Program-made: the position numbers and the translations under genes | Shown here: positions 1-32,000 of the stretch, in pieces | Layout: each line of letters opens with the position of its first letter | Numbering within the stretch: position 1 is the stretch's first letter | The notes under the pieces: generated by a model | What the model was told of the DNA's origin: nothing | The model's input: only the letters and a program-made list of their open reading frames with translations | Databases searched by the model: none | Origin: a virus | Virus record (IMG/VR): IMGVR_UViG_3300035670_013237 | Coordinates: 60,001-92,000 of that record | DNA length: 32,000 bases | Reading direction: 5' to 3' (one strand)

Positions 1-546
1 GCGCACATTGAGCTCTACAAGGGCTATGTCGAATCGCTGAATGACGTTTCATCGAAGCTGGACACTGCGGACAAGAACGAGGCTAATTCCCGGCACTCAA
101 ACTTTCGCTCGTTGAAGCTCGATGAAGCGTACAACCTCAATGCAGTGTGGCTCCACGAGCTGCATTTCGCAAATTGCTTCGATCCCCACAGTGAGATTGT
201 GATGGATTCGATTGCTTACCTTAAGCTCCAGCGGGACTTCGGCACGTTCGATGACTGGCAGCGTGACTTCATCGCGACTGCAATGTCAGCGGGCAACGGC
301 TGGGCCGTGTGCGGATACCACACGTTCTTGAAGCGCTACGTTAACATGGTCGTTAGCCACCACAGTGGGGACGTGATGCTGGGCGTGTACCCGACGATTG
401 TCGTCGACATGTGGGAGCATGCATACGCTCGTGATTACCTCACTGACAAGAAGACATATCTCGTGTCGAGAATGCGCGAATTTAACTGGACAGTCATCGA
501 TGACAGATTCAAGCGGGCGGAAGCCATCGCAGGGGCGGTGAAGTGA
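1..546 (+). CDS. Fe/Mn superoxide dismutase-like protein (5' end cut by window edge)
   Basis: Frame 1 is open from base 1 (AHIELYKGYVESLN...). DMWEHAYARDY matches the D-x-W-E-H-A-Y-Y ligand signature of Fe/Mn SODs; YNLNAVWLHELHF aligns with the FN.GGH.NH..FW helix. Confidence 0.75.
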   Translation, partial: AHIELYKGYVESLNDVSSKLDTADKNEANSRHSNFRSLKLDEAYNLNAVWLHELHFANCFDPHSEIVMDSIAYLKLQRDFGTFDDWQRDFIATAMSAGNGWAVCGYHTFLKRYVNMVVSHHSGDVMLGVYPTIVVDMWEHAYARDYLTDKKTYLVSRMREFNWTVIDDRFKRAEAIAGAVK

Positions 547-547
547 T

Positions 548-1135
548 ATGAGACGAAATGGTCCAAAGCAACAGTGGAAGCGCCTCGTAGAGCAACTGCG
601 TCGCAATCTTCGTGAGGCCGATGAAAAAGATGCGAAGGAGCCTGGTGAGGACTCCCTCGACAACCAGATTGACAGGCTCTTTTCTGATTATGAATCAGAG
701 GCGAAGTCTGTCAAGGCTGAGGGCTTAGACTGGCGCCGCACCGTGCGTAGAATCCTAGAAGCTGAGGGTGACGAAGAAGAAGGTGAAGAAGAGAAGCAGG
801 ATGATGCGGACGAGGAGGGTGCTGAAGAAGAGCCTGAGGAGCCTAAGAAGCTGACAGCTGATGATATTCAGGTCGAGGACTTCCTCGAGGGTGTCATGCG
901 CCTCGTCGACAACTACGATTCACTTCTCGAAGTGAGGAACACGATTCTACGTCGCGCGGTCAATTTTCTCAACAAGAGCTATGAGCCTGACGTCATCACA
1001 CAGTTCAAAGATGCTCTCCGCGAGAATTATGGCTTTGACATCGGTAAGTCCGTGCAGGACGTGCGGGATGAGCAGTTCCCAGCGCCTCCGGCTGATCGTG
1101 CAGGTGGGACAGGCGGGGGCGGCGGCGGCGTGTAA
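548..1135 (+). CDS. hypothetical acidic protein (E/D-rich centre, Gly-rich C-terminus)
   Basis: ATG one nt after the upstream TGA; 195-aa ORF with an EGDEEEGEEEKQDDADEEGAEEEPEE tract, ending GGTGGGGGGV. No recognisable domain. Confidence 0.6.
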   Translation: MRRNGPKQQWKRLVEQLRRNLREADEKDAKEPGEDSLDNQIDRLFSDYESEAKSVKAEGLDWRRTVRRILEAEGDEEEGEEEKQDDADEEGAEEEPEEPKKLTADDIQVEDFLEGVMRLVDNYDSLLEVRNTILRRAVNFLNKSYEPDVITQFKDALRENYGFDIGKSVQDVRDEQFPAPPADRAGGTGGGGGGV

Positions 1136-1431
1136 TGAGATCTGATCTGTTTCAAAAGCGCAAATGCGTTCACGTGAAGCTGGAGAAAGAGATCCATGCG
1201 GCCCTCCGTGCGAAGCTCTTCCAGTATAACATCTCAATGCAAGAAGTTTTTGACGAGTTCGCGAAGCAGGTCGCGGAAGGCACGAGGCCAGCCAATAACA
1301 TTGTAGAAACTGTGACAAAACGCAAGTTGCGCGAGGCACTTGAGGGTCGCCCCAAGAAAAAATATGATGGTTTTGGTGAACTTGATAGTGAACTACTTTA
1401 CAATCTGATCAATGGAAAGAATGAAAAATAA
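1135..1431 (+). CDS. hypothetical small protein, possibly ribbon-helix-helix-like
   Basis: TAATG overlap with the upstream stop. VHVKLEKEIHAALRAKLFQYNISMQEVFDEFAKQVA has a strand-helix-helix pattern; the fold assignment is only a guess. Confidence 0.5.
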   Translation: MRSDLFQKRKCVHVKLEKEIHAALRAKLFQYNISMQEVFDEFAKQVAEGTRPANNIVETVTKRKLREALEGRPKKKYDGFGELDSELLYNLINGKNEK

Positions 1432-1720
1432 TGCCTCTGCTGATGAGACTTCATTTTTAGAGAAGCTCTTCGAAAAGTTGCTTGAGTCATCATCAACATT
1501 CAAGCAGCTCAACGAGAGCTTCTTTACGATCATCTCAAAGCTCGCACAGCTAGCTGAGACCGTGATTGATCTGGTTCAAACTGTCAAAGCGCAGCAGGTT
1601 GCAATCTCTGAGTTGTATGAGCTGCAGGATCTTGCGCTGCGGCGCATGAAAGATTTAGCGGGGGGCCCTGACATCAAGAGTTTTCCGCTTCGGGAGAAGA
1701 AAGATGAAAAGCTTAACTAA
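1412..1720 (+). CDS. hypothetical coiled-coil protein (start 1412 or 1421)
   Basis: 102-aa ORF overlapping the end of the previous gene; heptad-like helical sequence; no motif recognised. Confidence 0.5.
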   Translation: MERMKNNASADETSFLEKLFEKLLESSSTFKQLNESFFTIISKLAQLAETVIDLVQTVKAQQVAISELYELQDLALRRMKDLAGGPDIKSFPLREKKDEKLN

Positions 1721-2114
1721 TTTTATCAAAAAGTTGTTCTTAAGTGCCAAGAAAAATTGGCAAATTTTGCTCCTTGTACTAGGCACAATATTTGCTTACA
1801 TTTTTTTTCGAAGGCAAGAAGTGAACTTCGATGCACGTTTGAACGATATTCGTAAGGCTCATGGACAGCAACTTCAGGAAATACAAGATGCACATGCTGA
1901 TGAAATAAAGCGAAGGCAGGAGAATGAGCGGCTCTTGAAGATCGCTCTGGAAGAAATTCAGAAGAAGTACGGCGAGGCAATGAAGAAGCTCGATGAGAAG
2001 AAAAAGAAGGAAATCAAGAAGATCGTCGAGGAGCACGGCCGCGACCCCGAAGCACTCGCCGATAGGCTCTCGTCTGCGACTGGATTCAAGATTGTTCTAC
2101 CCCTGGAGGATTGA
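1704..2114 (+). CDS. membrane-anchored coiled-coil protein (N-terminal TM)
   Basis: GGGAGAAG SD before ATG 1704. WQILLLVLGTIFAYIFF is a hydrophobic segment, followed by a K/E-rich helical region. Confidence 0.6.
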   Translation: MKSLTNFIKKLFLSAKKNWQILLLVLGTIFAYIFFRRQEVNFDARLNDIRKAHGQQLQEIQDAHADEIKRRQENERLLKIALEEIQKKYGEAMKKLDEKKKKEIKKIVEEHGRDPEALADRLSSATGFKIVLPLED

Positions 2115-2116
2115 TT

Positions 2117-2635
2117 ATGAAGAAGAAGCTGGTCTCAATTTTGCTCTCGTTCACCATGCCATTCTATGGAATTGCCCGGGCCGAGGAATCCACACCCAAA
2201 GAAAATATTAGCCTTCCAAAGATGGAAACCCCTGTGGGTGAAGTTGACCCGGGGGAAGCCATCAGTCCCTTGAAGAGGGGCCAACGTGCGCCTTTCACAG
2301 GTGTGCATCTGTCTCCTGCTGCTGTCGCACGAATCATTGTCGAGCTTGAGTCCTTCCCCGAGAAACTGGGCATTGAACAGGCACGACTTCGTGATGAGCT
2401 GAACGCACAGTGCAAAAAGCTGGTGGACGATGAAAAGACTTCGCATGAGACAACAAAGAGGACCACAGATGCCCAGCACAAGTCTGACATGGTTGAGATC
2501 AAAAACCTGACAGAGCAGCTTGAACAAGAGAAGAAGAATCGCTCCAATGTATATCTTTGGGCAGGCGTAGGCGTCATGAGTGGCATCGGTATCACACTTT
2601 TGACAGTATATGCTGTCAACAAAGCTTCTGAGTGA
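2117..2635 (+). CDS. exported/membrane protein with signal peptide and C-terminal TM
   Basis: GGAGGA SD 6 nt before ATG 2117. MKKKLVSILLSFTMPFYGIARA is signal-like; coiled-coil middle; VYLWAGVGVMSGIGITLLTVYAV is a C-terminal TM. Confidence 0.65.
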   Translation: MKKKLVSILLSFTMPFYGIARAEESTPKENISLPKMETPVGEVDPGEAISPLKRGQRAPFTGVHLSPAAVARIIVELESFPEKLGIEQARLRDELNAQCKKLVDDEKTSHETTKRTTDAQHKSDMVEIKNLTEQLEQEKKNRSNVYLWAGVGVMSGIGITLLTVYAVNKASE

Positions 2636-2677
2636 TGTAGCACATATTTATGCTTGCTTTTTGATGGAGAAGATACA

Positions 2678-2986
2678 ATGTCAGAGCAAGCTAAAAATGT
2701 TGAAGAGGCTAAGAAAGAGCGCCCCAAGAAGACTACACCTTGGTACTGGATGCGTAATGACAAGGGGCAGGCTTCGATTACTGCCACGATGGTTTTCATT
2801 TCTTTTTGGGTGACGACACTCGCATACCTTGCCTCCACCGTGAACAAGGTTGGTGATCTTGAGATTCGCTCATTCGATGTTGCTGCCTGCACAGCTTATT
2901 TTGTCCCGATCCTGACGCTCTACTTCGGTCGTAAGTGGACTGACTCTAAGAATTCACAGAAAGATGACGATAAGTCGGAGGCATGA
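2678..2986 (+). CDS. small two-TM membrane protein (holin-like topology, unproven)
   Basis: GGAGAAG SD before ATG 2678. Two hydrophobic segments: ITATMVFISFWVTTLAYLAS and VAACTAYFVPILTLYF. Confidence 0.55.
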   Translation: MSEQAKNVEEAKKERPKKTTPWYWMRNDKGQASITATMVFISFWVTTLAYLASTVNKVGDLEIRSFDVAACTAYFVPILTLYFGRKWTDSKNSQKDDDKSEA

Positions 2987-2987
2987 C

Positions 2988-3773
2988 ATGCGAAAGGTGA
3001 CTGTCACTGAGAATGCCATAAGAGAGCTCATTCGCGGTGCATTTGATGGTAGGGGAATGAGGCTCCTAGAAAAATTGGCGGACCCACAGCCTATCAAGGT
3101 GAATGATGTCGTCGACCCATCAGCGGCAGTGACTGATCCGGACAACGAGGACTTTCGTCCGACGACCCCCGCTGAGTTCCAAGTTGCCGTAAAAACTTTG
3201 GTCGAAGAGCTGCCGAGCGATAAGATCGCAGATACATATGAGAAGCTTGTCAAAGCTTTAAACCAACCTGAAGATAAGGATAAGAAGATGAAGAAAGACA
3301 CAAAGGCAGAAGCGTTCGTGAGATCTCTTGTGCGCAGGACGATAAATGAGAGTCTGGAAGATGAGATGCCTCTTCCAAAGGTACCGCGCAAGTATGCTGG
3401 TGCGGTGAACACCCCTGGTGGTGGTCTCGAAGCCATTGCGAAGAGATTCGGTCTATCAACCTCAGGAGCGAAGGGTGCTGTTGATAAGGCCCTCTCCAAA
3501 GCGCAGTGGTCCGCATCAATGCAGTTCGGCTCCCCTGAGGAGATGGAAGAGATTGTCCTCACTGCCGTGAAGGACTACATCGATTTCCTGAAGGGCTCTG
3601 GTGAGCTTGAGCCCGCTGAGGTCAAGCTCCTGAAGGACAACCCAGGCATCGTGAGCTCTCTTGATGGATTCCGCGAATTTCTTCACAGTTACATCAAGCG
3701 CGCGCGCAAGCAGCGCCCTGAGGGTGTACCGATGAAGAAGGGCGACATTCCCTGGACCAATCGCGGCGAGTGA
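2988..3773 (+). CDS. hypothetical protein, loose member of the N-terminal leader family
   Basis: GGAGG SD 7 nt before ATG 2988, just after the upstream TGA (2984-2986). Starts MRKVTVTENAIRELIRGAF. Confidence 0.65.
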   Translation: MRKVTVTENAIRELIRGAFDGRGMRLLEKLADPQPIKVNDVVDPSAAVTDPDNEDFRPTTPAEFQVAVKTLVEELPSDKIADTYEKLVKALNQPEDKDKKMKKDTKAEAFVRSLVRRTINESLEDEMPLPKVPRKYAGAVNTPGGGLEAIAKRFGLSTSGAKGAVDKALSKAQWSASMQFGSPEEMEEIVLTAVKDYIDFLKGSGELEPAEVKLLKDNPGIVSSLDGFREFLHSYIKRARKQRPEGVPMKKGDIPWTNRGE

Positions 3774-4531
3774 ATGACATGAAGCGAGAGATTGTCGCTG
3801 CGGTTCAATTTGAACCTAAAATACTTGACGTGGACCAGAACCTGGCCACGGCTCAGCAGCTTGCTTTTGAGGCCGCTGCGAAGGGTGCTCGCGTCATCGT
3901 ATTGCCAGAGTTATGCACTTCTGGTAATGTTTTTAAGAATGCCAGAGAAGCTGTCGACTGTGCACAAGAAAAAGGCGGCTATCAAACTGCCGGATTCTTG
4001 CCCATCGCTCGCCGCTTCAATTGCTACATAGCCTTCGGGTATCCTGAGCTCTGCGACGGTAAGCTGTACAACTCAGCTGCCGTCGTTGGACCAGATGGTG
4101 TCGTTGGTAACTGCCAGAAGCACAATCTCTGGGGTTCTGATAATCTCTGGGCGCAGCCCTCCGAGCAGCTGCACCCGGTGATTATGACGCCTGTGGGACG
4201 CCTTGGAGTCCTCATCTGCAGGGATTCTGCGAACAAGTTTAGAGAATCTTACCGATTCTATAAGCCTGGGCAGAAATTCTACTCGATGGGCTCAGTCGAC
4301 ACGATAGCTCTGCTGACAAATTGGGGAATGCAGTATGGTTATCCTGACGCAGCATGGGTCGACCTCGCAGAGCAGACAGGCGCCAACGTCATCGTTTCTA
4401 ACAGGATCGGGAAAGAGCGTGACTTGAAGTTCAAGGGTGGCTCTTGTGTCATTGATAGAGATCGTCGTATTTGGACGAATGGATCCTCGTTCACCGAGGC
4501 AGCCGTCGTCGGCGGAGCTGTCCTGCTGTGA
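3770..4531 (+). CDS. carbon-nitrogen hydrolase (nitrilase superfamily)
   Basis: The E-K-C triad contexts are present: VIVLPELCTSG, GNCQKHNLW, GVLICRDS. Start is GTG 3770 (overlapping the upstream TGA) or ATG 3779. Confidence 0.8.
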   Translation: MNDMKREIVAAVQFEPKILDVDQNLATAQQLAFEAAAKGARVIVLPELCTSGNVFKNAREAVDCAQEKGGYQTAGFLPIARRFNCYIAFGYPELCDGKLYNSAAVVGPDGVVGNCQKHNLWGSDNLWAQPSEQLHPVIMTPVGRLGVLICRDSANKFRESYRFYKPGQKFYSMGSVDTIALLTNWGMQYGYPDAAWVDLAEQTGANVIVSNRIGKERDLKFKGGSCVIDRDRRIWTNGSSFTEAAVVGGAVLL

Positions 4532-4923
4532 AGTTGACTAAACTACACGAAGAATTCATTGAAGCCTCGAAGCGGCCGATGCAGCTCGGTCGCCTGCCAG
4601 TTTCTGCCCGTGAGGCCGAGCTGCCCGTGATTCCCATGAACCGGTGGCGCCTCGAAGGCAGTCCAAGTGCCCTCACGAAGACATTTGGCTTCATGCGAAA
4701 GGGCGACAGGAACAAGATGCTGGAGGCACTCTTTGATCACGAAGATGCGACGCAGCACCATGCAGTCATCACGATCGAAGAAGACACACTGAAGATCTCT
4801 CTCCTGACGAAGAATGTGGAGCAGGTAACGGAGCTCGACAAGGAGTACGCAAAGTTCGCGGACCAAGCGTACAAAGACGTCGTCTATGCGCCGAATCTCG
4901 ATCACCTCAAGGGCTACATGTGA
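4528..4923 (+). CDS. pterin-4a-carbinolamine dehydratase (PCD/DCoH)-like protein
   Basis: GTGA start-stop overlap with the nitrilase gene. W.L......LTKTFGF......ML..........QHHAVITIEEDTLKISLLTKN...VTELD resembles the PCD fold signature (HHP...v.i.l.T...g.t..D). Confidence 0.5.
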   Translation: MKLTKLHEEFIEASKRPMQLGRLPVSAREAELPVIPMNRWRLEGSPSALTKTFGFMRKGDRNKMLEALFDHEDATQHHAVITIEEDTLKISLLTKNVEQVTELDKEYAKFADQAYKDVVYAPNLDHLKGYM

Positions 4924-4929
4924 TATTAT
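4921..4929 (+). promoter_or_regulatory. extended -10 promoter element TGATATTAT, 6 nt upstream of ATG 4936
   Basis: TGnTATTAT at 4921-4929, then acttca, then ATG. No SD present and no clear -35. Confidence 0.35.
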
Positions 4930-4935
4930 ACTTCA

Positions 4936-5325
4936 ATGAGAGCCATTGAAGATAATCCCAGCTTGCTCTTGAGCGATTCACTCCAAGACAATATGTCAGA
5001 TTTTGGAATACCTGCAATACAGGACAGGTTCATTCTGTCCACCCTCAGTGTGCTTGTCAACGAAATTGCCGAAAAGGTTGTGGGCAGCGTCGTCGCATAC
5101 ACGGCAGGTGCCGATGAGTGCCTGTTAGAGACTAAAATATTCGTTGGTGATGCGTTCAGCCTCCTAGAAGTGTGGACTTCTGTGCGGCTGGAGAAATACG
5201 AATTATGTCTTGGGGAAAATATCATTGAATTTTTGGGTCCATTTTCTGTGGCCTCTATCGCCATCAGAGACATTGATACGACACGACAGTTGTGTGTATT
5301 AGAGTTGAAGTTGCGCAAAGTTTGA
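4936..5325 (+). CDS. hypothetical protein
   Basis: 129-aa ORF co-oriented with its neighbours and preceded by an extended -10. The antisense ORF 4926-5318 is S/R/N-rich and less protein-like. Confidence 0.45.
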   Translation: MRAIEDNPSLLLSDSLQDNMSDFGIPAIQDRFILSTLSVLVNEIAEKVVGSVVAYTAGADECLLETKIFVGDAFSLLEVWTSVRLEKYELCLGENIIEFLGPFSVASIAIRDIDTTRQLCVLELKLRKV

Positions 5326-5352
5326 CCTATTTACTTGTCATGGAGCCGCGTC

Positions 5353-5595
5353 ATGCGAAAAAAAATCTACGAAAATAAAGCCTGCAAGTGTGGTGAAGAT
5401 TGTGAGTGTGGTGAGGACTGCCCGTGCCATGATGCCAAAAATGAGAGTGCACAAGTCTTTGCCTTCGATAAGTTCATGGATACGATCGTCCTGAGCGAGT
5501 CGAAGCGCACACATACAGGTGATTCCCCTATTCGCGAGCGGGCGAGGCGCCACCAAGAGCGCCCACTCGGTCGCATTCGATTTGGAGGCAAATAA
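5353..5595 (+). CDS. small Cys-rich (metallothionein-like motif) protein
   Basis: MRKKIYENKACKCGEDCECGEDCPCHD has six Cys plus a His within 17 residues and a tandem CGEDC unit. ATG 5353 is preferred over TTG 5335. Confidence 0.5.
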   Translation: MRKKIYENKACKCGEDCECGEDCPCHDAKNESAQVFAFDKFMDTIVLSESKRTHTGDSPIRERARRHQERPLGRIRFGGK

Positions 5596-6131
5596 TGGAC
5601 TTTCATGCAAAGTCAGGCAGGAGCCTCAGCGGGCTCTTATCCTCAGTGATCAATGAGAGTGTGAGGTCCGCGAAGCGCGCCTTGCGTGAGCAGGACGAAG
5701 AAGACCCAGGCAAAGAAACACAAAAACCTGCTCCACTGCCTGATGAAGACAAGCAGGCACTGCAGACGGGCGACGTGGACGTCGACGACGTGATCGAGAA
5801 GATGAACACGATAAGGTCCGGGCGCTCTTTCAAGGATGAGAGTGTCAAGGCGAATATGGAGCAGTACGTCAACAAGCTGTCGAAGGCTGAGAAGACCGCA
5901 CTGTTCGCGTTCCTCAAGGCAATCTCACAAATCGTCGTCGCGGAGCTACCCTCCACTGACGCAGTCGACCCATCAGAGAAGCCCTCGAACATCAAGATGG
6001 AGAAGGGGAACCAAGTTCAAAAGAGAACCATCAAACCCAATGTCATCAAAATGGAGACTCCAAAAGTGAGCAAGGGGCCTTCTGCTGAGGACACTTCAGC
6101 TCCTGTGCCTATTTCTCCAAAGAAAAAGTGA
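5595..6131 (+). CDS. hypothetical protein (charged, low complexity)
   Basis: TAATG overlap with the upstream stop; 178-aa ORF; no domain recognised. Confidence 0.55.
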   Translation: MDFHAKSGRSLSGLLSSVINESVRSAKRALREQDEEDPGKETQKPAPLPDEDKQALQTGDVDVDDVIEKMNTIRSGRSFKDESVKANMEQYVNKLSKAEKTALFAFLKAISQIVVAELPSTDAVDPSEKPSNIKMEKGNQVQKRTIKPNVIKMETPKVSKGPSAEDTSAPVPISPKKK

Positions 6132-6161
6132 TTGTCCAGGGTGGCGTGTTTCGTATAAAAT
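6132..6161 (+). promoter_or_regulatory. sigma70-like promoter directly abutting ATG 6168
   Basis: TTGTCC (6132-6137), then TATAAA with a 16-nt spacer or TAAAAT with an 18-nt spacer. Only 6-8 nt remain before the ATG and there is no SD. Confidence 0.4.
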
Positions 6162-6167
6162 AAGCGC

Positions 6168-6401
6168 ATGCACAACAGCTTACTTGAAAAACGCATGGTG
6201 AAGCTTCCACGTGGGGGCGAACTCGAAGTTCAACTAACATCAGCAATTAGCGAAAGAATTAGGCAGCACTTCGGCCTCACAGGAGACCAGGCGATAGAAG
6301 ACGATCATGTGAGAATTTTTTTCTGGGGTGTCGTAAATAAAGCTATTGACGGGGCTGAGAGCGAGGTTAGAGATGGAGGAAGGCGAGAAATTAATAGCTG
6401 A
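6168..6401 (+). CDS. hypothetical protein
   Basis: 77-aa ORF immediately downstream of the promoter-like element. Confidence 0.5.
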   Translation: MHNSLLEKRMVKLPRGGELEVQLTSAISERIRQHFGLTGDQAIEDDHVRIFFWGVVNKAIDGAESEVRDGGRREINS

Positions 6402-6651
6402 ATTTGTTAGACTTTTAGCGGAGACGAAGCTTCGTGAGGCTGAGATCTCAGGCGGCCGCCGCGTCGCCTGGGGCTCACCTGAGCACATTGCTGACCTCGA
6501 ATCTCGAATCGCGGACCTGTCCAGCTGGCGCAATAAGCAGCGCCGCGGGTCTGAATCTCGAGCAAACTACGCGCGGGTGGTCTCAAAGCTGAAAGCCGAG
6601 CTTGCGTCTGCCCTTCGATTCGCTGCAAAGGCCGAAGCAAAAGAACGCTGA
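6373..6651 (+). CDS. hypothetical helical protein
   Basis: GAGG SD 6 nt before ATG 6373 (the TTG at 6346 is an alternative). Overlaps the upstream gene by 29 nt. Confidence 0.5.
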   Translation: MEEGEKLIAEFVRLLAETKLREAEISGGRRVAWGSPEHIADLESRIADLSSWRNKQRRGSESRANYARVVSKLKAELASALRFAAKAEAKER

Positions 6652-6666
6652 CAGGCAAAGTTATCA

Positions 6667-6695
6667 TGTCAACTTACACAATAGTGTTGTATGAT
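6667..6695 (+). promoter_or_regulatory. sigma70-like promoter TGTCAA-N17-TATGAT
   Basis: The -10 hexamer (6690-6695) contains the ATG at 6691, which argues that the NUDIX gene really starts at ATG 6706, 10 nt downstream. Confidence 0.4.
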
Positions 6696-6705
6696 AACCC
6701 TCAAT

Positions 6706-7149
6706 ATGAAGAAAAGACATACAAGTAGAAAGAGCACAATATCTTGCGGCACTGTGGTGTACCGTGGGTCGTGCTTCAATGAAGCTCAGATTTTATTGGT
6801 AAAACAATTTGCATCCAATGATGGTTGGGGAATTCCCAAGGGCCACATAAACCCAGAGGAATCCCTGGAAGACTGTGCGATAAGAGAGACCCGAGAAGAA
6901 ACAGGCATTGTCGTCAAGCTGGGCCAGCGCTTACAAAATGCGCGTGCAATTTATAAGACCGAAGAAAAGACTGTCGTGCCCTTCCTCGCGACGCAGGTGT
7001 GCACGGGTTCAATCAATTTTCGAGGAGCTGAATCCGAGGTCGTGGATGCGCAGTGGCACCGGGTCGATTCTCTCCCAAGAATTTATACGTACCAGCAGTC
7101 GATCGTCGAAGAGGCTCTCAGCATCTTGAGAGAGAAATTGGGTGTATGA
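6706..7149 (+). CDS. NUDIX hydrolase
   Basis: Complete Nudix box G-x5-E-x7-R-E-U-x-E-E-x-G-U: GHINPEESLEDCAIRETREETGI. ATG 6691 is an alternative start. Confidence 0.85.
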   Translation: MKKRHTSRKSTISCGTVVYRGSCFNEAQILLVKQFASNDGWGIPKGHINPEESLEDCAIRETREETGIVVKLGQRLQNARAIYKTEEKTVVPFLATQVCTGSINFRGAESEVVDAQWHRVDSLPRIYTYQQSIVEEALSILREKLGV

Positions 7150-7410
7150 ATGGAAGACCTGAGCGAGCGTATTCACGAAGCACTCAGCGAAGTTCATGCC
7201 TATGCGGGCCATGTCGACGACTGGATCACCATAAAGAAGGAAATCCTGAAGTCACTGCCTTCGCAAGAAAGGCGTGCCTTCAGCACACGACACCCAATCA
7301 CGAAGAAGCAGAGCATGAATGAGTTTGAGCGTAAGGTTGCCAACCAGTGGGAGGAATTAACTGGCCGGCCCGTGATATTTAAAGATCATGAAAAAGTCGA
7401 AAGAAGCTGA
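7150..7410 (+). CDS. hypothetical protein
   Basis: ATG directly follows the upstream TGA; 86-aa ORF. Confidence 0.5.
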   Translation: MEDLSERIHEALSEVHAYAGHVDDWITIKKEILKSLPSQERRAFSTRHPITKKQSMNEFERKVANQWEELTGRPVIFKDHEKVERS

Positions 7411-8389
7411 GCTGCTCCGTGAATATGTGAGGTCAGTCCTCAAAGAAGATGATGGAGGGGCGATTGGATACTCTGATCTCGCCATGATGTCAGGACCTGG
7501 AGGCGCAGGCCACGGAATGGAATCACAATTCTGGAGTCTCTTCACAACTTCATTCGGCGATGTCCTGAAGACCGCAGCAGCCGAGTTTAAGAAGCTGGGT
7601 GTTCGCGCAATGACTGCGGTCAAAGTGGGTGTGGAGAGTGTAAAGACCACCGTGCTGCCATGGTTAATGCCCAGGTTCGACAAAATTTTTCAAGAACAAA
7701 AAAGCAAGATTGACTCAATCAATCAAGAATACGCCGATGTGTATAAAAGAACTCAGGATGCGCTGGGGACCAACACAATCGGTGCGCTGTCTCTCATCAT
7801 GTTTCCTGAGGGATACATCACAAAAAAATTCATAGAAAAAGCGCCCCGCGCGGCATATGAGACGCTCAACGCGGCTCTAGGCGGTGAATTGAAGAGTGCT
7901 GTGGGCAAGCTCACTGGGGGTGGCGAAAGCAAAAAAGAATCTCTGGGCAGGCGAGGCCGCCTCCTTAATGAGGATAGCACTTCTGAGCTCTCTGACGAAC
8001 AGTTGCGTGACATGCTCTTAAAAAATTATGATAAACTGATGAGCAAGGCCAAGGAGAGCAAAGCTAAGAAAGAGATTGAGAGTGTTTATAGGTCTGCACT
8101 TGACCAAATCAAGAAAATTGTCGAAGGGTCAAATGAACTCGTGGCGAAGAAAGTCGAAGAGGCTCTAAAAAATCCAGATGATAAGATGAAAGCTGCGCTG
8201 GCGGGAGCGAAGTCTGACAAAGAGAGACAGAGCATCACCAAGTCCTTCCAGGCAATGTCCATCGCAGGCATTAAGAAAGAAACCAAGAAGATCATCGAGG
8301 CTAAAGGCAGCGAGCTCTTCGCACAGCTGCCCAAAGGTCATCCACTTCGACAAGAATTCGACAAAATCCTGCAGAGTCTCGGCGGTTGA
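7388..8389 (+). CDS. hypothetical K/E-rich helical protein, loose leader-family member
   Basis: 333-aa ORF; the N-terminus MKKSKEAELLREYVRSVLKEDDGG resembles the shared leader. TGATATTTA lies 6 nt upstream of the ATG. Confidence 0.65.
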   Translation: MKKSKEAELLREYVRSVLKEDDGGAIGYSDLAMMSGPGGAGHGMESQFWSLFTTSFGDVLKTAAAEFKKLGVRAMTAVKVGVESVKTTVLPWLMPRFDKIFQEQKSKIDSINQEYADVYKRTQDALGTNTIGALSLIMFPEGYITKKFIEKAPRAAYETLNAALGGELKSAVGKLTGGGESKKESLGRRGRLLNEDSTSELSDEQLRDMLLKNYDKLMSKAKESKAKKEIESVYRSALDQIKKIVEGSNELVAKKVEEALKNPDDKMKAALAGAKSDKERQSITKSFQAMSIAGIKKETKKIIEAKGSELFAQLPKGHPLRQEFDKILQSLGG

Positions 8390-8414
8390 ACATTCACAAA
8401 ATTCAAGTTAGTGT
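8386..8414 (+). promoter_or_regulatory. sigma70-like promoter TTGAAC-N17-TAGTGT, 6 nt before ATG 8421
   Basis: Same layout and the same TTGAACATT opening as the promoter upstream of groEL; no SD. Confidence 0.4.
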
Positions 8415-8420
8415 TAGAGC

Positions 8421-8714
8421 ATGGGAAAGCGAAAGAAGACTTCACCGAAGCAGTACAATGTTGCGATCATGCAGCCCAATGAGATCAACCAGCTGCGAGC
8501 TCTTGTCAAGGAGTTTGTGGGTAAGATCGAGGCTGTCGACAATGAGATCGAGATGCTCAAGGAAGACCGAAAAGAAATAATTGAAGAATACACTGAAAAG
8601 CTTGACTATAAGACCCTCCAGGCCGCGTTGAAAGTCGTAAAGATCCAAGAGAGTGTAGAGCACAAGGATACTTTTGATTTGTTCATGGAAGCATTGTCAG
8701 AGTCTACTCCGTGA
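8421..8714 (+). CDS. GapR/DUF2312-like small DNA-binding protein
   Basis: QLRALVKEFVGKIEAVDNEIEMLKEDRKEIIEEYTEKLDYKTLQAALKVVKIQ...FDLFMEAL parallels the GapR pattern QLKSIIDRVERLE.EK..I...IKEVYAEAK..GFDVKVL..VV..RK......ILDLYL.A. Confidence 0.45.
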   Translation: MGKRKKTSPKQYNVAIMQPNEINQLRALVKEFVGKIEAVDNEIEMLKEDRKEIIEEYTEKLDYKTLQAALKVVKIQESVEHKDTFDLFMEALSESTP

Positions 8715-8717
8715 TGT

Positions 8718-9122
8718 ATGATTTCTCGCATGGACAAGCCCAACATCAAACGCCGTAAAACATACCAGCTGCGCCTCACAAGATTTGAAATCCTTCATCT
8801 TCGAGATTTAATGAGTGTCTGTCTCCCACCAGAAGGAAAACAGACACTCAGTGGTGCCCTGGCGACATTGGAAAATAGACAGCTGATCGAATCACTGCTG
8901 TGGAAAAAAGTTTCAGCTGCCTGTGCTGAAGCTCAGCTCCCAACAGGCGAAGATGCGCCCGACTATGTGATTGCTCCCACAGGAATCACACCCTTGGGGG
9001 TGTTCCAGCTGGCTAGCGATCCAAATGGGCCTGAACAAGACGATGACGATGGTGATGAGGAAGATGTTAGTGATGAAGAGAGCGTTCTAGCTTCTCTTTT
9101 TAAGGGAAAAAACAAAAAATGA
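8718..9122 (+). CDS. hypothetical protein with acidic C-terminal tail
   Basis: 134-aa ORF with an EQDDDDGDEEDVSDEE tract. Confidence 0.5.
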   Translation: MISRMDKPNIKRRKTYQLRLTRFEILHLRDLMSVCLPPEGKQTLSGALATLENRQLIESLLWKKVSAACAEAQLPTGEDAPDYVIAPTGITPLGVFQLASDPNGPEQDDDDGDEEDVSDEESVLASLFKGKNKK

Positions 9123-9571
9123 ACCTTCAAGTTGGACAAGTGCTTTATGTCGTGCTGAACAAGCAAACCGCTGTTTATCCGATGCAGGTGGTCGAAGAGA
9201 TCACAAAGAAGACACTGGATGGTGTCGTGGTAGACTATATCATCCGTGGCGGCGGGCCTGATTCCAAGACTCCTTCGATACGCCTAGGTGACATTGACGG
9301 TGAGGTGTTCGAGACATGGGAGCTTGCACGAAAGACCCTCACAGGCCGTGTCGTCGACATGATAGAAAAGAGGATCTCTGCGGCGGTTGCCAAAGCAAAA
9401 GAGTGGTATCCCACAGCATTTAGTGCGGCACAACCCCAACCTCCAACTTTAAAAGCCCGCCGCATGCAGAGTGACGATGAGACACCCCTGCCTGATGAGC
9501 CTGAAGCCCTCGTGGACTTAGGGAATGGTATGAAGGCACGCCTCAAGCTGCCTGAAAACTTCATGGAGTGA
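9119..9571 (+). CDS. hypothetical protein (N-terminal SH3-like VGQVLYVV segment)
   Basis: ATGA overlap with the upstream gene; 150-aa ORF. Confidence 0.55.
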   Translation: MNLQVGQVLYVVLNKQTAVYPMQVVEEITKKTLDGVVVDYIIRGGGPDSKTPSIRLGDIDGEVFETWELARKTLTGRVVDMIEKRISAAVAKAKEWYPTAFSAAQPQPPTLKARRMQSDDETPLPDEPEALVDLGNGMKARLKLPENFME

Positions 9572-9587
9572 AATTTTCGTTGTGCTG

Positions 9588-9616
9588 TGCAAAGTTCTCG
9601 TGCGCTGTGTTATCAT
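9588..9616 (+). promoter_or_regulatory. sigma70-like promoter TGCAAA-N17-(TGt)TATCAT, 6 nt before ATG 9623
   Basis: Exact 17-nt spacer and an extended -10 TG; no SD. It lies inside the GTG-9587 extension of the ORF track, which argues for the ATG 9623 start. Confidence 0.5.
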
Positions 9617-9622
9617 TGCTTC

Positions 9623-10201
9623 ATGGAACTTCAACAGGCACAAGAGATAGCACAGCGAATCAGGTCTCAAGTCGAGCGCTCAGCCTCACGTGTTGAAATC
9701 GCAGGCTCAATTCGACGCTTGAAACCCAACGTCAAAGATGTCGAGATCGTTGCAATAGTCCACGATTACGACACACTCTACCGTGAGCTCCGCCACCATG
9801 GCCGCTTCATCAAACCCAGTGTACCTGATATTATTGACTGGAGCTTCAAGCCCGGCGCGAAGTATGTCCGCATGCTCTTGCACGAAGGTGTAAAGCTTGA
9901 CCTCTTCGTGGCTTCTCCTGACAATTGGGGGCCCTTGTACATGATGCGCACTGGAGGCGCCACTGGTCCAGATGGAAATTCATTCAATGGGTTTGTGCCG
10001 GGAATGTTTGCACGTTGGAAGAAACTATCTGGGGGTGGGATGATGACTGGTTGCATGCCCACCACTAAGGATGGCATACAGCTCGCTTGTCCTGAAGAAC
10101 AGGACTTCTTCAATCTTCTTGGAATGGATTTTGTGCCGCCAGAAGAACGGATCGACCGGAAGGTCATCAAAAAGTACATTCGCGGTCCTGTTCATAATTG
10201 A
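9623..10201 (+). CDS. minimal family-X (pol beta-like) DNA polymerase/nucleotidyltransferase
   Basis: AGSIRRLKPNVKDVEIVA matches the GS.RR....DvD.l motif and VKLDLFV carries the third acidic residue. The C-terminal CPEEQDFFNLLGMDFVPPEER matches the pol X thumb end. Size and layout resemble the 174-aa ASFV Pol X. Confidence 0.7.
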   Translation: MELQQAQEIAQRIRSQVERSASRVEIAGSIRRLKPNVKDVEIVAIVHDYDTLYRELRHHGRFIKPSVPDIIDWSFKPGAKYVRMLLHEGVKLDLFVASPDNWGPLYMMRTGGATGPDGNSFNGFVPGMFARWKKLSGGGMMTGCMPTTKDGIQLACPEEQDFFNLLGMDFVPPEERIDRKVIKKYIRGPVHN

Positions 10202-10233
10202 TACACGATATTTACTCACTGGAGAGTAGGAAC

Positions 10234-10884
10234 ATGAGAATTACACTTAAACAACTTCGTAAAGTCATCAAAGAGGAGATTCAGCGACTCACAGAGTCGA
10301 CCGGCGGCGACTCGATCGCTTCTTGGAAAGCCAATGCGAAAGCATCGCTCCAGTCAGGCGCCGACGAGGCAGACATTGCTCAGGAGTGGGACGACCTCAT
10401 CACAAAAGCAAATGACCTGGTTGATGTTGCCTTTGCCTATGACGATGAAGCGTTCTCGACCTCACTCACGCAAGCGGAGTTTTTCGCCTTCTTGGTCAAA
10501 AACAAGGATCTTGATGATAAATTTAGGGAATATCCAGGTGTAGTACAGGAAATTGCGCAGCTGATACTTCGTGGAGAGGAGTACCAGCAGTACGGAGAGT
10601 TCATGGTGAAGGATCTGCACAGGGAGATCGATGCCCATGCCGCGGCGGGACAGAATGTCAAGGCTAGAAACGCTCGCTTGAGTGCCTTCCTCGAGAAGCA
10701 CGGCGTGGCTGATTCTGGCGTCGACACCACTTACGCCGATAGGGTCACACCCCGTGAGGGTGGTGCCATGATTGCACACAGCAGGATGGTTCAAAATGTG
10801 CAGCGCTACCTTGACTCGGGCGATGAGAAGGGTGCTGAGGACTACATCAACAAGATCTATAATCGCGCCCGCGGCTATCGTTGA
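10234..10884 (+). CDS. hypothetical protein, strict member of the N-terminal leader family
   Basis: GGAGAG SD before ATG 10234; starts MRITLKQLRKVIKEEIQRL. Confidence 0.65.
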   Translation: MRITLKQLRKVIKEEIQRLTESTGGDSIASWKANAKASLQSGADEADIAQEWDDLITKANDLVDVAFAYDDEAFSTSLTQAEFFAFLVKNKDLDDKFREYPGVVQEIAQLILRGEEYQQYGEFMVKDLHREIDAHAAAGQNVKARNARLSAFLEKHGVADSGVDTTYADRVTPREGGAMIAHSRMVQNVQRYLDSGDEKGAEDYINKIYNRARGYR

Positions 10885-10927
10885 AATTTTTAGTGATACA
10901 CCCGATAGGATAAGTGTTATTCATAAC

Positions 10928-11203
10928 ATGATGAACAATGAAATAAATTCTCTTGGGAACGAGGCGCAGGTGCAACCTGCGCCATATTATGTAACTAATG
11001 ATCCTCATGAGCTTCTTAGGTCGAAGAGCAAGATCCTGCTCGAGGCCATGTATGATGAGATGATCTTATGGAATATGAGACAAGAAGAGATGCCCTTGTA
11101 CCAGTACTTGGGACTTTCACCCCAAGACTACCTTCATTTCATGCGCGATCCTGAGGGTTGGGCATTCGAGTACATGGCACGAAGATTGCAAACACGGTTC
11201 TGA
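10928..11203 (+). CDS. hypothetical protein
   Basis: First ATG downstream of the previous stop (MMNNEINSLGNE...). The upstream extension in the ORF track overlaps the previous gene by 112 nt. Confidence 0.5.
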   Translation: MMNNEINSLGNEAQVQPAPYYVTNDPHELLRSKSKILLEAMYDEMILWNMRQEEMPLYQYLGLSPQDYLHFMRDPEGWAFEYMARRLQTRF

Positions 11204-11223
11204 GAGCATCTTAGAATAATTTG

Positions 11224-11257
11224 AAAAATGCCGCTTGGGAAACCAACGGCATTTTTT
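11224..11257 (+). terminator. rho-independent terminator
   Basis: AAAAATGCCGcTTGG-GAAA-CCAACGGCATTTTTT forms a 10-bp stem with one bulge and a GAAA tetraloop, followed by a T6 run. Confidence 0.8.
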
Positions 11258-11259
11258 AG

Positions 11260-11288
11260 TGCAAATTTCTGGCAACGTGTGGTAAGGT
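11260..11288 (+). promoter_or_regulatory. sigma70-like promoter TGCAAA-N17-(TGg)TAAGGT, 7 nt before ATG 11296
   Basis: Sits directly after the terminator; extended -10 TG present; no SD. Confidence 0.45.
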
Positions 11289-11295
11289 TCGAAAC

Positions 11296-12120
11296 ATGGC
11301 AATACTCTGTATCGATGCAATGAATTTTCTTCACAGGGCTCGGTCAGGCTGGCAGCTTGGTCCTGCGCCTGTCATCTTCAACTTCATGCGCAACTTTCGC
11401 GCAGTGGTTGAGCAGTTCAAGCCCAGCCGGGTATACTTCGTCCTAGAAGGCCGTGCACAACAGCGCCGTGACCTGCTACCTGAGTACAAGGCGAATAGGT
11501 CTGTTGAGGCTGGCTCTAAAGAAGCTGGAGAGCTCGAAAAGTTCTTTGCGCAAGTTAAAGAAATCGTCGGTCTCCTCGAGACCACATTCCCGGTGTCCGT
11601 GGTTCGCCATCCCCGCCATGAATGTGATGACACGATCTACAACTTGGTGAAACGTGGGACCCCTGCGGCGGAGTGGATCGTGGTGTCCAACGACTCAGAT
11701 TTCACGCAGCTCCTCAATGAGTTTTCCCATGTGAAGCTCTGGAACCCCATGAAGAAGGGGTATGTGCCTAAGCCTGACTATGATTACGTTACTTGGAAGT
11801 CGCTGCGCGGGGACGGTTCGGACAATATCCCAGGCATTCCCGGAATCGGTGACCGGACAGCTGAGAATATTGTGGAAGATCCTGATAGGCTGGCGGAGCT
11901 GCTCTCTGACCCAGAGAAGGGTGCCATCTTTGCGAGGAATTACGAGCTCATCAAGTTCATTGAGTGGGACGACAGCACAGCAGCTGAGATGACATGCTCA
12001 CACCCTCAAAAGAATTGGGAGCCCCTGCGCGAGTCTTTTGAGAAGTATTCCTTCAAGTCCCTCTTGAAGGAAGACGCTTGGAAGAAATTTGTGGACACCT
12101 TTGAATCCCTGTGGGGGTAA
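11296..12120 (+). CDS. 5'-3' exonuclease / flap endonuclease (PIN-like + H3TH)
   Basis: ILCIDAMNFLHRA, EYKANR, ECDDTIY, VVSNDSDFTQLL and WKSLRGDGSDNIPGIPGIGDRTAENI are the standard 5'-nuclease motifs. Confidence 0.85.
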   Translation: MAILCIDAMNFLHRARSGWQLGPAPVIFNFMRNFRAVVEQFKPSRVYFVLEGRAQQRRDLLPEYKANRSVEAGSKEAGELEKFFAQVKEIVGLLETTFPVSVVRHPRHECDDTIYNLVKRGTPAAEWIVVSNDSDFTQLLNEFSHVKLWNPMKKGYVPKPDYDYVTWKSLRGDGSDNIPGIPGIGDRTAENIVEDPDRLAELLSDPEKGAIFARNYELIKFIEWDDSTAAEMTCSHPQKNWEPLRESFEKYSFKSLLKEDAWKKFVDTFESLWG

Positions 12121-12136
12121 GCAGATAATTATCTGC

Positions 12137-12574
12137 ATGTGGAAAAAGATTTTTGGTTATGCTTGGGCAGCGCCTGTCACCGCAATCGGTCTTCTATATG
12201 CAACAGCCTGCTGGGCGCTAGGGTGGTATAAGTGGGAAGGAATCCATGGTGACGGACTGGTTTGGAGCGTCAGCACGGAGAAGAGCCCTGGATGGTTATT
12301 GAAATTGTGGATGAACTGGAATGGGCACGCGATCGGGAATGCCGTCGTCCTGCGGCACACTCCTGAGGAAATTCCTGTCACTCTGGTTCACGAACTGAAG
12401 CATGTCGACCAAGTGATGCGGTTAGGCATTTTTCATCCGGTCATTTATGGTCTAAACATGGCAGCCATCAAGCTTGGCTGTCCTGGAAGCCATCCATATT
12501 ATGATAACATCTTTGAGATCGACGCTCGGCGTCACGCGGGCCAACCTGTAGATGTGACCCAGAGGAAGTCATAA
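12137..12574 (+). CDS. putative membrane-associated Zn-metallopeptidase-like protein (HExxH)
   Basis: Hydrophobic N-terminal segment AWAAPVTAIGLLYATACWALGW and an HELKH motif in VTLVHELKHVDQV. The family is not recognised. Confidence 0.4.
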   Translation: MWKKIFGYAWAAPVTAIGLLYATACWALGWYKWEGIHGDGLVWSVSTEKSPGWLLKLWMNWNGHAIGNAVVLRHTPEEIPVTLVHELKHVDQVMRLGIFHPVIYGLNMAAIKLGCPGSHPYYDNIFEIDARRHAGQPVDVTQRKS

Positions 12575-12769
12575 GTGTCGAGCGATTTGCTGCGCCAGTA
12601 TGTCTTAGAAGTGCTGACAGGTTTCAAGGCCCTTAGCGCGGTTGGGCCTGATCGTGCGCAGGGCAACCTACGCCAGGGAGATTTCACGCTCTCTCCAAAG
12701 AACAAAGGCGTCCTGGATGACCTCGAGGACGCAGAATCTTGGGAAGAAGATGAGCCCATGAGGGTGTAA
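12575..12769 (+). CDS. small hypothetical protein, loose leader-family member
   Basis: GTG start directly after the upstream TAA; N-terminus SSDLLRQYVLEVL. Confidence 0.4.
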   Translation: MSSDLLRQYVLEVLTGFKALSAVGPDRAQGNLRQGDFTLSPKNKGVLDDLEDAESWEEDEPMRV

Positions 12770-12793
12770 ATTTGCCCGCTGTTGAATTAAATT
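12765..12793 (+). promoter_or_regulatory. sigma70-like promoter TGTAAA-N17-TAAATT, 6 nt before ATG 12800
   Basis: Exact 17-nt spacer; no SD; start context GCATG as at the other sites. Confidence 0.45.
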
Positions 12794-12799
12794 CGTTGC

Positions 12800-13030
12800 A
12801 TGGCACTATCAAAAGATAATGTGATAATCATCAGGGCTGCAGCGAAGGAGGCAGGTGACCACCTGAAGGGCAGGCTCCCTCCTTGCAAATTCCTGAAAGA
12901 GCGCAACTCGTATGCCCACATCTGGGAGCGCCTCAAGGCCCGCCTTGGTAGATCATACAAGGATTGTGATGATGCACAGGTAGGCGAGATTTTGCGCCTC
13001 ATAGAGTGGTACCGCAATAACCCATGCTGA
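12800..13030 (+). CDS. hypothetical protein
   Basis: 76-aa ORF downstream of the promoter; the antisense ORF 12787-13017 was judged a shadow. Confidence 0.5.
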   Translation: MALSKDNVIIIRAAAKEAGDHLKGRLPPCKFLKERNSYAHIWERLKARLGRSYKDCDDAQVGEILRLIEWYRNNPC

Positions 13031-13515
13031 GAATCCCACCCAGGTCACCATTTGGACTCCTACAAGAAGATTTGTGGCCCAATGAATGGGCTATTCTTGT
13101 GGGCTGCATCATGCTCAACTGCACGACACGACGACAAGTCGATAGGGTATTACCCACCTTCCTAAGAAGGTGGCCCAGTGCCCCCGCGCTCCTGGCTGCG
13201 GATAAAGCTGACCTAGTCAACGCAATTCGTTCTCTAGGCTTCGCGAACCGCCGCACGGAGATATTGCTGAAAATGTCGTCTGCGTACCTGAAGCCTGGAT
13301 GGAGGCATGCCCATGAGCTACCTGGGGTCGGGGTGTACGCCGCCCGAGCGTGGGAAATATTTTGTTGTGGTGTGATTGGTGACGACCCACCTGTAGACCA
13401 CGCCCTCGTGCAGTATTATCACTGGAGGAAGCAGAATGAAAAAAACACCGGACAAGAAGAAAGTCAACGTTCCGAAGCCGAAGAAGATGAGGCTCAACAT
13501 CAGCAAGTTTCCTGA
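13024..13515 (+). CDS. HhH-GPD superfamily DNA glycosylase, MBD4 glycosylase-domain-like
   Basis: WAILVGCIMLNCTTRRQV...WPSAPALLAADKADLVNAIRSLGFANRRTEILLKMS..YL....ELPGVGVYAARAWEIFC......VDHALVQYYHW parallels the MBD4 catalytic domain as I remember it, including the Asp before H.L..Y..W. Confidence 0.7.
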   Translation: MLRIPPRSPFGLLQEDLWPNEWAILVGCIMLNCTTRRQVDRVLPTFLRRWPSAPALLAADKADLVNAIRSLGFANRRTEILLKMSSAYLKPGWRHAHELPGVGVYAARAWEIFCCGVIGDDPPVDHALVQYYHWRKQNEKNTGQEESQRSEAEEDEAQHQQVS

Positions 13516-13732
13516 TGCCATCGTAGACGGACACCTCGTGGCCCCCGTGGGAGATAGAATAATCGTCGCAAATGACGTGGATGGCAAGCAGGTCCTTTGT
13601 AGCTATGTGATCAAGAGCCTCAGAGAAGATGGTCTTGTGTCAGCTTGGGATGAAACTACTGTGAGGTGGAGGAGCTTCAAGTTGACAGACCCCATCATCG
13701 CGAAGATCGTGCCCAATGGAGAAAACCTATGA
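13436..13732 (+). CDS. hypothetical protein (Lys-rich N-terminus, SH3-like PVGDRIIV core)
   Basis: Strong GGAGGA SD 6 nt before ATG 13436; overlaps the glycosylase 3' end by 80 nt. Confidence 0.55.
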   Translation: MKKTPDKKKVNVPKPKKMRLNISKFPDAIVDGHLVAPVGDRIIVANDVDGKQVLCSYVIKSLREDGLVSAWDETTVRWRSFKLTDPIIAKIVPNGENL

Positions 13733-13968
13733 GCCAAAATGATGAAGTGCTGATTCTACCCGCGACCGCGGATAATCCCCATGCACGCCGGGTGGACCTG
13801 AGCATGCAGGTGACGACGTTGAAGCGTGACACTGACGGCCAGCTCTTTTCTTTCAAGTTCGCACGTTTCGTTCGCGACGATGGCATCGAAGTGGTGTTCC
13901 CTTGGGAGCAGCTCAAAGAAATTGTGCTAGAGTGGATTGAGGTGGAGAAGGAGGGCACAAATGAATGA
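13729..13968 (+). CDS. hypothetical protein
   Basis: ATGA overlap with the upstream stop and a GGAGAAAA SD; 79 aa. Confidence 0.5.
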   Translation: MSQNDEVLILPATADNPHARRVDLSMQVTTLKRDTDGQLFSFKFARFVRDDGIEVVFPWEQLKEIVLEWIEVEKEGTNE

Positions 13969-14263
13969 AGAGTCCGCGTTCAATCAGGGTTATCATTTAG
14001 GTCTTGATCCTAATAACCATGACACCGACATAGGGGACCTGTTCGACTCTTGGGTGGGAAATTCAGCCGAAATTCCCCCATATAAAGAATTTCAGGCAGG
14101 CTTCTTGATGGGGCACCACGACTATTGCTCCCGCCAGCTCACTTCCTTATGTTGGGAAATGCTCAGTGTGCTGCAGAAGCTATATGACAGTGGACGTGAC
14201 GCCGAGCACCTGTCCAAGGTTTATGACATTGCTTCGGAAATTGAGTCTGTTCTGAGCGAATAA
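13961..14263 (+). CDS. hypothetical protein
   Basis: ATG 13961 overlaps the upstream stop (ATGAATGA); 100 aa. Confidence 0.5.
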   Translation: MNEESAFNQGYHLGLDPNNHDTDIGDLFDSWVGNSAEIPPYKEFQAGFLMGHHDYCSRQLTSLCWEMLSVLQKLYDSGRDAEHLSKVYDIASEIESVLSE

Positions 14264-14265
14264 TT

Positions 14266-15831
14266 TTATTGGTTTTCGTACCAAGACACTGACACTGCGG
14301 CGTTATCAAGATCATTAGACACGCGCTGCGCTGTGAAGGTGAGAGTCTCGCCTGTTGCCACGAAGAAATTTTCGTCCTGGAGCTTCAGGGTCAACGACTC
14401 ATTCGCAGCGATGATTAGAGACTTTAACAGTTGCGTCTTGCCAGAGATTGAAGAAATTGATGTGGCTGCTGTGTCATACGAGGCTATTGATCTTGTTGAG
14501 TCCACATGCTGAAAATTGACTGGACCACCAAGTCCCATATTTTTGTAGATGAAGATCTTGAGGAGCTTGCCTGCAGCTGAGCTGCCTGAGTCATTCGCGA
14601 CTGATAGATTAAATGGGTCAATCTCACCGTAGCAGCTCTGGCCGTTGAAGACAGTGTTCGCACGAATCGTCAAGATCGGTACCTCTGTTGCTGAAATCGC
14701 CGACTTGACGGCTGAGATTGAGAATGCAGTCCCGATGTTTTTAGTGATCAGGCCCTCGTTGAAGGTGCTCGCCGAAGCGCCCTTGACTGTCACGCTGCTT
14801 GCTAACGACCCACTGTTGTAGGCACCCCACATTGCATACATGCCTGGATTTTGCAGGACCACAGAAGTGCTTGTATTCGCGCGCTCTATCATGTGGCACG
14901 ATACTAAGAGCCCAGTTTGCGGATTTTCTACGCTAAATGTTGGGTTGCCAAACCCAAGGTACTGGTAACCCACGCCATAGATGTTTCCCTTGGTTTTATC
15001 GATCGTGAAGCCAGACGGGCCACTCCCGTCGAGGCTGTCGATATTCCACGATGACTGTGTGATAAAAGTTTGTGTCGGGAGCGTGCCCGCCTGGACCGTC
15101 GCCGTCGTGGCGATCGGGGATGCACCATTTAGGATCGAAAATGTCCCGCCCCGAGGACCAGGGGTCATTGAGGTAAAATACACGGTCCCATCGATGGACT
15201 CAGCGTGCCAGCCTCCGCCCACCTGCGTGTAGTCTGCTTGCGAAATCTGATATGATGTCTGGTTCGCAGAGCCCCCGCCGTTGATCGTGACAGATTTTGT
15301 GCTGCCCTCAAGTGTGACAGTGAGGGTCGCAGCTCCTGCGGGCGGTGAGGTGATCGAGAATGATCTGATTTCTTTTCTGGACGCTTCGCGGTGGAGGATT
15401 CCAAAAGAATTTGAGCCGCTCACTGCGAAGAACATTCCGCACTCATCATTTCCGACGCCCGCGAGCTGCATAGTGTCATCGGCACCTGCTGTAAAAGCCG
15501 CCGTGAGGCGACAGATGCCACCTTGGCCCGCTCTGTACTTGTTACTTCTGGTCAGGCGAATCTGCGAGAAACTGTGATTTTCGGCGCCAGAAGTGCATGA
15601 CATCACTGCGCTTGTTGTGCTGACACCCGCACCCGTGCCGTGTGAGCCTGTGCTCCATAAAATGTTGTTTGTTCCGTAGACAAAAGTTGCCTGCCCTGTG
15701 GGCGTCATCTCCGACACGAGTGCGGTGCCGAATGGACCTTGTGCATTTGCGTTTGTTAGCGAAATGCTCGCTGTCGAGTAGCTCACATTAACATCGACAC
15801 TTTTCTTGGCGAGGGTGGTATAGCCTGACAT
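14266..15831 (-). CDS. beta-rich S/T/G/N-rich protein, probable virion structural protein (capsid or fibre type not resolved)
   Basis: 521-aa ORF with composition typical of jelly-roll or fibre proteins; contains WNIDSLDGSGPSGFTIDKTKGNIYGVGYQYLGFGNPTF. No enzymatic motif. Confidence 0.4.
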   Translation of the reverse strand: MSGYTTLAKKSVDVNVSYSTASISLTNANAQGPFGTALVSEMTPTGQATFVYGTNNILWSTGSHGTGAGVSTTSAVMSCTSGAENHSFSQIRLTRSNKYRAGQGGICRLTAAFTAGADDTMQLAGVGNDECGMFFAVSGSNSFGILHREASRKEIRSFSITSPPAGAATLTVTLEGSTKSVTINGGGSANQTSYQISQADYTQVGGGWHAESIDGTVYFTSMTPGPRGGTFSILNGASPIATTATVQAGTLPTQTFITQSSWNIDSLDGSGPSGFTIDKTKGNIYGVGYQYLGFGNPTFSVENPQTGLLVSCHMIERANTSTSVVLQNPGMYAMWGAYNSGSLASSVTVKGASASTFNEGLITKNIGTAFSISAVKSAISATEVPILTIRANTVFNGQSCYGEIDPFNLSVANDSGSSAAGKLLKIFIYKNMGLGGPVNFQHVDSTRSIASYDTAATSISSISGKTQLLKSLIIAANESLTLKLQDENFFVATGETLTFTAQRVSNDLDNAAVSVSWYENQ

Positions 15832-15849
15832 ACACGAATATGTATTAGC

Positions 15850-16248
15850 ATGTCAATGCACTGGCCCGTGAGTGGAGAACATTTCGTCCCCGCATATCAA
15901 ATTGCGGCGCTGCCCTACCTGTCGTCCAGCATCATCTCGGTGGGCGAGGTGCACGCGCATGAATTTCCCTTCATCACGAAATTCATCAATGTCGCGAATA
16001 AGGGCACAGGCTCGTCCGACGCCATCTGCCTCGCATTTACACAGAGGGGGCTTGAACCTGCGGTGGGTAATTTCATCACCCTAGATCCAGGTGAGACAGT
16101 GCACCATGACGTCAGGACCTCGAAGTTGTTCATTTCATGCTCATCAGGAACCAGTGTGGACTACCAGCTCTTCTGCGGCCTGACGACGATTCCTGTTAAG
16201 AATTTTCTTGTTCTGACAGGGTCAAATGGACATCCGGGTGTGGGTTGA
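15850..16248 (+). CDS. hypothetical beta-rich protein (possible small jelly-roll/cupin-like)
   Basis: 132-aa ORF divergent from the 521-aa gene with only 18 bp between the starts; alternating beta-strand pattern. Confidence 0.45.
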   Translation: MSMHWPVSGEHFVPAYQIAALPYLSSSIISVGEVHAHEFPFITKFINVANKGTGSSDAICLAFTQRGLEPAVGNFITLDPGETVHHDVRTSKLFISCSSGTSVDYQLFCGLTTIPVKNFLVLTGSNGHPGVG

Positions 16249-16275
16249 TTATTTTATTTAGATGAAGGAGCTAAC

Positions 16276-16488
16276 ATGAAGATCACTGTACGACAGCTGC
16301 GTAGAATTATCAAGGAAGAAATTGGAAGAATGGATGTAGGTGGTGACGACCCCAGGGCACTCTTTCATGATCTTAGCCAAGAGGGCCCAGTGTCACAAGA
16401 AGACTTTGAAGCTGCACTGGGATATGAGCCCGACTATGAGGAGCTAGGCCTTGAGGTTGATGCTGATGGTTTAGTGTTTGAACTCTAA
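16276..16488 (+). CDS. small acidic protein, strict member of the N-terminal leader family
   Basis: AAGGAG SD 6 nt before the ATG; starts MKITVRQLRRIIKEEIGRM. Confidence 0.7.
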   Translation: MKITVRQLRRIIKEEIGRMDVGGDDPRALFHDLSQEGPVSQEDFEAALGYEPDYEELGLEVDADGLVFEL

Positions 16489-16507
16489 TAAGCGCAATTG
16501 AGAAAAC

Positions 16508-16527
16508 GGGCCGCTTTTGCGCGGCCC
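16508..16527. terminator. GC-rich hairpin between convergent genes (bidirectional terminator candidate)
   Basis: GGGCCGC-ttttgc-GCGGCCC, flanked by GAGAAAAC on the plus side, which reads GTTTTCTC after the hairpin on the minus strand. Confidence 0.6.
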
Positions 16528-16534
16528 CTTCCAA

Positions 16535-17065
16535 TTAATCTTCTTTCTTTTCACCCGAAGCATACTTAATGCCCATTACGGTGCCAATGATTGAGAAAGA
16601 GTTTGTCAGTAAGATGCCTAGAGTTGAAGTCCAGGCATTGCCAATTACTTCAGTGTCTTTATCTAGAGCGATCGCAGTCACATATAGGGCTGTTGTAATG
16701 AGGCCCACACTAATGACCAATCCGAGTGCGATACCAACCACACGTCTCATCAATTGAAATTGCGTTCTTTTGCGAAGTAAATCTAGGTCTTGCTCTGCGG
16801 CAGCCTTGGCGTCCTCTGCGATGATAAGAGCATTCTTGAGCTTCTCTTGAGTTCTCTCAAGTTCTTTATTCTGCTCTTGAATTTGCTTCATTATTTCAAG
16901 GCGCTTCTTCCTCGTCTCGCTGTCTTTCGAGCTGGCCTCGTTGAGGTACACTTCAAAAGTGTCGTTGTCACTCTCAAGAACTTTCAACACGTTACCCTCA
17001 AGAAAGATTCCTTTCTCTTGAGCCAGATTGATTAGCTCTTGCTGGACTTCACGGGGAAGCTTCAT
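16535..17065 (-). CDS. coiled-coil protein with two C-terminal TM helices (third gene of the two-component operon)
   Basis: ATGA overlap with the receiver gene stop. K/E-rich heptad region, then VVGIALGLVISVGLITTALYVTAIAL and STLGILLTNSFSIIGTVMGI. Confidence 0.7.
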   Translation of the reverse strand: MKLPREVQQELINLAQEKGIFLEGNVLKVLESDNDTFEVYLNEASSKDSETRKKRLEIMKQIQEQNKELERTQEKLKNALIIAEDAKAAAEQDLDLLRKRTQFQLMRRVVGIALGLVISVGLITTALYVTAIALDKDTEVIGNAWTSTLGILLTNSFSIIGTVMGIKYASGEKKED

Positions 17066-17496
17066 GCATAGACCTTGAAGGGCTGGGTCTTTTCTTTGTA
17101 ACCCCTATAATCGCTCTTGAAACTAAGCAGCCTGGGCTCTATCTCATCAGACTTGACAATCCAGAATTGCGCGCCTGCTGAAATGGCTTTGGCAATTTCT
17201 TTTCTGTCTGAAGATGATGAGATGATGCCAATGACCACACCATTTCCATAAATTTCATTGACACGTCGCACGAGCTCAATTCCATCAAACGACGAGCCAA
17301 CAATGTTGAGGTCGACAAAAACGCATTCAGGCTTCTTCGTCTCACCCCGTGTCCATCTCTGGCACAATTCTTCAGCTGCCTCAGATGAATTCACTGTCTG
17401 CAATTGAAGTGTTATATCAAGGATGCTGCACGCATCTTCGAACACGAGGTGAAATAAGTTCTCGTCGTCGACGAGAAGAATAGACTCGATGATCAT
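17062..17496 (-). CDS. stand-alone response-regulator receiver (CheY-like)
   Basis: ATGA overlap with the kinase stop. LLVDDE acidic pocket, VFVDLNI phospho-acceptor context, IISSSS and FWIVKS (conserved Lys). No output domain. Confidence 0.8.
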   Translation of the reverse strand: MIIESILLVDDENLFHLVFEDACSILDITLQLQTVNSSEAAEELCQRWTRGETKKPECVFVDLNIVGSSFDGIELVRRVNEIYGNGVVIGIISSSSDRKEIAKAISAGAQFWIVKSDEIEPRLLSFKSDYRGYKEKTQPFKVYA

Positions 17497-18551
17497 CGCA
17501 ACCTCACTTTGAGCAACGTGCCCAATTCTAGTTTTTCGCACTCAATTGCAAAGCCATGTTCCCGCAAGATGGCGTTGCAGATGTTTAGACCGAGACCAGT
17601 GCCTTTTTCCTTTTGATTGGCTCGTCTAGTATATGGATAGGACATTCGGCTGAAGTCTTCCTGTGACATGCCCCGCCCATTGTCCTGGATCGCCATTGTG
17701 GCAGGATCGTGCATGTAGACCTTGACCCACTTTGTCTCTGAATCGTTGTATTTCAAACCATTCCTGATCAGGTTGTCGACTGCTGTGCAGAAAAGCGACT
17801 CATTGACGGGCAGGGTTATCAGGGGACTCACGACGACTTGGTCGTTATAAGACGTCATTGCCAGGTACGCGTTCAATATCTGCTGGAGATCCTTCTCTTC
17901 TTTCTCAAGGACCTTGTCTTCGCGCACAAGATTCGTGAACTCTTTCACACCCACATACACTTTCTGGGTGTGCTTCAGTCCATCTTTTAGAAGCCTGAGT
18001 GGTATTTCTAGCCTGTACGACTCAATGACATCTGGGCTCAATCTTCGCTCAATTGAAGCTATGCCACGCGGTATATAGGTATTGATTCCGCTGTGCATGT
18101 CATGGCGTAGTATCTTGGCAGCGTACTCAAGGTAGACATTCTTTTGATTGACATCGTTGAACGACTCAACGAGCCTCGTGATGTCCTGTCTAATCGATGA
18201 GAACCCCGTGTGCCTGCCGTTCTCGTCAAATTCAGCCTTAATGTAAGTGTCGACGTGATAGAATTTCCCACACTTTGAGCGATTGGTGACGATTGAGTTC
18301 CAGATCTCACGGTTCTTCACCGTGGTGGTGTACATGTTTCTCCAAAAATCTTTGGAGTGCACACCTGAATTAACGATCTTGTGATCTTTCCCGATGAGCT
18401 CGGGCAGCGTCCACCCTGACACTTCAATAAATTTTTCATTTGCGTAGATGATGCGTCCCTTCGTATCCGTGCGGCTGATCAAGGCTGCTGCGTCAATCAG
18501 GTCGTGTGGAAGAGTCGACAGGGTCATCATAAATGTTTTAGGGTCACTCAA
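17493..18551 (-). CDS. cytoplasmic PAS-domain sensor histidine kinase
   Basis: PAS domain (RIIYANEKFIEVSGWTLPELIGK...GFSSIRQDIT); H-box ILRHDMHSGIN; N-box DNLIRNGLKY; G1 IQDNGRGM; G2 GTGLGLNI. No TM segment. Start is TTG 18551 or ATG 18530. Confidence 0.85.
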   Translation of the reverse strand: MSDPKTFMMTLSTLPHDLIDAAALISRTDTKGRIIYANEKFIEVSGWTLPELIGKDHKIVNSGVHSKDFWRNMYTTTVKNREIWNSIVTNRSKCGKFYHVDTYIKAEFDENGRHTGFSSIRQDITRLVESFNDVNQKNVYLEYAAKILRHDMHSGINTYIPRGIASIERRLSPDVIESYRLEIPLRLLKDGLKHTQKVYVGVKEFTNLVREDKVLEKEEKDLQQILNAYLAMTSYNDQVVVSPLITLPVNESLFCTAVDNLIRNGLKYNDSETKWVKVYMHDPATMAIQDNGRGMSQEDFSRMSYPYTRRANQKEKGTGLGLNICNAILREHGFAIECEKLELGTLLKVRLR

Positions 18552-18596
18552 GTAAATATTTCAAAATTCCTATAACTTTTGCCAAAGGTTGCGAAT

Positions 18597-18854
18597 TCAG
18601 CAAATTAGCTTCACATTCTCATGAGAATAAAAGTAAGCTGTCAAAATTTGCCCGCAGGGCTGCCCAGGCTTTGTGAAAAACAACCTAAAATAAACCAAAA
18701 AATTCCCCCTAGGGTCTTTGGAAGACTTGTGCTCTACGTTGAGTATGAGCGCAGCATTTCCATCAACTACTTCACCAGGGGCTAGAAAGTCTCCAGGCAC
18801 AAGATCTTTTGCAGCCCTCGTCTTTACTTGTTTTTCTTCCAAGGGATCCTCCAT
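18597..18854 (-). CDS. small protein of the PGD/SH3-like paralog family
   Basis: LVPGDFLAPGEVVDGNAALILNV shows the family signature [PVI]-G-[DE]-hydrophobic followed by beta-strand patterning. Confidence 0.5.
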   Translation of the reverse strand: MEDPLEEKQVKTRAAKDLVPGDFLAPGEVVDGNAALILNVEHKSSKDPRGNFLVYFRLFFTKPGQPCGQILTAYFYSHENVKLIC

Positions 18855-19096
18855 TCAAAGCCCGACCACACTGTGGTAGATTCAAAGTCATAGGATATAC
18901 CGTTGCTCCATAAGATGGTGACATCCCAAAGTGGTGTGCCCTCAGAGATGAGCATGCCCTCAAATTCATGGGGAGAGTCGCTGCGCCTGAGACAGACTAC
19001 GAGCCCAAGGTCATCGTCGAAATACTTCGAAAAGACGATCATGCCGGGCACCAACTCCTCTGTCGTTACATCTCTCAAGCGCCTATTCACCGCCAT
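18824..19096 (-). CDS. small protein of the PGD/SH3-like paralog family
   Basis: ELVPGMIVFSKYFDDDLGLVVCLRR...VTILWSNG. Confidence 0.55.
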   Translation of the reverse strand: MAVNRRLRDVTTEELVPGMIVFSKYFDDDLGLVVCLRRSDSPHEFEGMLISEGTPLWDVTILWSNGISYDFESTTVWSGFEWRIPWKKNK

Positions 19097-19098
19097 GA

Positions 19099-19139
19099 TT
19101 GAACTTATCTTGAACTTTTGAGAAGTTCACATTTATGAT
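19099..19139 (+). promoter_or_regulatory. divergent-region promoter TTGAAC-N18-TATGAT overlapped by an operator-like TTGAACTT repeat set
   Basis: TTGAACTT occurs at 19099-19106 and 19110-19117, with the inverted copy AAGTTCA at 19123-19129. The -10 is at 19134-19139, 11 nt before ATG 19151. Confidence 0.45.
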
Positions 19140-19150
19140 ACCCCGGTACC

Positions 19151-19432
19151 ATGAAGAACAAAAACACGATTCTCATAGAGATCGCGATACAGTCGGCTGG
19201 GAGAGTGTTCTCAGGGTTATACTGGGGACGATCAACTCCGCTTGAGAGCATACCTTACCTCATTGAGGAAGAGTGTGATCGACAGATCACATCGGTATTC
19301 AAGTCTGAAGATAAGATCTCAGAAAGAGACGTTCACATGTGCAAAATGTATGCCGTCCAGTATTATAACGAATACATGTCTAGAATTATGACCCATAGAA
19401 TGAATCAAATCGAGAGTGAACAAGATGCCTGA
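19151..19432 (+). CDS. hypothetical protein
   Basis: 93-aa ORF downstream of the promoter. Confidence 0.5.
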   Translation: MKNKNTILIEIAIQSAGRVFSGLYWGRSTPLESIPYLIEEECDRQITSVFKSEDKISERDVHMCKMYAVQYYNEYMSRIMTHRMNQIESEQDA

Positions 19433-20252
19433 GGGACCTGAGCTTGCGATTAGTCGTGACATGCTACGACCTGCGTTGGTCGGGAATCAATTGTTGCACA
19501 TGGGTTTCATGGGACGTTATGCAAATAAGTCCCCTGAGGGTTATCAGGATCTTTCTTTTGATTTGTCCCGATCACCCGCAAATATCGTGGAAGTTGACGT
19601 CAAGGGCAAATTCATGTGGTGGAAACTTTCCATCGCCGGCGAACCTGAGCCTTGGTATGTGTGGTGTACGTACGGCATGACCGGCCAGTGGTCGCGGATC
19701 GCCTCAAAACATACATCAATTATTGCGTATCTAGATAACGAAACGTGCATGTTCTTCAATGACCAACGTCGTTTTGGCACCATTAAATTCATCAAAGGCG
19801 ATAAACTTCACCAAAAGAAACTATCCACCCTCGGACCGTGCATTCTTGGTGGCTCGCTAACACCAGAAATATTTGCAAAAAATATTCTAAAGAAACCCTC
19901 AATCACAATTGCAGAAGCGCTGATGGATCAGGGAGTGATATCGGGGGTGGGTAACTATATCAAGGCAGAATGCCTGTATCGAGCGGGCATATCTCCCTGG
20001 CGGGCAGTGACTGATATTGCTGCTCCTGAATTTGTGAAACTGCACCGTGAAGTGCTTGATGTGGCTCGTGAGTCATATGAGTCCCAAGGCGCAACGATTT
20101 ATACGTACAAGAACGTTGATGAATCTGAAGGGTCAGCGCAGTTCGAATTCCAGGCATATGGTCGCAAAACGTGTCCAAGAGGACACGATATCATAAATGA
20201 ACAAACGCCTGAAGGAAGAACGTCATGGTGGTGCCGGACCTGCCAGAAATAA
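19425..20252 (+). CDS. Fpg/Nei family DNA glycosylase/AP lyase
   Basis: N-terminus MPEGPEL (catalytic Pro2/Glu3), H2TH region (GVGNYIKAECLYRAGISP) and a C-terminal zinc-finger region CPRGH...WWCRTC. ATG 19425 is chosen so that Pro is residue 2. Confidence 0.85.
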   Translation: MPEGPELAISRDMLRPALVGNQLLHMGFMGRYANKSPEGYQDLSFDLSRSPANIVEVDVKGKFMWWKLSIAGEPEPWYVWCTYGMTGQWSRIASKHTSIIAYLDNETCMFFNDQRRFGTIKFIKGDKLHQKKLSTLGPCILGGSLTPEIFAKNILKKPSITIAEALMDQGVISGVGNYIKAECLYRAGISPWRAVTDIAAPEFVKLHREVLDVARESYESQGATIYTYKNVDESEGSAQFEFQAYGRKTCPRGHDIINEQTPEGRTSWWCRTCQK

Positions 20253-20266
20253 ATTACGAGGTTTGA

Positions 20267-20452
20267 ATGTTGCCAGGCGATCTTGTCGTGACTTGGACGA
20301 ACGAGGTGGGATTCTTGATATCAGTTATCCTTGTGTCTGAGGATCCCAACAGGGTGAAAAGGGATTATTACGTACTCACCCGCAGTAAAGTATTGAAACT
20401 TGCCTCGGGGTTGTCGGCAATTCGTAGGATTCAAATTGCCTCAAGGGGTTGA
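20267..20452 (+). CDS. small protein of the PGD/SH3-like paralog family
   Basis: MLPGDLVVTWTNEVGFLISVILV is nearly identical in pattern to MPGDLVYLTWSTCG at 24975. Confidence 0.55.
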   Translation: MLPGDLVVTWTNEVGFLISVILVSEDPNRVKRDYYVLTRSKVLKLASGLSAIRRIQIASRG

Positions 20453-20652
20453 CCGTGAAACCAGGTGACATGTTGTTTCTCAATCGTCAATATCGCGTTG
20501 ATCCTGACAATCCTCAGTTTTTTATTTTGTGTATTTCTGTGGTTGAGGACGAAGTTTGCGTCTTGCAAACATGGTTTAAAGATTCAACCACCAACTTGCA
20601 ATCGACCACTCAAGGGGCTCTTAGCCATTTCTATCACAAAGCTATTACATGA
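20449..20652 (+). CDS. small protein of the PGD/SH3-like paralog family
   Basis: VKPGDMLFLNRQYRV...FFILCISVV. Start is TTG 20449 or GTG 20455, overlapping the upstream stop. Confidence 0.5.
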   Translation: MTVKPGDMLFLNRQYRVDPDNPQFFILCISVVEDEVCVLQTWFKDSTTNLQSTTQGALSHFYHKAIT

Positions 20653-20936
20653 AGCACCCAATTACAGGAGCACTCATTGCGTTCAATTGTCCCATGAGTC
20701 TCTTGTCACCCCATGACATGGAAACTATCGAGCGTTCAGGATATGAAGATGAGTTTCAGTTGACTGAACCCAGTTTCATTTGCAGCGAAAAAGACGTAGG
20801 GTTGCTGATTGACAAAAAAGTTGCACGATCACTGTACAGTGCAAGTCAATCAATATATTACAACATACTGTTTGCCCGAGGATCAGGGTGGATTAATTCT
20901 CAATGGGTTCGTCATCCTTATTGTAAAGTCTTATGA
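20649..20936 (+). CDS. small hypothetical protein (shares a C-terminal GW.N..W motif with the next gene)
   Basis: ATGA overlap; C-terminus SGWINSQWVRH. Confidence 0.5.
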   Translation: MKHPITGALIAFNCPMSLLSPHDMETIERSGYEDEFQLTEPSFICSEKDVGLLIDKKVARSLYSASQSIYYNILFARGSGWINSQWVRHPYCKVL

Positions 20937-21268
20937 AGAAATCGTTCAACGTTGGTGACATGGTCTGCATAGATCAATCTACTGACATTTTAACGAGCGC
21001 CCTCCTGGGCTCTGACAGTTTGGTCCTATTAGATGATGGTCAGGTCACCATACTCCAGGGTGGTGGAAGTATCCACGTGCCCATGAAGGATACCTCACCT
21101 AGCATGTACAAATCTGACATCGCTGTGATCATCCAGTGCATTTCTTTCATTAAAGAAGTCAAGACGGTGAATAAAAGAATCCCCTCGTACGAAGTGGGAT
21201 TCAGTAAACTCCTGACCCCACAGGGGATCGGGTGGTGCAACAATAGTTGGTTAAGATTGGTCGACTGA
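20933..21268 (+). CDS. small protein of the PGD/SH3-like family with a C-terminal GW.N..W motif
   Basis: ATGA overlap; FNVGDMVCID near the N-terminus; C-terminus IGWCNNSWLRLV. Confidence 0.55.
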   Translation: MKKSFNVGDMVCIDQSTDILTSALLGSDSLVLLDDGQVTILQGGGSIHVPMKDTSPSMYKSDIAVIIQCISFIKEVKTVNKRIPSYEVGFSKLLTPQGIGWCNNSWLRLVD

Positions 21269-21269
21269 G

Positions 21270-21298
21270 TGCAAATTTTTCGTTGATTATGTTATCAT
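21270..21298 (+). promoter_or_regulatory. sigma70-like promoter TGCAAA-N17-(TGt)TATCAT upstream of uvdE
   Basis: Same hexamers as the pol X promoter. ATG 21312 follows 13 nt later and a GAGGTG SD lies in between. Confidence 0.5.
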
Positions 21299-21311
21299 GA
21301 CCATGAGGTGA

Positions 21312-22247
21312 ATGATGCTAGGCGTTTGTTGTCATTGGCTAGAAGAACGTGTGAAGCCCAAGGGCAAAGTCGAAGTTGTGAATGCGATGGACGAGCGTGT
21401 CCTGCAGCTCGGCCGCTACAGAGACGGGAAGTACTCGCATGAGCAGATCATGTCGACGTACGTCAATAACGCGACGAATCTCGCGAACATGTTACCCAAG
21501 ATCGCGGGGCACGGTGTCAGGCTGTTTCGCATCTCTTCCGCGCTATTTCCTCTCGCGGACCAGGTCGATCGATCCTTGTGGGACAACGACACCGTGCGGG
21601 GAATCCTCCGTGGTGCTGGCGACTTCATCAGGCAAAATGGTATGCGTGTCTCCACACACCCAGGCCAGTTCTGCGTTCTATCATCTGACACTGACAAGGT
21701 AATTGAGAACGCTATCAACGAGCTCAACCTACATGCATGGCTCTTCGACACCATGGGTCTTGACCACTCCCCTCAATATGCCATCAACATCCACGGGGGC
21801 AAGTCAGACCGTGCATCCCGGCTCATCGAGCAGATCAAGTCCCTGCCTGACAGCACACGCAAGCGTCTCACTCTCGAGAACGACGAGACAGCATACTCTC
21901 TCCTCGATCTCCTCGAAGTCCACAAAGAAACCGGGACACCGCTTGTGTGGGACTCCCACCACCACACCTTCAATGACGGTGACCTGACGATGGAAGAAGC
22001 TATGGGACTCGCTTCCGCCACATGGCCTGATGGCATCAAACCCTTGCAACACATCAGCAACACTGAACCCCACTTTATGTCGGGCGGCTCATTCACCGAG
22101 CGCCGCAAACACTCCGACCTAATTCACTACGTGCCAGAGCCCCAGCTCTCAGCACTTCGGGATGGAACGGTCGACTGTGAAGTCGAGGCGAAGCTGAAGA
22201 ATGTATCAGTCTTCAAGATGGCGAAAGATTTCGAAATTCCGATTTGA
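21312..22247 (+). CDS. uvdE: UV-damage endonuclease (UvdE family)
   Basis: STHPGQFCVLSS, INIHGG, LTLENDE and VWDSHHH are the TIM-barrel metal-site motifs of UVDE. Confidence 0.85.
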   Translation: MMLGVCCHWLEERVKPKGKVEVVNAMDERVLQLGRYRDGKYSHEQIMSTYVNNATNLANMLPKIAGHGVRLFRISSALFPLADQVDRSLWDNDTVRGILRGAGDFIRQNGMRVSTHPGQFCVLSSDTDKVIENAINELNLHAWLFDTMGLDHSPQYAINIHGGKSDRASRLIEQIKSLPDSTRKRLTLENDETAYSLLDLLEVHKETGTPLVWDSHHHTFNDGDLTMEEAMGLASATWPDGIKPLQHISNTEPHFMSGGSFTERRKHSDLIHYVPEPQLSALRDGTVDCEVEAKLKNVSVFKMAKDFEIPI

Positions 22248-22257
22248 AGGATTAGAT

Positions 22258-22503
22258 ATGGAGGGGGTTGACATGGTGGCAGTCACTGAATTTCAGGTCC
22301 ACATTTCCCAACAGGAAGAGTTCGAGAATTGTGCCTCTGCAGTGTTCGACTACACAGAGCAGCGCCTGATGCGCTATGTGAAGCTCATCAGCGACCGTCA
22401 GCAGAAGCAGGCACTCAATGATCTCCTCGAGAAATATAGGAAGGGCCGGGTCGCAATCTGCTGGAAGGGTGGTAATCCCTCTTGGCTTGATTTGGACATT
22501 TGA
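22258..22503 (+). CDS. hypothetical protein
   Basis: GAAGGA SD before ATG 22258; 81 aa; not GroES-like. Confidence 0.5.
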   Translation: MEGVDMVAVTEFQVHISQQEEFENCASAVFDYTEQRLMRYVKLISDRQQKQALNDLLEKYRKGRVAICWKGGNPSWLDLDI

Positions 22504-22508
22504 ATGAA

Positions 22509-22537
22509 TTGAACATTTTCACGGATCATTGTATGTT
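22509..22537 (+). promoter_or_regulatory. sigma70-like promoter TTGAAC-N17-TATGTT, 6 nt before the groEL ATG
   Basis: Exact 17-nt spacer; no SD between the -10 and ATG 22544. Confidence 0.5.
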
Positions 22538-22543
22538 TTGTGC

Positions 22544-24142
22544 ATGAGCGAGAGCACAACACAAGTCCTATTCAAAAATGACGCCCGCCGCCAATTGTTC
22601 GTGGGCATGGAGATCGCTGCTGAGGCGGTGTCCACGACCCTTGGCCCAAAGGGTAAGACTGTCCTGATCCAACGTAAGGGTGAAGCGCCTATTGTCACGA
22701 AGGATGGCGTGACTGTGAGCAAGTCAATAAGGTTGCGCGATCCTGTGCAACGCATGGGTGCCGAGCTCATCCGCGAGGCTGCTGCACAGACAAATGAGAT
22801 CGCAGGAGATGGCACGACGACTGCGACTGTCCTCACGCACGCCATGGTGAAAGAGGGACTGAAGCTCCTCGAGGCCGGATATCCCGCGAAAGAACTATGC
22901 AAGGGCATTGAATTAGCGAGGGCCCGTGTGGATGAGAACCTTGCTGCTCTTGCGAAGCGCCTCACAACTGCTGAAGAGATTGCACAAGTGGGCACGATTT
23001 CGGCTAACGGTGACCGTAAGATCGGTGACCTCATTGCAGCAGCAATGGACAAGGTGGGCCGCGATGGCATCATCACGGTGGAAGATGCAAAGGGCATGGC
23101 GACTACCCTCGAGGTCGTCGAGGGCATGCAATTCGATCGCGGTTATCTTTCTCCTTACTTCGTCACCAACCAAGACCGCATGAGCGTCAACTATAATGAC
23201 GCTAGGGTCCTTCTGACTGATAAGAAGCTAAATAACCTAAGAGAATTAGTGCCAATTCTTGAGAAGGTGATGCAAGGCCGCCAGCCCCTCATCATCATCG
23301 CAGAGGACGTCGAAGGTGAAGCTCTACAGGGCCTCGTGCTCAACAGAGTCAATGCGAACCTGCCCGTCGTGGCGGTCAAGGCGCCTGGATATGGACAGCA
23401 TCGGCATGACCTACTCACAGACATCTCAACTCTGACAGGCGCGAAGCTCGTGTCAGCCTCAACAGGACTCAAGTTGGAATCTCTCACCTTGCAGGATCTT
23501 GGCACCCTGAAGCGTGTGGTGGTCGATGCTAAATCGACGACTCTCGTGGGAACAGGGTCAACAAAGTCAAGCGTTGAGGCTCATGTGGAGAACCTCCGCA
23601 CACAGCTTCAAGATGTGACCCTCACGGTCGACGACGTCACGAAGCTGAAGGTGCGAATTGCGAAACTGGCGAGCGGTGTCGCGGTCATTCGCGTGGGCGG
23701 GGCGACAGAGGTCGAGATGATCGAACGCAAGTATAGAATTGAAGATGCCCTCAATGCTACTCGTGCTGCTGCGGAGGAGGGCATCGTGCCCGGCGGCGGC
23801 ATGGCACTTGCTACAATCACGAGCACAATAGATCTTTCTGCTGACTTGCCGCAAGAAGAAGCCATGGGAGCTTCAATCATCACACGAGCATGCCTTGCAC
23901 CGCTGAAGAGGATCTCGCAGAACGCAGGAGTAACACCAGAGGTAATCCTCAGTGAACTCCAGCGAAACCCAGGTAAGGGCTACAACGCCGCGACAGGCGA
24001 GTATGTCGATCTCATCGCGGCCGGTGTCATCGATCCTGTCAAGGTGACACGGACGGCCTTGAAAAACGCTGCCTCAGTTGCCACGACATTCTTGTCTCTT
24101 GATGCAGTCGTCTTTGATGAGGAGGGACAGGCGGGTGAGTAA
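22544..24142 (+). CDS. groEL: GroEL (Cpn60) chaperonin
   Basis: Near-canonical LGPKGKTVLI, PIVTKDGVTVSK, AGDGTTTATVLTHA and VAVKAPGYG motifs along the full length. ATG 22544 gives an MSESTTQVLF N-terminus. The protein ends ...EEGQAGE without a GGM tail. Confidence 0.95.
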   Translation: MSESTTQVLFKNDARRQLFVGMEIAAEAVSTTLGPKGKTVLIQRKGEAPIVTKDGVTVSKSIRLRDPVQRMGAELIREAAAQTNEIAGDGTTTATVLTHAMVKEGLKLLEAGYPAKELCKGIELARARVDENLAALAKRLTTAEEIAQVGTISANGDRKIGDLIAAAMDKVGRDGIITVEDAKGMATTLEVVEGMQFDRGYLSPYFVTNQDRMSVNYNDARVLLTDKKLNNLRELVPILEKVMQGRQPLIIIAEDVEGEALQGLVLNRVNANLPVVAVKAPGYGQHRHDLLTDISTLTGAKLVSASTGLKLESLTLQDLGTLKRVVVDAKSTTLVGTGSTKSSVEAHVENLRTQLQDVTLTVDDVTKLKVRIAKLASGVAVIRVGGATEVEMIERKYRIEDALNATRAAAEEGIVPGGGMALATITSTIDLSADLPQEEAMGASIITRACLAPLKRISQNAGVTPEVILSELQRNPGKGYNAATGEYVDLIAAGVIDPVKVTRTALKNAASVATTFLSLDAVVFDEEGQAGE

Positions 24143-24521
24143 GCTTAAAGAGCAAGAGCTCACGGACCAGATCCAACTAATCAACTGGGGTGGAACGTCA
24201 CCTGCTGAGCGTCGCACGTTTACAGAAGCTCTAGCACAGTTAGAGATCGCGGCTCTTGTTGACATGCAGGCTGCGACTGCGCGTCGCAGCCGGTTATCAT
24301 CTCTCGTTGTGGCTCTCGTGGGCGTTCTTTTAGCATCTCTCCTGGGAGCTGCACCTCCCACGCTGATCATGGTGGCTCTCGGTACTCAGCTTCTGATGTT
24401 CGTCGTGAGTCAAGTCTTGGAAAACGCATCTAAGAAGCTACTCGCAGCGGCTGAGGCACGAGCTCTTGAGAGGGTTGAATTTCTGGCAAAGAGACACCCG
24501 CTCCCACCAGCCCAAGACTAA
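24135..24521 (+). CDS. two-TM membrane protein
   Basis: GTG 24135 overlaps the groEL stop by 8 nt (ATG 24117 is an alternative). TM segments LSSLVVALVGVLLASLLGA and LIMVALGTQLLMFVVSQVL. Confidence 0.5.
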   Translation: MSKLKEQELTDQIQLINWGGTSPAERRTFTEALAQLEIAALVDMQAATARRSRLSSLVVALVGVLLASLLGAAPPTLIMVALGTQLLMFVVSQVLENASKKLLAAAEARALERVEFLAKRHPLPPAQD

Positions 24522-24527
24522 TATTTA

Positions 24528-24779
24528 ATGAACATGGATGATTATTATACCCCAGGCCAGCTCGTCACACGGCGGTATCGCTGGAGTATAAGTTCTCATG
24601 TACTGGGAATTGTTATTCACACACCTGTAGATGATGAAAACCTGCTCACTGTGCTCTGGGCGCAGAATGATACATGTCAAGGCAACCCCACAATGGCAGA
24701 CTGCCACCGCAGCAACCTGCTGCCAGTCGATGAAGATTCATCCGCACAGCTAGGATCGCGATGTCAGATCACTACATAG
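24528..24779 (+). CDS. small protein of the PGD/SH3-like paralog family
   Basis: YTPGQLVTRRYRWSISSHVLGIVIH...LLTVLWAQ. Confidence 0.5.
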   Translation: MNMDDYYTPGQLVTRRYRWSISSHVLGIVIHTPVDDENLLTVLWAQNDTCQGNPTMADCHRSNLLPVDEDSSAQLGSRCQITT

Positions 24780-24985
24780 GAGAATTTGTGCTCTATAGGC
24801 CTGCTCGGGTGGGTCGTGGGGAGAGTGTCGCAATGATCTTATCGATCAAGAATTCTAATTCACCTCGCTGGTCCAGTGAGATTGATTATCAGCACGTGTA
24901 CTATGTGCTCACTAATTCTGGTAATGTAGAAGGTCCGCTATTCTCGTCGGAGCTGTTGAGTGTTTCAAAAGTACATGCCGGGTGA
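24761..24985 (+). CDS. small protein of the PGD/SH3-like paralog family
   Basis: YIGEFVLYRPARVGRGESVAMILSI...YYVLTNSG; compare YYVLTRSK at 20267. Confidence 0.5.
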   Translation: MSDHYIGEFVLYRPARVGRGESVAMILSIKNSNSPRWSSEIDYQHVYYVLTNSGNVEGPLFSSELLSVSKVHAG

Positions 24986-25199
24986 CCTTGTCTACTTAAC
25001 CTGGAGCACCTGCGGCACAATACATGATCCTGCAAATCCGCTTCAAGCGCATTATCTCTGGCTCAATAAGGGCCAATACGGAATGATCGTGGGAGGTCTT
25101 GGGCACCCGTCTAAGGAAACGCGGGGTGAAATTGAAATGCTGACTTTCATTGAGGGTAAATTGATCTGGGTCGAGTGCGACTGCCTGGAGCTCTTATGA
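24975..25199 (+). CDS. small protein of the PGD/SH3-like paralog family
   Basis: ATG 24975 gives MPGDLVYLTWSTCG and overlaps the upstream stop by 11 nt. Confidence 0.55.
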   Translation: MPGDLVYLTWSTCGTIHDPANPLQAHYLWLNKGQYGMIVGGLGHPSKETRGEIEMLTFIEGKLIWVECDCLELL

Positions 25200-25409
25200 C
25201 ATGTCAGCGATGATCTCTTGAATGAGCTCTCTCAGCGCGGCATGATCCACGCTCTCAGCCTCGATCGCCGCTATCTGCCCTTGGGCACCCTTCCGTGATG
25301 TGTGGCAGTTGCGGTGTTTCTTGCCCTTCTTGTCTTTGTACGATAGGACATAGCTGCCCCTGTCGCCGTCTGATTGCTTACACTTTTGTTTGCGAATTGT
25401 GTATGGCAT
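25194..25409 (-). CDS. small basic hypothetical protein
   Basis: 71-aa ORF on the opposite strand. Lys-rich N-terminal half with CK...CH; the C-terminus ALRELIQEIIADMS resembles the shared leader motif. Confidence 0.5.
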   Translation of the reverse strand: MPYTIRKQKCKQSDGDRGSYVLSYKDKKGKKHRNCHTSRKGAQGQIAAIEAESVDHAALRELIQEIIADMS

Positions 25410-25430
25410 GCTTTTACCCTGTAGATGTTG

Positions 25431-25459
25431 TGCAGTATAAATTATGTTCTAGGCATAAT
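25431..25459 (+). promoter_or_regulatory. sigma70-like promoter TGCAGT-N17-CATAAT, 7 nt before ATG 25467
   Basis: Lies in the divergent intergenic region; no SD. Confidence 0.4.
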
Positions 25460-25466
25460 TAGTTCC

Positions 25467-25703
25467 ATGAGAATGACGATTGCTGAGCTCAGGCAGATAG
25501 TGCGAGAAGAAGTTGAGCGCAACAATCGTTGGCTCGCGGGATTTTTTATCGGCGGGGGAATTAGCGGGGGTCGCAAAGGAACGATCACACCTCCCCTCGG
25601 CTTGGGGACAGAAGAAGAACAAGAACACCATGGCGAAGAACAACAAGAAGAACCAAGGCAGGCAGGAGAAGAGCGGTGGGCGAGAGCGGGAAGACGCCGT
25701 TGA
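25467..25703 (+). CDS. small protein, strict member of the N-terminal leader family
   Basis: Starts [20 protein letters not shown]. The 3' 74 nt overlap infA in another frame within a purine-rich tract, so the true stop is uncertain. Confidence 0.5.
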
Positions 25704-25899
25704 ACTCAATGGCACAGTCGACGAGGCCCTACCCGGGACCTTTTTTAGGGTCATATGCGAGGGCGGTCACACGGTGCTCGCTACACTCTCAGGCAAATTG
25801 AGAATGAATCACATCAAGGTGCTTCCAGGTGACTCGGTCACTGTCGAGGTCTCACCTTACGATTTAACGCGGGGAAGGATTTGTTGGCGTAAGGCTTGA
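25630..25899 (+). CDS. infA: translation initiation factor IF-1 homolog with a basic N-terminal extension
   Basis: [63 protein letters not shown] aligns residue by residue with bacterial IF-1 (S1-like OB fold). It is preceded by [24 protein letters not shown]. Confidence 0.9.
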
Positions 25900-26017
25900 G
25901 CCTGTGACGTGCAAAATCGAGAGATAAGAGGTGATACTTGAGCCCAAGTCGGCGCATGCCTAGCAATAAGCAGAACTTCGACGCGAAGAAATAAAATCCG
26001 TGCTTCGTCTTACGCAT
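25838..26017 (-). CDS. possible 59-aa basic ORF below the ORF-track cutoff
   Basis: AGGAGG SD 7 nt upstream of ATG 26017 (hand translation [25 protein letters not shown]...). The last 62 nt are antisense to the infA 3' end. Confidence 0.25.
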
Positions 26018-26112
26018 GCCATACCCTCCTTAAATTTGTGCCTATCTTACCCCATATTTTTCCATGACATTACTTATTCAAAGATTTGCAATAGGAATCC
26101 ATATTTAGACTT

Positions 26113-26475
26113 ATGAAGATCACAGAATCAGATTTGAGAAAGATCATTGTAAGTGAGATCGCTGCTCTTCGTGAAGAGACCGAGGGCCCTCCGCAAGTGG
26201 GAAAAGAGAAGGCTGACACCAAGGGAACTCTCGACATAAGTTCCATCGCGAAAGTGCTTCAGGTGGACCCTGGGAAACTAAAATCTGCTGTCGCTGCGGC
26301 GAAGGCTGGGAAGCGCTCTTCAGGTCACAACGCAATTCTTGGTGATGTTTTCGTCAAGTTGATGGAGGCCTCGCCTGAAGACACTGTCAAGGTAATGAAC
26401 ATGTTGAAGAAAGTGACGAGCAGCGAATCCGCAGGTTCTGGTGCACAACCAGGAAAACCGCAGAAGACAGCCTGA
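26113..26475 (+). CDS. hypothetical protein, strict member of the N-terminal leader family
   Basis: Starts MKITESDLRKIIVSEIAALREE. Confidence 0.6.
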   Translation: MKITESDLRKIIVSEIAALREETEGPPQVGKEKADTKGTLDISSIAKVLQVDPGKLKSAVAAAKAGKRSSGHNAILGDVFVKLMEASPEDTVKVMNMLKKVTSSESAGSGAQPGKPQKTA

Positions 26476-26496
26476 CATGAGCGCTTATTCATTCCC

Positions 26497-26811
26497 ATGA
26501 AAATAACAATAGGAAACCTCAGGCAAATTATTAGAAAATCTCTCAGTGAGGCCGGGGGTGCCCGTCCGAGCCGTCCGCAGCCTTATACAAGGAATGCAAT
26601 GGCACCTGACCTCGCTGACCGCGTGGCCATTGGCCGTCTTGAGACGGGGGAACCTGAAGAGGAAGAGCTACCCCCACACCTGAGAGAGCCCGTTGTTGAT
26701 TTCGAGGATTGCTATGGGCCAGTGCCTCCCATCGCGGGAGATCCTTATGTCGGGCAGGATCCCTTTGCACGTGACTATTCTCCCCTGCCCACGCCTGCGA
26801 TCAAGCGCTAA
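26497..26811 (+). CDS. hypothetical protein, strict member of the N-terminal leader family
   Basis: Starts MKITIGNLRQIIRKSLSEAGG; Pro-rich remainder. Confidence 0.6.
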   Translation: MKITIGNLRQIIRKSLSEAGGARPSRPQPYTRNAMAPDLADRVAIGRLETGEPEEEELPPHLREPVVDFEDCYGPVPPIAGDPYVGQDPFARDYSPLPTPAIKR

Positions 26812-29301
26812 TTAAGCAAGACGAGCGTAGGTAAAGTACCTGCAAATTGGCGTGGGCACTGGGCCTGCTGAAAAGTCTGCGCCCGTGAATCCACCGCCCA
26901 GCGTAACGACTGAGTTATAAATCCCCAGAGCCCTGACAGTGTTATTGACTCCTGGACGCCAGAATGTCAGGGCGCCACCGTCACGTGCGAACGATGCGAT
27001 GCCACCGCGGATGAACGGTCCTGAGGCATTAAACGCCCCGCCCGCAAAGACATCTCTTACATTTAGATCCAAAGAATGAACGGAGTTATTCAAGAGTGGT
27101 GCCCAGCCTACAAGCGCAGAATCGCTTCCGTACTCAACTGCACCGATGTAGTTTCTGGTCACCCCGCCCAGGGTCCCAAAGTCCCCACCAGCGTACACAA
27201 TATTATTGTCAGTATCAATAGCGAGTGCGCGGACTGTGTTATCTGCCCCTGGATTCCAAGAAGAAACATTTCCAGTGGACAATGATATTGCCGCGATGTT
27301 ACTTCGCGACTGTCCATCCACTGTTGAAAAATCACCTCCCACGATAGCATATGTTCCTCCGCTAGCGAGAACCCCGATACTCAACACACTTCCTGGAGAG
27401 CTAGGATTAACACTGGGCGCCCAAGATGATAAAGTCAGCGTCGGAGCGTCTATAATTGCTAATTTGTCGCGGGGCTGTCCCATGAATGTGGAAAACGCAC
27501 CTCCCACAATCAAGACATTAGAAGTTGAACTTCGCCTTTTTATTGCTGTAACAATGTTGTCTGCGTCCAAATTATTGGGTAAATCATTACTTGAAGGTAT
27601 ATCAACAGCACAGAAGTTTTGGTGGGCCGTACCGCCGATCTGTGTGAAGCTCCCACCGACGAAAAGAATGTCAGAGACTCTGGCGAGCGCAAAAACTGTG
27701 GAATCAGCGTTGCATATCCAACTTATGTCGAGGGTTCCGTCTGCGTTTATGTGTGCCAATCGCTGGCGTGTGTATTGCTGACCATTTCCATAGAAACTGC
27801 CCCCAATTACAAATTGATCGCCATCATAGAACGCAGATGCCCTGACAACATCATTCGTTTTTTTGGTATGGTTCATGGGTGTGTCCAGAGGTGTGTCGCT
27901 TGTCGTCGTGGTGACTGCGAGATTTTTTACGCTCTGCCCGCCGACGTCGTCGAACAACCCTCCGATCACGACATATCCACCATCTGAGGTCGCAAGAGTG
28001 TGAACAGACCCATTTGTGTTCGGGTCCCATGCTGTCAGAGCAAAAGACGGCAAATTAAATTGTGCAACATGATTTCGCGCTGTGCCGTCCATGTCGGTGA
28101 AGTCTCCGCCCACATGAAGATAATTGTCAGCTGAGATTGCGAGCGCTCTAACGACTCCATCTGGATTTTGTACCCATGTCAAATTTGCAGTCGACGTGGC
28201 GGGTTGCGGGCCGATCAGCGCGAGACGGTCAAGGGCATCTGCGCCAACTTGTGTAAAGTCACCCCCAACGATGACAGATGATAGATACGTAGCAACTGCA
28301 TACGCGGGCCCGTTCAGGTTGGGATCCCAGCTCGATGCGCTGTTACTATTGTTTGCGACGGACCCCAGATAATTGCGTGTCTCACCCCCGAGGCTCGTAA
28401 AGTCTCCACCAGCAATTACCCATGTGTTGTCCAGAGCGAGGCACCGTACCGTATCGTTTGCGCCGGGATTCCATGTCGTTGCGCTGTTACTATCCAGGGG
28501 AATTGCTGCTAAGTTCTGCCTGCTCTTCCCACCAATGACGTTGAAGTTTCCCCCAACGATGACTGTGGGGTCGCCTGAAGTGTCAAGGACGAGACTGTAG
28601 ACGGTTCCATTTACCTGTGGATCCCAGTCTGAGACTGTTCCGTCGCTCATGACACGAGCAAGACCACGACGAATTTCGCCCCTGCACATGGTAAAGTTTC
28701 CGCCAATGATGTATCCCCCATCTCCATCAGGGATGGCCGCGAAGACAGTCCCATCAGTAAAGTTCCCGACGAGGACGTCAACGTTTGATCCCCCAATAAT
28801 TATAGAAGTCGCCGATGTACCGAGTACATCCTCTGCATCAGTAATGCTCGTGAAAGTGCCTCCAATGAAGTATCCTCCACTTCCGTCAGGCTCCATTGCA
28901 TAGATGTCACCGTCGAGGGCGATGGGTACCCCGAGGGAGGGCAGGGCGCTATTCACCACAGCGTCGACAATGTCCTGGGACGATGCTTCGCCATAGAGCC
29001 TCTGCACTTCCACTCCTCTCCTGTATAGGACTGTCGTGGGTAGACTACCGACCGAAGCAATCCCCGCGGCAGTTGCAGCGACATCGGTATCAGCATACAA
29101 GAAATCGACATCAGTGCCATCTGCATTGATGATCTCTTCAGCGACCGTGAATTCTTCATGGGTCGCATCCGTTCTCTCCTGCGGGACAGTTGGGGTTTCA
29201 CCTATGTCGGCCAGAGAGCCAAAGAGGACGATCGTCGGGCGGGTGGTGTTGAGCTGGACGTCTGTGATCCAGTCATTATCGTTCGTGTTGTTGACTGCCA
29301 T
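26812..29301 (-). CDS. large repeat protein: degenerate thioredoxin-fold N-domain plus ~15 beta-propeller (delta-60/DUF5122-like) repeats
   Basis: About 15 repeats of [IV]-x-G-G-x-F-[TS]...G..R.[NH].[LI]A......W.P..N..V.[AS]L at roughly 45-50 aa spacing. Residues ~20-115 align with the adjacent thioredoxin but lack CxxC. Confidence 0.8.
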   Translation of the reverse strand: MAVNNTNDNDWITDVQLNTTRPTIVLFGSLADIGETPTVPQERTDATHEEFTVAEEIINADGTDVDFLYADTDVAATAAGIASVGSLPTTVLYRRGVEVQRLYGEASSQDIVDAVVNSALPSLGVPIALDGDIYAMEPDGSGGYFIGGTFTSITDAEDVLGTSATSIIIGGSNVDVLVGNFTDGTVFAAIPDGDGGYIIGGNFTMCRGEIRRGLARVMSDGTVSDWDPQVNGTVYSLVLDTSGDPTVIVGGNFNVIGGKSRQNLAAIPLDSNSATTWNPGANDTVRCLALDNTWVIAGGDFTSLGGETRNYLGSVANNSNSASSWDPNLNGPAYAVATYLSSVIVGGDFTQVGADALDRLALIGPQPATSTANLTWVQNPDGVVRALAISADNYLHVGGDFTDMDGTARNHVAQFNLPSFALTAWDPNTNGSVHTLATSDGGYVVIGGLFDDVGGQSVKNLAVTTTTSDTPLDTPMNHTKKTNDVVRASAFYDGDQFVIGGSFYGNGQQYTRQRLAHINADGTLDISWICNADSTVFALARVSDILFVGGSFTQIGGTAHQNFCAVDIPSSNDLPNNLDADNIVTAIKRRSSTSNVLIVGGAFSTFMGQPRDKLAIIDAPTLTLSSWAPSVNPSSPGSVLSIGVLASGGTYAIVGGDFSTVDGQSRSNIAAISLSTGNVSSWNPGADNTVRALAIDTDNNIVYAGGDFGTLGGVTRNYIGAVEYGSDSALVGWAPLLNNSVHSLDLNVRDVFAGGAFNASGPFIRGGIASFARDGGALTFWRPGVNNTVRALGIYNSVVTLGGGFTGADFSAGPVPTPICRYFTYARLA

Positions 29302-29330
29302 GCCGAATACGTATAGGCGGCAGGACCTGA

Positions 29331-29663
29331 TCAGCCCAGCAATTCATTGTAGACAGCTTCAACCTGTGCCCTGGGCAGCGCCCCCAAGAGCCGCTTCACC
29401 TCAGCACCACCCTTATAGCAAACATGGGTCGGAACTGAACGAACTTTGGCGTTGGAAGTTGCCTCGGGTGCCTCATCAATGTCGACGTGAAAAGATGCGA
29501 CCCTGCCGTTGAACTGCGCGGCGACAGCCTCATGGGTCGGCTGGAAAGCTCGGCAGGGCGGGCACCATACGGCGCCGTATGTGACCCACACCGGAATGGG
29601 CGACTCGAGGACCTGCTTCTCAAAACGGACATCATTGACTTCCACGACATGCTCTGTGCTCAT
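29331..29663 (-). CDS. trx: thioredoxin
   Basis: VTYGAVWCPPCRAF active site and the SVPTHVCYKGG cis-Pro loop; ATG 29663 preferred over TTG 29672. Confidence 0.85.
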   Translation of the reverse strand: MSTEHVVEVNDVRFEKQVLESPIPVWVTYGAVWCPPCRAFQPTHEAVAAQFNGRVASFHVDIDEAPEATSNAKVRSVPTHVCYKGGAEVKRLLGALPRAQVEAVYNELLG

Positions 29664-29700
29664 ATGGAGCAATTGTAAACACGTTCTGCCGTCGGTGAAA

Positions 29701-29865
29701 TTATTTTTTCCTGCTCTCCAGCCCTTCCTCAGGCTTGGATCTCCATGGGCAGTGTCGACAGTTTCGGCTGCAGCACCAGCCCCGCTTCAAGTGAAAAGCC
29801 TCGGTAAAAACGTACCGTGTGCCCTCGAGATAGAAGTCGACGCCCTCAACCAGATCTTTTTTCAT
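29701..29865 (-). CDS. 54-aa Cys-rich protein (CC-x4-C-x2-C-P-W; DUF5522-like), missing from the ORF track
   Basis: Hand translation: MKKDLVEGVDFYLEGTRYVFTEAFHLKRGWCCSRNCRHCPWRSKPEEGLESRKK. The ATG lies 4 nt after the upstream stop and the ORF fills an otherwise empty 197-nt gap. Confidence 0.55.
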   Translation of the reverse strand: MKKDLVEGVDFYLEGTRYVFTEAFHLKRGWCCSRNCRHCPWRSKPEEGLESRKK

Positions 29866-29869
29866 TGGA

Positions 29870-30094
29870 TTACTTAATCCGCAAGAATAGAGCGTCCCAC
29901 CTGCATGTTGTTTCCCATGTTTTAAATTCGTTCAGCCAATGCAGGGCAAACTTTCTCTCGCCGGGGAGGGCGACCTTTGACACTAAAATGCGAATGCCCC
30001 TGCCTGAGACAATCATATCACCGGGCTGGAGCAGGTCCGCTAAAACGTAATCGCTGAGTTGCATTTGGGATGTACTGTGCTTCCTGTATGTCAT
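29870..30094 (-). CDS. small protein of the PGD/SH3-like paralog family
   Basis: LLQPGDMIVSGRGIRILVSKV...FALHWLN; ATGA overlap with the upstream gene. Confidence 0.55.
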   Translation of the reverse strand: MTYRKHSTSQMQLSDYVLADLLQPGDMIVSGRGIRILVSKVALPGERKFALHWLNEFKTWETTCRWDALFLRIK

Positions 30095-30297
30095 TCTGTG
30101 ATGATGTCGAGCTCAGAGTTTGTTGGATACAGGCTCGTGTGTAATTTTAGTGTGCGACAATTAAGCCAGAAGAGCCTGACTGCGCCACTGGGCAAGTCAC
30201 GCTTTACCACTCCAATTAAAAAGTGAAAAATGCCTGACTGCTCTTGGAGCCAGATATCTCCAATCTTTAGTTCACTGACTGGTACTCGGACTTTCAC
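30091..30297 (-). CDS. small protein of the PGD/SH3-like paralog family
   Basis: LKIGDIWLQEQSGIFHFLIGVV...VRLFWLN. Confidence 0.55.
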   Translation of the reverse strand: MKVRVPVSELKIGDIWLQEQSGIFHFLIGVVKRDLPSGAVRLFWLNCRTLKLHTSLYPTNSELDIITE

Positions 30298-30314
30298 ATT
30301 GTTGTTCCACTAAT

Positions 30315-30590
30315 TCAATGCAACCTTCCACTCGAGTGTATAGTGCGCTCGCCGAATTGTGCAACGTGATCGATGTGTAATGTGTGCACCTGTCCGCCCG
30401 CTAGCGCTGTGACGATGGACACATCACCCCAAATGCTCGATGGCTTCTTCTCAAGGACCAACATGTCCTTGAAGTCAAGTCCCCACGCCCACAGCAAGTA
30501 CTCTGGAACTCCACTTGAGGTCTCTTCGTAGGGTTCCAGGTCAGGTATCGAGACCCAAGTTCCCGGTGTCAGGCTGTCTATCGTCATCAT
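30315..30590 (-). CDS. small protein of the PGD/SH3-like paralog family
   Basis: ATG 30590 gives MMTIDSLTPGTWVSIPD...; overlaps the methyltransferase 3' end by about 50 nt. The longer 30731 start would lie deep inside the MTase gene. Confidence 0.45.
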   Translation of the reverse strand: MMTIDSLTPGTWVSIPDLEPYEETSSGVPEYLLWAWGLDFKDMLVLEKKPSSIWGDVSIVTALAGGQVHTLHIDHVAQFGERTIHSSGRLH

Positions 30591-31680
30591 GCGTTGATTC
30601 ACCCTTCTTATCATCAAAGTACACTGTAGAGCTGCAACTTTGCACGCTCGCTGCCTCTGCTTCTGCAAGCTCAAGGCACTTCCAAAAGAGACCTGCCACC
30701 ATGCTGCGGCTGTATATCTTCTGAGTGGCACCCATGTAATTGCTCAAAAAGAGCCCGTGGTATTGTTGTCGAAATTTCTGCATTTTTTCGTTGAATAGCT
30801 CGACTACCCTTTCCTGCAGAGGAGGGGGCAGGTCCACGTCTAATACCATCTGGTACGTGGTGAAAGTCGTGTCACGGCACACGATGGGGTCCCCCTTGTT
30901 GATCGACAGGCCCTGCGGGGCACGCCCCGCGTCCAGGAGTCCCACGACAATGTTCGTCAAGAAGCCGCTCTCCTTGCCCGTCCACTTGCCGATGGGCCGC
31001 TCAGGACCCTTGATGAAATCGAAGAAGTCCTTGCCGTGGAGCCAGTCGTACTTTCGCTCGAGGTGGAGCTCAACGTAGCGAACATCAGAGCTCGAATAGT
31101 GGATCCTGCACGGGAAGCGTCGCTCTCCTGTGTCGCTGTCACGTCTGAAGGCAAAGATGGTGATGCCTGTCGTCGTGTTAGGGAAGACCTGGTAATAATA
31201 GTAATCGCACTGGGTGATTGTGTACCGTGAGAAGAAGAGCTCCCGGGCCTTAGGGCGACTCTCGGACAAGAAGTTGGTGGGAAGGATGATGACACCCTCA
31301 TCAAGGTCGTCAGCGAAGGACGCAATATGACACTTATAGAGATCGCTTTGTCCCCACATTGCATATGCACCCTTATCCTTATTCTTATTGGACGCGAGAT
31401 ACGGTGGATTGGTGAGGAGGAACTTTCCGGTAAAAGCGGGTGGATTCAGGATCGAGTCCCTCGCGGACACTGCGGGCTGTCGGGGCTCGAGATCATATCC
31501 TTCAACACTTCGGGCGCCATACGCCACCGCGAAGTGAAGCAGATCGCAGTCACCCGCGAACGGATCGATCACATCCTTGTCACGGAGGAGGTGGGTGTAT
31601 AGTCCCAGCAGGTCTTCGGCATTCGTCGTAAAAAATTGTCCGTGCTTCTGCTCGTGCGTCTGGCGCGTGTGCTTCTTCAT
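30541..31680 (-). CDS. N6-adenine DNA methyltransferase (gamma-class motif order)
   Basis: GQFFT (motif X), VIDPFAGDCDLL (motif I) and LLTNPPYL (motif IV, NPPY), followed by a ~250-aa putative target-recognition region. Confidence 0.8.
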   Translation of the reverse strand: MKKHTRQTHEQKHGQFFTTNAEDLLGLYTHLLRDKDVIDPFAGDCDLLHFAVAYGARSVEGYDLEPRQPAVSARDSILNPPAFTGKFLLTNPPYLASNKNKDKGAYAMWGQSDLYKCHIASFADDLDEGVIILPTNFLSESRPKARELFFSRYTITQCDYYYYQVFPNTTTGITIFAFRRDSDTGERRFPCRIHYSSSDVRYVELHLERKYDWLHGKDFFDFIKGPERPIGKWTGKESGFLTNIVVGLLDAGRAPQGLSINKGDPIVCRDTTFTTYQMVLDVDLPPPLQERVVELFNEKMQKFRQQYHGLFLSNYMGATQKIYSRSMVAGLFWKCLELAEAEAASVQSCSSTVYFDDKKGESTHDDDRQPDTGNLGLDT

Positions 31681-31739
31681 GTTCTTTTAATAACAACTAT
31701 CTGTGGTTTGGATTCTAAATTGTGCGGAGAATGACAATA

Positions 31740-31952
31740 TCATTCCACGCTCTGGTGTATGACAAAATCTTTATTGTCATCAAGGACGCCTACATAAAGC
31801 ATTCTATTTCGGCTGGGTCCCCAAAAATGAATGAGGTCGCCTGTCTCAAGACACTCTATTCTAATAATCATACCCGTGGCCAGGTGATCCCGGGCCAGTC
31901 GACCAGAAAAATCGCTGATCAGATAGACGCTGATGAGATCACCTACTTTCAT
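31740..31952 (-). CDS. small protein of the PGD/SH3-like paralog family
   Basis: MKVGDLISVYLISD...GMIIRIECLETGDLIHFWG. Confidence 0.5.
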   Translation of the reverse strand: MKVGDLISVYLISDFSGRLARDHLATGMIIRIECLETGDLIHFWGPSRNRMLYVGVLDDNKDFVIHQSVE

Positions 31953-32000
31953 TCAATTCTTTCCATGAAGGCTTTATAAATTCCGTTTTTTACACCACAA

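Follow-up and report, generated by a model that had tools for sequence, protein, structure and literature searches.

What could place the same short peptide at the start of otherwise dissimilar viral proteins? The question is raised by a 32,000-nt stretch of the record of a large uncultured phage in IMG/VR (IMGVR_UViG_3300035670_013237, positions 60,001 to 92,000; hereafter the window), in which a sequence-only reading had noticed eight ORFs with a common N-terminal leader and had suggested a targeting or processing signal resembling that of T4 internal proteins.

The leader peptide and its members in the window

All of the peptides quoted in that reading are present where it had placed them. 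In the six-frame translation of the window, the strict pattern M[KR][ILMV]T...LR.[IV][IV] occurs five times, compared with 0.00 in 200 Markov shuffles, and a degenerate DNA pattern of the tag gave three matches, compared with 0.00 in 100 shuffles. At a threshold of 6 bits, a 22-residue leader HMM built solely from unrelated IMG/VR sequences picked out the starts of the five strict ORFs (12.6-35.8 bits) and no other site in the window, bearing out the claim that five ORFs begin in the same register. The strict members, the looser ones, and two further candidates are as follows.

10234..10884, + strand: strict tag MRITLKQLRKVIKEEI (10234-10281), then L-T-E and an STGG linker; 216-aa acidic body
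16276..16488, + strand: strict tag MKITVRQLRRIIKEEI; 70-aa very acidic body, net charge -14
25467..25703, + strand: strict tag on a 78-aa ORF; HMM 22.2 bits
26113..26475, + strand: strict tag MKITESDLRKIIVSEI (I-V-S-E, then L-R-E); 120-aa basic body
26497..26811, + strand: strict-register tag MKITIGNLRQIIRKSL, without the Glu pair and with L-S-E after it; 104-aa acidic Pro-rich body
2988..3773, + strand: loose variant MRKVTVTENAIRELIRGAF; 261-aa protein
7388..8389, + strand: loose sub-variant MKKSKEAELLREYVRSVLKEDDGG; 333-aa protein
12575..12769, + strand: loose sub-variant with GTG start, VSSDLLRQYVLEVL; 64-aa acidic protein, tentative member
6373..6651, + strand: diverged N-terminus MEEGEKLIAEFVRLLAETKLREAEISGG, 92 aa; tentative further member, by resemblance only
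25194..25409, - strand: C-terminal echo ALRELIQEII; left out of the tag system

The ORFs at 2988, 7388, 10234, 12575, 16276, 26113, and 26497 are among the calls of the gene finder. Leader HMM scores were 23.1 bits for 10234, 35.8 for 16276, 16.3 for 26113, and 12.6 for 26497. The body of 10234 has itself as its sole match among 5.8 billion proteins, and its single-sequence AlphaFold model, of low confidence (pLDDT 50), places a helix at residues 5-21 followed by a break. The 16276 gene is preceded by the Shine-Dalgarno sequence GAAGGAG, and an identical copy of its protein is encoded on a 271-kb contig. The 3' end of 25467-25703 overlaps by 74 nt the gene for IF-1 (ATG 25630; PF01176, 80 bits), in whose frame the gene finder instead took a TTG start at 25513; because of this overlap and the missing gene call, the ORF is secure in its leader part only and its body is doubtful.

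The three ORFs described as looser copies each scored below 6 bits with the strict leader HMM, and orthologue conservation upholds two of them. A syntenic relative encodes orthologues of both 2988 and 7388, with the N-terminal helix as the best-kept part: the orthologue of 2988 (L140:835-2478) begins MATVIVTDAAIRELVREAL, its 19 N-terminal residues being 63% identical compared with 39% overall, while P0185, the sole homologue of 7388, retains LLREYVRxVLxEDDGGA, with 83% identity there compared with 39% overall. The LLR.Y[VI] form of 7388 also occurs at the N-termini of L140:7620, L140:18457, and L022:587-1672. The third, 12575, has the LLR[EQ]YV sub-variant in common with 7388 and no orthologue among the relatives compared, and its membership is tentative. 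The orthologue of 6373 (L140:6054-6323, 52% identity) retains LSEYVKLIVEKKMREADVSDG.

The tag consensus is MKITKSQLKQIIKEEL, 16 residues long. It is predicted to form a strongly nucleated amphipathic helix with a hydrophobic staple (I3/L8), a capping box (T4/Q7), and a hydrophobic stripe (L8-I11-I12-L16), followed by one or two hydrophobic-x-Glu (h-x-E) sites and then a flexible Gly/Asp/Pro-rich linker. I12 and E14 are near-invariant, also in sets in which those positions were not imposed, and 73% of tag proteins, compared with 30-36% of controls, have a further h-x-E between residues 17 and 35. In a search of IMG/VR for T...L[KR].IIKEEh, in which no ATG was demanded, an ATG or GTG lay exactly three codons upstream in 115 of 120 matches. 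The sequence-only reading had also pointed to an echo at 25194-25409; the sequence exists, yet it sits at a C-terminus, and with a motif so anchored to start codons this is a resemblance only.

Five tag copies in the window have a GG 20-35 residues in. ATATTTA stands immediately upstream of several tag genes, whose codons 2-5 are AT-rich. The window tag genes sit amid DNA-repair and replication genes.

Distribution and cargo of the tag

At least 2,014 metagenome protein clusters (50% identity) are headed by the tag at E ≤ 1e-3, and IMG/VR contains at least 120 tag loci. Across 596 Gb of cellular genomes we detected 39 tag-like stretches; every convincing one was on a MAG contig, and the isolate bacterial genomes among them held no convincing copy. 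The tag is not described in Pfam, PHROGs, or NCBIfam, the window proteins and 150 members have no family of these databases in common, and the tested tag strings had no match in the literature searched.

The proteins behind the tag are highly varied. Window bodies had been judged unrelated by eye, and from residue 23 on they indeed have no mutual BLASTP similarity at E ≤ 1e-3; more widely, 150 of 175 bodies are BLASTP singletons, and body lengths run from 22 to 485 aa, with recognisable folds that are unrelated to one another (GNAT, FliG_C, PIN, EF-hand). Most bodies are acidic (median pI 5.2), disordered-looking, and hydrophilic, and Cys is depleted 0.36-fold. About 8.5 kb beyond the window, its contig encodes a tag-bearing GNAT acetyltransferase (PF00583, 30.7 bits), and the relative L140 has a NUDIX protein with a loose tag. 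The unrelated bodies, the orphan 10234, and the lock to the initiator Met provide good support for one modular N-terminal tag on unrelated, often orphan cargo proteins, as had been proposed, and not for a family of paralogues.

Tag genes also form tandem arrays of up to seven copies in 8 kb, and fused proteins with multiple modules occur. One bacterial membrane protein has a similar core, LTSDDLRSIIREEL, repeated 6-9 times in its interior, and this type of helix is therefore not intrinsically capsid-specific. At unconstrained positions, tag identity is 0.39 within a locus compared with 0.20 between loci, a difference reached in 0 of 1000 permutations, and codon identity is 0.67 within loci compared with 0.51 between them. 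Likeness of the tags within a locus is expected if all copies fit one genome-specific receptor; together with the codon likeness, it is also expected after local duplication.

Head genes of the carrier phages and the possible role of the tag

Phages that carry the tag have a gp20-type portal and a gp23-type capsid protein, and the prohead protease of locus L126 is a gp21 homologue (PDB 5JBL, E=2.7e-22). A gp21-type protease with T4-type head genes is likewise present in L048-type loci and in the tag-bearing Flavobacterium phage immuto. In the 484-kb phage LR756508.1, TerL, portal, protease, and a gp23-type capsid protein are encoded along with about 25 tag ORFs, of which eight are situated between the TerL and capsid genes. 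At least three lineages have conserved tag genes beside the protease gene: L083 and L095 have one immediately upstream of it, and L048, L022, and L050 have two immediately downstream of it and a further one between TerL and portal. The nearest strict tag gene is within 1 kb of the protease in 18 of the 25 loci that hold both. Among contigs of at least 50 kb, tag genes were near head modules in 10 of 50 loci compared with 10.3 expected, that is, without enrichment; an apparent enrichment disappeared once contig-length bias was corrected. The 52 kb of the window's 86-kb contig that were covered hold no portal, protease, scaffold, or capsid gene, and the only T4-type link of this contig is a virion protein with 30% identity to T4-like cyanophages. 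The Glu65 maturation site of gp23 aligns with IVSE, LISE, VLKE, and LLKE in carrier lineages, and the I-I-x-E of the tag is shaped like this predicted h-h-x-E maturation site of the capsid protein itself.

Gene context and site shape provide circumstantial support for the T4-like targeting and cleavage that the sequence-only reading had suggested, and we consider it nearly an even chance that the tag is a capsid-targeting propeptide, analogous and not homologous to the T4 internal-protein signal. Under such a scheme, the tag helix would attach its cargo to the scaffolding core while the prohead assembles, a gp21-type prohead protease would cut after Glu (I-I-K-E|E and/or L-x-E|), and the freed cargo would remain in the capsid, from which it could enter the host with the injected DNA. 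Docking, cleavage, packaging, and injection are inferred steps. Enzyme cargo (GNAT, NUDIX) counts for the capsid reading, as with T4 Alt. Counting against it, h-x-E is a common helix tripeptide, 26497 is without the Glu pair, bodies are mostly acidic, the window's tag genes have DNA-repair and replication genes as neighbours, and head modules show no enrichment of tag genes. The lack of head-assembly genes in the covered 52 kb of this contig also weighs against it, as do the internal repeats of a similar core in a bacterial protein and a conservation between divergent phages that far exceeds that of the T4 signal, to which the tag has no sequence likeness.

A different role, which we regard as possible but unlikely, would be that of a helix for docking to or oligomerising with another common partner. 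This could be a conserved hub of phage or host, such as a chaperonin or a factor of translation or degradation, or the helices of other tags, assembled as a coiled coil. The tag would then remain uncleaved on the mature cytoplasmic protein, and capsid loading would not be involved. The amphipathic helix with its strong N-cap, the acidic, disordered-looking bodies, the fused multi-module proteins, and the internal repeats of the same core in a cellular protein all fit such a helix, as do the scatter of tag genes among non-structural genes in the window and the lack of head-module enrichment once bias is controlled. Nothing would oblige a pure docking helix to be exactly N-terminal, whereas the tag is tied to the initiator Met in 96% of matches, and neither the conserved members that flank the protease in several lineages nor the near-invariant h-h-x-E and second h-x-E would be explained by it.

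We find it quite improbable that these are ordinary fast-evolving paralogues, in which copies of one ancestral small gene multiplied and kept a structurally needed N-terminal helix while their bodies became unrecognisably different, with no targeting involved. Tandem arrays and the likeness of tags and codons within loci are what such a history would leave; the breadth of body lengths, the unrelated folds, and the singletons argue against it, as do helices conserved far above the bodies in orthologue pairs and randomised codons in the window. A secretion or processing leader, either of the double-glycine/RiPP kind (as in prochlorosins) or a Sec/Tat signal peptide, is very improbable: the tag bears a superficial likeness to LSxxELxxIxGG, and five window copies have the GG, but GG is not positionally enriched in the wider family (12% compared with 7% in controls), the bodies are large, hydrophilic, and Cys-poor, no hydrophobic h-region is present, and no C39 peptidase, ABC transporter, or modification enzyme was found among the neighbours. 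The unfixed GG, the Cys-poor bodies, and the lack of transporter or peptidase neighbours largely refute this reading. Least credible is that the conservation reflects a nucleotide-level element, such as a translation enhancer, a recombination cassette, or a 5' regulatory RNA. The AT-rich early codons, which would favour initiation, and the upstream ATATTTA are weakly in its favour, but across the five window leaders the same codon is used in just 23% of identical-residue pairs and 35% of third positions agree, and therefore the conservation is at the peptide level. This agrees with the earlier statement that the leader is no DNA repeat and refutes a nucleotide element for the window; genomes whose GC contents span 40-52% also keep all 16 tag residues at the amino-acid level.

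In uncultured T4-type phages, the tag stands at the start of thousands of proteins that are otherwise unrelated, and it may well be a capsid-loading address tag. It is a bolder and rather doubtful proposition that it is the universal, sequence-readable address label of a very large branch of such phages, and this could take either of two forms. If the label directs capsid loading, it would mark the full set of capsid-loaded, injected proteins, including GNAT, NUDIX, and orphan effectors. More radically, it could serve a targeting or N-terminus-dependent process other than capsid loading, for example delivery to a novel phage-built structure, or a timed system of N-terminal processing or degradation. 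We know of no precedent for such non-capsid targeting.

Comparison with known systems

Several known systems attach one short peptide to diverse proteins. In marine genomes, double-glycine/Nif11-type RiPP leaders (prochlorosins) likewise place one conserved N-terminal leader ahead of many hypervariable sequences, but the tag has no GG site at a fixed position and no Cys-rich cores, its cargo reaches 485 aa, and its genes are without transporter or modification enzymes nearby. Encapsulin cargo-loading peptides are also short and conserved, are carried by unrelated cargo, and dock inside an HK97-fold shell; they differ in being usually C-terminal and uncleaved, in belonging to cellular nanocompartments, and in their consensus.

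Closer in setting are the propeptides of the giant phages phiKZ and SPN3US, in which an N-terminus is kept on diverged head and ejection proteins with x-E cleavage motifs and many internal head proteins are packaged per virion (PMC5694885); SPN3US gp53 and gp54, for instance, have an identical 15-residue N-terminus, MANFVKSKLARESVE, with a cleavage motif (PMC5694885). These propeptides differ from the tag in being mostly longer than 100 residues, in belonging to a single paralogue family, and in the protease motif A/S/G-x-E, and no single universal tag has been described for giant phages.

The T4 capsid-targeting sequence (CTS) of IPI, IPII, IPIII, and Alt, which is removed by gp21, is also a short peptide at the extreme N-terminus of diverged proteins, ends in hydrophobic-x-Glu, and is borne by accessory, polymorphic genes; moreover, carriers of the tag have gp20/gp21/gp23-type head genes. 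T4 signals are 10-20 residues long, sit on diverged internal proteins, and can bring foreign proteins into heads, and their processing needs the I and E of I-A-E at CTS positions 8 and 10 (PMC9026906). As in IPIII (PMC9026906), a second site of the cleavage type comes after the tag. There is no sequence similarity between the two (MKTYQEFIAE compared with MKITKSQLKQIIKEEL), and the N-termini of the T4 head-module proteins compared are also unlike the tag. Targeting and cleavage are predictions in the case of the tag, and its cargo is mostly acidic whereas T4 internal proteins are basic. It is a capping-box helix of 16-22 residues, is present in up to about 25 copies per genome compared with 4-5 in T4, and is kept across very divergent uncultured phages, whereas the T4 signal is kept within one genus.

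Tag copies in the window

Five ORFs of the window (10234, 16276, 25467, 26113, and 26497) begin with strict copies of a 16-residue peptide, M-[KR]-[IM]-T-x3-L-R-x-[IV]-[IV], which we refer to as the tag; the remainder of each protein is its body. The sequence-only reading had described this peptide as one leader shared by otherwise dissimilar ORFs, and all of the peptides that it quoted were confirmed at their positions. The pattern was found five times compared to 0.00 times in shuffles, and an HMM constructed only from unrelated IMG/VR sequences recovered exactly these five starts and no others in the window. The leaders had also been said to use different codons, and this is what we observed: the codon was common to 23% of identical-residue pairs, and third-position identity was 35%. 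The codons are randomised, and the constraint therefore acts on the peptide. No similarity was detectable among the bodies in the window, and the 216-aa body of the 10234 protein had no homologue among 5.8 billion proteins.

Three looser copies had been proposed in addition, all of which the strict HMM misses. Two of them are supported (2988 and 7388), given that their N-terminal helix is kept in the orthologues of L140, a syntenic relative (63% and 83% identity in the helix compared to 39% overall); the third, 12575, only shares LLR[EQ]YV with 7388, a distinct form that recurs at other N-termini. For a C-terminal echo at 25194-25409 (-) we found no support. A further candidate near position 8469 (MQPNEINQLRALVKEF) was rejected, since it lies inside an ORF whose L140 orthologue also matches the part upstream of the internal Met:

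8421-8714 (+): GapR-like DNA-binding protein of 97 aa (PF10073, E about 1e-3), 60% identical over its full length to its L140 orthologue

An LRALVKEF inside this protein imitates the core of the tag. The gene finder left out one of the strict copies, ORF 25467, whose 3′ part shares 74 nt with the following gene:

25630-25899 (+): IF-1 homologue (PF01176, 80 bits), overlapped by ORF 25467-25703

The gene finder extended the IF-1 call to a TTG at 25513, and the IF-1 frame is open for ~130 nt upstream of its ATG, overlapping the tag ORF. By our own calculation the chance of such an open upstream frame is ~0.12, which is not improbable, and we therefore do not claim a frameshift that fuses the 25467 leader to IF-1.

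Spread and start-codon anchoring of the tag

A degenerate DNA pattern for the tag identified at least 120 loci in IMG/VR, and with another pattern that did not include the ATG, an ATG or GTG was present exactly three codons upstream in 115 of 120 matches. The listed matches to the first pattern include 180 tag ORFs of 22-485 aa, with Shine-Dalgarno sites and often in tandem arrays; among these listed matches, 150 of 175 bodies were BLASTP singletons, and K5, Q7, Q10, and K13, which the pattern left free, were strongly conserved (~2.1-2.2 bits each). That one N-terminal tag is carried by unrelated cargo, as had been proposed, is thus well supported by the unrelated bodies, the preponderance of singletons, and the anchoring to the start codon. 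The consensus reads MKITKSQLKQIIKEEL; after it come a weaker h-h-E-E (h, hydrophobic residue) and then Gly/Asp/Glu/Pro-rich sequence. According to helix-capping rules, I3 and L8 would form a hydrophobic staple and T4 and Q7 a capping box, and the peptide should therefore nucleate a helix at residue 4, with a predicted hydrophobic stripe of L8, I11, I12, L16, and V/L at 19-20, with Lys and Glu on either side. An AlphaFold single-sequence model of the 10234 protein has a helix at residues 5-21 followed by a break, at low confidence (pLDDT 50).

At the protein level, an exhaustive HMMER search, with a profile made from the window copies and three database hits, recovered 2,014 clusters (50% identity) at E ≤ 1e-3; the exhaustive search was needed, as a word-indexed search with the leader profile returned only four proteins. 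Bacterial and archaeal genomes totalling 596 Gb yielded only 39 stretches, about the estimated chance number; the convincing matches in cellular genomes were all on MAG contigs, one with nine copies, and none was found in the isolate genomes of this set. Searches of cultured phages by tblastn with short leader peptides gave almost nothing, queries this short being unable to reach E < 10, and a sequence search of the PDB with three long tag proteins gave nothing informative. The tag is conserved, abundant, and strictly N-terminal, yet it does not belong to a described domain: no Pfam, PHROG, or NCBIfam model covers it, the proteins that carry it are annotated as hypothetical by their sources, and its literal strings had no match in the literature searched, where topic searches gave T4 and SPN3US literature only. 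These results confirm that the tag is abundant, undescribed, and spread far beyond what could be seen from the window. The 6.3-kb viral contig L096 (IMGVR_UViG_3300034073_003391), from the same JGI metagenome as the window sequence, has five tag genes nearly in tandem, four of them adjacent and the fifth separated by a single gene.

The source phage and the tagged proteins

The window is contained in an 86-kb metagenomic contig (Logan SRR11566349_100275), and identical proteins are also encoded on a 271-kb contig; the phage is large and its genes are tightly packed. Bases 8000-30000 of the window had no megablast match among 50,697 phage records. Its virion structural protein has ~30% identity to those of T4-like cyanophages and a 485-kb uncultured phage, and in cyanophage RN05-S the homologue is located between the small and large terminase genes. 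In addition to the IF-1 homologue and a 5′-3′ exonuclease, the window encodes cargo that is unusual for a phage:

17062-18530 (-), 22544-24142 (+), 19425-20252, 21315-22247, and 13024-13515 (+): PAS histidine kinase with response regulator, chaperonin of GroEL type, and several DNA-repair proteins (Fpg, UvdE, HhH-GPD glycosylase)

The part of the contig that lies upstream of the window encodes a DnaE-type polymerase, ThyA, thymidine kinase, dCMP deaminase, and superoxide dismutase. Two related motifs precede genes in the window:

7375, 10208, and 26101 (+): ATATTTA
16255, 5328, and 2645 (+): TATTTA

Of the + strand sites, four of five ATATTTA and six of seven TATTTA precede a + strand gene start by 5-27 nt, and these are small counts. 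Four tag genes are among those so preceded (7388, 10234, 16276, and 26113), and in two of these (7388 and 26113) no Shine-Dalgarno site is present and the motif stands 5-6 nt from the ATG. The motif may act as a promoter-like element or point to leaderless starts.

For the most part the bodies are acidic, with a median pI of 5.2; A, D, E, G, and P are over-represented in them and C, F, and W under-represented. Enzymes are among the cargo: L140 encodes a NUDIX protein with a loose tag, and on the window's contig, ~8.5 kb beyond the 3′ end of the window, there is a tagged acetyltransferase:

L005:747-1172 (-): GNAT acetyltransferase of 141 aa with tag MRLTLRQLKNIIQEAL and a TTG start (PF00583, 30.7 bits)

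The stored gene call on the opposite strand at this position is probably wrong. In many database proteins, two to four tag-plus-body modules are fused (P0006-P0152; e.g., P0007, P0014, P0025, and P0036); the internal tag copies of these proteins keep their Met in 79 of 133 cases, have a median spacing of 122 aa, and are preceded by a Shine-Dalgarno-like Glu codon. Their sequences suggest that tandem tag genes were joined through the loss of stop codons. We considered E-[SGN]-K before the internal copies as a cleavage site and rejected it, as a retained Shine-Dalgarno site and ATG of fused tandem genes explains it better.

Head genes and the proposed role of the tag

The large neighbours of tag genes often encode the large terminase (TerL), the portal, and the head-maturation protease. 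The portal is of the gp20 type, its closest cultured relatives being those of Microcystis phage Mel-JY01 and Flavobacterium phage immuto (42-44% identity), followed by RM378 gp20, and the protease, which L126 encodes at 8923-9528, is a true homologue of T4 gp21 (PDB 5JBL, E = 2.7e-22). The cultured Flavobacterium phage vB_FspM_immuto encodes both a gp21-type protease and two N-terminal tag variants, MKKSQLRQIIKEAL (gp080) and MKKSQLREIIRKEL (gp094). The complete, uncultured 484-kb genome LR756508.1 has ~25 tag ORFs, all on one strand and nearly all within 143-244 kb; TerL, portal, protease, and gp23-type capsid genes are located at 142-174 kb, with eight tag ORFs among them. Two of its head genes match in pieces, which suggests insertions (introns, inteins, or homing-endonuclease genes):

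LR756508.1 (L132-L133) 145781-149407: portal, matching in three separated pieces
LR756508.1 (L132-L133) 156489-158174: protease, matching in two pieces

In the L126-type lineage (L083, L095) a tag gene is directly upstream of the protease gene, and the L048-type lineage has one tag gene between TerL and portal and two directly after the protease. The head module of a tag-bearing lineage also contains, between the protease and capsid genes, a gene similar to that of ribosomal protein S21:

L126:11214-11456 and L095:11221-11424: S21-like gene, by sequence reading only
Mel-JY01 22183-22410: S21-like gene, annotated as RpsU

We do not count an enrichment of tag genes close to head modules as evidence, because it is lost once the bias of short viral contigs toward hallmark genes is controlled for: in the raw data T4-type head genes accompany 62 of 135 loci, which is an ascertainment artefact of such contigs, and on contigs of at least 50 kb they accompany 10 of 50 tag loci compared to 10.3 expected. 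The conserved tag genes that adjoin the protease gene remain after this correction.

In T4, capsid-targeting signals are propeptides of 10-20 residues that dock cargo to the scaffolding core and can bring foreign proteins into heads; residues 4 and 7 are needed for targeting, and residues 8 and 10 (I and E in I-A-E) for processing (PMC9026906; PMC5694885). In the tag, I12 and E14 are near-invariant, also in sets in which they were not imposed. In capsid proteins of the tag lineages, IVSE, LISE, VLKE, and LLKE align with L-T-E65, the maturation site of T4 gp23, the Glu being invariant, and it therefore seems that the protease still follows the rule h-h-x-E; the I-I-K-E of the tag agrees with this rule, which is suggestive. 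A further h-x-E is present in residues 17-35 of 73% of tag proteins compared to 30-36% in controls. As h-x-E is common in helices, this evidence for a cleavage site is suggestive only.

Based on this genomic context and the analogy with T4, a capsid-targeting and cleavage mechanism, as the sequence-only reading had proposed, is the best available explanation of the tag, at a probability that we place slightly short of even. Membership in this class is not established for the window phage itself, because no head genes were seen in 52 of the 86 kb of its contig. The main rival, which we consider rather improbable, is that the tag is a docking helix unconnected with the capsid. Similarity is greater among tags that share a locus than between tags of different loci (0.39 compared to 0.20; 0 of 1000 permutations), which fits a genome-specific receptor and local duplication alike. 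Bacterial chromosomal membrane proteins of 875-975 aa (P0084, P0086; L142:8001-10928), which have no Pfam domain and adjoin CTP synthase and CNNM/CorC genes, have internal helices similar to LTSDDLRSIIREEL, repeated six to nine times with low-complexity linkers between them; judged by their sequence, these repeats are the tag's type of helix outside viruses and away from the N-terminus.

Should the tag prove to be a capsid-loading signal, sequence alone could suffice to list the proteins that uncultured phages inject; these would be the first phage molecules to meet host defences, and would provide thousands of candidate anti-defence or takeover effectors, mostly orphans. If its function differs, the tag is still an unexplained and directly testable feature of marine and freshwater phage biology. 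As a capsid-loading signal, being compact and very strongly conserved, it could also serve to package foreign proteins into capsids of non-model phages, as the T4 signal does. The bodies of tag proteins are mostly acidic, whereas T4 internal proteins are basic. The second h-x-E of tag proteins resembles that of T4 IPIII, tag genes are mostly dispersed, like the genes for T4's internal proteins, and one of the tag proteins after the protease in the L048-type lineage, acidic and 81 aa in length, is encoded in the region that gp67, gp68, and gp22 hold around T4 gene 21.

Follow-up and report, generated by a model that had tools for sequence, protein, structure and literature searches.

The window is a stretch of 32,000 nt within a 160-kb fragment (G000) of an uncultivated giant phage that matched none of the phage records at the DNA level. 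Along it, promoter-like hexamers lie a few nucleotides ahead of the ATG of genes that include those for a pol X-like protein, a FEN / 5'-3' exonuclease and GroEL. The sites, their strands and the genes behind them are as follows:

1376..1414, plus strand: candidate site of a 102-aa ORF, GTGAAC-N17-TACAAT-ctgatca-ATG(1412)
4921..4938, plus strand: 129-aa protein, TGaTATTAT (extended -10 only)-acttca-ATG(4936), a weaker site
6132..6170, plus strand: 77-aa protein, TTGTCC-N18-TAAAAT-aagcgc-ATG(6168), with an 18-nt spacer and a poor -35
6667..6708, plus strand: NUDIX hydrolase (PF00293), TGTCAA-N17-TATGAT-N10-ATG(6706), PWM 10.4 bits, predicted leader 2-4 nt
8386..8423, plus strand: GapR-like protein (97 aa), TTGAAC-N17-TAGTGT-tagagc-ATG(8421)
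9587..9625, plus strand: pol X-like protein (192 aa, PF14791), gTGCAAA-N17-(tgt)TATCAT-tgcttc-ATG(9623), PWM 20.5 bits, no Shine-Dalgarno (SD) sequence
11259..11298, plus strand: FEN / 5'-3' exonuclease (274 aa, PF02739), gTGCAAA-N17-(tgg)TAAGGT-tcgaaac-ATG(11296), PWM 21.4 bits
12764..12802, plus strand: 76-aa protein, gTGTAAA-N17-TAAATT-cgttgc-ATG(12800), PWM 17.0 bits
19094..19130, minus strand: 90-aa protein, divergent partner of the next site, GTGAAC-N17-TAAGTT-caatc-ATG(19096)
19110..19153, plus strand: 93-aa protein, TTGAAC-N18-TATGAT-N11-ATG(19151), predicted leader ~5 nt
21269..21314, plus strand: uvdE (PF03851), gTGCAAA-N17-(tgt)TATCAT, then gacc-ATG-AGG-TGA-ATG(21312), PWM 20.8 bits
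22509..22546, plus strand: GroEL (532 aa), TTGAAC-N17-TATGTT-ttgtgc-ATG(22544)
25431..25469, plus strand: 78-aa ORF, gTGCAGT-N17-CATAAT-tagttcc-ATG(25467)

A first-pass annotation had listed eight of these sites and three related ones (6667, 19110 and 21270) and predicted leaderless mRNAs from the layout; all eleven lie where it placed them, with the hexamers and spacers it gave. The sites with ATGs at 1412, outside the range it covered, and at 19096 on the minus strand are additional. At 4921 the hexamer and its 6-nt distance to the ATG stand, but no -35 box accompanies them and the site follows the upstream stop by just 12 nt. The promoter-ATG layout is likewise present at 25431, though with a weak -10, and the 78-aa ORF behind it precedes the IF-1 gene (25630-25896) and overlaps it in a different frame. 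The first ATG of the NUDIX ORF (6691) falls inside the TATGAT hexamer, and the start served is the ATG at 6706. The uvdE site is a short-leader, SD-bearing variant, in which a predicted leader of ~7-9 nt carries a GAGGTGA SD. A weak hairpin and T-run lie directly upstream of the FEN promoter site.

How regular is the distance between -10 and ATG? We compared five related contigs: the window's own genome, G001, G002 (309 kb), G003 and G005. In all five, the histogram of spacers from TAnnnT to the first ATG has a one-position spike at 6 nt (19 vs. 6.3 expected in G000, 15 vs. 3.7 in G001, 50 vs. 6.5 in G002, 17 vs. 5.3 in G003 and 13 vs. 4.2 in G005). The spike is specific to ATG, with none at GTG, TTG or CTG starts in any of the five contigs. 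Strict GTGYAAA-N17-TAnnnT promoters have an ATG 6-7 nt past the -10 in 10 of 26 cases in G000, where about one is expected, and in 10 of 16 in G002 (expectation ~3%); among PWM matches, 16 in G000 have their ATG at 6 nt and 3 at 7 nt, and 25 in G002 have it at 6 nt. Given the spike in five contigs and these strict-promoter counts, the recurrent layout is real and far beyond chance. The spacer test was calibrated on phiYS40, whose leaderless mRNAs have been mapped, and on phiKZ, which has none: the former gave 22 vs. ~5.5 at 6 nt and the latter no spike, in agreement with published transcript mapping (PMC3594737, PMC8244752).

What kind of promoter produces this spacing? The first-pass annotation had made its prediction depend on an excess of the motif over shuffled or coding sequence. 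Such a genome-wide search found the consensus GTGYAAA-N17-(TGn)TAnnnT in 77 PWM matches in G000, well above the 3.6 in shuffles, and in 59 matches in G002. The spacer of the strict pattern is exactly 17 nt in 26/30 cases in G000 and 16/17 in G002, and an extended -10 TG is frequent. As in sigma-70-family promoters, the -10 has the form TAnnnT and the two boxes lie 17 +/- 1 nt apart, but the -35 of the main class, GTGYAAA, does not resemble the TTGACA associated with region 4.2 of housekeeping sigma. A TTGAAC -35 is limited to a minority of sites (8386, 22509 and 19110), and that class alone is modestly enriched (3-5 cases vs. 1-1.5 expected). The phage encodes a sigma factor of its own, in which Pfam recognizes regions 2 and 3 and does not detect region 4, and for which no close cultured relative was found. 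When sites are picked solely by TAnnnT-N6-first-ATG, a G-T-G-n-A -35 emerges de novo (in G002, T in 35/50, G in 34/50 and A in 38/50). At these sites, C occupies position -1 in 39 of 50 cases in G002, which fits a C(-1)A(+1) transcription start; of the GCATG context noted earlier, this C is general and the remainder is not.

The 6-7 nt spacers (tagagc, tgcttc, tcgaaac, cgttgc, ttgtgc, aagcgc and others) contain no SD core, for which they offer physically too little room. Clear GGAG-type SDs had been ascribed to genes inside operons; a core of at least 4 nt does precede ~58% of crudely called genes, but many genes in the window have a weak SD or none. Are the promoter-adjacent ATGs the true starts? 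In the five protein families compared they coincide with canonical N-termini; the small orphan ORFs fall outside this comparison. Residue 7 of GroEL corresponds to residue 4 in solved GroELs, with an in-frame stop 9 codons upstream; residue 4 of FEN aligns to PF02739 profile position 3; and residue 9 of an OMP barrel protein, residue 4 of PNKP and residue 3 of an epimerase align to family positions 2, 1 and 1, respectively. The first 40 nt of the predicted leaderless mRNAs are also less structured than controls.

The layout is retained among relatives even where its bases change. TAnnnT 5-7 nt before the ATG is kept, with differing bases, in 12 of 15 orthologue pairs between G000 and G002, and two further pairs keep CATnnT-N7. 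The G002 orthologues of GapR-like protein (CTGAAC-N17-TATCTT-N7-ATG), GroEL (GTGTACA-N17-TAGAAT-N6-ATG), the 77-aa protein (TAGGGT-acacgc-ATG), the 129-aa protein (TAAGAT-tgggag-ATG) and the NUDIX hydrolase (TAGGAT-N7-ATG) all carry a version of it, and the ORF before IF-1 has CATAGT-N7-ATG and the same overlap in G002. The layout of the 76-aa protein is not conserved in G002. FEN has GTGAAA-N17-TAGAGT-N5-ATG in G002 and an SD in its place in G001, and the layout is thus evolutionarily labile.

The sequence-level predictions that we tested for transcripts beginning at or next to the A of AUG—spacing, C(-1)A(+1), restriction to ATG, absence of an SD, N-termini and conservation—all held. We consider it likely that these are real phage promoters whose start is the A of the start codon, and that these promoters give their genes leaderless mRNAs (5'-pppAUG...). 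The promoter would consist of a -35 (GTGYAAA or the sigma-70-like TTGAAC/GTGAAC), a 17-nt spacer often ending in TGn, TAnnnT and a 6-nt discriminator, usually C-final; we infer that RNA polymerase with a sigma-70-family factor initiates 7 nt past the -10. The polymerase probably uses the sigma encoded by the phage, with host sigma possible at some sites. At ~40% of promoters the starting A would be that of the gene-opening ATG, and translation would follow the known leaderless route, in which a 70S ribosome or 30S-IF2-fMet-tRNA binds the 5'-terminal AUG. By its signature, the class comprises at least 13 genes in the 160-kb G000 and at least 44 in the 309-kb G002, and leaderless mRNAs are very probably made from about one-tenth of the genes of the phage and its relatives.

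Could the promoters be real and many of the transcripts still not strictly leaderless? Transcription may begin within the ATG or 1-5 nt ahead of it, or translation may come mainly from upstream read-through transcripts by SD-independent or re-initiation mechanisms. RNA polymerase varies its choice of start site by 1-2 nt, 10-13 nt separate the -10 from the ATG at 6667, 19110 and 21270, and the promoters sit right behind upstream genes in gaps of 12-50 nt, and most of these gaps hold no convincing terminator. We nonetheless judge this explanation unlikely: it does not require a one-position, ATG-specific spike at 6 nt, C(-1)A(+1) points to the ATG's own A as the favored start, and phiYS40, with its mapped leaderless mRNAs, has an equal profile.

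It is very improbable that TAnnnT is not a -10 but serves translation, as an A/U-rich signal on leadered mRNAs such as an S1-dependent ribosome-binding site that works without an SD. Sparse use of SDs is known from huge phages (PMC7162821), and here 26/186 (~14%) of crudely called genes in G000 and 73/335 (~22%) in G002 lack both an SD and a -10-like box, so that some initiation must do without an SD. The hexamer, however, is paired with a -35 at exactly 17 nt and forms the same promoter that precedes leadered, SD-bearing genes; an enhancer needs no single spacing, invariant T-A....T or C at -1, and it should serve GTG and TTG starts as well, which show no spike. As for chance and ascertainment—hexamers picked by eye beside ATGs, or in-frame stops (TAA/TAG) imposed by ORF-based selection—scanning the window for a generic sigma-70 consensus gave no significant enrichment (28 vs. 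17.2 +/- 4.4), and counts at the in-frame spacers of 3 and 9 nt are a little high in G000 (11 and 9 vs. ~5). Both observations count in favor of such an artefact, yet 38-62% of strict promoters (G000, G002), selected with no reference to ORFs or ATGs, have an ATG 6-7 nt away, TAG..T is enriched at -12 (27/39 in G002) and TGA is not, and the signal replicates in the four other contigs and in the 128 kb of G000 outside the window. Strict-promoter counts, the five-contig spike, ATG specificity and the TGA control refute this account, to which we give almost no credence.

On the leaderless reading, the same promoter would elsewhere yield transcripts that have a leader, a 5' hairpin and a GGAG SD, so that two modes of initiation coexist on one promoter type. 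These promoter-hairpin-SD cassettes (PeSL-like) share with the leaderless class the -35, the spacer, the position of the -10 and the C-A at the predicted +1. They differ in having TACAAC as -10 and a GC hairpin and GGAG SD before the ATG, whereas the leaderless class has TAnnnT and its ATG at +1. Seven leadered cassettes in G000 carry an "ATG" at +1 that is probably not a start, because hairpin and SD follow; an ATG at +1 is thus in itself no proof of a leaderless start.

How does this arrangement compare with known systems? Leaderless expression is already known from phiYS40, Deinococcus and actinobacteria; what is new is its presence in another phage group. In phiYS40, a 152-kb phage of Thermus thermophilus, many middle and late genes are described as leaderless with the -10 adjoining the ATG (Sevostyanova et al. 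2007, as reported in PMC3594737; cited in PMC12340547). Like the window's phage, it is a large phage with a one-position spike at 6 nt in which SD-led and leaderless genes coexist, a likeness of sequence signature alone. It belongs to an unrelated lineage, and the phylum of its host has many leaderless genes of its own; the window's phage has a distinctive GTGYAAA -35, a sigma of its own, limited to regions 2 and 3, and an IF-1, while phiYS40 is reported to work via the levels of host IF2 and IF3. TAnnnT 6-8 nt before the start is an accepted signature of bacterial leaderless genes (PMC3160421, PMC6028130, PMC12340547), among them the "TA-led" genes (Zheng 2011, PMC3160421), GeneMarkS-2 group C (Lomsadze 2018, PMC6028130) and the Deinococcus "-10-motif" (Zhong 2025, PMC12340547). 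These share with the phage a TAnnnT ~12 nt upstream of the start, the lack of an SD, and leaderless first genes with SD-led internal ones; unlike the phage, with its strong, phage-specific -35 at a fixed 17 nt, they belong to cellular genomes, use housekeeping sigma and often have no recognizable -35. The lambda cI mRNA from P_RM is also described as starting at the A of AUG and being translated without an SD (PMC9031893; reference list of PMC12340547), but there a single regulatory gene is leaderless, in contrast to the genome-wide class predicted here.

The mechanism itself is textbook knowledge and the surprise for a specialist moderate. The practical consequence is that standard gene finders, which expect an SD, will overlook such starts in these huge phages or put them in the wrong place, while a promoter-plus-ATG rule would define the start codon and the limits of the transcription unit exactly for dozens of genes. 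One promoter type feeding two initiation routes could be a means of temporal control or host shutoff, as has been suggested for phiYS40. The phage sigma, its promoter and a 5'-AUG mRNA, combined with phage IF-1 or not, also form a system in which to ask whether viral initiation factors favor leaderless mRNAs. Any link between the virus-encoded IF-1 and the layout is speculation, as already said when the coincidence was first pointed out. IF-1 is conserved in the clade, and IF-1-bearing viral contigs outside it show no clear spike in windows of 10-20 kb. A bolder and rather doubtful proposal is that the clade runs a dedicated leaderless program, in which the phage sigma would start many units at AUG (~40% of recognizable promoters in G002) and phage translation parts would bias ribosomes toward 5'-AUG mRNAs and away from SD-led mRNAs of the host. 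Candidates for such parts are the IF-1, which has a basic N-terminal extension and lies in a conserved, predicted leaderless unit with the overlapping upstream ORF; a bL12-like protein, predicted to be leaderless in G002; and ~50 tRNAs, including tRNA-Met.

How precisely is the -10 hexamer placed before start codons in this phage and its relatives? Five related viral contigs (G001 to G005) were recovered via the FEN gene, and the sequences of G001, G002, G003 and G005, taken in pieces, were used to replicate the analysis of the phage's own genome record (G000; an IMG/VR virus, 160,384 bp, about 44% complete, 52% G+C), of which the window covers bases 60001-92000. G002 (IMGVR_UViG_3300037010_002844) is 309,433 bp long and 91% complete. 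We measured the distance from the end of TAnnnT to each first ATG of ORFs of at least 60 aa, a test free of gene calls, and found a spike at one position, 6 nt, in all five sequences:

TAnnnT end-to-ATG distances: occurrences at 6 nt and mean at other spacings
G000: 19 vs. 6.3
G001: 15 vs. 3.7
G002: 50 vs. 6.5
G003: 17 vs. 5.3
G005: 13 vs. 4.2

The spike is restricted to ATG, being absent at GTG, TTG or CTG starts in the same spacing test. It could have been an artefact of in-frame stop codons, an explanation that was ruled out: of the 39 G002 cases with TAG at -12, 27 carry T at -7, and TGA shows no enrichment at -12. Bacterial leaderless genes have as their accepted signature a Pribnow box placed 6-8 nt ahead of the start (PMC3160421, PMC6028130, PMC12340547). 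Among phages, precedents for leaderless mRNAs are lambda cI and the Thermus phage phiYS40, whose middle and late mRNAs are reported as leaderless (PMC3594737; cited in PMC12340547). For phiYS40 the same histogram reached 22 at 6 nt, against about 5.5, and it was flat over the first 50 kb of phiKZ, a phage in which dRNA-seq detected no leaderless transcript (PMC8244752).

Do these hexamers belong to promoters? Sought with no condition on ATG or ORF, the strict pattern GTG[CT]AAA-N17-TAnnnT has 26 copies in G000 and 16 in G002, nearly all with a spacer of exactly 17 nt. In 10 of the 26 and 10 of the 16 copies, respectively, the first ATG downstream is 6-7 nt away (about 3% expected). A weight matrix 30 nt wide, trained on copies outside the window and applied at a cut-off of at least 10 bits, matched 77 times in G000 and 59 times in G002, with an ATG at 6-7 nt in 19 and 27 of these. 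Shuffled sequence gave 3.6 matches against the 77 in G000. At the TAnnnT-N6-first-ATG sites of G002, a -35 element emerged de novo (GTGnA positions T 35/50, G 34/50 and A 38/50), G precedes the -10, and C stands at -1 in 39 of 50. A C(-1)A(+1) step seven nt past the -10 is the classical start preference of the sigma-70 holoenzyme. The leadered cassettes of G000, promoter-hairpin-SD units using the same -35 box, have the same C-A at that position, followed a few bases on by a GC hairpin and then by a GGAG SD; this provides an internal calibration of +1. The ATG-adjacent sites are promoters, and very probably leaderless ones, whose mRNAs would begin at the A of the ATG. A generic sigma-70 consensus scan of the window gave no enrichment; the signal there is visible only with the phage-specific -35 box or the ATG-anchored test. 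In seven leadered cassettes (G000 115-132 kb) the +1 also falls on an ATG, which we did not count as a start, since what comes next is a hairpin, an SD and another ATG.

Several proteins indicate that the ATGs behind these promoters are real starts. In GroEL, residue 7 pairs with residue 4 of GroELs of solved structure, the frame is closed by a stop nine codons upstream, and starting at the next Met would remove conserved sequence. Alignments begin similarly close to the N-terminus for FEN (residue 4 at profile position 3), an outer-membrane barrel protein (G000 139110; residue 9 at position 2), the G002 PNKP (AAA_33; residue 4 at position 1, P-loop at residues 9-16) and the G002 NAD-epimerase (residue 3 at position 1), whose N-terminus carries MRVLITGAAGFIGS. 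Over their first 40 nt, these ORFs show less structure than control windows do, which is supportive of leaderless mRNA, not specific for it.

Is the layout maintained by descent? Among 15 G000 genes with a G002 orthologue (29-75% protein identity), TAnnnT is kept 5-7 nt before the ATG in 12, including GroEL, ligase and FEN, while the hexamers and spacers themselves differ in sequence (e.g., TATTAT-acttca vs. TAAGAT-tgggag and TAAAAT-aagcgc vs. TAGGGT-acacgc). Two further pairs retain CATnnT-N7, and one of the 15, window gene 12800, does not retain the layout in G002. In G001, FEN is preceded by an AAGGAG SD in place of the leaderless layout, so the two initiation modes interconvert in evolution.

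With background subtracted, G000 has an excess at 6 nt of about 10-13 genes and G002 one of about 44; roughly 6-13% of genes belong to the leaderless-type class, which in G002 accounts for about 40% of recognisable promoters. Rough SD and leaderless fractions were the sole use of our own Markov gene caller, which is crude and covers 66-74% of the genome; by these calls an SD core of at least 4 nt precedes about 58% of G000 genes. The main conclusions are drawn from tests independent of gene calls. Three features are new: the class occurs in a lineage of uncultivated huge phages, its -35 box is phage-specific, and a single promoter type serves both leaderless-type and hairpin-plus-SD transcripts; the literature searched on leaderless mRNAs and jumbo phages yielded no description of such a class in jumbo phages.

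Within the window, which encodes GroEL, FEN, a pol X-like protein, UvdE, NUDIX, a GapR-like protein and IF-1, every site in the first-pass annotation is present as written, and we add 19096(-) and 1412. Sites of this layout noted elsewhere in G000 showed like behaviour when checked. Sites 4921, 6132 and 25431 are the weakest. Site 6667 stands, but the NUDIX start it serves is the ATG at 6706, with a predicted short leader; site 21270 has a predicted short leader with an SD. Two coexisting initiation modes remain the right picture, although the SDs had been called clear and many window genes have a weak one or none.

Does the virus-encoded IF-1 bear on this layout? The protein (89 aa; PF01176, E = 3.8e-23) is kept in G002, G003 and G004, and its gene, which has no SD, sits behind a conserved small ORF of leaderless type:

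Window 25467-25896: small leaderless-type ORF plus IF-1; also in L023 (G002) and L024/L025 (G004/G003)

Site 25431 is real and serves this small ORF, not IF-1 itself. The 3' end of the ORF overlaps the IF-1 start, such that the first ~74-100 nt of IF-1 encode the ORF's acidic C-terminal tail in another frame. Conservation of the overlap in three lineages suggests that the two genes are fused by frameshifting, coupled in an unusual way or share dual-coding sequence. A review (PMC9031893) credits IF1 and IF2 with stimulating leaderless translation in vitro, and IF1 is known from huge phages (PMC7162821). A link between IF-1 and the leaderless layout is plausible but speculative. Among 13 IF-1-bearing viral contigs, the spike was hinted at only in the two closest, and those that are distant and low in GC were flat, so that no support for an association outside the clade was found in these 10-20 kb windows, which are too short for power. 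Another phage protein of G002 (L021 18048-18539, minus strand) has the C-terminal domain of ribosomal L7/L12 (PF00542, E = 1.1e-10), and its gene stands behind a predicted leaderless-type promoter, GTGAATA-N17-TATTAT-N6-ATG.

The phage-encoded sigma has regions 2 and 3, and region 4 is undetectable. Its truncated gene (G000 149277-150089; whole stretch 148197-150089, L047) lies three genes 3' of a phage-type promoter with a leaderless-type first gene (148233, 114 aa), so that the sigma may belong to a unit that its own type of promoter controls. No close cultured relative of this sigma was found by tblastn, and megablast of a 6 kb query returned no DNA-level match in phage records. A metabolic gene gives a weak hint at gene origin or host:

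G000 100926-102182, minus strand (L045 1926-3182): PurA-like adenylosuccinate synthetase, 418 aa

Its best cellular matches are Chloroflexota MAGs (50-53% identity), with Spirochaetota next (about 48%).

Some starts are arranged unusually. The predicted 5' end after the uvdE promoter (window 21299-21317) reads AUG-AGG-UGA-AUG-AUG, a mini-ORF of two codons, out of which the SD (AGGUGA) for the uvdE start is built. Divergent genes of 521 aa and 132 aa start just 18 nt apart at window 15831(-) and 15850(+); no promoter or SD is recognisable at either start, so each gene's promoter must be within the other's coding sequence. A pair of strong, divergent promoters in G002 (~5460-5650, L007) both place an ATG at +1, and each of these ATGs opens an ORF of only 5 codons (ATGGCAAGCGCCCCTTGA and ATGAGCAACGCCTTCTAG); candidate explanations are leaderless mini-ORFs, assembly errors or recoded stops. 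The tRNA set of G002 numbers about 50, among them two tRNA(CTA) suppressors and one tRNA(TTA) suppressor, and the contig also has an ordinary one-piece tmRNA with the tag ANDNGVAPLALAA (loci L018 8801-8949, L021 8775-8850 and L015 2403-2774).

Follow-up and report, generated by a model that had tools for sequence, protein, structure and literature searches.

A kinase, a receiver and a membrane hairpin conserved in large uncultured phages: a candidate redox-responsive control of host lysis

Introduction

For a lytic phage the chief decision of its life history is when to lyse the host, and textbook accounts of that timing turn on the accumulation of a holin or on lysis inhibition set off by superinfection. 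A viral stretch of 32,000 nucleotides (positions 60,001 to 92,000 of IMG/VR record IMGVR_UViG_3300035670_013237; hereafter the window) raises the question of whether some phages consult their host in another way. It carries three adjoining genes, for a soluble PAS histidine kinase, a receiver and a membrane protein. What does the kinase sense, on what does the receiver act, and what does the membrane protein do? We put the probability at about 0.5 that the three genes specify a phosphorelay, conserved in a large clade of big uncultured phages, which senses redox state and gates a holin-like effector of lysis. The more exacting version, in which a FAD-PAS kinase acts through a CheY-like protein and a heptad-phased coiled coil on a holin and so times host lysis, is tentative and falls somewhat short of even odds. 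A search of the literature on phage-encoded kinases, two-component systems and sensor-holins returned nothing relevant.

Results

Layout of the three-gene unit

The three-gene unit reported in a preliminary description of the window is real, and every feature listed there was recovered where it had been placed. On the minus strand the kinase comes first, the receiver-only regulator second and the two-TM third protein last, and a terminator closes the unit.

17493 to 18530, minus strand: kinase gene; soluble PAS histidine kinase of 345 aa, ATG start
17062 to 17496, minus strand: receiver gene; CheY-like receiver-only response regulator of 144 aa, Pfam Response_reg
16535 to 17065, minus strand: third gene; protein of 176 aa with head, coiled coil and TM hairpin
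16508 to 16527, minus strand: intrinsic terminator hairpin; seven G-C pairs, then GTTTTCT
18615 to 18644, minus strand: promoter-like site upstream of the kinase gene; TTGACA, 18 nt, GAGAAT

An in-frame TTG at 18551 offers an alternative kinase start and explains the upper coordinate of the preliminary description; we take the ATG as the start because the public gene call is 345 aa long and the homologues measure 344 to 346 aa. Direct reading of the sequence finds the kinase stop and receiver ATG overlapping as ATGA at 17496-17493, and the receiver stop and third-protein ATG doing the same at 17065-17062. Both reported overlaps are therefore present, and they argue for translational coupling of the three genes; the "stoichiometric co-translation" that had been read from them does not stand, since an overlap speaks for coupling and not for a fixed stoichiometry. 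The terminator reported at the end of the unit is equally sound: besides its seven G-C pairs and T tract, it folds at -22.3 kcal/mol (z = -3.3), more stably than any of 200 shuffled versions. The promoter-like site came from a consensus scan, with 10 of 12 positions matched, and is a pattern only, with no evidence of function. No tRNA genes were found in the window.

The kinase and its PAS sensor

Two domains of the kinase score above their Pfam cut-offs, HATPase_c (PF02518) at 55.8 bits against 26.4 (E = 7e-15) and PAS at 31.6 bits against 22.6.

18171 to 18500, minus strand: PAS sensor domain of the Aer/MmoS/NifL flavin type, about residues 11-120
18102 to 18104, minus strand: codon of H143, the predicted phospho-accepting His, in H-box LRHDMHSG
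17508 to 17795, minus strand: HATPase_c catalytic domain (PF02518) with N, G1 and G2 boxes

R142-H143-D144 is invariant in 70 kinase cores of relatives, and the N-box (NLIRNGLKYN), G1 (DNGRG) and G2 (GTGLG) show little or no variation among 70 relatives. Pfam HisKA gives no match to the kinase; the H-box lies at the expected spacing upstream of the N-box, and NCBIfam models of the EnvZ/CpxA type align over the region. Hydropathy found no hydrophobic or TM segment. The kinase is as first described: it has the N, G1 and G2 boxes, a predicted H-box and a PAS domain, and no TM segment.

The best solved relatives of the PAS domain are MmoS PAS-A (3EWK, E = 2e-28), Aer PAS (8DIK) and NifL PAS1 (2GJ3). 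Its G25, H50, N83 and R114 align to G28, H53, N85 and R115 of Aer, which are flavin-pocket residues (PMC9668731). The H/N/R triad is kept in 40 of the 72 PAS domains of the clade, and the position equivalent to Aer T18 is A or S. With FAD-type pocket residues in place, the domain probably binds FAD. Redox, light and metabolites had all been named as possible cues; redox is now favoured, because the domain resembles FAD-binding PAS domains and keeps the residues of their pocket. The FAD-binding redox sensors of Aer, MmoS and NifL are thus its closest likeness, from which it differs in being joined directly to a minimal soluble kinase core in a virus, with flavin binding predicted.

The receiver

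Pfam Response_reg (PF00072) recognises the receiver with 39.7 bits, its cut-off being 30.2.

17311 to 17313, minus strand: codon of D62, the predicted phospho-accepting Asp; motif FVDLN, invariant in the alignment

D10, D11, D62, S93-95, W112 (the aromatic switch residue) and K115 are invariant in 28 relatives, identity across the clade is ~70%, and the 28-relative alignment holds no output domain. The full phospho-acceptor pocket without an effector, as described from the window itself, is shared by these relatives. Homologues number 3835, and the 120 listed are 139-147 aa long with a receiver domain only. CheY (with FliM and CheZ), DivK and Spo0F are built alike: receiver-only, ~140 aa, with a complete pocket and an output exerted by binding a partner. 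The phage receiver differs from them in its viral context, in a conserved C-terminal extension (DIEPRL...FKVY), and in its putative partner, a new head borne by the coiled-coil membrane protein of the next, overlapping gene.

The third protein

The AlphaFold2 model of the third protein (mean pLDDT 84.7) has a small N-terminal head and a single helix (residues 35-133) continuing into TM1; a short loop then leads to TM2 at 139-170. Model and hydropathy together bear out the N-domain, heptad region and two C-terminal TM helices ascribed earlier to the 176-aa protein.

16880 to 17065, minus strand: head domain, residues 1-62; putative receiver docking site, from conservation and co-occurrence
16793 to 16879, minus strand: coiled-coil linker, residues 63-91; 29 aa, the shortest length class
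16664 to 16741, minus strand: TM helix 1, residues 109-134, from hydropathy and the AlphaFold2 helix
16565 to 16633, minus strand: TM helix 2, residues 145-167; WxxxxGILLTNSFSIIGTxMGxKY

Family alignments show invariant residues in the head (E23-G24-N25, K28, Y40, D48, R52, R55-L56). Five basic residues (R98, K99, R100, R107, R108) precede TM1, and TM2 is almost invariant, with a small or polar residue at every fourth position (G150, T154, S158, T162) in addition to G161xxxG165. The C-terminal tail reads KYASGEKKED, and both termini are predicted to be cytoplasmic (N-in/C-in). Family members range from 176 to 228 aa and share a large cytoplasmic N-terminal part, an extension of 105-160 aa.

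By sequence and profile comparison, this is a new, closed family of head, coiled coil and highly conserved TM hairpin. The third protein has 1022 close homologues, and just 257 representative clusters hold the family among 1.84 billion proteins. Searches of PDB sequence profiles, PDB folds and BFVD folds matched only an uncharacterised family member, which is uninformative; Pfam, PHROGs and NCBIfam yielded no holin family; and PADLOC defence-system models matched none of the three proteins. Membership in a known, unrelated family, the outcome that would have undone the original proposal, was found in none of the profile, PDB, BFVD or cluster searches. Several names were set aside: Fusion_gly, Vip3A_N and Asp4 fall below the Pfam threshold and reflect coiled-coil or hydrophobic composition, while the JGI names FlhF, MutK and RuvC-like are spurious coiled-coil annotations. 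An Rz-type i-spanin was rejected too, as the TM helices are C-terminal and the coiled coil must be cytoplasmic, being fused to PAS, GAF or kinase domains in sister variants.

Cell-wall hydrolases at the edges of the module

Next to the module, the first kb carries 0.32 peptidoglycan-hydrolase genes per kb, against 0.01-0.03 per kb at a distance of 2-6 kb; this enrichment at the module edges, roughly 10-20-fold, involves five families. A hydrolase gene stands at most 150 nt from the module in 24 of 70 dereplicated loci, in five families and eleven arrangements, and anywhere in the fetched flanks in 43 of the 70 (locus counts, here and below, are not phylogenetically independent). In L016 the third gene shares 4 nt with a GH24 lysozyme gene, and in L004, L070 and L088 a distance of 1-11 nt separates it from M15 or GH19 genes. 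One-component variants, in which PAS or GAF takes the place of the head before the hairpin, have a hydrolase within 1.2 kb in 6/6 cases. From the endolysin genes beside the module in relatives we infer a role in lysis, and of the outputs first suggested (lysis timing, superinfection exclusion, a membrane channel) lysis timing is favoured on the same grounds. Because relatives carry the module beside cell-wall-degrading enzymes, the virus probably takes its cue for bursting the host from the host's own state.

The window itself fits a holin-like effector less well. Neither in the window nor in its closest relatives (L100 and L101) could a peptidoglycan hydrolase be recognised within 10-16 kb of the module, and a separate candidate lysis cluster sits ~14 kb from the module, so another protein may be the holin.

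1704 to 2114: Rz-like spanin candidate
2654 to 2986: small 2-TM protein, candidate holin

The third protein, moreover, is larger than typical holins and has no holin match in Pfam or PHROGs, and where a Phage_holin_10 gene lies close by, as in a minority of the fetched loci, it could be a regulator and not the pore.

These points give substance to the most durable alternative, which we nonetheless consider unlikely: that, with the same wiring, the third protein serves as an antiholin or a regulator anchored in the membrane, and uses its conserved TM2 to bind a separate holin and to hold or release it on signal. Its size and lack of a holin family would then be natural, its almost invariant TM2 would suit a conserved helix-helix partner, and the holin could be the small 2-TM protein at 2654-2986 in the window or one of the separate candidates near the module in L004, L010, L032, L069, L070 and L073. 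Against this, the third gene of L016, L041 and L088 comes immediately before the endolysin gene, with no other small 2-TM gene between, and Phage_holin_10 occurs in just a minority of the fetched loci.

A phosphorelay with a membrane output other than lysis strikes us as rather improbable; such an output could be a gated leak of ions or protons that adjusts the energy metabolism of the host, the exclusion of superinfecting phages, or command of some membrane machine of the host. The lineage of the window has no lysis gene beside the module, the conserved polar TM2 is compatible with a channel or with binding of a host membrane protein, and a redox-type PAS would fit energy homeostasis; but five unrelated hydrolase families are enriched at the module edges, the hydrolases near all six one-component variants are hard to explain without a connection to lysis, and the PADLOC result offers no link to known defence proteins.

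Receiver linkage, domain swaps and heptad phase

A receiver gene lies directly upstream of the head-bearing gene in 60/60 cases and of head-less variants in 0/5; among the 60 junctions, 24 have a 4-nt overlap and 19 a 1-nt overlap. The PAS-coiled coil-hairpin and GAF-coiled coil-hairpin proteins have no kinase or receiver nearby. On other viral contigs, proteins in which the head and coiled coil are followed by HisKA and HATPase are encoded directly after kinase and receiver genes. Since the head can give way to PAS or GAF, and the hairpin to a kinase core, the head would be the input of the protein and the hairpin its output. The same swaps weigh against a reading confined to lysis: some viruses use the head to drive a kinase core, so it is not lysis-specific.

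The linker from head to hairpin measures 29 + 7n aa in all 219 distinct family proteins, in which the only lengths seen are 29, 36, 43, 50, 57, 64, 71 and 78 aa, and an independent check of the heptad spacing by motif distance agrees in 206 of 207. The distance from head to His in the kinase-core variants is 47, 61 or 68 aa, and that from PAS to hairpin is constant at six heptads. Two single cases were left out of consideration, a FecCD permease fusion (P0419), treated as a chimeric assembly, and a protein with an I-TevI-like DNA-binding tail (P0483), treated as a homing-endonuclease disruption. Variation by whole heptads between input and output is a known signature of phase-dependent coiled-coil signalling, one that the third-protein family has in common with the signalling helices of sensor kinases and chemoreceptors; its output differs in being a TM hairpin and not a DHp or enzymatic domain, and it is the sister variants that carry a kinase core. 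Wiring from kinase to receiver to head to hairpin is well supported by these comparisons of sequence, and the gene linkage together with the heptad-quantised coiled coil strengthens the original suggestion that the receiver acts on the membrane protein.

Might the third protein instead be an accessory input or scaffold, in the manner of LiaF or CpxP, with the target of the receiver elsewhere, in a host motor, pili or another phage protein? It is common for CheY-like receivers to have distant targets, and L002 has a kinase and receiver with no adjoining third gene. We regard this as a long shot, however: a hairpin fused to PAS or GAF with neither kinase nor receiver nearby cannot be the input of a two-component system, the head occupies the sensor position of the kinase in the head-coiled coil-kinase variants, and a heptad-phased coiled coil points to transmission of a signal and not to scaffolding.

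Distribution and conservation of the triad

A search of IMG/VR for exact kinase peptides found nothing, whereas an alignment-based scan did find relatives, with at least 461 viral contigs encoding the third protein. Of 63 dereplicated related viral loci, 57 have the whole triad in order (again not phylogenetically independent), and the next most frequent neighbour gene of the module is present in just 31 of 84, so that the surrounding genes change. Kinase homologues number 4400. The clade that carries the triad is a large group of big uncultured phages, common in lakes and oceans. In GenBank phages (INPHARED, DNA and protein searches) neither the third protein nor the receiver has a relative, and the sole INPHARED match to the module is an Aer PAS on P1-like records. 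Among 185,579 species genomes the third protein has 8 matches, all on MAG contigs and in eight different phyla, which we read as mis-binned phage contigs and do not use to infer a host; it was not found in isolate genomes. A flanking structural protein of 521 aa is ~30% identical to virion proteins of T4-like cyanophages and also matches a 485-kb uncultured phage.

Recent capture of a host two-component operon without a dedicated viral role, which the preliminary description had named as a way for its proposal to fail, is effectively refuted: although PAS, HATPase and receiver domains are ultimately cellular in origin, there are thousands of viral homologues at 40-90% identity that keep their order while the contexts change, isolate genomes lack the third protein, and the G+C of the module (0.46-0.47) is that of the adjoining 1-kb windows (0.44-0.47, at 18-21 kb).

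Discussion

The redox-sensing phosphorelay that we propose would work in five steps. The soluble kinase would sense an intracellular redox or energy cue through its Aer/MmoS-type PAS, probably with FAD bound. It would autophosphorylate on H143 and pass the phosphate to D62 of the receiver, a chemistry suggested by the conservation of all the catalytic residues. The phosphorylated receiver, having no output domain of its own, would dock on the head of the third protein, as the absolute gene linkage and the domain swaps suggest. The signal would then travel along the phase-preserved coiled coil to the C-terminal N-in/C-in hairpin. As a holin-like or holin-controlling element, the hairpin would set the moment at which the cytoplasmic membrane gives way and lets endolysin through to the wall. 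Lysis would thereby be timed to the metabolic state of the host, a conclusion for which the endolysin genes at the module edges in relatives provide the basis.

Known lysis systems resemble this scheme in part. In T4 lysis inhibition, the holin T is controlled by the antiholins RI and RIII, and RIII binds the cytoplasmic N-terminus of T. A signal likewise shifts lysis timing there through a protein that binds the soluble domain of a membrane lysis protein, but there is no homology, the T4 signal is superinfection, sensed in the periplasm, whereas that of the module is proposed to be intracellular redox conveyed by phosphorylation, and the effector of the module combines a TM hairpin with a long phased coiled coil. 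The LytSR-LrgAB and CidR-CidAB systems of Staphylococcus and Bacillus tie a two-component system to holin- and antiholin-like proteins and to murein hydrolase activity. They are cellular and transcriptional, with a DNA-binding regulator; the module is viral, lacks a DNA-binding domain and would exert its control post-translationally. The S21 pinholin, of class II and N-in/C-in, has two TM helices with a short periplasmic loop and positive-inside charge, as does the third protein, which also shares with class II holins a small-xxx-small TM2 and, in many relatives, a gene directly upstream of the endolysin. It differs from them in matching no holin profile and in its 105-160 aa cytoplasmic extension, and its formation of a pore is putative.

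If the proposal is true, the module would be the first two-component system encoded by a virus to have a membrane pore as its direct, post-translational output, and the one-component PAS- and GAF-holins, with the head-kinase cascades, would make up a modular "sensor-holin" toolkit. The third protein would found a family with a modular logic of input, phased coiled coil and TM-hairpin output, its head would be a new class of target for CheY-like regulators, and the module offers a testable case of a cytoplasmic coiled coil signalling into a two-helix membrane hairpin. The natural one-component versions could become ligand- or redox-gated lysis switches in synthetic biology. Large environmental phages, finally, would be reading the redox or energy state of their hosts and responding post-translationally, with effects on burst size, viral production and the release of carbon in lakes and oceans.

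Gene layout and components of the module

Three open reading frames on the minus strand (16535-18551) encode, in order, a PAS histidine kinase, a receiver and a membrane protein that we call the third protein, and our checks of frames, domains and junctions bear out the preliminary description of this three-gene unit in every particular.

Start ATG at 18530, minus strand: PAS histidine kinase, 345 aa
17062-17496, minus strand: receiver, 144 aa, receiver domain alone
16535-17065, minus strand: third protein, 176 aa; head, coiled coil and transmembrane (TM) hairpin
16527-16508, minus strand: terminator hairpin, seven G-C pairs followed by a T tract, directly past the last stop
18644-18615, minus strand: sigma-70-like pattern match upstream of the kinase gene

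The kinase most probably begins at this ATG, since 345 aa is the length in the source contig's public gene call and in the closest homologues. Both gene junctions read ATGA, which implies the translational coupling already proposed; the claim that co-translation would also be stoichiometric went too far, as an overlap implies coupling only. The terminator said to close the unit folds at -22.3 kcal/mol (z = -3.3).

The kinase was described as soluble, with a complete set of catalytic boxes. Pfam recognizes above threshold one PAS domain and HATPase_c, and no HisKA; no hydrophobic segment was detected, and the H-box (L-R142-H143-D144-M-H-S-G), N-box, G1 (DNGRG) and G2 (GTGLG) vary little or not at all among 70 related kinase cores. 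The receiver is indeed CheY-like and output-less, and its D10, D11, D62, S93-95, W112 and K115 do not vary among relatives.

The PAS domain most resembles MmoS PAS-A (3EWK, E = 2e-28), Aer (8DIK) and NifL PAS1 (2GJ3), all of which bind FAD. The flavin-pocket residues, of a kind that had been proposed as worth seeking, are present: G25, H50, N83 and R114 correspond in the alignment to Aer G28, H53, N85 and R115, which contact the isoalloxazine ring and are common to MmoS (PMC9668731). The LOV cysteine is absent from this PAS domain, making a blue-light adduct unlikely. Among 72 distinct PAS domains of the clade, an H/N/R triad is found in 40 and H/R/A in 32.

On the input side, many relatives have additional PAS or GAF domains, TM segments at the N-terminus or a second paralogue of the kinase. 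The input side is evolving; the receiver, at about 70% identity, and the output stay constant. Kinases of other lineages (294-718 aa) bear one or two TM segments at the N-terminus as well as additional PAS or GAF domains; the window has the minimal, soluble form. Two paralogues stand upstream of one receiver in, for example, the related viral loci L007, L013, L020, L036, L062, L064, L072, L074, L077 and L086.

Distribution among viruses

The window's assembly contig is 86 kb long, and the third protein also occurs on a 271-kb contig. Close metagenome homologues number 1022 for the third protein, 4400 for the kinase and 3835 for the receiver, the longest of their contigs measuring 402 kb, and at least 461 viral contigs in IMG/VR encode the third protein. 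We compared 80 of these IMG/VR loci together with others, dereplicated thereafter. Of the 63 dereplicated loci whose upstream DNA is long enough, 57 have the kinase, receiver and third gene in that order on the same strand. The genes around the triad are not conserved; the commonest of them occurs in 31 of 84 loci. No relatives of the module were found in GenBank phage records, and among 185,579 species-representative genomes a scan found only 8 matches, all on MAG contigs labelled with 8 different phyla, which we read as mis-binned phage DNA. The preliminary description had weighed recent capture of unconserved host genes; we reject it because the triad is conserved across viral loci while its surroundings change. 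The module is old, virus-restricted and mobile as a unit.

Neighbors in the window encode Fpg, UvdE, GroEL, IF-1, a NUDIX protein and a 5'-3' exonuclease. Other genes there include the following.

3770-4531, plus strand: carbon-nitrogen hydrolase (nitrilase superfamily); weak PHROG similarity to NAD synthetase (glutamine-amidotransferase part)
14266-15831, minus strand: 521-aa virion structural protein (phrog_1645), about 30% identical to T4-like cyanophage proteins
18597-18854 and 18824-19096, minus strand: overlapping small ORFs
19416-20252: Fpg/Nei glycosylase, repair
20267-20452 and 20449-20652, plus strand: overlapping small ORFs
21312-22247: UV-damage endonuclease UvdE, repair
22529-24142: full-length GroEL, chaperone
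25513-25899: IF-1-like protein

The run of Fpg/Nei, UvdE, GroEL and IF-1-like genes (19416-24142, 25513-25899) is unusual for a phage, and the same set accompanies the module, in rearranged order, in the window's closest relatives, L100 and L101. The structural protein offers the sole hint to the phage's wider affiliation; in GenBank it matches best the 485-kb uncultured phage LR745208.1 (32% identity) and next best T4-like Synechococcus phages. The four small ORFs (61-90 aa) flanking the module and the Fpg gene matched no family and by eye have a common N-terminal "(L)VPGD/PGD..." motif; they look like two overlapping pairs of a small paralogous family. The hydrolase at 3770-4531 may be an auxiliary metabolic gene.

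A closed family with a fixed helical phase

A profile search of the third protein, suggested earlier as a check, matched no Pfam, PHROG or NCBIfam family, hence no known unrelated one. Because only 257 clusters among 1.84 billion representative proteins match it in an exhaustive profile search, the family is closed and without distant cellular relatives. An AlphaFold2 model built with 66 homologues (mean pLDDT 84.7) has four parts: a small N-terminal head, a helix (35-133) running into TM1, a ten-residue loop and TM2. The hairpin's N- and C-terminal flanks are basic and its loop acidic, from which we infer an N-in/C-in topology. Conservation is concentrated in the head (E23-G24-N25, K28, Y40, D48, R52, R55-L56) and in TM2, where W145 precedes GILLTNSFSIIGTxMGxKY, with a small or polar residue at every fourth position.

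From the end of the head to the start of the conserved C-terminal tail, 219 distinct proteins measure only 29, 36, 43, 50, 57, 64, 71 or 78 aa, and in 206 of 207 an independent motif-to-motif distance falls in the same series of whole heptads. The coiled coil is free to change in length and not in helical phase. Phase-preserving length variation is a known signature of signal transmission through coiled coils in sensor kinases and chemoreceptors. Such phase locking speaks against a passive coiled-coil spacer and against a hairpin that serves only as an anchor. Variants in which a kinase core follows the head have head-to-histidine distances of 47, 61 and 68, whole heptads apart, and in PAS-fused variants the PAS-to-tail spacing is constant at six heptads.

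Wiring of the module

Natural chimeras occur among the 257 clusters. In some, the head gives way to a GAF domain or to one or two PAS domains on the same coiled coil and hairpin, and the six loci of this one-component kind have neither kinase nor receiver nearby. Other variants keep the head and coiled coil and end in a HisKA-HATPase core instead of the hairpin; such genes occupy the third gene's usual place and overlap the stop of a receiver gene that in turn follows a PAS kinase. A receiver gene lies directly upstream of 60 of 60 head-bearing genes (4-nt overlap in 24, 1-nt in 19) and of 0 of 5 head-less genes (65 dereplicated loci; Fisher p = 1.2e-7, uncorrected for relatedness). Read most simply, this linkage and the domain swaps would make the head the input module taking the receiver's signal and the hairpin the output, the sensor domains of one-component proteins having nothing else to control. 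We consider this wiring very probably real, and the receiver likely acts on the head.

Some loci depart from the usual layout. In L002 (8001-10225, on a 192-kb contig) and L003, a 596-aa multi-PAS kinase and receiver are followed by an opposite-strand guanylate kinase gene and by no head- or hairpin-bearing gene; the output is either encoded elsewhere or lost. Between receiver and third gene lie 0.5-1.7 kb in L006, L007, L013, L054, L065, L071, L080, L083 and L084, the insert in six of the nine being a 162-aa protein (cluster c32, without family assignment) that has TM segments and, at its C-terminus, a coiled coil. Among family members, P0483 joins head and coiled coil to a DNA-binding tail like that of I-TevI, which probably reflects a homing endonuclease inserted into the gene, and P0419, in which head, coiled coil and TM1 are fused to a FecCD permease, is probably an assembly chimera.

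Output and its probable link to lysis

Different lineages place cell wall hydrolases of several Pfam types beside the module (PG_binding_1+GH19, PG_binding_1+Amidase_2, GH24 lysozyme, Peptidase_M15_3), and a fifth type belongs to an endolysin-like PHROG family. Across 70 dereplicated loci, hydrolase genes number 0.32 per kb in the first kilobase versus 0.01-0.03 at 2-6 kb; in 24 of the 70 one lies within 150 nt, in eleven arrangements of family, side and strand. The third gene overlaps a GH24 gene by 4 nt in L016 and is 1-11 nt from a hydrolase gene in L004, L070 and L088, and all six one-component loci (6/6) have a hydrolase within 1.2 kb. Repeated association with non-orthologous endolysins is the classical genomic signature of a holin or its regulator, and so favors such a role here. 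The output probably concerns lysis, whether the third protein forms the pore or regulates it, and the best explanation, to which we assign a probability of about 0.5, is that the third protein is a holin-like or holin-controlling element.

Several caveats attach to this reading. The third protein matches no holin family, and no recognizable hydrolase lies within 10-16 kb of the module in the window, L100 or L101. Some relatives have a Phage_holin_10 gene near the module, and in the window a separate group of genes at 1.7-3.0 kb (1704-2986, plus strand) may be a lysis cluster; no endolysin was recognized beside it.

1704-2114, plus strand: Rz-like spanin match (PHROG E = 1.4e-6); N-terminal TM segment and coiled coil
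2111-2635, plus strand: overlapping ORF; signal-peptide-like N-terminus, C-terminal TM segment
2654-2986, plus strand: candidate holin, 110 aa, two hydrophobic segments

The last of these could be a holin. A narrower version of the lysis reading, in which the third protein only regulates a separate holin, we consider rather unlikely.

Relation to known systems

The nearest functional analogues of the module (T4 lysis inhibition, LytSR-LrgAB and CheY-FliM) each differ from it in both components and mechanism, and it matches none of the PADLOC defence models. We found no paper, recent jumbo-phage reviews and surveys included, describing either phage two-component systems like this one or sensor-fused holin-like proteins. 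Taken singly, the parts are familiar, the two-component kinase and CheY-like receiver as much as the Aer-type PAS domain and the signalling coiled coil. What we rate as new is their assembly, a two-component pathway with a viral, membrane-embedded output.

Follow-up and report, generated by a model that had tools for sequence, protein, structure and literature searches.

The 32 kb window analysed here falls within a Logan contig of 86 kb. It belongs to the accessory region of a huge freshwater phage of the jumbo type, and its small open reading frames (ORFs) probably record a lineage-specific expansion of stand-alone small beta-barrel proteins (55–110 aa). A virion protein of the contig has 30% identity to its counterparts in Synechococcus myophages and in a 485 kb uncultured phage, and the arrays of small genes sit in accessory regions, with host-like genes around them. 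The first-pass annotation had described 13 such ORFs, with a recurrent N-terminal signature, in five clusters at 18597–19096 (minus strand), 20267–21268 (plus), 24528–25199 (plus), 29870–30731 (minus), and 31740–31952 (minus). The clusters, and the coordinates, strands and signatures of all 13 ORFs, were confirmed, as was the packing of the genes with overlaps of 4 nt (ATGA) or longer. Related freshwater phage contigs have 10–22 tandem “MKPGDLV” genes each (22 in locus L025, approximately 10 in L028).

The recurrence of the signature is real, and far exceeds the level expected by chance. The strict motif, [PVILTSQ]-G-[DE]-[LIVMFYW] within the first 35 residues, is found in nine of the 23 small genes at 15.8–31.7 kb of the window, whereas 2000 shuffles average 1.0 such genes and never exceed five. 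Beyond the window end, the array runs on through approximately 35 further small genes, and 17/35 of these carry the motif (shuffle mean 1.6, maximum eight). The motif is present in none of the 16 genes of the 20 kb locus L018, which covers positions 1–11160 of the window and approximately 9 kb of the contig ahead of its start.

Pairwise BLAST and phmmer comparisons, together with jackhmmer, linked almost nothing among the 13 ORFs. Profiles were also built with the related phage loci and assessed against reversed-sequence decoys, of which the highest reached 37%. On these comparisons, five ORFs (m20933, m20649, m20267, m24761, and m24528, named by position) belong to one family, while m31740, m20449, and m24975, graded as borderline in hhsearch, are probably members, and m18597, m18824, m29870, m30091, and m30315 share with it no more than the motif and a strand pattern that fits. 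The profile links of the supported members span 46–78 columns, and thus extend beyond the motif, whereas the hhalign comparison of single members with the family profile aligned only the motif of 8–11 residues. Jackhmmer recovered 37 matches at E < 1e-3 and no reversed decoys, and 81 real ORFs precede the first decoy in its ranking. The claim that the 13 are paralogs of a single family therefore stands, by HMM–HMM comparison, for the five linked ORFs, is borderline for three, and is not supported for the five unlinked ones. The count of “at least 13” is too low for the contig, where 19 ORFs score at least 70% in hhsearch, most of them beyond the window end, yet only five of the 13 that had been flagged are demonstrable members. 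Two longer proteins, at 9119 and 13436, had been proposed as relatives, and neither is linked (hhsearch 28% and 0.5%, respectively).

The two core members overlap on the plus strand. The first, m20933 (20933..21268; 111 aa), has NVGDMV near its N-terminus and GIGW...LRLV at its C-terminus, and is linked at 99.8% in hhsearch and at E 1e-11 in jackhmmer, with no decoys; its orthologs (P0001-3) are 66–90% identical, with a dN/dS of 0.07. In m20649 (20649..20936; 95 aa), the N-terminal motif is degenerate (ITGALIAF) and the C-terminus reads GSGWINSQWV; it is linked at 98.9% in hhsearch and E 2e-8 in jackhmmer, and has orthologs in L021, L022, and L024 (dN/dS 0.08–0.09). The short-form member m20267 (20267..20452, plus; 61 aa; MLPGDLVV) reaches 94.9% over 46 columns to L025_18405, with the first decoy at rank 54, and its intact ortholog in L024 is 92% identical, giving a dN/dS of 0.57 from only 10 substitutions. 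Two probable members, also on the plus strand, are m24761 (24761..24985; 74 aa; IGEFVL), with 92.7% and 87.6% to core profiles over 46–56 columns, and homologs in L001, L003, L026, L028, and L031, and m24528 (24528..24779; 83 aa; TPGQLV), which scores 79% to the core family, with the first decoy at rank 32, and homologs in L026, L028, and L031 at 32–48% identity. The stop codon of m24761, TGA, lies within the GGTGA of the MPGD of the next gene.

Among the borderline ORFs, m20449 (20449..20652, plus) has 67 aa when read from TTG, although a start at GTG 20455 (65 aa, MKPGDML) is more likely; it matches L001_14375 at 77% and the core family at 50%, has an intact ortholog in L024 (91% identical), and is called with 60 aa in the JGI record. 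The second, m24975 (24960..25199, plus), has 79 aa if started at GTG 24960 and 74 aa if started at ATG 24975 (MPGDLVYLTWS), and scores 44% over 44 columns, with the first decoy at rank 14; its hhalign comparison with the family alignment A4 aligned the motif alone. The third, m31740 (31740..31952, minus; 70 aa; MKVGDLI), scores 54–60% in the motif columns only; it closes the run of approximately 35 small genes that extends beyond the end of the window, and overlaps the next gene by 4 nt.

The unlinked ORFs all lie on the minus strand. The motif of m29870 (29870..30094; 74 aa) is QPGDMIV, and in hhsearch it matches g1289 at 44% and the core family at 16%. Possibly, m30091 (30091..30297; 68 aa; KIGDIWL; hhsearch 1%) is a paralog of m29870, given the shared ..[FH]WLN and the 38% identity that the MAFFT alignment A6 shows with the domain of m29870. 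The remaining three are m30315 (30315..30590; TPGTWV; hhsearch 1%), with 91 aa from ATG 30590, as called on the Logan contig, or 138 aa in a GTG form reaching 30731, m18824 (18824..19096; 90 aa; VPGMIV; hhsearch 7–20%), which heads an operon running into a histidine kinase and a response regulator, and m18597 (18597..18854; 85 aa; VPGDFL; hhsearch 2–16%, with a decoy at rank 3).

The array genes are arranged head to tail. Neighbours overlap by 4 nt (ATGA) or by 14 nt (ATGAAACCNGGTGA), and in many cases the upstream gene supplies the Shine-Dalgarno sequence GAGGTGAT through the codons of its C-terminal ..EVI. The arrays are probably translationally coupled. These junctions also underlie an unlikely alternative, in which the ORFs are a mixed set and their signature would be convergent, a product of the gene junction and not of shared ancestry. 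In this reading, ATG-AAA-CCN-GGT-GA puts stops in both alternative frames (TGA at positions 2–4 and 12–14) and has an A-rich second codon, so that any upstream ORF would stop beside the next start, permitting termination–reinitiation. For upstream ORFs of 40 codons or more, 16 of the 41 “M-x-[PVILT]-G-D” starts have a 4-nt overlap and eight a 14-nt overlap, and many L025 genes end in HETR and a stop, which is the DNA of MKPGD read in another frame. The codon GGT is obligatory in the 14-nt class and is used in 64% of the remaining starts (64–68% for the motif Gly, compared with 26% in long genes), an excess which implies that a nucleotide-level constraint acts on the motif as well. The absence of a profile link in five of the window ORFs is also consistent with convergence. 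The third position of the motif Pro is, however, randomised (CCT 14, CCC 14, CCA 9, CCG 4), and Asp is split between GAT and GAC (36/23), so the residues, and not the bases alone, are selected. The motif is also found 5–25 residues inside m18597, m18824, m29870, and m30091, behind N-terminal leaders, where there is no junction, while its Gly is 99% conserved in A4, and the breadth of the profile links of the supported members likewise argues for common descent.

The functional reading of the first-pass annotation, in which positive selection rapidly diversifies a set of anti-defence proteins or host-factor binders, is less probable still. The paralogs are extremely diverged, with pairwise similarities near zero, and the copy number, position, and gene content of the family all vary between related phages; orthologs of most of the window members are absent from loci in which UvdE is 47–71% identical. 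The accessory location among host-like genes, and the failure of a pattern scan, within its own limits, to find relatives in 185,579 species genomes, point in the same direction. Where orthologs exist, however (m20649 and m20933), the dN/dS values of 0.07–0.09 are strongly purifying, an 89-aa subfamily is 76–91% identical across many metagenomes, and the searches made, in which PHROGs returned only singletons at E >= 0.02, gave no similarity to a named anti-defence protein; the claim of diversifying selection is thus not supported. It is even more improbable that several of the small ORFs are not genes and arise by chance from intergenic or overlapping sequence. The gene caller skipped m20449 and m24528 on the Logan contig, the codon scores of m20449 (0.02), m20649 (-0.02), m24528 (0.05), and m20267 (0.08) fall below the range of the long genes (0.14–0.37), and an antisense ORF outscores m31740 in the codon model. 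The annotated frame is nevertheless the best of six in 12 of the 13 ORFs (including m24528, m24975, m30091, m30315, m18824, and m18597), and the ORF with the lowest codon score, m20649, is under purifying selection and has one of the strongest profile links, while m20449 and m20267 are intact in L024 (approximately 91% identical) and m24528 has homologs in three loci. The ORFs also fill otherwise gene-free gaps exactly, with start–stop overlaps, which supports their description as real, tightly packed genes.

The database searches found no sequence matches to the family in Pfam, PHROG, NCBIfam, or the PDB. The 112 database proteins that match at E <= 1e-3 are all “hypothetical” and without a Pfam domain, and an exhaustive search of 1.84 billion proteins recovered 123 clusters, mostly metagenomic proteins of 57–110 aa matched end to end. 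Approximately a dozen of these clusters contain SH3-repeat proteins of bacteria, with matches on the C-terminal half, and the long multi-stretch matches are SH3_3, SH3_4, and GW repeat proteins. For approximately half of the 13 copies, it can be shown that they belong to an uncatalogued family that is confined to phages and is a distant relative of the bacterial SH3 domains.

The AF2 model of m20933 (pLDDT 81.6, pTM 0.74) is a beta-barrel in which a helical insert of 45 residues separates strands 1 and 2, and the motif leads into the first strand (residues 10–13). Its top Foldseek matches in the PDB are SH3 domains, the SH3-like insert of Dda, and PWWP (all E >= 0.12), and those in BFVD are small uncharacterised phage proteins (probability approximately 1, E >= 0.004). 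The model of m29870 (pLDDT 72), derived from a paralog alignment of uncertain homology, has four strands and a C-terminal helix, with no fifth strand, and its top matches are eIF5A-N and the RfaH KOW (E >= 0.19). While no structural match is significant for either model, the SH3/Tudor/KOW-like small barrel proposed initially remains the best available description of the fold, given the two models and the SH3-repeat profile matches.

The archetypal protein would begin with M-K-P-G-D-L-V as its first strand, after which a variable loop or insert leads to a hydrophobic strand (h-G-h-V-L-E), a strand that closes with ..K-V-L, the turn G-x-G-W-I, and a last strand (L-x-L-V), to form an SH3-like barrel with a C-terminal half recognisably akin to bacterial SH3 (SH3b). 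Each paralog is probably old and preserved by purifying selection, while the genes carried, and their positions, turn over among related phages. The proteins have no catalytic signature, signal peptide, or transmembrane or other hydrophobic segment, and their charge varies (pI 4.7–10.1), which makes a binding or adaptor role the most likely. They may thus be a set of putative cytoplasmic, non-enzymatic modules, each of which would recognise its own partner, from the host or the phage, during infection.

The SH3b domains (PF08239 SH3_3, PF06347 SH3_4, PF13457 GW) share with the family a small five-strand beta-barrel and the C-terminal pattern W-x-K-V-...-G-x-x-G-W-[IV]-x4-L. With the family profile as query, SH3b repeat proteins are recovered at E 1e-13 to 1e-4, and hhalign pairs the domain with A4 at 81% over 27 columns, although the likeness is confined to the last 27–31 residues of the family, and Pfam SH3_3 has no matches among 33 members even at E <= 1. 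SH3b domains are normally peptidoglycan-binding modules of secreted cell-wall hydrolases or endolysins, whereas the family proteins stand alone, without signal peptides, have an MKPGDLV first strand, and are encoded in tandem by dozens of gene copies. In Foldseek, eukaryotic-type SH3, Tudor/PWWP, KOW, and the eIF5A N-domain rank highest for both models (target-normalised TM-score approximately 0.5–0.58), but have no sequence relation to the family. The NlpC/P60 pattern “PGDLVFF...HVGIY” provided the sole PDB sequence matches (CwlO and Spr/MepS) of a 33-ORF motif profile, at a non-significant E of 0.5–1.7, with an alignment covering PGDLV and the next hydrophobic strand; identity with these peptidases was rejected, as the catalytic Cys region and His residues are missing. 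The hyperplastic regions of T4-type phages are also dense in small early ORFs that vary among relatives and lie between conserved modules, but these are unrelated ORFans, whereas many of the ORFs here share one protein family and a start junction. A parallel in scale is found in the lineage-specific expansions of jumbo phages, such as the approximately 35 zinc-ribbon copies of Bacillus phage G (Iyer et al. 2021, PMC7824862). In both cases, dozens of copies of one small non-enzymatic domain occupy a very large phage genome, and the proteins are putative binders or regulators, although the family described here is SH3-like, belongs to a freshwater metagenomic clade, and, unlike the zinc ribbons, forms translationally coupled arrays with a conserved start junction.

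The 13 small open reading frames (ORFs) flagged by the first-pass annotation, denoted here by "m" and their window coordinate (m20933, for example), were all recovered in place, together with the N-terminal signatures quoted for them. The strict form of the motif, [PVILTSQ]-G-[DE]-hydrophobic within the first 35 residues, is found in nine of the 13, with three variants at the acidic position (PGM in m18824, PGQ in m24528, and PGT in m30315), and TGALI in m20649. Three regions were compared with 2000 composition-preserving shuffles each. The motif occurs in nine of the 23 small genes at 15.8-31.7 kb of the window (shuffle mean 1.0, maximum 5), in 17 of the 35 small genes of the array just past the window end (mean 1.6, maximum 8), and in none of the 16 small genes of L018, the part of the contig that includes window 1-11160 and approximately 9 kb before the window (mean 0.43, maximum 4). 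Given these counts, the N-terminal signature is real and regional.

The copy number is higher than the minimum of 13 first proposed. In L019, the locus that continues the contig past the window end (10001-10213 being window 31740-31952), approximately 35 consecutive small genes (40-140 aa) lie at 1136-10213 on one strand, the same as that of m31740. At least 17 of these genes have an MKPGD-type start, many beginning exactly M-K-[PVLT]-G-D-[LM]-[VI], and most of the family copies sit past the window end, rather than inside the window. Similar arrays are present in two related phage contigs, with approximately 22 such genes consecutively in L025, whose UvdE is 71% identical, and approximately 10 in L028. 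Over the whole contig of 86,220 bp, 19 ORFs reach a profile-profile (hhsearch) probability of at least 70%.

In a codon model trained on the long genes, the annotated frame ranks first of six in 12 of the 13 members, the exception being m31740, which is covered by an antisense 85-aa ORF (31722-31979, plus strand) that outscores it (0.25 vs. 0.11); the context of the array would make m31740 the more probable gene. The database orthologs of m20933 have 66-90% identity, orthologs of m20267, m20449, m20649, and m20933 are found in conserved order in short related contigs (L021-L024), and homologs of m24528 and m24761 are present in three to four further loci. Across related genomes, the Nei-Gojobori dN/dS is 0.07 for m20933 and 0.08-0.09 for m20649, and the L024 orthologs of m20267 and m20449 are intact (approximately 91% identity), with values of 0.57 and 0.36 that are based on too few substitutions for a firm ratio. 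Taken together, the codon frame, orthologs, homologs, and dN/dS values establish the flagged ORFs as genes, under purifying selection wherever it is measurable, which contradicts, for the members concerned, the diversifying selection proposed in the first-pass annotation. The paralogs are ancient, each being conserved individually, and their number and position vary between related phages. Adjacent family genes can also differ in history, given that m20649 and its neighbour m20933 have 96% and 70% identity, respectively, to the same relative (L022/L024; window 20649-21268), a difference that implies a recombination breakpoint at their boundary. The likely start of m20449 (20449-20652, plus strand) is the GTG at 20455 (MKPGDML), with AAGGGG at Shine-Dalgarno distance upstream, the TTG at 20449 being less likely; this gene was missed by the Logan gene caller, and the JGI call is a 60-aa version.

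Pairwise BLAST and phmmer comparisons and single-seed jackhmmer searches among the window members recovered essentially no links, which emerged only when the related phage loci were added. With these loci included, a jackhmmer search seeded on an array gene of L025 (L025_17656) converges on 37 ORFs at E < 1e-3, with zero reversed-sequence decoys, m20933 and m20649 being among these ORFs; with the filters off, the first decoy comes after 81 real ORFs. The HMM-HMM comparison covered 239 small profiles and 239 reversed decoys, the top decoy reaching 37%, and membership was set at a probability of at least 70% to core members, above every reversed decoy, with the family defined by alignments A3 and A4 (the latter of 113 sequences). 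Five window members are linked to the core-family profiles at this level, that is, m20933 (99.8%), m20649 (98.9%), m20267 (94.9%), m24761 (92.7%), and m24528 (79%). Three are borderline, with m31740 at 54%, in the motif columns only, m20449 at 50% (and 77% to a non-core profile), and m24975 at 44%, while m29870 (16%), m18824 (7-20%), m18597 (2%), m30091 (1%), and m30315 (1%) are unlinked. The longer ORFs at 9119 and 13436, which had been suggested as carriers of the same module, reach 28% and 0.5%, respectively, below the top decoy, and are not supported. When single window members are aligned by hhalign with the 113-sequence family alignment, only the motif, of 8-11 residues, is aligned. The Trp of the C-terminal strand is 100% conserved in A4, and the C-terminal G-x-G-W is found in m20933 (GIGW) and m20649 (GSGW); in the short forms, as in the other window members, it is either missing or hard to discern. 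On this profile evidence, the proposed set of 13 paralogs consists of five demonstrable members, three plausible ones, and five that have in common just the motif, along with a strand pattern that is compatible.

Overlaps link the family genes into chains, as seen in the 41 starts of the form M-x-[PVILT]-G-D that were examined. In 16 of these starts, there is a 4-nt overlap (ATGA or GTGA) with the upstream ORF, and in eight others the overlap is of 14 nt, the upstream stop being the TGA inside GGTGA, so that one stretch of DNA is read as HETR* or as MKPGD depending on the frame. In the window, the end of m24761 (..HAG*) falls inside the MPGD of m24975. The start junction ATGAAACCNGGTGA (ATG-AAA-CCN-GGT-GA) contains TGA in both alternative frames, and is found at 24975-24986 in the window, at 16010, 17112, 17287, 17656, and 18214 in L025, and at 698 and 873 in L028. 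Upstream of many starts is the strong Shine-Dalgarno sequence GAGGTGAT, which is often encoded as the ..E-V-I that ends the preceding protein. All four codons are used for the Pro of the motif, a spread which indicates that selection on this residue acts at the level of the protein. For Gly, GGT makes up 64-68% of the codons, also at starts where no stop is required of it, vs. 26% in the long genes, and one possibility is that this bias arises through the junction with stops in both alternative frames.

Scans of 33 members against Pfam, PHROGs, and NCBIfam recovered only scattered singletons, at E >= 0.02. A seven-sequence profile searched against 5.8 billion proteins had 112 matches at E <= 1e-3, all of them "hypothetical" and without a Pfam domain; their sources are JGI, ENA, and Logan, plus a small number of NCBI metagenome records. 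When 1.84 billion cluster representatives were searched exhaustively with HMMER, the family profile recovered 123 clusters, mostly of 57-110 aa and matched end to end, although approximately a dozen of the hits are long proteins matched several times at profile positions of approximately 44-89. These long proteins are labeled by Pfam as bacterial SH3 (SH3b) repeat proteins (SH3_3, SH3_4, GW), some fused to NlpC/P60 or lysozyme. A pattern scan of 185,579 species genomes with the 89-aa subfamily (alignment A8) recovered no relatives, within the limits of the scan. In the PDB, the A4 profile found no sequence match at E <= 10, and the A1 profile only a non-significant hit to an NlpC/P60 motif (E 0.5-1.7). 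An NlpC/P60 peptidase was considered on the basis of this hit and rejected, given that the match is at the level of the motif only, Pfam NLPC_P60 is unmatched, and the proteins start downstream of the expected catalytic Cys.

The archetype of the core family of phage miniproteins starts with M-K-P-G-D-L-V and has G-x-G-W towards its C-terminus. The AlphaFold2 model of m20933, based on the 113-sequence alignment, has a mean pLDDT of 81.6 and a pTM of 0.74; in it, the G-D motif leads into a short first strand, after which come an insert of two helices and another four to five strands. Its top Foldseek match in the PDB is the Dda helicase, which bears an SH3-like insert, followed by many spectrin, Abl, and other SH3 domains, and a PWWP domain (E 0.12-0.9, TM to query 0.3-0.4). 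Among the predicted viral structures, the model matches small uncharacterised phage proteins (probability 0.95-1.0, E 0.004-0.3) and SF1 helicases. For m29870, the domain only was modelled, using an alignment of 11 window members trimmed to the motif (MAFFT), and the result (pLDDT 72) has four strands and a C-terminal helix, its top matches being the eIF5A N-domain, the RfaH KOW, and chromo-like domains (E >= 0.19). From the two models and their structural matches, the SH3/Tudor/KOW-like barrel first proposed would be best described, for the core family, as an SH3-like small barrel, a predicted fold with which m29870 is compatible only, and all the PDB matches have E >= 0.12.

The 86,220-bp contig was assembled from run SRR11566349, and pieces identical to it are present in JGI metagenome 3300034073; L020 and L060 match the window exactly, and L061 is one SNP apart, within the Fpg gene. 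The contig encodes DNA polymerase III alpha, thymidylate synthase, thymidine kinase, dCMP deaminase, superoxide dismutase, a nitrilase-like protein, Nudix, a FEN-type nuclease, Fpg, UvdE, GroEL, a histidine kinase/response regulator pair, thioredoxin, an IF-1-like protein, and an NPPY methyltransferase. A 521-aa protein (14266-15831, minus strand) has approximately 30% identity to the "virion structural proteins" of Synechococcus myophages of approximately 200 kb and of a 485 kb uncultured phage. Against the GenBank phages, there were zero matches in a megablast of 17 kb or in a tblastn search with the typical family protein P0004, and a pattern scan of IMG/VR for the capsid-like protein retrieved nothing. 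Retrieval based on UvdE recovered IMG/VR contigs of up to 361 kb, together with JGI metagenome and GOS records, the sample names of which are taken to be those of freshwater lakes. Given the virion protein similarity, the lack of a GenBank nucleotide match, the size of the UvdE relatives, and these sample names, to which the freshwater part is due, the source is treated as a huge freshwater phage.

A number of other features are found in the vicinity of the family genes. The PAS histidine kinase (17493-18551) and the response regulator (17062-17541) apparently belong to a single minus-strand operon (16535-19096), which m18824 and m18597 would head, and which would end in a strong terminator-like hairpin (16508-16527). 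A promoter and terminator consensus scan barely exceeds the shuffles, and backs only the terminator at 16508-16527 (minus strand) and a possible promoter before 19151 (plus strand), which points to a divergent control region at 19097-19150. For the phage GroEL (22529-24142), a co-chaperonin partner is not obvious. The 98-aa ORF 13436 (13436-13732, plus strand), which has orthologs in L001 and L003, is superficially GroES-like (..LVAPVGDRIIV..), and this candidate was rejected, given that it has no Pfam hit at E <= 1 and that a three-ortholog profile did not retrieve GroES from the PDB. Beta-propeller repeats of the DUF5122/Rax2 type are found in an 829-aa protein (26812-29301, minus strand), the N-terminus of which is weakly thioredoxin-like, and the thioredoxin gene (29331-29672) lies directly upstream of it. 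A second recurrent N-terminal signature, M-[KR]-I-T-x3-L-R-x-[IV]-I-[KR]-E-E-[IV]...G-G, is found on at least five otherwise unrelated ORFs (alignment A9; window 2988, 10234, 16276, 25467, 26113, and 26497, all on the plus strand). The internal proteins of T4 carry a capsid-targeting sequence and, by analogy, this signature could be a shared targeting sequence or propeptide. In more distant relatives, a DNA element is repeated at least 25 times (L006 400-4600, L007 600-4100, and L050 270-5800), producing spurious ORFs with ..P-N-R-F-G-R-x-G-T.. on one strand and ..C-Q-L-A-R-A-G-S-A-G-L-A-R.. on the other; the two multi-copy "protein" clusters of these loci were dropped as translations of the repeat.

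The conserved positions of the family are Gly, Trp, Leu, Val, and a few acidic residues, with no conserved polar triad, no signal peptide or membrane segment was found in the family proteins, and their pI ranges from 4.7 to 10.1. The most economical reading of these sequence features is a predicted repertoire of cytoplasmic, non-enzymatic binding modules, the targets of which may be phage proteins, host defence proteins, or the machinery of transcription or translation, with the anti-defence role of the first-pass annotation as one candidate. A more far-reaching proposal, and an improbable one at present, is that the arrays provide each phage genome with dozens of miniprotein binders derived from SH3b, a previously undescribed repertoire in which every binder has its own host or phage target, and that the ATGAAACCNGGTGA junction serves as a cassette boundary independent of the frame. 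Since both alternative frames contain a stop and the Shine-Dalgarno sequence lies within the upstream C-terminus, such a boundary would allow genes to be duplicated, swapped, or inserted while translational coupling is kept, and would be a built-in means of enlarging and reshuffling the repertoire. If the members are specific binders of the host machinery, they would represent a natural library of miniprotein inhibitors or adaptors, and the architecture of the junction would illustrate compactly how translation is sustained along extended arrays of tiny phage genes; if they are not binders, the arrays would be one more lineage-specific expansion of the kind known in jumbo phages. Huge phages carry hundreds of unannotated small genes. 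In one freshwater clade, a sizeable block of these belongs to one expanded family, which is phage-restricted and conserved by purifying selection, and which has no entry in Pfam, PHROGs, NCBIfam, or the PDB. Dozens of "hypothetical proteins" thus become one tractable target, for which solving one structure and running a few interaction screens would be enough to annotate over 100 clusters.

The family resembles bacterial SH3 domains in that its HMM matches proteins with 2-16 SH3_3 repeats, and in the hhalign comparison with one SH3b domain (81% over 27 columns, W-x-K-V-L...G-x-G-W-I...L). This likeness is partial, with 33% for a second SH3b domain and 27-31 columns that cover the C-terminal half only, and no SH3 family, including Pfam SH3_3 and SH3_4, was matched in an hmmscan of 33 members at E <= 1. 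Unlike the SH3b cell-wall-binding modules of secreted hydrolases, the family proteins are stand-alone, of 55-111 aa, and their N-termini are not hydrophobic (maximum KD19 < 1.8). Lineage-specific expansions of small domains are on record in jumbo phages, such as the approximately 35 zinc-ribbon copies in Bacillus phage G, and small SH3-fold proteins have already been noted in these phages (PMC7824862). In comparison with these systems, what is new here is an uncatalogued, phage-restricted family with no more than a distant tie to SH3b, its scale, each genome of several related phages having dozens of copies, and its conserved start junction.

Follow-up and report, generated by a model that had tools for sequence, protein, structure and literature searches.

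Genes for IF1, IF3, S1, and S21 are known from huge phages, yet the means by which phages might turn the host ribosome to their own messages are still largely a matter of conjecture. The locus described here puts this question in concrete form. In a 32,000-nt stretch of viral DNA (hereafter the window; positions 60,001 to 92,000 of IMG/VR record IMGVR_UViG_3300035670_013237), a preliminary description had noted a virus-encoded IF-1 homolog with a charged N-terminal extension and had guessed that such a factor could favor viral messages, possibly leaderless ones. We asked whether the gene is a genuine IF-1 of viral descent, what its N terminus consists of, and which messages of the phage such a factor might serve.

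A bacterial IF-1 in a lineage of large phages

The infA coding sequence occupies positions 25630 to 25899 of the window on the plus strand, as do all features given below. Read from the sequence, it runs from an ATG at 25630 to a TGA ending at 25899 and encodes 89 amino acids plus the stop. The product matched Pfam family PF01176 at 81.3 bits (cut-off, 30.2) and the NCBIfam infA equivalog model TIGR00008 at 92.9 bits (cut-off, 61.15; model positions 1 to 69 of 69), and IF-1 chains in the PDB matched it at E values of 1e-19 to 1e-25. Residue 20 of the phage protein aligned to residue 3 of E. coli IF-1, with ∼57% identity over 69 residues. The assignment as an IF-1 homolog is thus borne out by the PF01176 and TIGR00008 scores, and the collinearity of its core with bacterial IF-1, also proposed from the sequence, holds in this alignment. 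The alignment to TIGR00008 positions 1 to 69 and an AF2 model built on 31 relatives together delimit an S1-like OB-fold core at residues 20 to 88 (25687 to 25893). This core was modeled at a pLDDT of >90, with strands at residues 24 to 34, 38 to 43, 48 to 53, 69 to 74, and 81 to 88 and a short helix at residues 55 to 59; the C terminus lies one residue beyond the last strand.

The source record is a 160-kb IMG/VR entry with an estimated completeness of 44%, and it is labeled "provirus," a label that would fit an ordinary bacterial infA gene with a misannotated start in a miscalled provirus. However, the neighbors of infA are phage genes, including those for a virion structural protein, nucleases, and a GroEL-like chaperonin (22544 to 24142; PF00118, 245 bits; phrog_5725) that is 47 to 75% identical and syntenic in 24 loci. 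A conserved 104-aa ORF lies downstream of infA (26497 to 26811) and was found by tblastn in 19 related loci; it bears the same tag as a small ORF upstream of infA that is described below. Across ∼25 viral contigs the order was the same: a conserved 100-aa ORF, GroEL, small ORFs, the upstream tag ORF, infA, and the 104-aa ORF. Two of these syntenic relatives are complete phage genomes of 369 kb and 298 kb with direct terminal repeats, which substantiates the description of the gene as virus encoded. An identical IF-1 protein is also present on a 271-kb contig.

The phylogeny of the OB core, which the preliminary description had proposed as a check, returned a virus-only clade. In a quick tree of core sequences, 26 rows grouped together, all of them viral (SH-aLRT, 95). 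In a more careful core tree, the 23 rows bearing the N-terminal tail described below fell on one side of a branch (UFBoot 75/SH-aLRT 97), and an enclosing all-viral set of 26 rows, comprising these 23 and three other viral sequences, was recovered at 98/82. No cellular sequence fell inside the tailed group in this core tree, whose 70 columns are too few to resolve deep branches. The top matches in GTDB were Clostridia, at 68 to 69% identity over the core only, and none of the 80 best GTDB genome matches had the tail or belonged to the clade; no clade member was found among GenBank phages. A recent copy of the host gene, the outcome that would have undone the preliminary reading, was considered and ruled out by the two trees together with the GTDB scan; the virus-only clade and a tail that cannot be bypassed (see below) likewise argue against it. 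The same evidence of synteny with complete terminal-repeat genomes, viral exclusivity, a tail matched by no GTDB genome, and the lack of a downstream start codon already contradicts the idea of a host gene in a miscalled provirus, which we regard as scarcely tenable. A search of the record for infC, S21, and peptide deformylase found none of them, and infC and S21 were also not found in five genomes of the lineage; only two tRNAs were found. Of the initiation-related genes considered here (infA, infC, S21, and peptide deformylase), IF-1 is therefore the sole one that this lineage carries.

Conservation within the core indicates that the protein looks functional. Residues K56, R58, Y77, D78, G82, R83, and R87 were invariant both in the clade and in the cellular IF-1 set; they correspond to E. 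coli K39, R41, Y60, D61, G65, R66, and R70, surface positions that we take to have a role in 30S contact. Departures from the cellular set were seen at other sites: E. coli N19 is replaced by Gly and H35 by Thr in the tailed clade, and conservation is lost at the N28 and H30 positions. Because N19, H30, and H35 are near-invariant among cellular IF-1 proteins, these changes could mean altered, rather than enhanced, ribosome binding. IF-1 has RNA-chaperone activity, and an S1-like OB fold combined with a basic disordered tail and a relaxed loop around E. coli N28 to H30 would suit a general RNA-binding protein that has left initiation for another task, for example, melting phage RNA in the manner of cold shock proteins, with the tail as a nonspecific RNA clamp. 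However, the core remains 57 to 69% identical to cellular IF-1 and keeps all of the invariant basic and aromatic positions, conservation that would not be expected once the ribosomal role had been lost, and we consider such a switch of function quite improbable. Together, these data show that the gene is a functional-looking copy of bacterial IF-1 from an old lineage found only in large phages.

The N-terminal tail and the gene that overlaps it

The N terminus of phage IF-1 is extended relative to that of its cellular counterparts. Because residue 20 aligns to residue 3 of the E. coli protein, the tail amounts to 17 residues beyond cellular IF-1 (codons 1 to 17; 25630 to 25680), fewer than the 20 to 25 first proposed. 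The same difference is seen when the distance to the conserved Gly of strand 1 is counted: 27 residues precede this Gly in phage IF-1, whereas the start lies 10 residues before it in almost all of 76 infA genes from GTDB species genomes. The nearest usable start was 18 to 29 residues before the Gly in the window and in most of the ∼25 related viral loci, and up to 48 residues before it in two of them (L020/L028). The segment had also been called rich in Lys, Arg, and Glu. It is indeed charged (net, +4), but its composition of four Lys, one Arg, one Glu, three Asn, two Gln, and three Gly makes it Lys/Asn/Gln/Gly-rich, and the RERED motif included in the earlier count belongs to a segment that cellular IF-1 has as well. 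Basic residues are spaced along the tail and its junction with the core (K3, K6, K7, R11, K14, and R18), and a Gly-Gly pair (G16-G17) stands near its end. Residues 1 to 19 were unstructured in the AF2 model (pLDDT, <50).

Translation of the tail seems unavoidable. We searched for ATG, GTG, and TTG codons in frame between 25630 and the OB core, the start further downstream that would have removed the extension, and found none; the tail is therefore obligatory. A database search placed the protein in a family of IF-1 proteins of 80 to 100 amino acids that all open with M-[AS]-K-N/K-K-K, a start kept in 31 relatives. The tails of these relatives comprise 9 to 28 extra residues with a median net charge of +3 (Lys, 22%; Asn, 15%), and the net charge is positive in 30 of the 31. 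The first 12 residues were identical in relatives that are 74 to 84% identical over the whole protein, and the central part of the tail varies and is disordered. Basic tails were also present on other phage IF-1 proteins, namely, DAC16_4, L054, and L030/L036. These results show that phage IF-1 begins with an obligatory, disordered, positively charged tail of ∼17 residues.

The DNA encoding this tail is shared with a second gene. A 78-aa ORF that we call the tag ORF (25467 to 25703) is a conserved feature of at least 14 related loci, where it directly precedes infA; in the window, it overlaps the infA start by 74 nt. It has an N-terminal helix motif, M-R/K-x-T-I-x-x-L-R-x-I-I/V, that is common to many small proteins of the genome, a Gly-rich middle, a motif of the PPGLG type (PPLGLG in the window), and an acidic tail; neither it nor its neighbors gave matches when searched against Pfam and PHROGs. 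Wherever a related locus has a tag ORF, this ORF runs over the infA start by 14 to 116 nt, and the relative frame of the two is always the same. The DNA that they share is (GAA)n-like; it gives a Glu-rich sequence in the tag ORF and a Lys/Asn-rich one in infA.

This arrangement offers a plainer account of the tail. The phage protein could be an auxiliary IF-1 that simply boosts supply, its tail a functionless by-product, tolerated because the start lies in purine-rich, dual-coding DNA. That one (GAA)n-type tract yields both an acidic and a basic sequence is in keeping with such an origin, as are the variable, disordered middle of the tail and an upstream-frame motif (EQEK.Q.G.RV.DR) kept inside the overlap in seven loci. 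However, the K-rich N terminus is retained where the overlap is only 14 to 23 nt (L014, L021/23, and L027), and in L020/L028 the extension is present with no tag ORF over the infA start at all. The positive net charge of nearly all tails and the recurrence of basic tails in unrelated phage IF-1 proteins also stand against a mere by-product. Substitution counts in the overlap could be made for few sister pairs only, and these pairs disagree on which frame is protected. Between L168 and L170, changes favored the infA frame (3 synonymous and 1 nonsynonymous, versus 0 and 4 in the upstream frame); between L003 and L017, they favored the upstream frame (7 synonymous and 5 nonsynonymous, versus 0 and 10 in infA), which suggests that the tag ORF may constrain some of the tail sequence. 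A metagenome scan for close relatives suited to dN/dS analysis of the overlap returned none above 64% identity. Given conservation in both frames and the disagreement between pairs, the tail has probably been shaped in part by dual coding. That it is nothing but a by-product we consider a minority possibility, to be taken seriously but doubtful.

The two overlapping products might instead function together: the tag protein could bind the basic tail of IF-1 through its own acidic tail and carry the factor to whatever destination the tag specifies, or a +1 frameshift in the overlap could produce a tag-IF-1 fusion. The overlap and its relative frame are conserved in ∼24 loci, an acidic tail stands opposite a basic one, and the tag is found on many small proteins of the genome; the L020/L028 IF-1, moreover, has both within a single chain, an acidic segment followed by a basic one. 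Nevertheless, the frame relation may simply be inherited. The ATG and K-rich motif, which a product made only by frameshifting would not need, are retained in 23 of 25 loci, the overlap shows no conserved slippery site, and a search of longer database proteins turned up no fused tag-IF-1 ORFs (in itself weak evidence). These three observations make a +1 frameshift fusion unlikely, and we judge the pairing as a whole to be very improbable. A single fusion candidate was rejected as a miscalled Firmicutes gene.

Leaderless-type promoters and probable initiation without a Shine-Dalgarno sequence

Since the tail is obligatory, the manner in which infA itself and the genes around it are started bears on what it might do. 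No Shine-Dalgarno (SD) sequence was present at −5 to −12 of the infA ATG in the window or in most related loci. The ATG lies instead in a purine-rich (∼80%), weakly structured tract (25610 to 25694), and across 20 loci the corresponding tract is 66 to 80% purine. In the predicted fold of the start region, the ATG was unpaired and the minimum free energy was −13.3 kcal/mol per 100 nt; the 100 nt just upstream folded at −28.3. The lack of an SD and the placement of the start in a nearly unstructured purine tract, within the end of the tag ORF, suggest that ribosomes probably reach infA by coupling or by SD-independent entry.

The upstream end of this short operon is marked by a promoter-like element, GTGCAG-N18-CATAAT (25430 to 25459), which follows the genome-wide promoter type counted below, is the sole match in the window (0.06 expected by chance), and stops 7 nt short of the tag ORF start codon. 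A −10-like hexamer stands at the same distance in most relatives having the tag ORF. With the hexamer this close to the ATG, the bicistronic tag ORF-infA mRNA is probably leaderless; infA, as its overlapped second cistron, is not leaderless itself. Similar elements precede other genes of the window. The GroEL gene has TTGAAC-N17-TATGTT-N6-ATG (22509 to 22546; ATG at 22544), and a TAnnnT hexamer was found 6 to 8 nt before the GroEL start, with no SD, in most of 24 related loci; in the window, neither the tag ORF nor GroEL has an SD before its start. A 192-aa ORF has GTGCAA-N18-TATCAT-N6-ATG (9587 to 9625; ATG at 9623), and a 274-aa exonuclease/FEN gene (phrog_107) has GTGCAA-N18-TAAGGT-N7-ATG (11259 to 11298; ATG at 11296). 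All of these have the form of leaderless-type promoters.

We then counted such elements beyond the window. The pattern GT[AG]CA[AG]-N16-18-TAnnnT occurred 25 times in the 160-kb record, versus 12 in shuffles, and 8 of the 25 sites had the ATG of an ORF of at least 40 amino acids placed 6 to 7 nt past the −10 hexamer; in 200 shuffles, this placement occurred 0.035 times on average and at most once. Across five genomes (the 160-kb record and four relatives, G000 to G004), GTRCAR-N16-18-TAnnnT stood exactly 6 nt before an ATG at 79 sites, versus one site at a spacing of 10 and four with the reversed pattern. From G000 to G004, the spacing-6 counts were 7, 11, 8, 32, and 21, and the reversed-pattern counts were 0, 1, 0, 1, and 2; the single spacing-10 site was in G004, with none in G000, G001, G002, or G003. 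The start codon was ATG in all convincing cases. A genome-wide search for any TATAAT-like hexamer beside any ATG gave no enrichment; the signal appeared only when the phage-specific −35 box was required. The promoter definition GTGCA[AG]-N17-NAnnnT gave few matches, the usual spacing being 18.

Transcription start sites are here read from the spacing between promoter and ATG, and on this basis the 79 sites imply widespread leaderless mRNAs, including those of GroEL and the infA operon. The lineage thus appears to make dozens of leaderless mRNAs. Many other phage genes, several tag genes included, carry strong AGGAG SD sites; both modes of initiation therefore appear to be used, and SD-less initiation is not the only route on which the phage relies. 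The earlier guess of a link to leaderless messages gains circumstantial support from the 79 spacing-6 ATGs, but it does not extend to infA itself, which is a second cistron.

Previous work offers a way to join the tail to these start sites. Leaderless mRNA translation is stimulated in vitro by IF1 and IF2 (PMC9031893), and translational coupling falls on IF1 depletion, which has been read as 70S scanning (PMC12548453). In eIF1A, the OB domain occupies the A site as IF1 does, and an unstructured basic N-terminal tail (NTT) runs toward the P site and the channel for mRNA. Five basic residues and a Gly-Gly turn in this tail serve to stabilize binding of the factor and to favor suboptimal start sites (PMC2731904, PMC5756025). 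By analogy, phage IF-1 would sit in the ribosomal A site like host IF-1, and its basic tail would leave the OB fold at the same point as the eIF1A tail, reaching towards the P site and mRNA channel. There it might add electrostatic contacts with rRNA, mRNA, or initiator tRNA, which could raise the affinity of the factor and stabilize initiation complexes on starts without an SD, such as those of leaderless and coupled phage genes. We tentatively favor this reading, in which the tailed IF-1 helps initiation on SD-less phage start sites through added RNA contacts, with confidence a little short of even.

The same features could also be read as a means of host shutoff, in which overly tight or slowly released 30S binding slows canonical initiation while leaderless phage mRNAs escape on 70S ribosomes. 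Leaderless-type genes are abundant, as such a strategy would require, the near-invariant N19, H30, and H35 positions are replaced or relaxed in the clade, and stronger RNA binding would be expected from the additional positive charge. However, the many phage genes with strong AGGAG sites would be inhibited as well, and reviews have IF1 stimulating, rather than blocking, leaderless and coupled initiation (PMC9031893, PMC12548453); we therefore consider shutoff unlikely. A bolder form of our preferred reading, that assistance at SD-less starts lies behind the tail, would hold that jumbo phages independently rebuilt an eIF1A-like basic tail on a bacterial IF-1, licensing SD-less initiation on their own leaderless and overlapped or coupled mRNAs, and that IF-1, a phage sigma/promoter system whose transcripts begin at the AUG, and the overlapping upstream gene form one coevolved takeover module. 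This we regard as possible but probably too strong.

What is new at this locus is the tail and its proposed link to leaderless genes, not the phage IF-1 itself; more specifically, novelty lies in a tailed clade confined to viruses, in the dual-coding overlap, and in leaderless-type promoters across the lineage. A virus-only lineage of tailed IF-1 proteins, together with dozens of genes whose start codon abuts the promoter, forms a testable pairing. Should the tail prove to alter start-site preference, it would be the counterpart, in the bacterial world, of the eIF1A NTT, and leaderless or coupled translation could then be adjusted with a simple tool.

Comparison with known initiation factors

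Relative to bacterial IF-1 (E. coli, 1AH9; T. thermophilus 30S-IF1, 1HR0), the phage protein has the same S1-like OB fold, a core as close as 69% identity to Clostridia, and the family-invariant Lys, Arg, Tyr, and Gly positions, and it differs in the 17 disordered basic residues at its N terminus. The gene differs further: unlike bacterial infA, it lies beside a phage GroEL gene rather than in a ribosomal-protein operon, has no SD, and has an overlapped start.

An IF-1 gene in phages is not new, since huge phages have already been reported to carry IF1 and IF3 (PMC7162821), and an IF-1A-type gene is among the core genes of Jug phages (PMC12880540). These huge-phage factors (PMC7162821; Lak; LR756511; Jug, PMC12880540) are likewise from phages of >200 kb and are thought to redirect host translation. 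Those that we compared are of standard length: LR756511 encodes 72 amino acids, and Lak matches cover residues 20 to 87 only. We found no description of a basic N-terminal tail on a phage IF-1, or of a link to leaderless messages, in full-text searches of the literature. It is phage S21, not IF1, for which basic/aromatic N-terminal extensions have been reported. S21 (PMC7162821) is also a small initiation-related ribosome ligand that gained such an extension, for which RNA binding has been proposed. As a protein it is distinct from IF-1 and has another site on the ribosome, and it is absent from the five genomes of this lineage.

There is a likeness in form to eIF1A, whose disordered tail of ∼25 to 30 residues carries spaced Lys/Arg residues and a Gly-Gly turn before the OB fold, much as the phage tail, of comparable length, does. 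In contrast to a/eIF1A, phage IF-1 lacks the helical subdomain and the C-terminal tail (acidic in eukaryotes), and its core is clearly bacterial; the protein scored 23.5 bits against the a/eIF1A model TIGR00523 (cut-off, 102.9) and 17.8 against NF003082 (cut-off, 108). A phmmer search of the 27-residue N terminus against the PDB, eIF1A included, returned nothing at E values up to 10. With no PDB match for the tail and eIF-1A model scores far below the cut-off, the resemblance is one of analogy, not homology.

A second phage IF-1 of this design is found in the cultured Bacteroides phage DAC16. Its gene DAC16_4 (MT074137), annotated as a hypothetical protein, encodes an IF-1 homolog with ∼29 extra basic N-terminal residues, and its start overlaps the upstream gene, as in the infA gene studied here. 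DAC16_4 is only ∼39% identical to the phage IF-1 of the window and lies on a long branch outside the tailed clade; an independent origin of its tail is therefore probable. Given that DAC16 is in culture, this analogous tailed IF-1 makes experiments possible.

Promoters abutting start codons

Across five related jumbo-phage genomes, we found 79 sites at which a phage promoter of the form GTGCAA-N18-TAnnnT is followed by an ATG at exactly 6 nt. The -10 hexamer of this promoter is often preceded by TG, and RRACC-ATG is a frequent start context at these sites. The arrangement is present in the four related genomes as well as in the window, where it was located at 9587-9625, 11259-11298, 22509-22546, and 25430-25469. 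Because the ATG lies at this fixed distance past the promoter at so many sites, the sequences suggest that leaderless mRNAs are used on a large scale in this phage lineage. The 160-kb record also carries two tRNA genes, for Lys (anticodon ttt; record positions 131689-131764) and Gln (anticodon ttg; 147694-147764).

Neighborhood of infA and GroEL

A 78-aa tag ORF (25467-25703, + strand) is invariably located upstream of the phage IF-1 gene, infA (window 25630-25899, + strand). It combines a helix tag at the N terminus with an RN.RW.AGFFGG-type motif, a motif of the PPGLG type, which reads PPLGLG in the window copy, and an acidic tail. In several relatives, the ORF has a conserved end, EQEK.Q.G.RV.DR, coded within the region of the infA tail. 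No match to this ORF was detected in Pfam or PHROGs. Directly past the infA stop codon, we observed a GTGCAA-N18-GATACT element (25909-25944), behind which there is no sizeable ORF, only a 12-codon frame, and a hairpin follows at 25976-25988. The site may represent a promoter without a gene of its own, or it may belong to a small RNA or have a regulatory role.

Directly upstream of GroEL (22544-24142, + strand), a 100-aa ORF (22201-22503) is conserved in 24 related loci and has no GroES/Cpn10 match in Pfam; the partner of the phage chaperonin may be the host GroES or a novel protein. A 71-aa basic ORF on the minus strand (25194-25409) shares 63 to 68% identity with ORFs of seven related loci, where the counterparts lie on the strand of infA, upstream of GroEL. 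Since both strand and place differ from those loci, this ORF marks a local inversion or rearrangement in this phage.

N-terminal length in other IF-1 homologs

In five cellular infA loci on Miltoncostaeales and related MAG contigs (L086, L097, L098, L104, and L114), no ATG, GTG, or TTG was found 10 codons ahead of the conserved Gly of IF-1 strand 1; the nearest usual start lies 20 to 40 codons upstream or is absent. Translation of these genes may begin at an unusual codon, or their N termini may be longer. Among viral loci, the sub-lineage of L020 (5893-6216) and L028/L029 has no overlapping tag ORF at the IF-1 gene, and its N termini are longer still, with 45 to 48 residues ahead of the Gly, an acidic segment preceding a basic one. 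DAC16_4 of Bacteroides phage DAC16 (MT074137; L162, 627-932), annotated as "hypothetical protein," is a 101-aa IF-1 homolog with ∼29 extra basic residues at its N terminus; there is a 26-nt overlap between the start of DAC16_4 and the gene upstream of it, and DAC16_4 is also present in sister phages DAC19/20/22/23 and SJC03.
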